The notes under the pieces: model-generated
Databases searched by the model: none
Told to the model about the DNA's origin: nothing
The model's input: the letters and a program-made list of their open reading frames with translations, nothing else
Shown here: one piece after another, positions 1 through 35,933 of the stretch
Layout of the letters: the number at the start of each line of letters is the position of its first letter
How positions within the stretch are numbered: position 1 is the stretch's first letter
Origin: a candidate division NPL-UPA2 bacterium Unc8
GTDB lineage: Bacteria; NPL-UPA2
NCBI GenBank assembly: GCA_003574845.1
Contig: NDHY01000008.1
Location: 1 to 35,933, forward strand
Reading direction: 5' to 3'
DNA: 35,933 bases
Translations under genes and position numbers: made by a program

Positions 1-22
1 TAAGTATTCAGTGAACACGTTA

Positions 23-108
23 TTCTTGGTAGTCGCAGGCTTCAGCCTTCTTGGTAGCCGCAGGCTTCAGCCTGCGCCGAAGTAACGCAACCTAAAGGTT
101 GCGGCTAC
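23..108. repeat. GTAG-type REP palindrome cluster (REPIN-like inverted doublet plus a truncated tandem copy)
   Basis: GTAGCCGCAGGC-TTCA-GCCTGCG at 54-76 faces an inverted copy GTAGCCGCAACC-TTTA-GGTTGCG at 108-86. Positions 23-47 and 48-72 are a 25-bp tandem duplication with one mismatch. Confidence 0.8.
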
Positions 109-138
109 CTTCAAACCTGCTTTTATACCACGTCTTTA

Positions 139-182
139 TTTGTGCTCTTTGTGCCTCTGTGCCTTTGTGCCTTTGTGCCTTT
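139..182 (-). repeat. Octamer tandem tract (GGCACAAA on the sense strand) just after the nnr stop codon
   Basis: Plus strand reads tttgtgct-c-tttgtgcc-tctgtgcc-tttgtgcc-tttgtgcc. Confidence 0.9.
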
Positions 183-189
183 TTTACTA

Positions 190-1734
190 TTAGTCCATGG
201 CTAATTGTTGCATTGCTATGGGAAGATTGTCAATAATATCGGTGGCAATCAGAGAAGGCAGTCCTACTTTCTCTGCTGCTATATCCCCGGCTTTCCCATG
301 GATATATACTGCCGCCCGTGCCGCATCAATCCCCAGGAGTCCCTGCCCAATGAAGGAAGCAATCATTCCTGTCAGGATATCCCCTACCCCACCTGAAGCC
401 ATCCCCGGGTTTCCAGTAGAGTTAATCCAGACATCCCCTTGAGAGTTAGCGAGCACTGTTGCTGCTCCCTTAAGAACAACTACTGCCCCGGATTGTGAGG
501 CAATCTCCCGAGCGGTGCCAATGCGGTCTGACTGGACCTCCTCACTTCCCTTACCAATAAGTCTCCCGGCCTCTCCTGGATGAGGAGTTATAATAAGGGG
601 ACACCTGGCATTTTTAAGAAGTGAGAGGTCGCCATTAAGTAAATTCAACCCATCAGCATCAAGAACAACCGGTTTTTCAATTGCAACTAAAAGCTCCCGC
701 AATAATTCTCCGGTCTCTGAATTTGTTGAGAGCCCCGGCCCAAGAGCAACAGCATCTACCTTCTCCATCATCTGGAGAATTCTCCTCAATGCCCCAGGAC
801 TTAAAGAACCCTCTGTAGTTTCCGGGAGAGGCAAGGTCATAACCTCAGTAAGCTTGACTTCCATAATCGGATTTAAACTTTCAGGAATTCCAAGAGTAAC
901 CAATCCAGCGCCAGTGCGTATTGCCGCAATACTGCCTAACACCGCGGCTCCGCTAAGGCCGGTGGAACCCGCCAGAATAAAGACATGTCCATAATCACCT
1001 TTATGCGAATCTCCCCTCCTGCGAGGAAAAAGCAAAGAGATTTCACTATTAGTAAGAAGATTGATATTCAATCCTTTATCAGTGAGAAGTTCTGCGGGAA
1101 TGCCAATATCCACAATGGTAATTTCTCCCGCAAACTCCCTGCCTGGATATAAGAAAAGACCGAGCTTGGGCAGTCCAAATGTGACGGTCTGCCTGGCTTG
1201 CACACAAACTCCGAGAGGCTTGCCTGTATCCGCATCCAGACCAGATGGAACATCAACGGAGATAATTGGCTTCTGCGCTTCATTTAATAAGGTAATAGCC
1301 GCTGAAGTAAGCCCTTTGATATTGCCTTTCACTCCCGTGCCCAGGAGCGCATCAATCAAAAGGTCGACTTTAAGGATTTCATCTCTAAATTCTTTGAAAT
1401 CATCTTCGCTCCTAATCTCTCGCGGGGGTTCTTGCAATCTATCCAAATTTTCACGGGCAGCGCCTCTTACATCGCTCTTTTCTCCCAGGAGAAAAGTAAG
1501 AACTCGAAATCCCTCTTTTATAAGATAACGAGCAGCAACGAATCCATCTCCACCATTGTTTCCCCCTCCAGCAAGAACTACCACCATTTTGCCACCGCAA
1601 TCATTAAGCATACGAGAAGCAGCTACCGCCACGCTCTTTCCCGCATTTTCCATCAAAGAGAGGGTGGAAACTTTAAAGTCATCCATTGCGCGACGATCAA
1701 TCTTCCTCATTTCCACAGCGTTAACCAGCTTCAT
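190..1734 (-). CDS. nnr: Bifunctional NAD(P)H-hydrate epimerase/dehydratase (YjeF)
   Basis: N-terminal LMENAG, GGGNNGGDG, DALLGTG and DVPSG motifs; C-terminal SHKGDYG, GPGL, DADGL, ITPHPGEA, VLKG and GGVGDILTG motifs. Confidence 0.95.
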   Translation of the reverse strand: MKLVNAVEMRKIDRRAMDDFKVSTLSLMENAGKSVAVAASRMLNDCGGKMVVVLAGGGNNGGDGFVAARYLIKEGFRVLTFLLGEKSDVRGAARENLDRLQEPPREIRSEDDFKEFRDEILKVDLLIDALLGTGVKGNIKGLTSAAITLLNEAQKPIISVDVPSGLDADTGKPLGVCVQARQTVTFGLPKLGLFLYPGREFAGEITIVDIGIPAELLTDKGLNINLLTNSEISLLFPRRRGDSHKGDYGHVFILAGSTGLSGAAVLGSIAAIRTGAGLVTLGIPESLNPIMEVKLTEVMTLPLPETTEGSLSPGALRRILQMMEKVDAVALGPGLSTNSETGELLRELLVAIEKPVVLDADGLNLLNGDLSLLKNARCPLIITPHPGEAGRLIGKGSEEVQSDRIGTAREIASQSGAVVVLKGAATVLANSQGDVWINSTGNPGMASGGVGDILTGMIASFIGQGLLGIDAARAAVYIHGKAGDIAAEKVGLPSLIATDIIDNLPIAMQQLAMD

Positions 1735-2096
1735 TTTGTAGTTACCACCTGAGCAATAGCATAGGCTCCATCATGGGAGAGACTCAGGAATATTTTTTCC
1801 GCCTGCTGCTCCATAGCCACCCCTCTCACCCCGTCAGAAAGCTTAATTGACGGTTTTCCTCTCTCGTCATTAATTATTTCAATATTTTCCCACCCTACTC
1901 TCCTGCCAAGAGCTTTCATTGTTGCCTCTTTAGCAGCAAAGCGAGCAGCAAAATGAATAAATTCCATCTTCTGCCGACGGCAGTAATTTATTTCTCCCTG
2001 TGTATATACCCGGGAAATAAATCTCTCCTGCCATCTCTCAATGGCATTCTTAATTCTTCTTAATTGAATAATATCAACTCCTATTCCAGTAATCAA
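1731..2096 (-). CDS. acpS: Holo-[acyl-carrier-protein] synthase
   Basis: GIGVDI, ARFAAKEA and SLSHD motifs; TTG start; ATGA overlap with nnr. Confidence 0.95.
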   Translation of the reverse strand: MITGIGVDIIQLRRIKNAIERWQERFISRVYTQGEINYCRRQKMEFIHFAARFAAKEATMKALGRRVGWENIEIINDERGKPSIKLSDGVRGVAMEQQAEKIFLSLSHDGAYAIAQVVTTK

Positions 2097-2113
2097 CTTC
2101 TACCTCTTCCATC

Positions 2114-2136
2114 CGCGGGCTGAAGCCTGCGACTAC
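2114..2136 (-). repeat. Single GTAG-type REP copy overlapping the pdxJ stop codon
   Basis: Minus strand reads GTAGTCGCAGGC-TTCA-GCCCGCG, nearly identical to the copies at 29-76. Confidence 0.8.
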
Positions 2137-2849
2137 CAATTAATTAAATCAAGCATTTCACGCACTGCTCTATCCAGCCCAACCAGCACTGCCCGAGAGA
2201 TAATTGTATGCCCAATGTTAAGTTCTTCCAATCCTGGGATGGAGGCAATTTGTCCTACATTGTAATATGTAAGCCCATGCCCGGCATAAACATCAAGTCC
2301 GAGCTCTTTTGCTACCGCCACTCCCTTTCTTAATTTTTCCAATTCCTTTTCTCGCTGAATCACATTATTAAAATGCTTAGCATATTCTCCTGTATGTAAT
2401 TCTACGGCACTGGCGCCAACCCGAGCCGCAGCTTCAATTTGACGAGGATTAGTATTAATAAATAAGCTGACAGGTATCCCGCTCTCTTTCAGTTCTTCAG
2501 TAGCAGCTTTCAATGCCTCTTCTCCCGAGACAACATCTAATCCCCCTTCAGTAGTTATTTCCTCTCTTCGCTCAGGGACAATTGTTGCCTGGTCAGGCTT
2601 AACCTCCCTGGCAATTTTAATTATTTCTGCTGTAGCAGCCATCTCCAGATTGAGCTTTATCTTTACGACACCCCTCAAGATTTTCAGGTCACGGTCTTTG
2701 ATATGCCTTCTGTCCTCGCGCAAATGAACGACAATTCCATCCGCACCGGCAAGCTGACAGATAACCGCGCCGGCAACAGGGTCAGGCTCAAAAGTCCTTC
2801 GCGCCTCTCTAACCGTCGCAATGTGATCAATATTAACCCCTAACCTCAT
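2133..2849 (-). CDS. pdxJ: Pyridoxine 5'-phosphate synthase
   Basis: [31 protein letters not shown] and ELNIGH motifs. Confidence 0.97.
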
Positions 2850-2865
2850 TTTTTCTCCTCAACTA

Positions 2866-2900
2866 CCCAGAGTGCACCAGTCACCAATTTCCAATTTCAT
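2866..2900. repeat. Short member of the heptamer-mosaic intergenic family
   Basis: gcaccagtcaccaatttccaatttcatctct resembles both ends of the longer tract at 31839-31966. Confidence 0.6.
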
Positions 2901-2913
2901 CTCTCTCTTCTTA

Positions 2914-3759
2914 CTACTTACTTCCCATGATTGCATCTACTATGCCTGCCGCTCTTACTGTCTCCCCTACATCGTGCACTCTGACTATGTGAGCGCCATT
3001 TAAGATGGCACAAGTCATAGCCGCCAGGCTGGCCTCCAGGCGCTCTTCAACTGGAAGATTAAGAACATTGCCAATAAAACTTTTTCGCGAGAGACCAATG
3101 ACAAGCGGCTTTTCTAAAATAGCAAACTTTTCAAGATTTTTGATTATTTCCAGGTTATGGCTGGTTTTCTTTCCAAAGCCGATACCGGGGTCAATTAGAA
3201 GATTTTCTTCCCTGATACCGATTGCTTTTGCTTTCTTTATGGCTTCTTCAAAAAAACTGATAATTTCAGGGACAAGTGACCTGTAATAAGGATTCTCCTG
3301 CATATTTTTTGGGGTGCCCTGCATATGCATCAGGATGAGAGGAAGATTATACTCAGCCACGACCTCCCCCAAAGATAGGTCTCCACACAAGGCAGTTATA
3401 TCATTTACAAGCGATGCTCCTGCCTTAATGGCTTCACGAGCAACGATACTTTTAGAAGTATCCACAGAAATGGGGATATTTAGCTCTTGTGCCAGATGAG
3501 AGATTACAGGAATTATTCTTTTTACTTCCTCATCAGAGGAGATAGTTAGGGAACCCGGACGAGTAGACTCTCCGCCTACATCAATTATATCTGCCCCAGC
3601 CGCGGCAAGATAGCGGGCACGAGAAAGTGCGTCATCAGGAGTAAAGTGCTTTCCACCATCAAAAAAAGAATCGGGGGTAACATTTAGTATCCCCATAACT
3701 GCTGTTCTTTTTCCTAATCGCAGCCGATATTTGCCACAGTGGAGTTCAAACTCCTTCAT
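2914..3759 (-). CDS. folP: Dihydropteroate synthase
   Basis: MGILNVTPDSF, DVGGESTRPG, LMHMQG, DPGIGFGK, SRKSF and RVHDV motifs. Confidence 0.97.
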   Translation of the reverse strand: MKEFELHCGKYRLRLGKRTAVMGILNVTPDSFFDGGKHFTPDDALSRARYLAAAGADIIDVGGESTRPGSLTISSDEEVKRIIPVISHLAQELNIPISVDTSKSIVAREAIKAGASLVNDITALCGDLSLGEVVAEYNLPLILMHMQGTPKNMQENPYYRSLVPEIISFFEEAIKKAKAIGIREENLLIDPGIGFGKKTSHNLEIIKNLEKFAILEKPLVIGLSRKSFIGNVLNLPVEERLEASLAAMTCAILNGAHIVRVHDVGETVRAAGIVDAIMGSK

Positions 3760-3768
3760 TTTTAGGAA

Positions 3769-5676
3769 TCAGCGATTCTCTAATGCGGTATCCCTTTTAA
3801 TACCAACTATTTCCTGCACCTTATCCCCATCTAACACCTCATGCTCCTTCAGGGTAGCAGCAAGCTTATCTAATTTTTCCCGATTACTTTTAAGAAGAGT
3901 TTCTGCCCGATGATAGCACTTATCAATCAGAGAGCGCACCTCATTGTCTATATCCAGTGCAATCTTATCGCTGTAATGCTTGTCCCGCGTTATGTCTCTT
4001 CCTAAAAATAATTTATCTTCACTATCTCTGAAGGTCATAGGGCCAAGCTTTTCTGACATTCCAAACTCGCATACCATTTTTCTTATTGCTTTGGTAGCTA
4101 TCTCCAGATCATTCTGGGCTCCAGTCGTTGACTCATTAAATACAACCTGTTCGGCTACTCTCCCCCCTAAAAAGACGACTACGCGGCCAAGCAGCTCCTT
4201 CTTTGTCGTTAGATAGCGATCTTCTAAGGGAAACTGGAGTGTGTAGCCTAATGCTCGGCCTCCACGCGGGATGATAGATACCTTATGAAGCGGGTCAGCC
4301 TCTGAAATAAGCAGAGCCAGCAATGCATGCCCTGATTCATGATAGGCAACAATTGACTTCTCATAATCACTGATTATCCGGGATCTCCGCTCTGGCCCGG
4401 CAATCACCCTTTCTATTGCCTCCATAAACTCCTTTGCCCCTACTGCCTTCTTGTCTTTTCTTGCCGCCAGAAGCGCCGCTTCATTAGCAACGTTTGCCAT
4501 ATCTGCGCCAAAAAACCCAGGAGTCTTGCGAGCAATCAATTTAAGGTCAACACTTTTGCCAAGAATTATTCCTTTGGTGTGAACCTTAAGAATTTCTTCT
4601 CTGCCCCTGAGGTCTGGGCTATAAACCTCAACCTGGCGGTCAAATCTCCCTGGACGGAGAAGCGCTGCATCAAGAACATCCATCCGATTAGTAGCCGCAA
4701 TAACAATTACTGCTTCCTGGGTACTGAATCCATCCATCTCTGCCAATAGTTGATTTAATGTCTGTTCTCTTTCGTCATGACCGCCGCCAATTCCAGAGAA
4801 GCGTTGTCTTCCAACGGCATCAATCTCATCAATGAAAATAATAGATGGGGCATGTTTTCTTCCCTGCTCAAACACATCCCTGACCCGGGAAGCGCCAACC
4901 CCTACAAACATCTCTACAAAATCAGAGCCATTAACATTAAAGAAAGAAACATTTGCCTCTCCGGCAATTGCCTTGGCAAGAAGAGTTTTTCCGCAACCAG
5001 GAGGACCATACAGAAGTACTCCCTTCGGAATTTTCGCTCCTAATTTGCGATACCTCTCCGGCCACTTGAGAAACGAAACTATTTCCTGCAATTCCTCTTT
5101 TGATTCATCAATTCCGGCAACATCACTAAAGGTAACCTTTGGAATATCTTTATCAAGTAGCTTTGCTTTACTCTTTCCAAAAGCGATTGCTCCCTTGCTG
5201 CCAGCCTGCATATAACGTATAAACATTATCCAGAGAAAAACAATAAAGAGAACGGGAAGAAGGAAGTTGAATATAACCCGCCCCCAGGGACTGGCTGCTT
5301 TAAAAATGATGCCCATTCCCTTAGCTTCCATTGCTCTGATTAAATCCGGGTCTTCAAATGCAAGTGTAGTTCTGAAAGAATCGGTTGTGATAATCCGCCC
5401 AGTGCGAATATCATGAAGCTCCACTGCTTTATGAAGCCTGCCTGTTACCTCCATGCCTACGATAGTAACTTCTTTTATATTTGAATACTTTTCCAAATCA
5501 AGGGTTCCTAACTCCGCAATAAAGGCATCATAGGATATCTTTGCTATCGGTCTCTCGGCAAGATTCCTGGCAATGCTAAAGATAAAAAAGATTATTATTA
5601 CCACTCCACCTATCAGAAAAGGAATCAGATTCCTGGGTTTCCTGGGTGGCACAGTTTTTTCTTTTTCCAATTTCAT
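3769..5676 (-). CDS. ftsH: ATP-dependent zinc metalloprotease FtsH
   Basis: Two N-terminal TM segments, Walker A GPPGCGKT, Walker [21 protein letters not shown] and zinc motif HESGH. Confidence 0.97.
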
Positions 5677-5724
5677 TTTCCCCTCAAATCAACCAGTTGA
5701 AGTCTATCATATAGCAGGAAAAAA

Positions 5725-7143
5725 TCAAGGTAAATAATCAACTTCTATTCTCAGCACCTTTTTGGTTTTCCCCGTTATTTTGCCAATTTCGCTCTGTTGC
5801 TGATTAATCACCCAGATAATCTCACTGCCGGAGAGAAGCAATGGCACCTGCTCTCTTTCTAAGAGTGGAATTTTCCTGTCAATAAAGAAGTCTTTTATCT
5901 TTTTTTTTCCTTTTATCCCCAAAGGACAAAATATATCTCCCTGCCTGCGATTACGAACAGTTAGGGGAAGATGTACCCGGGCATAGTCAAAATAAGCTAC
6001 CCGACGACTTTCAAAATCCTCTGGCTTTTCCTGAAAAGGAGATACAAAGGAAGACTTTATCCTCATCTTTGCCTCATTAATCTTTACTTCTCCAGGTGCA
6101 GGTAAAGAGTAAGCATACTCATTCTTTTTAGTAGACCCCTGCTCTTTAAGGATAATTAATTTGCCGTAAGCCTGTCTGCCAATAATACAGTGAGGGAGGC
6201 AAATCTCCCCCGGGGAATCTGCCATGGCAATGTGGAGCATCTCATCAATGTGCTCATTGCTCACCTTGCGCAAGTCCCCCTTAAGAACGGCAATTGCCTT
6301 ACGAAGCACCCTTCTCTGAAGTGCAGGGTGAAGCTCTCGCAGCTTGCCCGCATCAATCATAATGCGTCCATTCTTAACTTCAGATAGAGATGAAAAAGTC
6401 TCATCAGTCACTGATGTTAAATAGTCTTCATCTTCCTTCAGCACAGCAGCCATCCTTGAGAGATTAAGTTCAATGTGAGGATTATAAGTAGCAAGGAGCG
6501 GGATGAGTTTAGAGCGTACTTTGTTACGCAAGTATGCTGATTTTTTGTTAGACGAATCAAAACGCCCTTTTAAATGAACATCTTGCAGATAATTCATCAC
6601 CTCATAGCGACTAACCTCCAGAAGAGGGCGAATTACGAAAAGCCCGTCTTCTGAGACAGGCTCTGGATATGGACGCACTGCAGGAATTCCGGTCAGTCCC
6701 TTTAGCCCGCATCCACGCAATATCCATAAAAGCATCGTTTCAGCCTGGTCGTTCATAGTTTGCGCAACAGCAATTTTATTTGCCTTAATCTTATGGGAAA
6801 CAGCCTGAAAAAATTCATATCTTGCCTGCCGCCCGGCCTCCTGCAATGATAGCCCATATTTTTTGGCGAGGGCAGAGACGTCTCTTTTACTAACACTGGC
6901 GGAAAGACCGAAGCTCTTTGACAGCTCATCTACATAAAGTGCGTCCTCATCAGCTTCTTTCCCGCGCAAGGTATGGTTGAGATGAGCTACATGAAGATAA
7001 AGCGAGAACTCTTCCTTCAGAGTAACGAGAAGGCTGAGCATAGCAACGGAATCCGGGCCGCCTGAGACACCAACGACCACCCTATCCTCGCTGGCAAGCA
7101 TCTTGTATTTAGAAATTGTCTTCCTGACCTTTGCTAAAATCAC
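5725..7143 (-). CDS. tilS: tRNA(Ile)-lysidine synthetase
   Basis: PP-loop SGGPDS, DQAET, IRPLL, DSSN and RNKVR motifs; C-terminal TilS-C domain; lies upstream of ftsH. Confidence 0.95.
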   Translation of the reverse strand: MILAKVRKTISKYKMLASEDRVVVGVSGGPDSVAMLSLLVTLKEEFSLYLHVAHLNHTLRGKEADEDALYVDELSKSFGLSASVSKRDVSALAKKYGLSLQEAGRQARYEFFQAVSHKIKANKIAVAQTMNDQAETMLLWILRGCGLKGLTGIPAVRPYPEPVSEDGLFVIRPLLEVSRYEVMNYLQDVHLKGRFDSSNKKSAYLRNKVRSKLIPLLATYNPHIELNLSRMAAVLKEDEDYLTSVTDETFSSLSEVKNGRIMIDAGKLRELHPALQRRVLRKAIAVLKGDLRKVSNEHIDEMLHIAMADSPGEICLPHCIIGRQAYGKLIILKEQGSTKKNEYAYSLPAPGEVKINEAKMRIKSSFVSPFQEKPEDFESRRVAYFDYARVHLPLTVRNRRQGDIFCPLGIKGKKKIKDFFIDRKIPLLEREQVPLLLSGSEIIWVINQQQSEIGKITGKTKKVLRIEVDYLP

Positions 7144-7168
7144 AACTTCCTACTAAAAAGAAAATGGA

Positions 7169-7308
7169 GCACCAGCCACCAGTTTCTAATTTCCAATTTC
7201 CAATTTCCAATTAATTTTCAATGACCCAATAAATGTCAGAAGTCAGAATTCAGGAGTCAGAATTCAGGAGTCAGAACTGTGAACTGTGAACTGTGAACCC
7301 TTGAACCC
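7169..7308. repeat. Composite heptamer-mosaic element (AATTTCC / core / AGTCAGA / CTGTGAA modules)
   Basis: Tandem heptamers are directly visible. Positions 7208-7248 equal the reverse complement of 24925-24965. Confidence 0.9.
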
Positions 7309-7406
7309 TTTGCTTGACTTTCGGTTAACTATTAAATTGGATGCTATCACAACTTTAGCTATTAGGCAAGCGACTAACGAGTGGTGAAGATCTCATGTGG
7401 TTTAGC

Positions 7407-7435
7407 TTGACAAATGATTAAGGAAGAAGTATAAT
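7407..7435 (+). promoter_or_regulatory. Consensus sigma70 promoter for the PAC2-pabB-pabC operon
   Basis: TTGACA (7407-7412), 17 bp spacer, TATAAT (7430-7435). Confidence 0.85.
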
Positions 7436-7525
7436 TTTAACCATAGCAGACTTAGTGGGCATAAATAGGTATAAAATGGCAAATGCACAAAGTTTGTGCC
7501 TTGTTAATTATAGGAGACTTACGAG

Positions 7526-8455
7526 ATGAACATAGAGATTTATCGTCGCACCTCGCTAAAGGAGCCAGTTATGATAGCTGGCTGGCCTGGTATGGGAAGC
7601 GTTGCGCTTGGATTAGTAACTTACTTGCGGGAAAGCCTGAAGGCAGAGCCATTTGCCCAGATTGACACTAAAGATTTCTTCCCACCTGATGCTGTCATTA
7701 TTCAGAATGGGCTCACCAGCCTTCAGCCTCCACCAAGGAATACCTTCTACTATGTGAAATCGCCTCCTCTTATTATCTTTGAGAGCGAAGCCCAGTTATC
7801 AGGAAGAGATAGTGTAATGCTGATAGATGAGATTCTTACCTTTGCACTCAGGATGAAGGTGCAATGCATTTACACTGCCGCTGCTTTTCCTGTACCGCGC
7901 AGCTACCGCGAGACCTCAACGGTATTTGCCGTTGCCAATGAAAAATACCTGCGTGATATGTTAACTAAGTATCAAATAAAGATAATGAATGAGGGTCAAA
8001 TATCGGGTTTGAATGGCCTCCTCATAGGATTTGCCAGAGGAAAGGGAATAAGGGCAGCTTGCCTTTTGGCTACTCTTCCCTATTATGCGATAAACCTTCC
8101 AAGCCCAAGGGCATCCATGGCCATAGCGGCTACTTTAGCAGAAATACTTAACCTGAGAGTTAACCTGAGTCAGTTTGATGTAATAATCAATGAGATGGAC
8201 AGCCGAATGGCAATGATTGAAGACCAGATGAAGGCAATTTTCCCATTTATTTCTCAACAACAGTCTGAGGGGATGCCATCACTGGAGAAAGAGAAGACCC
8301 CTGACTATGTAATGAAGAGGATAGAGAAACTTTTTGATGAAGCAAAGACCGACAAAAAAGTTGCTCATAAACTTAAAGAAGAGCTTGACAGGTGGAGCCT
8401 CTATCAATTTTATGAGGACAAATTCCTGGACCTCTTTAAAGGAACCAATGGTTGA
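7526..8455 (+). CDS. PAC2 family (proteasome assembly chaperone-like) protein
   Basis: PVMIAGWPGMGSVA start, SEAQ, ISGLNGLLIG, ACLLATLP and PRAS match the PAC2/PbaB pattern; AGGAG ribosome-binding site. Confidence 0.8.
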   Translation: MNIEIYRRTSLKEPVMIAGWPGMGSVALGLVTYLRESLKAEPFAQIDTKDFFPPDAVIIQNGLTSLQPPPRNTFYYVKSPPLIIFESEAQLSGRDSVMLIDEILTFALRMKVQCIYTAAAFPVPRSYRETSTVFAVANEKYLRDMLTKYQIKIMNEGQISGLNGLLIGFARGKGIRAACLLATLPYYAINLPSPRASMAIAATLAEILNLRVNLSQFDVIINEMDSRMAMIEDQMKAIFPFISQQQSEGMPSLEKEKTPDYVMKRIEKLFDEAKTDKKVAHKLKEELDRWSLYQFYEDKFLDLFKGTNG

Positions 8456-9885
8456 ATGAGTTACCGCACGTTGCAATAGATGTCCCATCTGAACTTTCAC
8501 CAATTGAAGCCCTTGGAGTCTTTGCTTCCGAGCCAAACAGTTTCATCCTGAGCAGTGGGTTAAATACAGGCAGTGGATGGCAGTATTCTTTTGCTGGCAC
8601 TCGCCCTTTTCTTGTCTTTCGCAGCAAGGGGAAGGAAACAGAGGTTACCACTGACTCTCTCAAAAAGAAGATAGTTGGAAATCCATTTGACATCCTAAAG
8701 GAAATTTTAGCAAAGTATAAAGATGCTTCTGCATCACCTTTTCCTCTATTTCCAGGAGTAGCCGTCGGCTATTTCGGGTATGGACTCTCTTCTCACATTG
8801 AGGAGCTGCCAATAACAGCAGTCGATGACCTTGCTCTTCCTGATTGTTACCTCTGTTTTTATGACACAATTATTACCTTTGACCAACTCAACAGAAAGAT
8901 ACAGCTCTACTCATCCAGACTTTCGGGAGGAGAAACTATCTCTTCTGAAGAGGTAGGCGAAAAACTGCATCAGGCAAAAATCAGAGAAAGAAATATCCAC
9001 ACTTTTTCAAAGAAAGAGTCTCCTTCTATTATTTCAAACTTTCAGAAGGAGGATTATCTACAGGCAATAGTTAGAGCAAAAGATTACATTGACCGCAGTG
9101 ATATATATCAGATCAATCTCTCCCAGAGGTTAATGATGAAAGCGGGGATTCCTCCGTTTGAGCTTTACAGACGGCTGTGTATTTTAAACCCTTCTCCATT
9201 TGCTTCTTTCCTTAATTTTGAAGGGATATCGGTTGTCGGGTCCTCACCTGAGCGATTTCTGCGATTGAGAAATAGAGAAGTAGAAACCTCCCCGATGAAG
9301 GGAACAAGGCCACGAGGAGAAAGTGCTCGGGAAGATAAAAAGTTAGAGAAAGAGTTATTATCCAGCGAAAAGGAAAAAGCAGAGTTGATAATGATTGTTG
9401 ACTTAGAACGCAATGACCTGGGTAGAGTATGCGAGTACGGCTCCGTCAGAGTGAAGGAGTCAAGAAACATTGAAAAATATGCCACTGTCTTTCAAACAAC
9501 AGCTACGATAATAGGAACGTTAAGAGAAGATAAAGATGCCATTGACCTTCTCAGAGCATCATTTCCTGGTGGCTCAGTGACCGGAGTTCCTAAAGTAAGA
9601 GCAATGGAACTAATTGACGAGTTGGAGCCAACACAGAGGTCTGTGTACACTGGAGCAATTGGATACATAAGCTTCACTGGCGAGATTGATCTAAATATTG
9701 CTATCAGAACATTTTTAATCAAGAATGAGAGGGCATATTTTCAGGTGGGTGGCGGAATCGTTGCAGACTCTGAGCCAGAGGCAGAATACGAGGAAACGCT
9801 CACTAAGGCAAGAGCTCTCATTCAGGTATTAACAGAAGTGACAGAGGCACAAAGGCACAAAGGCACAAAGAAGCCTAAACTCTAA
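8452..9885 (+). CDS. pabB: Aminodeoxychorismate synthase component I (anthranilate synthase I family)
   Basis: YQINLSQR, SSPERF, PMKGT, MIVDLERND, FPGGSVTG and GGGIV motifs; TTG start overlapping the upstream stop; next to a pabC-like gene. Confidence 0.85.
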   Translation: MNELPHVAIDVPSELSPIEALGVFASEPNSFILSSGLNTGSGWQYSFAGTRPFLVFRSKGKETEVTTDSLKKKIVGNPFDILKEILAKYKDASASPFPLFPGVAVGYFGYGLSSHIEELPITAVDDLALPDCYLCFYDTIITFDQLNRKIQLYSSRLSGGETISSEEVGEKLHQAKIRERNIHTFSKKESPSIISNFQKEDYLQAIVRAKDYIDRSDIYQINLSQRLMMKAGIPPFELYRRLCILNPSPFASFLNFEGISVVGSSPERFLRLRNREVETSPMKGTRPRGESAREDKKLEKELLSSEKEKAELIMIVDLERNDLGRVCEYGSVRVKESRNIEKYATVFQTTATIIGTLREDKDAIDLLRASFPGGSVTGVPKVRAMELIDELEPTQRSVYTGAIGYISFTGEIDLNIAIRTFLIKNERAYFQVGGGIVADSEPEAEYEETLTKARALIQVLTEVTEAQRHKGTKKPKL

Positions 9886-10063
9886 ATACGAAACTCGAAA
9901 CAAACTCAAAACTCAAAATTACAATGCAAAATTCAAAATTAGAAATTGGAAATTAATTGAAAATTGGAAATTGAAAATTGGAAATTGGTAATTGGAAATT
10001 AGTAACCATTGACCATAGACCATTGATTAGTGACCATAGACCATTCACCATTCACCAGTTACC
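9841..10063 (+). repeat. Long mosaic of GGCACAAA, CAAAA(C/T)T, GGAAATT and GACCATA/CACCATT tandem units
   Basis: Successive 7-8 nt tandem modules, starting inside the 3' end of pabB. Confidence 0.9.
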
Positions 10064-10069
10064 AACAAA

Positions 10070-10113
10070 GTAGCGGTGCGACCCCGATTTGCATCGGGGC
10101 ATGCTTATCGCAC
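10070..10113 (+). repeat. Nested palindrome (GTAG-led outer stem with an inner CCCCGAT-TTGC-ATCGGGG hairpin)
   Basis: GTGCGA (10076-10081) pairs with TCGCAC (10108-10113); a perfect 7-bp inner stem lies at 10082-10099. Confidence 0.6.
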
Positions 10114-10123
10114 ATTGTTTCAG

Positions 10124-10984
10124 ATGGGAATTATTTACTTTAACGGAAATCTAACTGAAGAAAAAGCAGTTATTTCGCCAGTTGACCGCGGGTTCCTTTA
10201 TGGCGATGGAGTATTTGAGACAATGCGCTCCTATGGAGGCAGAATATTCCACCAGGAAGAGCATCTCGTGCGGCTCTTCCACTCAGCAGAAGTCATCTCT
10301 TTAAAAATTCCATATACCATCTCCCGACTAAAGGAGGCAACATCAGAGACACTATTGGCTAATAGATTAAGTAATGCTTATATTAGAATTACCGTTTCCC
10401 GCGGGGATGGAATAGGGCTTATCCCACCTTCATCGCCAGGTGGGAACCTGTTAATCGTTGTTCAAAAAGTGCCTTTATTCCCGAAGAGATGGTACACAGA
10501 TGGTTTGAGTGGGGTTGTAGTTAAAATCAAGAAAGATAGCCGTTCTCCCCTCTCCAGTATAAAGTCACTCAATTATCTTCCTAACATCCTGGCAAAGATT
10601 GAGGCACAGGCAAGGAACGCTGAGGAAGGAATAATTTTGAACAGCGATTGCCTGCTTTCTTCTGCAACGGCAAGCAATATATTTCTTGTCTCAGGAGGAA
10701 AGCTATTTACACCATCACTGAGGAGTAGTATTTTGGCCGGGATAACTCGACGGACAGTAATTGAGATTGTCCAAAAGCTGGGACATGAGGTTTGCGAGAC
10801 AGAGATAAGGAAAGAGGAGCTTGCTCGTGCTGATGAAGCCTTCCTCACCAGCTCTGTTCGTGAGATAGTCCCCCTGACCTCAGTTGATGAAGCTCCCATT
10901 GGAGGAGGAAAAGCAGGAGAGATAACAAAAAAAATAACTTATGCCTACCGCGACCTTGTACGTAGCTTAATTAATAAAACCTGA
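10124..10984 (+). CDS. pabC: Class IV PLP aminotransferase, probable aminodeoxychorismate lyase (IlvE/PabC family)
   Basis: DRGFLYGDGVFET, HLVRL, IKSLNY, ILAGITR and ADEAFLTSS motifs. ATG at 10124 is preferred over GTG at 10076 because family similarity begins there. Confidence 0.75.
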   Translation: MGIIYFNGNLTEEKAVISPVDRGFLYGDGVFETMRSYGGRIFHQEEHLVRLFHSAEVISLKIPYTISRLKEATSETLLANRLSNAYIRITVSRGDGIGLIPPSSPGGNLLIVVQKVPLFPKRWYTDGLSGVVVKIKKDSRSPLSSIKSLNYLPNILAKIEAQARNAEEGIILNSDCLLSSATASNIFLVSGGKLFTPSLRSSILAGITRRTVIEIVQKLGHEVCETEIRKEELARADEAFLTSSVREIVPLTSVDEAPIGGGKAGEITKKITYAYRDLVRSLINKT

Positions 10985-12715
10985 TAGTAAGTGGCTTATA
11001 TCTTCTCCAAAGACACTTGCCACCGCTGCCAGTCCAGCCACTATCGCTACAATCCAGATGTAGGACATAATGTTTCTTTTGCTCTTGTGAGCATGGCGAA
11101 AAAGCGGTTTTGTTAAGAGAAAGAAGCCAAGAGGCAGCAGATAAAGTGCGCTACTAATGGCAATAATTAGATTGTGGGGTATACTCTCAAGCGCGTAGGC
11201 TACTCCTAAAAGTGGTGCCGCCAAAATACCCGTCCAGAGCAGTACTCCCAGCCCCTTTTTTATGTTCTTCTTTATGGCATAGATGATGACAAACAGTGCT
11301 CCTGCAGCTATTAGTGTCCTACCTGCAAAACCTAATAAAACCAAATTCTGCCCTATCATCTGCAGTGAGGGAAGATAAACACTACCAAAAAGCCCGATTG
11401 CCCCACCAATGATGGCAAGGGCAGGTATTGTCCCAAGCCTGAATCGTCTCAGTGCTCTCTGGGGTAGTTCAACATTAAATCGGACATAAATTCTTTCCGC
11501 TTTGGTGCGAGAGCCTTTCTGGAGGCTTATTTCAACAAATCCCCTGCCTTTGCTTCCAAAATAATTTTTCTTTTTATCTTTTTTTGGACTAATGGTTATT
11601 GTAATCTTTTGTGGTAACCTGCTCTGATGAACCCTGTCGGCATCCACCGAGAGCCACGGATGGCTTGTCCTGACGCTGGCATCAAGTATCCCTCCACCAC
11701 CATTCTTAACTATGAAGCTAACTGATGGGGCTGCCCATAATCTGATATTCTTAAATTCAAACTCTTTTTTTTCTCTGCCGTCTCCATTTACAATTTCTAT
11801 TTTTGGGTTTCCCTTAAGAAAGACAGTGGCCTCTTTTTTCTTTTTTAGTTGTTTGTCATACTTCTTCTTTCTCTCAGGGTCTCTCAGGCATTCCCAAGCC
11901 TCCTTGACCGGAGCAAACCTTACACTCGCTTCTGCCTTATCCCGGCTGTGTATGTATTCTCTAAACTCCTCGCCATAGGCCCCCTTTATCTTTTCATGGT
12001 CAGCATCCCTGCTGATGCCTAAGACTTCATAATGTGTTTTGTCCGATGGTTTGCCTGCTTTTTCCTTTCCGACAATTTTCACCTCTGCTTTGTGCTTGAT
12101 TGCCCATTCATCTACGAGCTCTGCAATAGTGAGAGCATTAAATCCCAGACTCTTGCCTTTTTTATAAAGAAATCTTATTGTGCTGGGATATAATTTCTTG
12201 TCCACACTTACTGCTACAACAAAGTCTTCCTCCAGAATCTCCTCTGCAGTTTTGTCAGTTGCCTCGGCATCTCTTATTGTAACTTTTCCTTTCGCCCACC
12301 CATTAATCCACTTAAGTATTACGCTTTCATCTACTCCCTTCTCCTCTCCACTACTGATGATAAAATCAAGCTCGCCCTTGTGCAGTATGTTGTCCTTCTC
12401 GGTGAACCTGGAGAAATCATATAATATCTCATCCCTTGCTTTGTGCAGGCAGTACTCATCATATTCCTTTTTCTTCCTGCCATCGGTCAGCACCTCTTTG
12501 ATAAGCGGCAGGACTCGCATGGTTGGAATTGCCCAGTCTTCCTGTTTCAAAATTTTTGAGTTCTTTTGTGCATGCCTGTATTTTGCTTCATACTTAGAGA
12601 GAATCTCCTCTGTGCTGCAAGATGAAGGGGAGATATCCAGGAACCCATAGATACTTCTTTCGCCCATAAGGCTTAAGAAGTTGTCTATTTTTTTAAACTG
12701 TTCTTTGTTGCTCAT
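10967..12715 (-). CDS. Membrane protein with two degenerate J-like domains, an internal duplication, an Ig/BACON-like region and about 5 TM helices
   Basis: THYEVLGISRDA...KEAWECLRDPERKKKYD (aa ~227-290) and a weaker SIYGFLDISP...KEVLTDGRKKKEYD (aa ~21-87); KNGGGGIL...PWLSV; hydrophobic C-terminus. Confidence 0.75.
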   Translation of the reverse strand: MSNKEQFKKIDNFLSLMGERSIYGFLDISPSSCSTEEILSKYEAKYRHAQKNSKILKQEDWAIPTMRVLPLIKEVLTDGRKKKEYDEYCLHKARDEILYDFSRFTEKDNILHKGELDFIISSGEEKGVDESVILKWINGWAKGKVTIRDAEATDKTAEEILEEDFVVAVSVDKKLYPSTIRFLYKKGKSLGFNALTIAELVDEWAIKHKAEVKIVGKEKAGKPSDKTHYEVLGISRDADHEKIKGAYGEEFREYIHSRDKAEASVRFAPVKEAWECLRDPERKKKYDKQLKKKKEATVFLKGNPKIEIVNGDGREKKEFEFKNIRLWAAPSVSFIVKNGGGGILDASVRTSHPWLSVDADRVHQSRLPQKITITISPKKDKKKNYFGSKGRGFVEISLQKGSRTKAERIYVRFNVELPQRALRRFRLGTIPALAIIGGAIGLFGSVYLPSLQMIGQNLVLLGFAGRTLIAAGALFVIIYAIKKNIKKGLGVLLWTGILAAPLLGVAYALESIPHNLIIAISSALYLLPLGFFLLTKPLFRHAHKSKRNIMSYIWIVAIVAGLAAVASVFGEDISHLLSGFIN

Positions 12716-12817
12716 GGCGACTCTACCGTGGTGTTACTGGCAGTTCTTTATATTTGGTTGTCATTGTCAGGAGCGTTAGTGAGTCAAGTTATTTATATAA
12801 CACTACATTACACTTGC

Positions 12818-14416
12818 TTATATGATGCTCTTTTCGTCCTGATATTTTGTCATCTCTTCCACTTCTTCTACAGACAACCCGCCGGTGAGGGCTACCGGGA
12901 TAGAGATTTTGATATTGGGGTCTTCAACATCCCGGAGTTCAACCTCAAGAATTTTGCTGTCGTTGTATCTGTAAATCACATCTATTTCAGCCCCCCCCTC
13001 TCTCTTGGGAAGCTTATCAAGCACGAACTCTCCAATAATGTTTACCTCTTCTGGTTTAACTCCTTCTCCTTCAGTCACCTGGAGTATCGGAGTTCCTTTG
13101 GGATACTTATACCTGTTTGTAACCTCATGGGGAATTGGGGTCATTTCAGGAATGAGATGCTCTACAAAAGAATTTCCCTCCTCATCCTTCAGGACTATAC
13201 CAAGTGGATGAGCATTGATCCCTTTTATCTCAACTTCAGGAAGTGATACCCACCCCTGCTTTTCCTTGATTTTCTCAATTTCTTCTTCAATTTTTGCAGG
13301 AGACTCCTCTTTTAACTCCTCCCTTTTCTCTTCAAGATATTTATATGCAGCATTCAAGGCACAACCAATCGCAACGCACTGGTCAGGATTTATCTCCGTA
13401 GAAGGTTCTTTCCCGCTGATTTTTTTCAGCATGTCGCGTACCATAGGCATATAAGTGGCGCCTCCGGCAAGGAGAATGATGTCAATATCATCCCAGATTT
13501 TGCCTGCTTTTTCCAGCACTATCTTGCATAGTTCCTCGCACCTTTCAAGAAGGTCTACGGTAAGCTCTTTAAACTCCTCCCGGGAAATTCCATACACCTT
13601 TGATTTTCCTGCATGGCTGATGGGAATTTTGACTCTAGGAATTCTTGACAGTTCCACTTTGGACCTTACAACCCTCTCAAAGAGCTCCTGATAGGATAAA
13701 GGGTCGTCTTGCGGGTCCTCATTAAAATCTCCGACAAAGAGCTCGGAGGCATGAGCTAATAATCTTTTATCCCAGTCATATCCTCCTAACTCAGCATCCC
13801 CATCCGAGGATAACATTTTTATCTCATTTCCTTTTATCTGCAAAATAGTAGCATCAAAGGTTCCTCCACCCAGATCAAAGACAAAAATCGTTCTGTCTTC
13901 CTCTAATTTGTTGATGCCAAAGGAAAGGGCTGCCGCTATTGGCTCATCTACAATCATCAAAACATTCAAATTTGCCATCATCCCTGCCTGCTCAGTAGCT
14001 CCTCTTTTAGCAGCGTTAAAATAGGCGGGAACGCTGATTACTGCGTCTTTTACCTCAATCTCCTTGCCATACCTATTTAAAAAATACTGCTCGGCATCCT
14101 GTTTCAATTTTCGCAGGATGTAGCTGGAGAGCTCTTGTGGAGTGTACTTTTTGCCATAAAATTCCTCGTAGTAATCTTCTTTCCCCATCTGCCTCTTTAC
14201 AAATCTGGCGATATTGTCCGGATCCGCCACAATGTAATTAGTCGCCAGTTCTCCTACAATGATGTCCCCTTCATCCTGAAAGTAGATAATCGAGGGCGTA
14301 ACCGGCTTGTTTTCAGCGCTGGGGATTACTTCTACTTTCCCAAACTCATTGACATAAGCTATAGCCGAAAAGGTTGTCCCTAAGTCAATTCCTACAATGG
14401 GCTTAAAGTCTGACAT
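12818..14416 (-). CDS. Hsp70-family protein (non-canonical, not the housekeeping DnaK)
   Basis: GIDLGTTFS, VPAYF, DEPIAAA, FDLGGGTFD, LGGYDWD and LAGGATYMP motifs; only 532 aa, with no helical lid. Confidence 0.92.
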   Translation of the reverse strand: MSDFKPIVGIDLGTTFSAIAYVNEFGKVEVIPSAENKPVTPSIIYFQDEGDIIVGELATNYIVADPDNIARFVKRQMGKEDYYEEFYGKKYTPQELSSYILRKLKQDAEQYFLNRYGKEIEVKDAVISVPAYFNAAKRGATEQAGMMANLNVLMIVDEPIAAALSFGINKLEEDRTIFVFDLGGGTFDATILQIKGNEIKMLSSDGDAELGGYDWDKRLLAHASELFVGDFNEDPQDDPLSYQELFERVVRSKVELSRIPRVKIPISHAGKSKVYGISREEFKELTVDLLERCEELCKIVLEKAGKIWDDIDIILLAGGATYMPMVRDMLKKISGKEPSTEINPDQCVAIGCALNAAYKYLEEKREELKEESPAKIEEEIEKIKEKQGWVSLPEVEIKGINAHPLGIVLKDEEGNSFVEHLIPEMTPIPHEVTNRYKYPKGTPILQVTEGEGVKPEEVNIIGEFVLDKLPKREGGAEIDVIYRYNDSKILEVELRDVEDPNIKISIPVALTGGLSVEEVEEMTKYQDEKSII

Positions 14417-14428
14417 AACAATTCCCTC

Positions 14429-14989
14429 CTATTTTGCTTTTCTATACCTCTTTATAATTACCTCCTCTGGCCTGAAAACTTTTCCTTTCCATAGAAATCC
14501 TTTTCTTTTCTCAGCTTCAACAAGATAATCCTCTTCTTTTTTATCTGTAAAATCTACCTTTATGGCTCTTTGGGTCTGAGCATTAAAGCGAACAGGATGT
14601 TCCTCAGTAGCCTCCCCTTCAATGGGGGTCATGTCCACTCTATACATAATTTCAAGAAGTTCGTCAATCAAATAATCAAACTTCTCCACTATATCATTGC
14701 GTCCAGCATCTCGCTCTGCGTCCCTGAATTTCATTATGCTATCATAAAAGGAAACTATGTTGCGTAGTAGGGGCTCAATGTGCCTATCCAGTTCTGCATC
14801 CATTAATTTGTAGCGGTTCATTTCCTGGTATAATCTGTTAAAAGCATTTTCCTTAGCATTGTCATACATTATCTTTTGTTCAATGTATTTCTTTATCTCC
14901 AAAAGGAGTTTGTTGTTTTTCTGTCCATAGGCTACTCTTTTTCTTTTGGCAAGTGCTTTCTTTTTTTTATTCTCTTCTCCAACTGCCAT
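14429..14989 (-). CDS. GrpE-like nucleotide exchange factor
   Basis: Long coiled-coil region followed by the GrpE-type C-terminus FNAQTQRAI...V...RKGFLWKGKVFRPEEVII. Lies directly upstream of the Hsp70. ATG at 14989 is preceded by GAGAGG. Confidence 0.75.
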   Translation of the reverse strand: MAVGEENKKKKALAKRKRVAYGQKNNKLLLEIKKYIEQKIMYDNAKENAFNRLYQEMNRYKLMDAELDRHIEPLLRNIVSFYDSIMKFRDAERDAGRNDIVEKFDYLIDELLEIMYRVDMTPIEGEATEEHPVRFNAQTQRAIKVDFTDKKEEDYLVEAEKRKGFLWKGKVFRPEEVIIKRYRKAK

Positions 14990-15091
14990 TGCTTTTATTC
15001 CTCTCAATATTGCAATTTGAGTAGCCTGGTGGTTATGCCTTCTTCCTCATTCAATCCTTGATCCTACTCTCGCTAAAAAACTGGAGCTCCG

Positions 15092-15424
15092 TTAGCCAAT
15101 AATGGACTGTAGTTTCATCGCCAGGGACATATCCCCGCTAACTTTTAACTGTCCCGACATAAAGGCAGCTGTAGGGTTGAGCTTACCTTCAGTTATCTTA
15201 GTGAAGTTGTCCAGACTCACCGAGACTGTGCATTTGGGAGAGTCAATGGTTCCTTCCTCAATAGTTGCAACCCCATCAGCTATTGAGACATAGAACCCCC
15301 CCCCTCCCTCTCCGGAAAGATTGAACTGATAGGTAGCAGTGAGACCTGCTAATTTAGCTACTCTGTCAGGCTCCGCTTTCATCTTCTCTTTTATGCCGGC
15401 TACAATACCTCCTATATCTGACAT
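15092..15424 (-). CDS. SCP2 sterol/lipid-binding domain protein
   Basis: YQFNLSGEGGG and GKLNPTAAFMSGQLKVSGDMSLAMKL; ATG at 15424 with an AGGAGG ribosome-binding site. Confidence 0.9.
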   Translation of the reverse strand: MSDIGGIVAGIKEKMKAEPDRVAKLAGLTATYQFNLSGEGGGGFYVSIADGVATIEEGTIDSPKCTVSVSLDNFTKITEGKLNPTAAFMSGQLKVSGDMSLAMKLQSIIG

Positions 15425-15523
15425 CCTTCTACCTCCTTTGGGTTCTAACCCCTCTAACCACAAATAACCACCAAACTACTCAGAGAAAGAAGACTCCTCA
15501 GCCTTTGGCCTAACTACCTGAGC

Positions 15524-15553
15524 ATGTTATCATTATTCTTTCAAATCTGTCAA
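15524..15553 (-). promoter_or_regulatory. Putative sigma70 promoter upstream of the SCP2 gene
   Basis: TTGACA (15553-15548), 18 bp spacer, TAACAT (15529-15524), with an extended -10 TG. Confidence 0.5.
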
Positions 15554-15556
15554 AAT

Positions 15557-16582
15557 TTATGGCTTTGTGATTCTTTTTTCAAGCATTTCTGTAAGCATGG
15601 GAAGAACCTGAAACAGGTCTCCGACTATCCCATAAGTAGCAATATCAAAAATGGGAGCACGAGCATCATTATTAATTGCTACGATTACCTCCGATGACCT
15701 CATGCCTACCTGATGTTGAATTGCTCCTGAAATACCACAGGCAATATAAAGCTTCGCCCGGACAGTTTTTCCTGTCTGACCAATCTGATGACAAGATGAA
15801 ATCCAACCCGCGTCAACAGCTGCCCGAGAGGCTCCCACTGCTCCATTCAGAACTGCAGCAAGCTCCTCAACAAGCTTGAGACCTTCCGCCTTTTCTGGTC
15901 CCCTACCAATGGAAACTATGACATCCGCTCTCTCAAGATCAATAGCTTCTTTCCTGCTGCGGACAATGTCAATAATCCTGATAACGATATCCTCATCAGC
16001 AATTCGCGAGTTAACCTTGATAACCTCTCCACGACGAGAATAGTCTCTCTGTGGCTTCTCCATCATCCCTGGCTTTATAGTAGCCATCTGTGGACGATGG
16101 TCCGGGCAGATAATTGCAGCCATAATATTTTCACCTATGGCAGGGCGATGCTGCCGCAGAATTTTTTCTTTCTTATCTATCTCCAGCTCAGTGCAGGCAG
16201 CAGTCAAGCCCGTTTGCAGACGCGCTGCTACCCGCGGCGCCAGTGATTCTCCAATTGCCGTCGCTCCAAGAAGAAGGATTGCCGGTTTATATTCCCTGAC
16301 CAGATCAGTCAACACTTTTGTATAGGTGTTGTACTGATAATGACGAAGTCGCCCGTCATCAATTAGATAAACCTTGTCTGCCCCGCATGATATTAGTTCC
16401 AGCACTTCTTCTTCTTTCATGTCACTGCAGGGAAGAATGGCAACTAATTCCTCGCCTAAAACATCTGCCAGCTGCCTCCCCTTGCCTAATAATTCCAATC
16501 CAACCTGTTGAAGCATCCCGTCTCTTTGCTCAATGAATATCCAGACACCACTACAATTTTCTAATTCTCTAACTTTTTCCAT
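15557..16582 (-). CDS. etfA: Electron transfer flavoprotein subunit alpha (clostridial, bifurcating-like)
   Basis: RPAIGENIMAAIICPDHRPQMAT, ASRAAVDAGW, QIGQTGK and GISGAIQH motifs. Confidence 0.95.
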   Translation of the reverse strand: MEKVRELENCSGVWIFIEQRDGMLQQVGLELLGKGRQLADVLGEELVAILPCSDMKEEEVLELISCGADKVYLIDDGRLRHYQYNTYTKVLTDLVREYKPAILLLGATAIGESLAPRVAARLQTGLTAACTELEIDKKEKILRQHRPAIGENIMAAIICPDHRPQMATIKPGMMEKPQRDYSRRGEVIKVNSRIADEDIVIRIIDIVRSRKEAIDLERADVIVSIGRGPEKAEGLKLVEELAAVLNGAVGASRAAVDAGWISSCHQIGQTGKTVRAKLYIACGISGAIQHQVGMRSSEVIVAINNDARAPIFDIATYGIVGDLFQVLPMLTEMLEKRITKP

Positions 16583-16591
16583 ATCTTAATT

Positions 16592-16676
16592 CTAAACTCT
16601 AAATTCTCTGTGCCTTTGTGCCTTTGTGCCTTTCTCTTTACTCTCTACTTACCACTTACTACTTATTACCCACTCA
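16592..16676. repeat. Repeat mosaic in the etfB-etfA spacer
   Basis: Three TGTGCC octamers plus ACCACTT/TACTT units. Positions 16616-16649 are identical to 24296-24329. Confidence 0.85.
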
Positions 16677-16678
16677 TT

Positions 16679-17476
16679 TCAAATTATTCCATTTTCCTTC
16701 AATCTATTAAGGAGGGTATCAATCTGTCTGGAGATTGAGCCGGTTAGCATTTCCTTTTTTTTTCTGCCAAATTCAGGAGTAGATAATCCAACTACCCGGG
16801 TTGGGGAACCATCAAGACCAATCCGATTGCTATCCAGATTAAGAGCAGTTACTCCCCACTGAGGAATCTCTGCCCTTCTTGCTTTAAGCACCCCTCGCAT
16901 CCCTGGGCGGCGAGGCTTGTTTATCTCATCTGTTACTGTTAGAACAGCAGGGAGCGGCACCTCCATCACTTCAAAGAAATCTTCAAAGCTGCTTTCGGCT
17001 TTTACTGTATTGTCTTTAATTTCTATCTTTTGCGCACAGGTTATCTGGGGAAGCTCAAGCTGCTCAGCCAGCTGGGGACCAACCTGGGCTGTATCTCCAT
17101 CTATCGTATGTTTTCCCAGGAGAACAAGGTTAAACTCTCCAATTTTTTTAATTGCGGTAGATAAAACATAAGAAGTAGCCAGGGTATCAGAACCCGCCAG
17201 CGCCGGGTCAGTTATGAGAACTGCCTTATCAGCTCCCATAGCGAGAGCCCTTCTAAGTGCGCTCTCAGCCTGAGGAGGACCCATCGTAATGACAGTAACC
17301 TTGCCTCCGTGTCTTTCTCGCAGCCGCAGCGCCTCTTCAATGGCATTCTCATCAAGCGGATTGATAATTAAAGAAACAGCTTCATGCCTGAGTAGAGTCT
17401 TTGTTTTACTATCTACCCTTGCCTTACTTAGAGCATCGGGGCTGGGCACCTGCTTTACACAAACAACGATGTTCAC
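16679..17476 (-). CDS. etfB: Electron transfer flavoprotein subunit beta
   Basis: [34 protein letters not shown] and GLDGSPT motifs. Confidence 0.95.
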
Positions 17477-18615
17477 TCTTCTTTTAACAGGTAGCTGGCA
17501 ATGACATTACGTTGAATCTCAGAGGTTCCCTCAATAATCTCAAATAGCTTTGCCTCTCGCATATAACGTTCTACGGGGTATTCCTTTGTGTAACCATATC
17601 CGCCGTGAATCTGGACTGCTTTAGTCGTAACTCGCATACACATCTCACTGGCAAAAACCTTCCCCATAGCAGCAATTTTCTCAAATCCTTTTCCGCAGTC
17701 GCGCAGGAAGGCTGCTTTAAGAATCAAGAGGCGCGCCGCTTCTATTTCCATTGCCATATCGGCAAGCATAAACTGAACTGCCTGAAAATTGAAGATAGAT
17801 TTGCCAAACTGCACTCTTTCCCGGGCATACTTGAGCGCTGCCTTATATGCAGCCCGTGCCAGTCCAACTGCTTTGATTCCCATACCAATGCGACCGATGT
17901 CAAGAGTTTTTATTGCAACCCGAAATCCCTTTCCTTTTGAGAGGAGAACATTTTCCCGGGGAACACGACAATTCCTGAAGACCAGCTCACAATTAGCAAG
18001 TGCAGGATAAGCCATCAAGTCAAATTTCTGACCAAAGGTAAACCCTGGCATTCCCTTTTCTACAATGAAGGCAGTCAGCCCGCGGGGGTCTCCTCCTGAC
18101 CTGGTATTGGCAATAACGATATAGGTCTCTGCCACTCCGCCATTGGTAATGAAGCTCTTTGTCCCATTTAAGATATAACCATCGTTCTCAGGGGTAGCTG
18201 TCATCTGAATATTTCCAATGTCAGAGCCAGCCTGAGGTTCAGTCAAAGCAAAAGCTCCTAACACCTCTCCTTTAGCCAGTGGCGAAAGAAACTTGCGCTT
18301 TTGTTCTTCGGTTCCAAAGATAAGAATCGGATAAATGCAGAGCAGGTTTGCACCATAAATTGCTCCAGTTGTGGCACAAGCCTGTGATATCTCCCCATCC
18401 ACCAATGCCCAGGTAAGATAATTCATCCCCAACCCACCATATTTCTCAGGCACAGCAACTCCCATTAAATCGCTTTGAGAGAGGAGCTTAATATTTTCCC
18501 AGGGGAAATCTTTCTTTTCCTCAATTTCTGCTGCTCTGGGAGCAAGCTCTTTCTGACAAATTTCTCTTACTTCTTTAAGTACTGCTTCCTGATCTTCATT
18601 AAGGTCAAAATTCAT
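17473..18615 (-). CDS. Acyl-CoA dehydrogenase (butyryl-CoA dehydrogenase-like)
   Basis: [34 protein letters not shown] and EGTSEIQR (catalytic Glu present). Confidence 0.93.
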
Positions 18616-19871
18616 TTTTCTCCTCCAGACCTGTATTTCCTTGCTATCAATGACGCATTATGACCACCAAAGCCAAAAGAATTAGATATGCAGATATCTA
18701 TGTTCATCTGACGAGCCTGGTTAGGAACATAGTCAAGATTACATTCCGGGTCAGGATATTCATAGTTAATAGTTGGATGGACAACTCCCATTTCAATAGA
18801 AAGGACAGAAGCGATAAACTCTATGCCTCCGGAGGCTCCCAGGAGATGACCGGTCATAGATTTTGTTGAGCTAATGGCCAACTTACTGGAATGCTCTCCA
18901 AAGACACTCTTGATAGCAACCGTTTCAAGTTTATCGTTAAGTGGGGTTGAAGTTCCATGAGCATTAATGTAATCAACTTCCTCAGGCGTAAGACAGGCAT
19001 CGTTTAAAGCAGCCTTCATTGCCCTCGCAGCCCCTTCACCATCAGGGGCTGGAGCAGTTATATGATAAGCATCACTGCTCATTCCATAACCAACAACCTC
19101 AGCATAGATGTGTGCCCCACGCGAGTTAGCATGCTCTAAACTTTCTAAAATTAGTATCCCTGCCCCTTCTCCCATAACAAAGCCATCGCGTTCTTTGTCA
19201 AAAGGTCTACTTGCCCGCGCTGGCTCATCATTACGCGTAGAGAGCGCCCTCATTGCACAAAACCCGCCAAGTCCAATCGGTGTAATCGCCGCCTCGGAGC
19301 CACCGGTGATCATTACATCTGCCTCGCCGCGCTGAACAACCCGGTAAGAATCCCCGATAGAATGGGAACCTGAAGCACAGGCAGTAACTACACACGAGTT
19401 TGGTCCTTTCACACCTAATGTGATAGAGATTTGCCCGGATGCCGTGTCCGAGATAAACATCGGGATAAAGAAAGGAGAAATTTTCCTTGGCCCTTTTTCA
19501 AGAAGTAAGGAGTGCTGCACCTCAAACGTCCCCAAACCTCCAATTCCGGAACCAACCATAACCCCAATACGATTGGAATCCTCACTGCCAAGGTCAAGTC
19601 GAGCGTCAAGGACAGCATCAAGAGCAGCAACTACTGCAAACTGGGTAAAACGGTCCATCCGCCGTGACTCTTTTTTCCCCAACCTTTCTACAGGATCAAA
19701 GTTTTTAACCTCAGCGCTGATCTGACAGCTAAACTCGCGCGTATCAAACAGGGTAAGCTTCCCTACTCCACTTTTTCCCGCAATAAGAGATGACCAGAAA
19801 TCCTCCTTATTGTTTCCAAGCGGGGAGACTACTCCAATTCCGGTAACCATTACCCGCCTATTTTCTCTCAT
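18612..19871 (-). CDS. fabF: 3-oxoacyl-ACP synthase II
   Basis: TACASG (catalytic Cys), [19 protein letters not shown] and NSFGFGG motifs. Confidence 0.97.
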
Positions 19872-19894
19872 TTCCCTTCCTCTTCATACTATAT

Positions 19895-20170
19895 TTATAC
19901 CTCTTCTTCCCCTCCCTCTTCTTCCCCTCCCCCTTCTTCCTCTTTTCGTTTTATAACATACTGAATCGCATCGCCTACTGTAATAATTTTTTCTGCGTCA
20001 TCTTGCGAAATTTCCAGGCCAAATTCCTCCTCCAAAGCCATAATCAGTTCCATTGCACCCAGTGAATCAGCGCCAAGGTCATCAGTGAATGATGCTTCAA
20101 GAGTTACCTGTTCAGGATTCACCCCGAGCTGCTCAATAACAATTTCCTTTATTTTTTCTTCTACCCCCAT
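19895..20170 (-). CDS. acpP: Acyl carrier protein
   Basis: DLGADSL phosphopantetheine site and MALEEEFG; sits between fabG and fabF. Confidence 0.95.
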
Positions 20171-20195
20171 TTTTAATTTTCCTCCTTTTATACTA

Positions 20196-20933
20196 CTACA
20201 TTATCATACCACCATCTACATTGATTACCTGGCCCGTAATGTAGTCTGCGTATTCCGAAGCAAGAAAGAGAGTTGCTTTTGCTACATCATCTACACTGCC
20301 TGCTCTGGCAAGAGGAATTTTCCCCAGCATCTTTTCTTTTAGCGACTCGGATAGCTCCTCGGTCATTGTTGTCTCAATAAATCCAGGAGCAACGGCATTT
20401 ACGTTTATTCCGCGCGCTGCCAATTCCCGGGCAAGGCTTTTGGTGAGCCCAATCAGTCCGGCTTTGGAAGCAGCATAATTTACCTGCCCTTTATTTCCTG
20501 TCAAACCAACTATTGAGGCAATGTTGATAATTTTTCCGCTTCGCTTTTTAATCATTGTTTTCGCTACTTCCCGACAGCAATTGAACGCTCCCTTAAGGTT
20601 AATATCTATTACTTGAGTCCAGTTCTCATCGGACATCCGAATGAGAAAAGAGTCGCGAGTTATTCCAGCATTATTGACCAGAATATCAATTTTTTTAAAT
20701 TCGTCAAGAGTGCGGATAACCATCGCTTCCACTTCTCTGGAGCAAGATACATCAACCAGAAGAGCAAGAGCTTTTTTCCTCATGCTTTGAATCTCGCTGA
20801 CAACAGCGCCGGCACCTATTAGGTCAACATCAGCAATTACAACCGTTGCCCCATCCCGGGCAAAGCTGATGGAGATTGCCTTTCCAATCCCTTGGGCCGC
20901 TCCGGTAACAATAGCAACTTTATCTTTCAGCAA
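20196..20933 (-). CDS. fabG: 3-oxoacyl-ACP reductase
   Basis: [23 protein letters not shown] and VAPGFI motifs; operon context. Confidence 0.95.
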
Positions 20934-20972
20934 GATGACCCTCTACTATCTACTACCCACTCACTTTGAATT

Positions 20973-21173
20973 TCACTTTTTTGTTTTCTTTTTCTTTTCC
21001 TTAATTTCAATTACTTTTTTTTCTCCATAATATCCACAATGTGGGCAAGCACAATGAGAAGGGCGCAATTGCCCGCAGTGAGAGCACTTGGAAAGCGGAG
21101 GCGGGATTAATTTCCAGTGAGTTGCTCTTTTATCCCTTCTTGTCCGTGACCATTTTCTTTTAGGTACACCCAT
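20973..21173 (-). CDS. rpmF: 50S ribosomal protein L32 (zinc-ribbon form)
   Basis: MGVPKRKWSRTRRDKR and CSHC...HCACPHCGYY. Confidence 0.95.
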   Translation of the reverse strand: MGVPKRKWSRTRRDKRATHWKLIPPPLSKCSHCGQLRPSHCACPHCGYYGEKKVIEIKEKKKKTKK

Positions 21174-21188
21174 CTTTTTATTAGCGCA

Positions 21189-21689
21189 TCAGCGCGGCCC
21201 TTTTAATTTTTCCTGAAGTTTTCCTCTAACTATAGGAGGAACAAACCTGTCTATCTTTCCTCCTAACTCAGCAAGTTCCTTAATGATATGTGAGCTCAAG
21301 TAAGAATATCTTTCACTGGTCATCATAAATATAGTCTCCAGATGAGGAGCAATCTGCCTGTTAGTGAGTGCCATTTGAAGCTCCACTTCAAAATCGGAGA
21401 TCGCCCTTAGTCCCTTGATGATAATACTTACTCCTTTCTGCTGGACATAATCAGTAAGAAGGCAATTAAAGCTCTCAATGACAATACCTGAAATATCATT
21501 AGTAGACTCCTGCAGCATCTCTATTCTCTCCTCCACAGAGAAAAGAGGTTTCTTTTGTGGATTATGAGCAACGGCGACGAATACCTTCCTAAAAATTGAA
21601 GATGCCCTTTTAATTATATCAATGTGCCCATAAGTAACGGGATCAAAAGTCCCCGGGTAAACAACCATTACTATTTTCCTTCTTCCCAT
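21189..21689 (-). CDS. coaD: Phosphopantetheine adenylyltransferase
   Basis: YPGTFDPVTYGH, GLRAISDF and YLSS motifs. The start may instead be 21668. Confidence 0.95.
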   Translation of the reverse strand: MGRRKIVMVVYPGTFDPVTYGHIDIIKRASSIFRKVFVAVAHNPQKKPLFSVEERIEMLQESTNDISGIVIESFNCLLTDYVQQKGVSIIIKGLRAISDFEVELQMALTNRQIAPHLETIFMMTSERYSYLSSHIIKELAELGGKIDRFVPPIVRGKLQEKLKGPR

Positions 21690-22228
21690 CTTGCATAAAA
21701 GGAAACAGCAGTATCTCCATAAACTGCTTTTCTCTTCATTTTTAGCTCTCTCACTGCCTCCGGCAAAACATCTTTCCGATAATGTTCAACTACGACCACT
21801 CCTCCATTACTCAGAGTGTTACTACGGCTAATCTCCATCAATGTTTTTGTAGCCAGGTCGCTTCCATATGGAGGATCCATAAATATAATATCAAATTTGT
21901 ACCCCTTACGGGAGAATAGTTTTAGCGCCTTATCTACCCCCAGCTGATAGATTGCTGCTCGATTGCCAAAGCTGAGATTGGCAATGTTTCTTCTAACTGC
22001 CCTTTCAGAAAGGTGATTATTATCAACAAATACTGCCTTTTTTGCTCCACGGCTCAGTGCCTCTATTCCCAGAGCACCTGTTCCAGCAAACAGATCAAGA
22101 ACCTTTGCTGAAAACACCTCTTTGCCAAGAATGTTAAAGAACGATTCCCTTATCTTTCCCGCTGTGGGACGTGCCCCCGGTGGAGAAAACAACTTTCTTC
22201 CTTTCGCCTCTCCAGATATTACTCTCAT
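21671..22228 (-). CDS. rsmD: 16S rRNA m2G966 methyltransferase
   Basis: MRVISG, RPT, LDLFAGTGALGIEALSRGA and DPPY motifs. Confidence 0.95.
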   Translation of the reverse strand: MRVISGEAKGRKLFSPPGARPTAGKIRESFFNILGKEVFSAKVLDLFAGTGALGIEALSRGAKKAVFVDNNHLSERAVRRNIANLSFGNRAAIYQLGVDKALKLFSRKGYKFDIIFMDPPYGSDLATKTLMEISRSNTLSNGGVVVVEHYRKDVLPEAVRELKMKRKAVYGDTAVSFYARWEEGK

Positions 22229-22262
22229 GTTTTCTTCTTGTGTCAGTGTGTCAGAGCGATTA

Positions 22263-22292
22263 CTTATAATTAAAGAATTGTAAACCTGTCAA
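22263..22292 (-). promoter_or_regulatory. Putative sigma70 promoter of the rsmD...fab...etf operon
   Basis: TTGACA (22292-22287), 18 bp spacer, TATAAG (22268-22263); AT-rich sequence upstream. Confidence 0.55.
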
Positions 22293-22329
22293 CAAATAAA
22301 ATTAAAACTCGTACAAAACATTCCTTACT

Positions 22330-24204
22330 TCATTTTGACGCCATCCCCATTTTTTTCAAATAAATCATTAAGATAGAAATTGCTGCCGGGGTCACCCCTG
22401 AGATGCGCGATGCCTGTCCAAGGGTGAGCGGTTTAATACGAGATAATTTCTCCCGCACCTCACAGGAGAGAGCAGTAATTTCAGCGAAAGGGAAAGCTTC
22501 CGGGATTCTTACCTTTTCCGCCCTTTTAAGTTTTTCAATCTCGGCAGTTTGTCTTTTAATGTAGTTCCTATATTTAATCTCAATTTCAACCCGCTTAATC
22601 ACTGAAGAAGAAATGCTCCTTGTATTTATCCCGAGCTCATCTAAAAGTTGACAGGAGACTCCGGGCCGGCATAGCAATTCCGCCGCGGTTACCACATTTT
22701 TAAGCGGGGGATTTCCCGATGCCTTAATTTTCTTGTTCACTACCGCCGTAGGCATAATCTTTGCTTTTTCTAATCTCTTTATCTCCTGCATAACTCTTTT
22801 CTCTTTCATCTCTATTTTTTGATATTCTTTACTGCTAACCAGTCCGAGTTGATAGCCTATCTTTCGCAATCTCAGATCAGCATTATCTTCCCTCAAAATA
22901 AGCCGATACTCAGCCCGAGAGGTGAACATACGATAAGGTTCATTGGTTCCTTTAGTAACTAAATCATCAATCAGGACGCCGATATAAGCCTCAGAGCGAC
23001 TTAGAACAAGAGGAGTCCTTTCTTCTATAAAAAGAGAGCTGTTTACGCCGGCAATAAATCCTTGAACAGCAGCTTCTTCATAGCCTGTGGTGCCATTTAT
23101 CTGCCCGGCAAAAAACAAGCCTCCTATCACCTTTGTCTCCAGGCTTGGCTTTAGGTCCAGCGGGTCAGAATAATCATGTTCAATTGCATATCCCGGGCGA
23201 GTAATCTCTGCACGCTCTAATCCTTTAATGGTGCGTAACATCTTCAATTGAATTGCAAATGGCAGACTGGTAGAGAGACCATTGGGATAAAACTCTCTTG
23301 TGCCTTTCCCCTCTGGCTCAAGAAATATCTGATGTCGTTCTCTATCCGAAAACCTAACCACCTTATCCTCAATTGATGGGCAATATCTTACCCCGGTAGC
23401 CGTAATTGTCCCTGAGTACAAGGGAGATTTGCCAAGATTGTCCCTGATAATACGATGCGTTCTGGGATTGGTGTAGGTAATATAACAGGGTAGCTGATGA
23501 ATGCTTCGCTTTGTGCGCGGCGAGAAAAAAGGAATAGGGTCTTTATCACCATCCTGAATTGCAAGCTGCGAAAAATCAATTGTCTTTCCATCAATTCGCG
23601 GGCATGTCCCCGTTTTAAATCTTCCCAATCGAAAGCCGAGATTTTTTAGTGATAACGAGAGCTTTACTGCTGACTCTTCCCCCATCCTGCCTGCGGGAAA
23701 GTTTTGCGTGCCAATATGGATGAGTCCTCTCAAAAATGTCCCCGGGGCAACAATCACCGTTTTAGCAAGGAATTTTTCCTTCAGGGCTGTCTTTACGCCA
23801 GTAACCCTGCCATCAGTAAGTAGAAGCTCATCAACCCGCCCCTGCTTCACGCTCAGCCCGCCTTCATTTTCCAGTACTTTCTTCATATACAGGCGATAGG
23901 CAGCTTTGTCCGCCTGCGCCCGCGAGGAGTGAGTCGCTACACCCTTCCCCCTGTTTAAGATGCGAAATTGAATACCTGTTTTATCAATTGCCTTTCCCAT
24001 CTCACCACCAAGAGCGTCCAGTTCCTTTACCAGTTGCCCCTTAGCAAGTCCCCCGATTGCCGGGTTGCAGGACATAGAGCTAATCGTGTCAAGATTCATC
24101 GTGAGCAGAAGCGTTTTTTTGCCGCGCCGCGCCGCCGCCAGGGCAGCTTCACAACCTGCATGCCCTCCCCCAATGACAACGACATCATAAATTTGCTTTA
24201 TCAA
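22330..24204 (-). CDS. mnmG: tRNA uridine 5-carboxymethylaminomethyl modification enzyme (GidA)
   Basis: [42 protein letters not shown] and [12 protein letters not shown] motifs. Confidence 0.97.
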
Positions 24205-24229
24205 ATACCCCTCAAGTCTAAACCCCTAA

Positions 24230-24337
24230 CAGCCTTCAGCCTTCAGCCTTCAGCCTTCAGAAACAATGTGCTAAATAGCTATCAGCTATCAGCTCTTGTG
24301 CCTTTGTGCCTTTCTCTTTACTCTCTACTCTCTCTCT
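24230..24337. repeat. Repeat mosaic overlapping the queH 3' end: (CAGCCTT)x4, CTATCAG units and TGTGCC octamers
   Basis: Directly visible. The queH stop codon lies inside the CAGCCTT run. Confidence 0.85.
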
Positions 24338-24838
24338 AATGCTACGGGCGCACCCGCAATAGCGCTGATGATAAAGTTTCATCTCTCGTGCCTGTGTAAT
24401 CCCTTCTCGGTAGCCATTACGGAAGTCAGTATAAAGAAAGTCAACCCCCATCTTTCTTCCTGCCTTTTCTCCAATTTCTCTGATAAGTTCATGTTTCTGG
24501 TAAGGACTAATGAGAAGCGTAGTTGTAAATAAATCAAAGCCTCCTTCCCTGGCAACATTGGCAGTCTTATCCAGTCGCAACTGATAACAGTTCAAGCACT
24601 TTTCTTCCTCGGTGCTTCCAAAATGGGATTCCTGCTTTTTATATTCATAGATAACCTTTATTTTCTCTCTTCCGGCATAAGCCTTGAGGCACCTCAACCG
24701 ACGCTGGTATTCCCAATCGGGATAGATGCCAGGATTATACCAAAAACCCTGAACATCATTATCCTTTTCCTTTAGTTTTTTAAGGGGATAAATTGCGCAG
24801 GGAGCGCAGCAAATGTGAATGAGAATTTTCGTCATCAC
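24257..24838 (-). CDS. queH: Epoxyqueuosine reductase QueH
   Basis: HICCAPC, CLNC, FTTTLLISPYQ and QRYCGC motifs. Confidence 0.9.
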   Translation of the reverse strand: MMTKILIHICCAPCAIYPLKKLKEKDNDVQGFWYNPGIYPDWEYQRRLRCLKAYAGREKIKVIYEYKKQESHFGSTEEEKCLNCYQLRLDKTANVAREGGFDLFTTTLLISPYQKHELIREIGEKAGRKMGVDFLYTDFRNGYREGITQAREMKLYHQRYCGCARSIRERVESKEKGTKAQELIADSYLAHCF

Positions 24839-24856
24839 AAAATAGCTATTAACGAA

Positions 24857-24987
24857 GGTCAGGAGTCAGGGTTCAAATACAGTTCACAGTTCACAGTTCA
24901 CGGTTCTGACTTCTGGCTTCTGACTTCTGACTTCTGACATTTATTGGGTCATTGAAAATTAATTGAAAATTAGAAATTGAAAATTAG
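24857..24987. repeat. Inverted copy of the composite element at 7186-7308
   Basis: Same module order on the opposite strand, with a 41-bp exact match. Confidence 0.9.
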
Positions 24988-24993
24988 CTTTAA

Positions 24994-25105
24994 TTTGTGC
25001 CTCTGTTTCTCTGTTTCTCTGTTTCTCTGTTTCTCTGTTTCTCTGTTTCTCTGTTTCTCTGTTTCTCTGTTTCTCTGTGCCTTTGTGCCTTTGTGCCTTT
25101 GTGCC
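24994..25105 (-). repeat. 14 in-register octamers: TTTGTGCC, (TCTGTTTC)x9, TCTGTGCC, (TTTGTGCC)x3
   Basis: Counted directly; starts just after the serA stop codon. Confidence 0.95.
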
Positions 25106-25113
25106 TTTCTTCT

Positions 25114-26697
25114 TTACAGTTTTGCCGTACCTAAACTAAGGATTTCCTTAATCGCCATTATTTTCTTAAGCATTTTCTGAGGCACAGCCAACTCTAAATT
25201 GAAGACGGTTAATTCTTTTCCTTTCTTTTCCTTACGGCCTAATGTCATTGCGACAATATTCATCCCACCATCTCCAAGAATAGTTCCCAGCTTGCCAATA
25301 ACCCCCGGCTTGCTATCATGAAGCACAATGAGTATGTGCCCCCTGGGTACTATGTCAACGTGGTATCCATCCACCCTCACAATTCTCGGACCAGCATAAC
25401 TGAATAGGGTCCCTGAGAGAGAGCCTTTGACTTTCTCAGTTTCTACTTCAAGGGAAATGAGATTGGCAAATTCAAGGAGAGATTCACTTTTTTCCTCGGT
25501 TACCTTTATCTCTCTCTCTTTGGCAATTTTTAAGGCATTGACGTAATTGACCCCATCGCCCAGAGCAGGCTCCAGAAGCCCCTTCAAGATAGCAATTGTT
25601 ATCGGCTCACAATCATAGCCACTAATCTCACCACTATATTTTATTTTGACAACCAAAGTTCTTCCTTCAAGCAACTGCGACTGAAGTAGCCCTAATTTTT
25701 CAGCCAGAGCAAGATATGGCTTTATCTTCTCATACACATCCGGTTCTATGGAAGGAATGTTCACTGCATTGCGCACAATTCTTCCTTTTAAGGCATCAGC
25801 AACCTGTTGAGCAATTTCTATTCCCACCATTTGCTGGGCCTCTTCAGTTGATGCTCCAATATGCGGAGTAGCAACAAGACCTTCCATTGTTAATAACTGA
25901 CTACTCCTCGGTGGTTCATGCTCGTAGACATCCAGCGCTGCGCCAGCTACTTTTCCTGCCTTCATTGCCTCATAAAGCGCCTCTTCATCAACAATTCCTC
26001 CGCGGGCACAGTTTATAATTCGCACCCCATTTTTCATTGCCCTGAACTCCTTCTTACTAAGTAGATGCCATGTTTCATCAGTAAGAGGAGTATGAACCGT
26101 AATAAAATCTGCCTGAGGAAGAAATTCTCCTATATTAAGCAGCTCTACCCCGTATTTCTTTGCTCGTTCTGGAGAGATGAATGGGTCACAGACAATACAC
26201 CTCATTTCCATAGCCATTGCCCTCTTTGCCACCTCACTGCCAATTCGCCCCAGCCCTATTATCCCCAGGGTCTTACTCCTCAACTCTACTCCAAGAAATT
26301 TTGACCGCTCCCACTTCCCTTTCTCTTTAAGGGAAAGATGCCCCTGAGGAATGTTCCGGGAAAGAGCCAACAGCATTCCTATCGTGTGTTCAGCAGTGGA
26401 TATAGTATTCGCACCCGGAGAATTCATCACAATTACGCCATGGTCAGTTGCTGCCTCTATGTCTACGTTGTCTACTCCAGCTCCTGCTCTTCCAATTATC
26501 TTGAGAGCTTTTCCTGCCTCTATCAAATCTCTGGTTACTTTTGTTTTGCTCCTTATAATTAAGGCACTTGCATCTTTTATCCTCTCTTTTAATTCAGCAG
26601 GAGAAAGCTCTGTGGCAAGAAGGACTTCTAACCCGGATTCCTTTTCAAGTATTTTCATTCCCTCTTTGCTAATAGGATCGCTTATTAAGACCTTCAT
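25114..26697 (-). CDS. serA: D-3-phosphoglycerate dehydrogenase (long type with ASB and ACT domains)
   Basis: GRAGAGVDNVD, GLGRIG, NCARGG and TPHIGAST motifs; C-terminal ACT (DSKPGVIG). Confidence 0.95.
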   Translation of the reverse strand: MKVLISDPISKEGMKILEKESGLEVLLATELSPAELKERIKDASALIIRSKTKVTRDLIEAGKALKIIGRAGAGVDNVDIEAATDHGVIVMNSPGANTISTAEHTIGMLLALSRNIPQGHLSLKEKGKWERSKFLGVELRSKTLGIIGLGRIGSEVAKRAMAMEMRCIVCDPFISPERAKKYGVELLNIGEFLPQADFITVHTPLTDETWHLLSKKEFRAMKNGVRIINCARGGIVDEEALYEAMKAGKVAGAALDVYEHEPPRSSQLLTMEGLVATPHIGASTEEAQQMVGIEIAQQVADALKGRIVRNAVNIPSIEPDVYEKIKPYLALAEKLGLLQSQLLEGRTLVVKIKYSGEISGYDCEPITIAILKGLLEPALGDGVNYVNALKIAKEREIKVTEEKSESLLEFANLISLEVETEKVKGSLSGTLFSYAGPRIVRVDGYHVDIVPRGHILIVLHDSKPGVIGKLGTILGDGGMNIVAMTLGRKEKKGKELTVFNLELAVPQKMLKKIMAIKEILSLGTAKL

Positions 26698-27833
26698 TTC
26701 ATCAAAATCTCCTCTGCTGCTCTCACTGCCGCTCCCAACTCTACCTCATAACCAAGTTCAGAGAGTGTCATCGTAAGCGCCGCAAGCACAGAGATGACAT
26801 CAAAAGTATCAGCATAACCAAGGGTAGCAATCCGAAAGATTTTTCCTTTAAGATGGTCTTGTCCTCCGGCAATCGTCATTCCATATTTTTCACTCATTTT
26901 TTTGACGAGTAACACTCCGTCAATTTCAGAAGGAACTTTTACTGCTGTTACTGCATCTGCTGCCGTCCGGGGGGCAAACAGCTCTAACCTCAGCGCTCTC
27001 ACTGCCGCTCTCACCGCCGCTGCCAATCGGGAATGCCTCCTCCAGACGCTTTCAATTCCTTCCTCTCTAATCATCTGTAGAGCTTCATTTAAGCCAATGA
27101 TAAGAGAGATAGCAGGCGTAAAGGGGCTTTCTAAGCTTCCAATACCTTTCCTTGCTTTCAGGAAAGAAAAATAATACTTTGGCAATTGTGACTCTGCTAC
27201 TAACTTCCACCCCTTCTCACTGAGGCTGATGAAAGAAAGTCCAGGTGGAAGCATTAATCCTTTTTGTGAGCACCCAACTGTTACATCTACATGCCAGAGG
27301 TCAGGCTTATACTCCATTGCCCCCAACCCACTGATAGCATCAACAACCAATGCCGCAGAGTGTTTTGCAACAATGTTTCCAATGGACTCTATGTCATTTA
27401 CAACGCCGGTAGAGGTCTCGCACAGAGTAGTAAACACAGCTTTTATGTCAGGATTTTCGGCAAGTTTTGACTCTATTTCCTTTGGCTCAACAGCTTCTCC
27501 CCACACGACATCAACAGGAATTACTTCCACTCCATAGGCAGTGCAGATTTCCGCAAAGCGTTCGCCAAATTTCCCTCCTTTAACGACCAATGCCCGATCG
27601 TTAGGAGAAAGAAGATTACTTACCGCTCCTTCCATTGCTCCTGTCCCTGATGAGGAAAAAATAAGAACATCACTCGCAGTTTGAAAAAGATATTTCAGCC
27701 CTTCATTCACCTTAGCGAATATCTTGCGATACTCTTTAGTGCGATGATGAATTATCGGCTGGCTCATTGTTAGGAGAACTTCCGAGGGCACCGAAGTTGG
27801 TCCTGGCGTCAGCAAATATCTTTTCTGCATCAA
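26694..27833 (-). CDS. Class V PLP aminotransferase (AGT family), probable phosphoserine aminotransferase by context
   Basis: LLTPGPT, SSGTGAME, ETSTGV, VDAIS and SQKG (PLP lysine) motifs; ATGA overlap with serA. Confidence 0.88.
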   Translation of the reverse strand: MMQKRYLLTPGPTSVPSEVLLTMSQPIIHHRTKEYRKIFAKVNEGLKYLFQTASDVLIFSSSGTGAMEGAVSNLLSPNDRALVVKGGKFGERFAEICTAYGVEVIPVDVVWGEAVEPKEIESKLAENPDIKAVFTTLCETSTGVVNDIESIGNIVAKHSAALVVDAISGLGAMEYKPDLWHVDVTVGCSQKGLMLPPGLSFISLSEKGWKLVAESQLPKYYFSFLKARKGIGSLESPFTPAISLIIGLNEALQMIREEGIESVWRRHSRLAAAVRAAVRALRLELFAPRTAADAVTAVKVPSEIDGVLLVKKMSEKYGMTIAGGQDHLKGKIFRIATLGYADTFDVISVLAALTMTLSELGYEVELGAAVRAAEEILMK

Positions 27834-27835
27834 AA

Positions 27836-28465
27836 TTACCTCTTTTTTATCTCTTTACTGATGATTTTATCAATCAGCCCGTATTCTTTTGCCTCTTCAG
27901 CAGACATGTAGAAATCGCGTTCGCAGTCTTCTTTGATTTTTTCTACTGACTGGCCAGTGTGATGAGCAAGAATCTCATTTAATTGGGCCTTCAGCCTTAA
28001 AATTTCCCTTGATTGAATCTCAATATCAGTTGCCTGACCTTCTGCCATCCCCATTGGCTGATGGATAAGGATGCGCGAATTAGCAAGAGACAGCCGTTTC
28101 CCCTTCGTTCCCGCCGCCAAAAGAAAGGTAGCGCCACTGGCAGCCTGGCCAACGCATATCGTTGAAACAGGAGGTTTGATGTACTGCATCGTATCATAGA
28201 TTGCCAACGTAGCAGTCACTGAGCCACCAGGACTATTAATATAAAGCTTAATATCTTTATTAGGGTCCTCGGACTCAAGGTAAAGAAGCTGAGCAATAAG
28301 AATATTAGCTTCCAAATCTGAAATAATGGATGACCCTGCCCGAATAACAGTCATTGAGCCGCCAAGAAAAATAATTCTTTCCTTAAGCAGCCTGTCAAAA
28401 AGGTCATAATGAACTCTTCCTCTCCCATCATCTTCTACTACCCCGGGCAATCTATTCAATTCCAT
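27836..28465 (-). CDS. clpP: ATP-dependent Clp protease proteolytic subunit
   Basis: [10 protein letters not shown] and YINSPGG; catalytic triad in GQAAS (Ser), IHQP (His) and ERDFYM (Asp). Confidence 0.93.
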
Positions 28466-28490
28466 CTTAATACCTCCTCATAATTATAGA

Positions 28491-28580
28491 GCACCAGTTT
28501 AAGAACTAATTCAAAAGTTAAAAGGCAAAAGTGCAAGTTAAAAGTTAAAAGTTTGTGCCTTTTCCTGAACCCTGAATTCT
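28491..28580. repeat. Repeat mosaic in the tig-clpP spacer
   Basis: GCACCAG, AAAAGTT heptamers, one TTTGTGCC and CCTGAA units. Confidence 0.7.
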
Positions 28581-28591
28581 GCTCCCTTTTA

Positions 28592-29932
28592 CTACTTACC
28601 ACCAACTAATTCAATTCCCTTTGCTCCCAAATTAGCTCCCTGCCTTTCAGATAAATCAAGTTGCTTTGCCTCCTCCGGAGTAAGAACTAAAGATTTTTCT
28701 TTTTCCTCAATTTTTGCATGGCTCATGATGAACTCTATTGTCTTCTGCCGCTGCAGTTGCCACTTGAGTTCATCCTCTTTTTCTTCACCAACTTCTTTAG
28801 CGCCTAATTTAACTCTGACCTGCTGCTGCTTTTTTACTTCCTCATCAGTTATGGTAATCTTTTCTCTGCGCGAGATTTCCTCAAGAACAAGCTTTCTTTT
28901 TAATTGATGAATCGCTGTCGGGCGGAGCTCAATCCGCATAGCCTCCTCCCCCTTATACTCCTCGTCAGTATCGCTCCTTGCCCTGGCATAGAGCAATAAA
29001 TGGTTAATCTGTTCTTCTATGAGACGCGGTGGGAGCTCAACCTCAGTCTGTTCCGCTATCAAATCAATCGCCATCTCACGCAGTTTTCTTTCTGCAATGA
29101 GTGAGGCCTGAAGAGTGAGTTCTTTGCGAAGATGACCACGCAATTCATCAAGGCTTGCAAAACCTCCAAGATCGCGAGCAAAGTTATCATCAACAACAAC
29201 CAGCCTTCTTTCTTTAATTCCTCTTACCAAAACCTTATAAGCGACTTCTCCACCATCTTTATGAGCTATTTCTACTTTGCTTTCCTCGCCAACCTTGCGC
29301 CCGATAAGACTTTTTTCCACCTCTTTGGGAAGACGGTTTTGCCCTAACTGGAACAGATATTCCTTCGCCTGCTGGTATGGAGAGTCATTAACAAAAGAGG
29401 TAATCTCAACAAGCAGCCAGTCACCCTCTTTTACCGGGCGATTCTCTACGGCAAGAAAATTGGCTTTTTCCTCCTGCTTCATCCTCAGAGCTGCTTCAAT
29501 ATCTTGCTCGGTAACTTCTACTTTTTCCTTCTTCAGCGTTATTCCCCTATAGTCAGGAAGTTTAATTTCTGACAATGCCTCTACTGTTGCTACAAAGAAA
29601 AATAATTTATTTTCCTCAGGAAGTTTATTATCCGCATCTATTTTAGGGTTAGATAAAGCAGTAATTTCCTTTTCTCTCAGCACCTCCCAGTAATGCTTAT
29701 TCACTATCTCCTTCATAACTTCTTCGGCAATAGTAGCGGCAAATCGGATTTTGAGAATATTTAAAGGAACTTTTCCCTGTCTGAAGCCGGGAATCTTTGC
29801 ATTGCGAAGAAATTTACGATAGACACCCTCAAAGCAACGGTTAACTTCCTCCGGAGGTACTTCAATTCGCAGTCGGCACTGAAAATCAGGCAACCTCTCT
29901 ACTTCTGACTTTACTCCGGTAGAATTATCCAT
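28592..29932 (-). CDS. tig: Trigger factor
   Basis: Ribosome-binding signature IPGFRQGKVP; DDNFA; lies upstream of clpP. Confidence 0.92.
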   Translation of the reverse strand: MDNSTGVKSEVERLPDFQCRLRIEVPPEEVNRCFEGVYRKFLRNAKIPGFRQGKVPLNILKIRFAATIAEEVMKEIVNKHYWEVLREKEITALSNPKIDADNKLPEENKLFFFVATVEALSEIKLPDYRGITLKKEKVEVTEQDIEAALRMKQEEKANFLAVENRPVKEGDWLLVEITSFVNDSPYQQAKEYLFQLGQNRLPKEVEKSLIGRKVGEESKVEIAHKDGGEVAYKVLVRGIKERRLVVVDDNFARDLGGFASLDELRGHLRKELTLQASLIAERKLREMAIDLIAEQTEVELPPRLIEEQINHLLLYARARSDTDEEYKGEEAMRIELRPTAIHQLKRKLVLEEISRREKITITDEEVKKQQQVRVKLGAKEVGEEKEDELKWQLQRQKTIEFIMSHAKIEEKEKSLVLTPEEAKQLDLSERQGANLGAKGIELVGGK

Positions 29933-29944
29933 TTAACTCCTTCT

Positions 29945-30820
29945 TTACTGTTTTTGAATGTAGCCCGGCGCTTTAAGATGTCTGAACAAGTAGGTCTCAG
30001 AGCTAAATATCAGGGTGGTATCCCCTGCAAGAAACTCCTCGTATGCCCTTAGTGTTCGTACAAAGCTGAAGAACTCAGGATGCTCATTAAAGGCATCTGC
30101 ATAAATAGCCGCAGCTTTTGCATCGCCTTCACCTTTTAATATCCGGCTTTCCTTCTCAGCCTCAGCCAGGATAATAGTCACCTCTCTATCTGCACCTGCC
30201 CTGAGTTTCATTGCCTCTTGTTCTCCTTTAGCACGATGTTCCTTAGATATCCGGTTACGCTCTGCTATCATTCGCGAAAAAACAGCTGCCTGCACCTCTT
30301 CGGGAAGGTCAACTCTTTTCATTCTGACATCTATTATCTCTATCCCGAACTCACGACGAGCAAGCTCATCCACATGCCTACCCACTACTTCCATAATTGG
30401 CTTTCTCCGAACACCGATTATATCCCATAGATTGTGCCGGGCAAGTTCTTCTCTCAGCCTGGAGGTAACAATACCATCTATTCTAAGTTTGGCTCCATGC
30501 TCATTTCTTACTGCTTTAAAGAACAGGTGTGGGTCAAGGATTCGCCAGCGGGTGTAACTGTCCACCACCAGCCTTTCCTTGTCAAGAGTAAGAAACTCAG
30601 CCGGGCGCACATCGAAAAACAGCGTTCTCGTTTCCATACGGTGCACCACCTGAATAAAAGGGATTTTAAAGTGCAGCCCCGGTTTGTCTATCGTCCCCTT
30701 GTACTCCCCTAACTGCAAAACAATCGCCTGTTCCGTTTCATTTATTGCAAACATCGCCTGGCTGCCAACAATCACAACGACCAGCAACAAAATCGCAACT
30801 ACCCATACTTTAGTACTCAT
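29945..30820 (-). CDS. hflC: Protease modulator HflC (SPFH)
   Basis: N-terminal TM, PGLHFKIPF, RMIAER and PEFFSFVRTLRAY motifs. Confidence 0.93.
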   Translation of the reverse strand: MSTKVWVVAILLLVVVIVGSQAMFAINETEQAIVLQLGEYKGTIDKPGLHFKIPFIQVVHRMETRTLFFDVRPAEFLTLDKERLVVDSYTRWRILDPHLFFKAVRNEHGAKLRIDGIVTSRLREELARHNLWDIIGVRRKPIMEVVGRHVDELARREFGIEIIDVRMKRVDLPEEVQAAVFSRMIAERNRISKEHRAKGEQEAMKLRAGADREVTIILAEAEKESRILKGEGDAKAAAIYADAFNEHPEFFSFVRTLRAYEEFLAGDTTLIFSSETYLFRHLKAPGYIQKQ

Positions 30821-30834
30821 TTGCCCACCCCCTT

Positions 30835-31821
30835 TTATTCAATATCGGTTAAAGGTAAGAACTGTAATATGTTACCACCGACCTCGGGGTCAATGATGAA
30901 TTTTTTGCTTTCAGTTAGGACCCTCTCTATTGTCTCCAGATATAGTCTTTCCCGGGTTACTCCTGGCGCCCTCTGGTATTCTTTGAGAAGTTGGAGGAAT
31001 CGGGCCGCATCACCTTCAGCCAACGCCACTCTTTCCTCCCTGTAGGCAGTAGCTGCCTGTGTTATCTTTGATGCCTTTCCTCTTGCCCTGGGAACCACAT
31101 CCAGAGCATATCCTTCCGCTTCCCGAATCAACCTTTCCTCGTCTGCCTTGGCGCGCACTACATCATGAAACGACTCTTTTACTTCATCGGGTGGGTCTAC
31201 CACCTGTAGCTCCACCAGGACTACATGTAATCCGGTTTGGTGGTCATCTAACAACCGCTGCAGAAAGCTCCAGACTCCCGCTTCAATCTCAGGCCGACCC
31301 TCGGTCATAGCATGATCAATATCCATATTGCCAATAATACTTCTGAGGGCAACTTCAGTATTTACCCGAAGCGCGATTTCAGGCTCTCTGGCCCGGAAAA
31401 GATATTTTACAGGGTCTACTACCTGATACTGAATTAGAATTTGCACACCAGCGATGTTCCTATCCCCGGTAAGCATCATTTCTTCTTCTAACACCCGATG
31501 GATTTTTGGCTCTCTTCCCGGGCGTTCTACCGTTCTAAAGCCGACCTCAGCCCTTCTTATTCCCGCAATGTTAACCACATTGTGTGATTCAATAGGACGA
31601 GGCAAGCGGTAGCGGAGACCCGGACCTGTCTGAGCAGTGAACCTTCCAAATCGTCTTACAATACCCGCTTCGCCGGGTCCAACAGTGTATATTCCCGATA
31701 AAAGCCAGATGACCACCACAATTGGAATAGCAATTTTAAGTAACCCAAGTATTCCTTTTGCAGACTCTAACATCTGCTTGAGTTCCTTCCCGAAATCCTC
31801 ACTACCATATCCATTAGACAT
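30835..31821 (-). CDS. hflK: Protease modulator HflK (SPFH)
   Basis: MLTGDRN, VDPPDEV and APGVTRERLYLET motifs. ATG at 31821 is preferred because the GAGGAGG site nearly abuts the ATG at 31827. Confidence 0.93.
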   Translation of the reverse strand: MSNGYGSEDFGKELKQMLESAKGILGLLKIAIPIVVVIWLLSGIYTVGPGEAGIVRRFGRFTAQTGPGLRYRLPRPIESHNVVNIAGIRRAEVGFRTVERPGREPKIHRVLEEEMMLTGDRNIAGVQILIQYQVVDPVKYLFRAREPEIALRVNTEVALRSIIGNMDIDHAMTEGRPEIEAGVWSFLQRLLDDHQTGLHVVLVELQVVDPPDEVKESFHDVVRAKADEERLIREAEGYALDVVPRARGKASKITQAATAYREERVALAEGDAARFLQLLKEYQRAPGVTRERLYLETIERVLTESKKFIIDPEVGGNILQFLPLTDIE

Positions 31822-31838
31822 TTTCATCCCTCCTCAAT

Positions 31839-32033
31839 GCACCAGAGCACCAGTTACTAATTTCCAATTTCCAATTTCCAGTTACTAATTTCCAATTTCT
31901 AATTTCTAATTTTCAATTAATTTTCAATGACCCAATTACCAATTTCCAATTTCTATTTTCATCTCTTACCACTTACCACTTACCACTTTTACCACCTCCT
32001 ACTTACTACCCACCACCTACCACTTACTACCCA
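31839..32033. repeat. Repeat mosaic between tRNA-Gly and hflK (GCACCAG, AATTTCC, 23-bp core, ACCACTT units)
   Basis: Positions 31914-31936 are identical to 7208-7230. Confidence 0.9.
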
Positions 32034-32036
32034 AGA

Positions 32037-32108
32037 AGCGGGTGGTGGGAGTTGAACCCACGACATCTACCTTGGCAAGGTAGCGCTCTACCGCTGAGCT
32101 ACACCCGC
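32037..32108 (-). tRNA. tRNA-Gly(GCC)
   Basis: GCGGGTG acceptor, anticodon arm CTACC-TTGCCAA-GGTAG and GGTTCAACTCC T-arm; CCA not encoded. Confidence 0.96.
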
Positions 32109-32123
32109 AATGCCCCTATTTCA

Positions 32124-32157
32124 TTCTGACTCCTGAATTCTGACTTCTGGCTCCTGA
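32124..32157. repeat. AGTCAGA/TCAGGAG module in the tRNA-Leu/tRNA-Gly spacer
   Basis: Positions 32124-32149 are the exact reverse complement of 7237-7262. Confidence 0.85.
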
Positions 32158-32186
32158 GTAGTTAACTATCCACTATCTATTCAAAA

Positions 32187-32270
32187 TGCGAGAGGCGGGA
32201 CTTGAACCCGCAAGAGGTTTCCCTCACCAGATCCTAAGTCTGGCGCGTCTGCCAGTTCCGCCACCCTCGC
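32187..32270 (-). tRNA. tRNA-Leu(TAG)
   Basis: GCGAGGG acceptor, CCAGA-CTTAGGA-TCTGG anticodon arm, long variable arm GAGG-GAAA-CCTC and GGTTCAAGTCC T-arm. Confidence 0.96.
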
Positions 32271-32272
32271 AA

Positions 32273-32345
32273 TACCCCCACCAGGTCTCGAACCTGGGAC
32301 ACCCTGATTAAGAGTCAGGTGCTCTTCCAACTGAGCTATAGGGGC
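32273..32345 (-). tRNA. tRNA-Lys(CTT)
   Basis: GCCCCTA acceptor, CCTGA-CTCTTAA-TCAGG anticodon arm and GGTTCGAGACC T-arm. Confidence 0.95.
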
Positions 32346-32359
32346 AAGTTACTTCTACC

Positions 32360-32388
32360 ATTTTGATATGTAAAAGAGTATCTGTCAA
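32360..32388 (-). promoter_or_regulatory. Putative sigma70 promoter of the tRNA cluster
   Basis: TTGACA (32388-32383), 17 bp spacer, CAAAAT (32365-32360); A/T-rich UP-like region. Confidence 0.6.
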
Positions 32389-32437
32389 TTTATTTTTACT
32401 TATTTATCTTCCTTAAAACACCTGTATAAACGGCTTC

Positions 32438-34957
32438 TTATGGAAAGACAGTAAGCTTAAGGGTAACGATTTCAAAGGGCTTTATCTCCATTCTTAGCTT
32501 GTTTTGCTCCAGCTTCAGTTCGTGCTCCTCTTGCTCCAATAAATCGGTGACCATACAGCGACTTATTTCATGGAAAAATTCAATTTCGGCTGTTGTCTGC
32601 TCCCCTTTGGTTTCATAAAACCTTAATACTATTTCATTACCCCCTTCGGCTTTCTTTAGAGCTGAAAGAATAATGTTATCTGGCGAAAGCTTCAGAAAAG
32701 AAAGTTCCAGGAGTAAGTCGCCTTTGGAATTAACTTGAACCCAGAGAGGCCGGCGCTGAAATTCCTGACTGTGCTTATATACCTGTGCCCTTCTCCAATC
32801 ATACTCATGAGGGCTTAAAGCATACTCAAAAGTATAATTCTTATTAAGCTCTAATGCATCCGGCGTGGGAATCATAGGTCCTGCTCTGCCATCAGCAGAA
32901 AGCATGCCCACGCTTCTTAAGAGCGTAAGATAAACATTGCTTCCCCTTATCTCGTTTGCCGGAATTCCCTTATTCATAAAAGTTATTCCTCTTGTCCCAT
33001 CGCCATAGTCAAACCAGGAGAGAAAAGTAGGTATTCCCGCCGGGATTTTTGTCTTCTCAAGAGAAGTTGATAATTCCGTAGGCTCAGGCACAATCCCAAA
33101 CTGCGTCTCGCGAAAATAGACCATTCTCTCCTTAAATGTATCAAATTTGACCCTGAGCCTTATATTTGGATACTTGCTTTTGACCCTGGTCACAAATTCA
33201 ATTCGGGAGGAATCCCTGTAAATGATAATCTCCTTGGTAATATCCAGAACTCTATTTTTATGGAGCTTAGTTCCAAATTTATCAAATAAGCGATAAGGCC
33301 ATCTGAGGCAATAATACCCCTCTTCAAGAATGACCTTCGTTTTCAATGCTCCTCTCTCTATGCTAAATTTTTCGGGCTTGAAAACCCCATAGTGAATTCC
33401 ATCCCCGCTTTCGTTTTTCACCAGCTCAAAAAACATATACTGATGATAATATAAGTCCCCGACTTCATTTTCTATGTTCAACTCATTTCCCTTGAATAAA
33501 GGCCTCTCCTTTTTATCAAAAACCTCTATTATCCCTGTCTCTGGGTTAACAAGTGAGCGAAAGAATTGGTTCTCTATTTTATTTCCTTCTACCTTAATCT
33601 CCCATTCCGGCTCCTTGCCGCGCTCAACCAATCGGTAGGCTTTATAGCCCATTGGAAGAAGTTCGGCAAAAAATCCAAGCTTTGCCGAGTTAATTCTTCC
33701 CTGAGCATCCTTCTTTAGACTCAAGACCTGGGTCTCTATTTCTTCCTCCCCAAACTTGAGCCCTGGCTCCTTCTCCCAGCCCTGAAGTTTTAAGTCAACT
33801 TCACACCAATTCTTCGTCTTCTGAGGAAGAGGGTTAAAAACTACCACCGCTTCACCCTGGGTATTAATCTGGCTGGCAATAAATTTCAGACAATCATTCA
33901 ACAGTTTAGTAAGATGCTCTTCAAGGAAGGAAAAAATTTCCCTGACATCGTCATAAATCTCATCTATCCCACAGCCAGTGATAATATCGTGAAAAGCAAC
34001 AAAAAGCATCTTTTCCCAACATTCACTTATAATATCCTGAGGATAGTCATTGCCTAATAGCCACGCCAGAGTAGAAAACCATTCGGCTGCGGTGAGCAGC
34101 CCTTCGCATTTTCTTGCCCCCATCACTATCCACGCCCGAGAAGAGCATACCTGAGGAAAAACCTCTATTAGAGCCTCATCATACAGCTCTCCACTGCGAA
34201 CTTCGAGCTTTTCTTCTTCCAGCTCAACGGCACGGAAAAATTCAGAGGGAACAACAATCTTCATCTGTGACTCTCCCAGGTGCTCCTTGTTCCATTGTTT
34301 TACTGCCTCAATAACTTCTTCCTGGGGTGGCGTCGACCCGCTTCCGGAAGGCATAAGAATATTGAAGGTGGTGGCATATTTATTAAGCTCTATGTAGCTT
34401 TCCTTTAATTTATCAAGATAAAATCCAGCCCGATACCCCAGCGGCATCCAATGAGCCAGGATAGTAGTACCGTCAAGACCCTTCCAGAGAAATTCACTCT
34501 GCATCTCCCTTGCTCCTCGCCTGAAGGCAACCCATTTGTAGCCCGACCTCTTGTAAATTTGAGGGAGTTGAGCATTCATTCCAAAGCTATCAGCACACCA
34601 TGCTACCGGAACATCCATCCCAAATTTCTCCTTGCAATAACGTTTGCCAAAGAGAATTTCTCTTACCAAAACCTCCCCCGCCGGGAGCATAGTATCAGGC
34701 ATTAGATATTGTCCGTCAACTATCTCCAGCTTCCCCTTTTGAATCATCTCTTTTATCTCTGCCCAAAGTCCGGGATTACGGCGCTCCAGTACCTCTAACG
34801 GAAAAACTTGCTCCCAGGAGAACTTATATTCCTCATATTTTTTCATAAATTCCACGACACTTTGCAGAATCCCTTCATTTATGTCAAGATAGTCCTCCTT
34901 GGTGAATGCCCATGCAACATCATAATGAGAGAGAGGAGCAAGATAAATCGTCTGCAT
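32438..34957 (-). CDS. Glycoside hydrolase family 38 (alpha-mannosidase-like), cytoplasmic
   Basis: SHYDVAW (Zn ligands), WCADSFG (nucleophile Asp), FHDIITG, LTLLRS and PFEIVTL motifs; no signal peptide. Confidence 0.9.
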   Translation of the reverse strand: MQTIYLAPLSHYDVAWAFTKEDYLDINEGILQSVVEFMKKYEEYKFSWEQVFPLEVLERRNPGLWAEIKEMIQKGKLEIVDGQYLMPDTMLPAGEVLVREILFGKRYCKEKFGMDVPVAWCADSFGMNAQLPQIYKRSGYKWVAFRRGAREMQSEFLWKGLDGTTILAHWMPLGYRAGFYLDKLKESYIELNKYATTFNILMPSGSGSTPPQEEVIEAVKQWNKEHLGESQMKIVVPSEFFRAVELEEEKLEVRSGELYDEALIEVFPQVCSSRAWIVMGARKCEGLLTAAEWFSTLAWLLGNDYPQDIISECWEKMLFVAFHDIITGCGIDEIYDDVREIFSFLEEHLTKLLNDCLKFIASQINTQGEAVVVFNPLPQKTKNWCEVDLKLQGWEKEPGLKFGEEEIETQVLSLKKDAQGRINSAKLGFFAELLPMGYKAYRLVERGKEPEWEIKVEGNKIENQFFRSLVNPETGIIEVFDKKERPLFKGNELNIENEVGDLYYHQYMFFELVKNESGDGIHYGVFKPEKFSIERGALKTKVILEEGYYCLRWPYRLFDKFGTKLHKNRVLDITKEIIIYRDSSRIEFVTRVKSKYPNIRLRVKFDTFKERMVYFRETQFGIVPEPTELSTSLEKTKIPAGIPTFLSWFDYGDGTRGITFMNKGIPANEIRGSNVYLTLLRSVGMLSADGRAGPMIPTPDALELNKNYTFEYALSPHEYDWRRAQVYKHSQEFQRRPLWVQVNSKGDLLLELSFLKLSPDNIILSALKKAEGGNEIVLRFYETKGEQTTAEIEFFHEISRCMVTDLLEQEEHELKLEQNKLRMEIKPFEIVTLKLTVFP

Positions 34958-34983
34958 TTTTACCTCCTGCTATAATATAATTT

Positions 34984-35784
34984 TTACCCTACTAAGCTTT
35001 CTGCTGCTTCCTTTACGATACTTGCGTCTATCGTCTTTACTTTACGACCAAAGCCGATAACCAAACTCATTGCGCAGATATGATTTATTCTGCGGGGAAT
35101 TCCTCCTGAAACTTCAAAGATTGCTCCAATCGTTTCTTCATTAAATATTGCCTCTGTCCTCCCAGCGACTTTTAGGCGATGGTAAATATAATTTTTGGTA
35201 TCTTCCTTATTTAACCTATCCAGATGATATTTTATGGCAATCCGTTGCGAGAGTTGCTTGTTATTTGTTATCTTCTCTTCTAATTCCGGCTGTCCAACAA
35301 GAATTAAAGTAAGCAGGAACCTATCTTTAAGATGTAAATTCAAAAGCAGCCTTAACTCTTCAAAAACCATCATATCACCAATTAAGTGTGCTTCATCAAT
35401 GATAACTACCGTATCTTTGCCATCATTGATATTGTTACGCAGTATCCTATCAATCAAATGCATTAAATCTGTCTTATTGTGGGGAAGATCCTCTTTTATT
35501 CCAAATTGATAACAAATCTCCCTTAGCAGTTCAGTGGCGTCAAGAGCGGGATTACTAACTACTGCCGACTTATAATTTTCTCCCAATTCCGCCAGTAGCG
35601 CCCAGACTAACATTGTCTTTCCGCAGCCAAAGACGCCACTGAGCATTGCTGCGCCTAAGCATTCTTGCACGGCATACCTCATCCTCATCAATGCTTCTTC
35701 GTGCTCACTGGAGAGGTATAAAAACTCATGGTCTGGCGTATTCTGAAACGGCTTCTTGCTCAGTTCCCAATATTCCTCATACAT
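34984..35784 (-). CDS. ExeA/GspA-like AAA ATPase (ATPase domain only)
   Basis: MYEEYWEL..KPF..TPD, GVFGCGKT, VIIDEAH, LVGQPEL and SGGIPRRIN motifs. Confidence 0.9.
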   Translation of the reverse strand: MYEEYWELSKKPFQNTPDHEFLYLSSEHEEALMRMRYAVQECLGAAMLSGVFGCGKTMLVWALLAELGENYKSAVVSNPALDATELLREICYQFGIKEDLPHNKTDLMHLIDRILRNNINDGKDTVVIIDEAHLIGDMMVFEELRLLLNLHLKDRFLLTLILVGQPELEEKITNNKQLSQRIAIKYHLDRLNKEDTKNYIYHRLKVAGRTEAIFNEETIGAIFEVSGGIPRRINHICAMSLVIGFGRKVKTIDASIVKEAAESLVG

Positions 35785-35787
35785 TTT

Positions 35788-35933
35788 TCATTTCTCTTTA
35801 ATGATATGACTCGGCAAAACCCTAGGAAGGCAGAACGGTAATATGCAAATATAGTTGGAGTAGAGGGAGAAACCTTCGTATTCACAAACAGCCTGGATTT
35901 CAATAATTTGCGGAATGTTACTTATGCCAATGG
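35788..35933 (-). CDS. 3' end of a hypothetical protein running off the window edge
   Basis: Open minus-strand frame (...IGISNIPQIIEIQAVCEYEGFSLYSNYICILPFCLPRVLPSHIIKEK*) ending 3 nt before the ExeA-like start. Confidence 0.5.
   Translation of the reverse strand, partial: IGISNIPQIIEIQAVCEYEGFSLYSNYICILPFCLPRVLPSHIIKEK

Follow-up and report, generated by a model that had tools for sequence, protein, structure and literature searches.

The window, a 35,933-nt stretch of DNA, comes from candidate division NPL-UPA2 bacterium Unc8, a member of a small uncultured phylum with a genome of ~1 Mb that is 94.67% complete. Between its protein and tRNA genes lie head-to-tail arrays of 7–8-nt units, some of them chained into composite modules (Table 1). 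Using Tandem Repeats Finder (TRF), we detected period-7 or period-8 arrays in all ten spacers singled out by the first-pass annotation. Its description of most longer spacers as filled is borne out in the window, where 9 of the 15 spacers of at least 30 nt carry arrays (the six without them are 2097-2132, 5677-5724, 12716-12817, 15008-15091, 15464-15556 and 20934-21188), and genome-wide the strict exact-run criterion places arrays in 75 of 281 codirectional spacers. No terminator-like stem with a T-run occurs inside the repeat tracts of the window, in agreement with the earlier view that these sites lack classic terminators; the sole terminator-like match in a listed spacer, at 7485-7499, falls beyond the 7169-7308 interval originally described.

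Table 1 Repeat arrays and associated features of the window (array units in parentheses, followed by copy number)
Position	Strand	Feature	Context
1-138		~90-nt dispersed hairpin element	adjoins far side of the 139..182 array
139..182	-	GGCACARA octamer array, 5.4 copies	7 nt past the stop codon of the NAD(P)H-hydrate epimerase/dehydratase gene
190..1734	-	NAD(P)H-hydrate epimerase/dehydratase gene	
2884..2898	-	AAATTGG heptamer, 2.1 copies	between dihydropteroate synthase and pdxJ genes
7179..7310	+	composite module: (CCAATTT)4.9, fixed linker TTAATTTTCAATGACCCAATAAATG, (GTCAGAA)6, (GAACTGT)3.6, (TGAACCCT)2.1	divergent spacer, tilS / PAC2-like gene
9841..10064	+	array chain: (GGCACAAA)3.8, recurring linker (GAAGCCTAAACTCTAAATAC...), (AAACTCN), (AAATTGG)9.7, (ACCATTG)7.6	first array overlaps end of PabB/TrpE-like ORF; sense on the plus strand, the strand of the local genes
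16609..16665	-	(AAGTGGT/GGTAAGT)2.7, then (GGCACAAA)3.1	within ETF beta / ETF alpha operon junction
18612..18615	-	fabF / acyl-CoA dehydrogenase junction	4-nt overlap
24230..24337	-	(AAGGCTG)4.4, (GATAGCT)2.6, (GGCACAAA)2.2, (TAGAGAG)3.6	queH / mnmG spacer; repeat segment 24257-24337 read as QueH tail, 25-27 aa
24857..25108	-	array module, in sense order: (GGCACAAA)4.1, (AAACAGAG)9.8, AT-rich linker module, (GTCAGAA)5, (GAACTGT)4	starts after serA stop (sense order)
28513..28553	-	(AACTTTT)6 module	tig / clpP spacer
31850..32033	-	(GGAAATT)13.9 + (AAGTGGT)8.7	fill tRNA-Gly / hflK gap
32123..32149	-	(TCAGAAT)3.9	between tRNA-Leu and tRNA-Gly

The arrays are strongly concentrated outside genes. 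With a crude longest-ORF mask, which makes coding and intergenic figures approximate, they occupy 855 of 2975 intergenic bases of the window versus 128 of 32958 coding bases, and 11190 of 101026 versus 3444 of 895189 in the whole genome; 14-mers occurring at least six times cover 12142 and 2400 bases of the same genome-wide classes. TRF returned 398 period-7 and 126 period-8 rows among 1022 for the genome, far above the 16 and 30 obtained from a Markov-1 shuffle of it. Exact runs of at least 2.5 copies number 166 at period 7 and 46 at period 8, compared with 25 and 26 at periods 5 and 6 and none or one at periods 9-11. The 166 heptamer runs draw on only 66 canonical units, the commonest occurring 13, 10, 10 and 8 times. 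All eight units named in the first-pass annotation as a shared vocabulary were found again on other contigs (counted by canonical unit: AAAGGCAC 22 times, AAATTGG 10, AAAAGTT 10, AAGTGGT 8, AAGGCTG 7, AACTGTG 4, ACCATAG 3 and AAGTCAG 2). Repeated 14-mers also build up linkers of 30-94 nt that connect particular arrays into recurring modules: the tilS module returns in inverted form at 24857-24990. Array copy numbers vary from locus to locus.

The units are oriented with the genes around them. Unit orientation agrees with the strand of the flanking gene in 62 cases and disagrees in 3 (leave-one-out), a count that overstates independent events because arrays in one module are not independent. 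Agreement is 49 to 10 with the local majority gene strand, 46 to 11 with the sign of the GC skew and 32 to 23 (10 ties) with the contig strand; where genes oppose the local majority, 8 of 8 arrays, located in only 4 spacers, follow the gene. GGCACARA lies in sense 22 times and antisense once in codirectional spacers, is on the ORF strand in 13 of 13 cases inside crude ORFs, and starts 4-14 nt past a stop codon in 15 of 31 arrays. Purines predominate on the sense strand in 86 arrays versus 26 (37 distinct units versus 13), but the pyrimidine-rich AACTTTT unit is also in sense, by 9 to 0, showing that purine loading alone does not set the orientation. Six window spacers fold no better than their shuffles (z -0.32 to +1.69, the latter for the tilS module), and four of them are less structured than most shuffles; the sense RNA of the ETF array is unstructured (z +1.38).

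This spacer content belongs to the small modular repeats of the short tandemly repeated repetitive (STRR) or heptanucleotide-repeat kind, here made of 7–8-nt arrays and fixed linkers. REP/BIME elements of enterobacteria and small dispersed repeats of Nostoc likewise combine short intergenic motifs in an orderly arrangement, usually inside operons or behind them; nesting occurs, both among these motifs and within heptamer repeats. REP units, however, are palindromic hairpins tied to RAYT transposases, whereas the window modules are tandem, unstructured and strand-specific. The STRR parallel drawn in the first-pass annotation is apt as to the kind of repeat, although the host is not a cyanobacterium. 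The heptanucleotide repeats of Calothrix and Nostoc, GGGAATC of Xanthomonas and GGGGAYT of Nostoc are also head-to-tail 7-nt units and strongly intergenic, and the available text of PMC4692102 describes their length and sequence as varying among close relatives and their function as unknown. In those systems one to three units are used, whereas this ~1 Mb genome, from an uncultured phylum outside the cyanobacteria, has dozens, octamers included, which are chained by fixed linkers and are not G-quadruplex formers. The TAACTGA direct repeats of marine Beggiatoaceae, some cyanobacteria and Bacteroidetes (MacGregor 2015), as portrayed in the excerpted text of PMC4679880, resemble GGCACARA in that one short unit spans distant phyla, is mostly intergenic and keeps a fixed 'forward' orientation to the neighbouring gene; strain indels occur in unit steps. 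TAACTGA lies just upstream of start codons and has stops in all frames, whereas GGCACARA lies just past stops and is open in all frames, and that text links TAACTGA to no cassette or gene. What is new here is the orientation with transcription, the post-stop position, the fixed-linker modules and a link to hairpin cassettes in relatives.

In the sister species G001, and also in G002, G008 and G069, 23S_rRNA_IVP four-helix-bundle genes lie between mirrored 7–8-nt arrays, with a mirrored 12-mer in the 5′ array and 3′ flank at 13 of 23 IVP loci versus 0 of 65 control placements. PF05635 genes number six in G001, five in G002 and two in G008, and 4 of 5 genomes from other phyla that carry GGCACARA have them as well. 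Two cassettes (G001:C47 and G069:C92b) use the octamer found in the window, in the order (GGCACARA)n-T-ATG...IVP...(TYTGTGCC)n. The arms of the G001:C18 cassette pair when folded (z -4.30, equalled by 0 of 100 shuffles), and gene-less GGCACARA hairpins in G001 give z -5.81 and -2.82. An inverted unit lies within 130 nt of 13 of 19 GGCACARA arrays in G004, 5 of 7 in G002 and 2 of 4 in G008, compared with 1 of 55 in the present genome. Of 60 IVP arm units, 9 are common to this genome's vocabulary, a modest overlap given the ~5.6% expected per heptamer. The cassettes share the build of 23S rRNA intervening sequences, in which, according to the portion of PMC4990558 consulted, an S23p ORF preceded by strain-variable heptamers sits in the loop of a stem formed by terminal inverted repeats, RNase III cuts at the first repeat, and the ORF decays while the RNA element persists. 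Unlike those sequences, the cassettes sit between protein genes, and the window arrays have neither ORF nor second arm. RNase III, which cuts intervening sequences out of rRNA, was not found in this genome; G002 has a complete rnc gene between its fabF and acyl-CoA dehydrogenase orthologues, absent here and in G001.

Spacer content turns over between close relatives. G001 is 86.8% identical to this genome over 110 kb, and 34 of 43 collinear junctions hold at least 60 nt (60-1090) in G001 and at most 40 nt here, with the reverse at 3 of 43. Three G001 IVP cassettes correspond to cleanly empty sites here, and filled orthologous spacers carry different arrays, that after serA among them; the G001 tig/clpP spacer is ~90 nt shorter and lacks the AACTTTT module. 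The comparison of orthologous spacers proposed earlier yielded empty and filled alleles. No site pairs a cassette in a relative with a solo arm in this genome; all three that were inspected are empty. This 94.67%-complete genome contains no IVP gene, and tblastn with 10 IVP proteins gave only chance matches within coding DNA. A possible trace of an IVP gene lies at C1:42559, where GTATGATAAAAACATA comes after two GGCACARA units and matches the G001:C47 IVP gene at its junction and over its first four codons.

We favour, with some reserve, the reading that the window arrays are gene-less, one-armed remnants of hairpin cassettes, resized by slippage. Within this phylum, and sporadically in genomes of others, arrays form the two complementary arms of hairpin cassettes placed in sense orientation between operon genes; many of these enclose an IVP gene, and they come and go between close relatives. 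The present genome would have lost every IVP gene and kept mostly one-armed derivatives, the retained arm being purine-rich on the transcript and right after the upstream stop codon. Copy number would then drift by replication slippage, entire modules would be swapped or replaced among loci, and the arrays would be passive passengers on operon transcripts, presumably co-transcribed; they do not act as terminators. The earlier suggestion of flanks left after loss of cargo genes accordingly gains from the mirrored cassettes in relatives, two with GGCACARA, and from the three empty sites, but not from this genome itself, with no IVP gene or recognisable remnant and with unpaired, unstructured arrays; for these reasons we infer the descent rather than show it site by site. 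Because the arrays here are unpaired and unfolded, such descent requires one-sided loss of the 3′ arm, a step without an obvious mechanism.

Alternatively, whatever their origin, selection may maintain the arrays where they lie for a role at the RNA level in operon transcripts, either as spacers that are unstructured, rich in purines and poor in C or as tracts bound by proteins; they might, for example, avoid Rho loading on untranslated RNA or hold ribosomes after termination. We consider this unlikely, although it accommodates the sense orientation, purine bias, post-stop position and weak structure, Rho is encoded in the genome, and the Xanthomonas and Nostoc heptamers are, in the passages available from PMC4692102, likewise at most 50 bp from stops, on the sense strand and transcribed. 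It fits poorly with the differing content of orthologous spacers, with the many junctions that work in one species with no more than 40 nt but are longer in the other, with the array-free window spacers and with the sense bias of AACTTTT, and a protein that binds the arrays is hypothetical. Movement as non-autonomous elements by Y1/HUH tyrosine transposases, in the REP/RAYT or IS200/IS605 manner, would explain strand-specific insertion, as these enzymes act on single strands, and the two genomes with the heaviest repeat load, this one and G001, have six and seven Y1_Tnp matches, respectively. One Y1 gene (C1:8999-9274) adjoins a fragment of the 90-nt hairpin element that recurs at the window's start, and a 9-nt direct repeat, ACCTCTTTT, bounds one G001 insert. 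This origin nevertheless seems improbable: the six Y1/HUH genes are flanked by inverted repeats of their own rather than by arrays, orientation tracks the strand of the gene more closely than it tracks stand-ins for replication direction, Y1 genes are also present in 4 of 8 genomes that have no GGCACARA arrays, and the other inserts show no consistent target duplication.

The remaining explanations deserve little credence. Slippage in situ from chance seeds, with no transfer between loci, draws on the variable copy numbers and on a period-7 excess general in long bacterial simple repeats, for which the text at hand of PMC4692102 cites earlier work and a polymerase-footprint idea. It is very improbable given the fixed orientation of each unit and the presence of the same octamer in 5 of 13 genomes of the phylum and 10 of 288 outside it (reversed control pattern, 0 of 301), and the vocabulary and linkers common to loci already contradict it, so that slippage could contribute only by resizing arrays under a different model. 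That a reverse transcriptase or other templated polymerase writes units at gene ends, as the first-pass annotation had imagined, would suit short head-to-tail units adjoining stop codons, but it is highly doubtful, as the genome, at its stated completeness, has no RVT_1 match where control genomes do, and dozens of distinct units would need dozens of templates. Among the small ORF families proposed as flanked by the units, the IVP genes lie between arrays in relatives; Y1/HUH genes are unflanked. Assembly artefact, to which the breaking of sister-genome contigs at arrays might point, is scarcely credible: the same units, orientation and positions are found on 24 contigs, the same architecture is seen in four other genomes of the phylum, and several public DNA and RNA runs hold 0.82-0.93 of the words sampled from an 8.4-kb stretch with five arrays.

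Most of the longer intergenic spacers of the window are mosaics of tandem 7–8-nt units, as the first-pass annotation had described: each of the ten spacers named there carries arrays of period 7 or 8 by Tandem Repeats Finder (TRF). Under a crude longest-ORF gene mask, array bases account for 855 of 2,975 intergenic positions in the window against 128 of 32,958 coding positions, and arrays are present in 9 of the 15 window spacers of at least 30 nt and absent from the other 6. Across the 996-kb genome, 398 period-7 and 126 period-8 rows are found among 1,022 TRF rows, compared with 16 and 30 in a Markov-1 shuffled genome, and arrays cover 11.1% of intergenic versus 0.385% of coding bases, figures that rest on the same crude gene calls. 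Exact runs of at least 2.5 copies number 166 for period 7 and 46 for period 8, with 25 for period 5, 26 for period 6 and 0–1 for periods 9–11; when only such exact runs are counted, an array is present in 75 of the genome's 281 codirectional spacers that span at least 30 nt.

The arrays draw on a shared vocabulary. The 166 heptamer runs are built from 66 canonical units, and the octamer runs are mostly GGCACAAA (22) and GGCACAGA (10). 14-mers that occur at least six times cover 12.0% of intergenic versus 0.27% of coding DNA, and they join into linkers of 30–94 nt that connect particular arrays. The 55 arrays of the octamer GGCACARA have few continuations, which recur between contexts, and in compressed views of 66 spacers identical chains appear repeatedly. 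One such module occurs twice in the window, the second time inverted (table).

Features of the window and of related loci
Feature	Sequence	Position	Remarks
Dispersed element of ~90 nt (GGTAGCCGCAACCTTTAGGTTGCG...GCAGGCTGAAGCCTGCGGCTACC)	window	1–138	nested hairpins; this copy ends the contig; 14-mers with 16 genome occurrences, both strands counted
GGCACAAA arrays, minus strand	window	139–182, 16609–16633, 25076–25108	after minus-strand genes
Module [CCAATTT]n-TTAATTTTCAATGACCCAATAAATG-[GTCAGAA]n-[GAACTGT]n	window	7179–7310; 24857–24990	second copy inverted
Perfect TTGACA-17-TATAAT promoter-like site	window	7407–7435	
Minimal inverted octamer-unit pair (GCACAAAGTTTGTGC)	window	7485–7499	ends 27 nt upstream of the start codon (7526)
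GGCACAAA array, plus strand	window	9841–9870	after the plus-strand PabB-like gene
GGCACAAA array plus linker	window	9841–9885	encodes the final 15 codons of the PabB/TrpE-like ORF
42-nt element with CCCCGAT/ATCGGGG hairpin (AGTAGCGGTGCGACCCCGATTTGCATCGGGGCATGC...)	window	10066–10107	14-mers 13 times, both strands counted; closes several array chains; overlaps the GTG called as start of a class-IV aminotransferase ORF
Acyl-CoA dehydrogenase gene	window	17473..18615	G002 orthologue, 71% identity
fabF	window	18612..19871	G002 orthologue, 72.5% identity
Three arrays read through by the QueH frame	window	24257–24337	25–27-aa tail
tRNA-Leu(TAG) and tRNA-Lys(CTT)	window	32186–32346	adjoin without a spacer
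Y1/HUH gene	Unc8	C1:8999–9274	adjoined by a piece of the ~90-nt element
Two GGCACARA units followed by GTATGATAAAAACATA	Unc8	C1:42559	
IVP cassette, 502 nt	G001 (sister species)	C18	120-aa 23S_rRNA_IVP protein (Pfam 6.7e-19) between GGTAATT and AATTACC arrays
[GGCACARA]n-T-ATG...[TYTGTGCC]n	G001; G069 (another phylum)	C47; C92b	gene at C47 decaying
1.09-kb insert	G001	L282:3075–4166	small genes between mirrored heptamer arrays

Array units are oriented with the neighbouring genes, and in the window GGCACAAA switches strand with them (table). When the orientation of each array in codirectional spacers was predicted, leaving it out, from the other arrays of the same unit, 62 agreed with the strand of the flanking gene and 3 disagreed, compared with 32 to 23 (10 ties) for the contig strand, 49 to 10 for the local majority gene strand and 46 to 11 for the sign of the GC skew; since arrays of one module are linked, the independent orientation events are fewer than 65. 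All eight arrays beside genes that oppose the local majority follow the gene, and these eight sit in four spacers. GGCACARA is sense in 22 arrays and antisense in 1 in codirectional spacers, lies on the ORF strand in 13 of 13 cases inside crude ORFs, and starts 4–14 nt past the upstream stop codon in 15 of 31 arrays. Purines predominate on the sense strand of 86 arrays versus 26, and of 37 units versus 13. The unit AACTTTT is sense 9 to 0, showing that purine loading is not the whole explanation of orientation. Avoidance of start or stop codons was rejected as a cause by inspection of the commonest units: in sense, TTG occurs in AAATTGG and GTG in AAGTGGT, and repeats of AACTTTT contain TAA.

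In Unc8 the arrays have little secondary structure. The repeat tracts contain none of the 41 terminator-like hits, in agreement with the annotation, which recognised no classic intrinsic terminators at these sites; Rho is present in the genome. The sense RNA of six window spacers folds no more stably than shuffles (z −0.32, +1.38, +0.18, +1.15, +1.07 and +1.69, negative being more structured), and at the Rfam gathering threshold only three tRNAs are matched. Over whole spacers the sense median z is −1.29 for array-rich versus −0.60 for array-poor examples. Values below −2 occur in 10 of 36 of each class and come from a few hairpin-type modules, and no general structural signal separates the two. 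The window arrays lack inverted ends, and across the Unc8 genome only 1 of 55 GGCACARA arrays is paired, a count of tandem arrays that leaves aside the single-unit pair at 7485–7499.

Relatives, sampled at 130–356 kb each, differ in array content. Per 10 kb, runs of period 7 and period 8 number 1.67 and 0.46 in Unc8, 0.72 and 0.57 in G004 (317 kb) and 0.63 and 0.07 in G002 (270 kb), and are near background in the samples of the relatives G003, G008 and G010. At 80 distant MnmG loci there were only 8 short period-7/8 runs and no orthologous spacers. Unit vocabularies are mostly specific to each genome, with GGCACARA as the exception. A triple of this unit, allowing one mismatch, is found in 5 of the phylum's 13 species genomes in the collection and in 10 of the 288 from other phyla, compared with 0 of 301 for a reversed control pattern. 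In relatives its arrays often begin 4–8 nt past a stop codon and form inverted pairs around a loop of 36–60 nt (G004, 13 of 19; G002, 5 of 7; G008, 2 of 4). In the sister species G001, two GGCACARA hairpins that enclose no gene fold with z of −5.81 and −2.82. The ~45-nt loop of the G002, G004 and G001 hairpins has only chance matches of up to 16 nt in the Unc8 genome.

Alignment of 20 of the 330 contigs of G001 to the Unc8 genome (110 kb, 86.8% identity) reveals the empty and filled alleles that the annotation had proposed to look for at orthologous spacers. At 34 of 43 collinear junctions G001 has 60–1,090 nt where Unc8 has at most 40 nt; 3 junctions are the reverse, filled in Unc8, and at 6 both species have a long or intermediate spacer. 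Judged by eye, no fewer than 13 of the 34 inserts consist of mirrored 7–8-nt arrays and the rest are small inverted-repeat elements or genes. Around the window, the aminotransferase/clpP junction holds ~95 nt of mirrored GTTCNNN/TGAACNN arrays in G001 and 24 nt in Unc8, and at the clpP/tig spacer Unc8 is longer by about 90 nt. The queH/serA and pabB/pabC spacers are filled in both species with different arrays beside genes that are 87–93% identical. Spacer content is thus inserted, lost and replaced at a faster pace than the genes diverge. A direct repeat of 9 nt flanks one G001 insert, and none was visible at the others. Among the inserts at L276–L295 are also several small elements whose inverted ends are of the GAGGTCTCTGAAAAA type and several 60-nt CAGGCTGTCACAAAAC elements with short flanking direct repeats.

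Among the small ORF families that the annotation proposed to check for flanking by these units are the 23S_rRNA_IVP (IVP; PF05635, S23p) four-helix-bundle genes, and in relatives such genes do lie between 7–8-nt arrays. PF05635 matches number 6 in G001 (two with stops), 5 in G002 and 2 in G008, and are absent from the other ten phylum genomes, Unc8 included; outside the phylum, four of five genomes with GGCACARA arrays carry such genes (G069, G099, G106 and G179). Across 23 IVP loci a tandem 7–8-nt array lies upstream in 18 and downstream in 18, and a mirrored 12-mer encloses the gene in 13, against 17, 16 and 0 in 65 control placements at the same loci. Folded as RNA, the C18 cassette has its arms paired on either side of the gene (z −4.30, equalled by 0 of 100 shuffles). 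Units of the window form the arms at three IVP loci: the octamer GGCACARA at G001:C47 and at G069:C92b, and GGTAATT at G001:C18. By eye, AGGCTGT/CAGCCTT-like sequence borders the IVP gene at G008:C30. Of 60 arm units, 9 belong to the Unc8 vocabulary, where about 5.6% would be expected for each heptamer. G069 has 47 matches to the GGCACARA triple.

The syntenic G001 cassettes C18, C39 and C47 are oriented as their host genes, and the same sites are empty in Unc8. At C1:42559 of Unc8, GTATGATAAAAACATA matches the G001:C47 IVP gene from the junction through codon four, after which comes a stop codon. The annotation's suggestion that the arrays are flanks left after cargo-gene loss therefore gains from the cassettes of relatives and their GGCACARA arms, and against it stands the Unc8 genome itself, in which neither a PF05635 match nor, by tblastn, a remnant of an IVP gene was found. 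Paired arms and a PF05635 gene, both features of an intervening-sequence cassette, are thus present in relatives; Unc8 lacks the gene and, but for 1 of 55 GGCACARA arrays, the pairing. The shared arm unit and the presence/absence between relatives are both observed. In one 23S rRNA intervening sequence, heptamer repeats precede the S23p ORF and RNase III cuts at the first repeat (PMC4990558); a full-text literature search on the 23S_rRNA_IVP family returned no description of heptamer-armed cassettes between protein genes.

RNase III is missing from the Unc8 genome. No RNase III domain is matched in its genome by TIGR02191, PF14622 or PF00636, even at E ≤ 1, and TIGR02191 is matched in 10 of the 12 other phylum genomes. 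In G002, fabF and an acyl-CoA dehydrogenase gene are separated by the gene for a 242-aa RNase III with a double-stranded-RNA-binding domain; in the window the orthologues of these two genes overlap by 4 nt (18612–18615) and the RNase III gene is missing between them, so its absence is not an assembly gap. G001 aligns gaplessly through the junction and lacks the gene at this site too. Its sole RNase III match is a 145-aa domain protein without the binding domain on contig C329, which has no counterpart in Unc8; in translated frames this protein adjoins an MNT/HEPN-like pair.

The best-supported reading is that the window arrays are repeats of the short tandemly repeated repetitive (STRR) kind that, in this lineage, represent the arms and worn-down remains of IVP-type hairpin cassettes. 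On this reading the Unc8 genome would retain a single arm per kind, sense-oriented and beside a stop codon. An extension of this reading that we consider improbable, drawn from one genome, is that the genus lost canonical RNase III by deletion at the fabF junction of the window, that paired arms became a liability once no enzyme could excise cassette stems from operon transcripts, that these arms were resolved to single, sense, unstructured arrays and that the IVP genes died out. If it were true, heptamer-armed IVP cassettes would be messenger-level intervening sequences dependent on RNase III, and the STRR-type repeats of cyanobacteria, xanthomonads and sulfur bacteria would be cassette debris.

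The main rival to a cassette origin is selection acting in place on the transcript, and the two may act together. Slippage alone, in which each spacer would have expanded its own units, is much less likely: it has to account for 66 units and for linkers of 30–94 nt shared at many loci, which argue that the arrays are not the product of independent slippage. The correlation of Y1_Tnp (HUH) genes with arrays across the 13 genomes is weak, with such genes in 5 of 5 genomes positive for GGCACARA arrays and in 4 of 8 negative ones. Transposition driven by Y1 enzymes too is much less likely, because the six Y1_Tnp matches of the 1-Mb genome (on C1, C12, C18 and C20) each carry their own short terminal inverted repeats and none of the six is flanked by arrays. 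The same grade applies to templated synthesis, the annotation's other proposal, in which a dedicated system would write the units at gene boundaries; it finds no enzyme here, as the 94.67%-complete genome has no match to the reverse transcriptase family PF00078, in a search that matched 3 of 14 control genomes. An assembly artefact is likewise much less likely, as units, orientation and positions recur across 24 contigs and in four further genomes of the phylum. Arrays are under-represented in short-read assemblies, and contigs of the sister genome break at them.

As a class, the arrays resemble STRR sequences in their head-to-tail 7-nt (and 8-nt) units at many dispersed loci, in their strong non-coding excess and in a length and content that vary against G001 at 86.8% identity. 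In the narrow sense the term implies a filamentous cyanobacterial host, whereas Unc8 is non-cyanobacterial by its gene content and by its MnmG, the closest sequences to which come from uncultured non-cyanobacterial MAGs at no more than 67% identity. The window genes are ordinary housekeeping genes (FtsH, TilS, PabB-like, FabG-ACP-FabF, acyl-CoA dehydrogenase with ETF, CoaD, RsmD, MnmG, QueH, SerA, ClpP, trigger factor, HflKC and three tRNAs). To our knowledge, the cataloguing of intergenic heptamers in cyanobacteria, xanthomonads and giant sulfur bacteria goes back decades and has yielded neither an origin nor a mechanism. Similar strand and stop-codon preferences are described for Xanthomonas and Nostoc heptamers (PMC4692102), and a fixed 'forward' orientation for TAACTGA of Beggiatoaceae (PMC4679880), placing the Unc8 repeats in a known kind; these two papers still describe the role of such repeats as open. 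This lineage offers a compact test bed, of ~1 Mb, in which gene-bearing cassettes, gene-less hairpins and solo arrays occur side by side, and adds one octamer arm common to several phyla and a natural RNase III knockout. It makes testable both the source of such repeats and what the 23S_rRNA_IVP protein family does.

The arrays also have practical consequences, as they break short-read assemblies and add repeat-encoded tails to proteins. Because GGCACARA is stop-free in every frame, arrays that land on a stop codon extend the protein. The tail of QueH lies beyond the Pfam QueH domain, the match to which ends at residue 168 of 193, and the G001 orthologue ends five codons past the conserved end. 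Elsewhere in the window, an array separates tRNA-Gly from tRNA-Leu.
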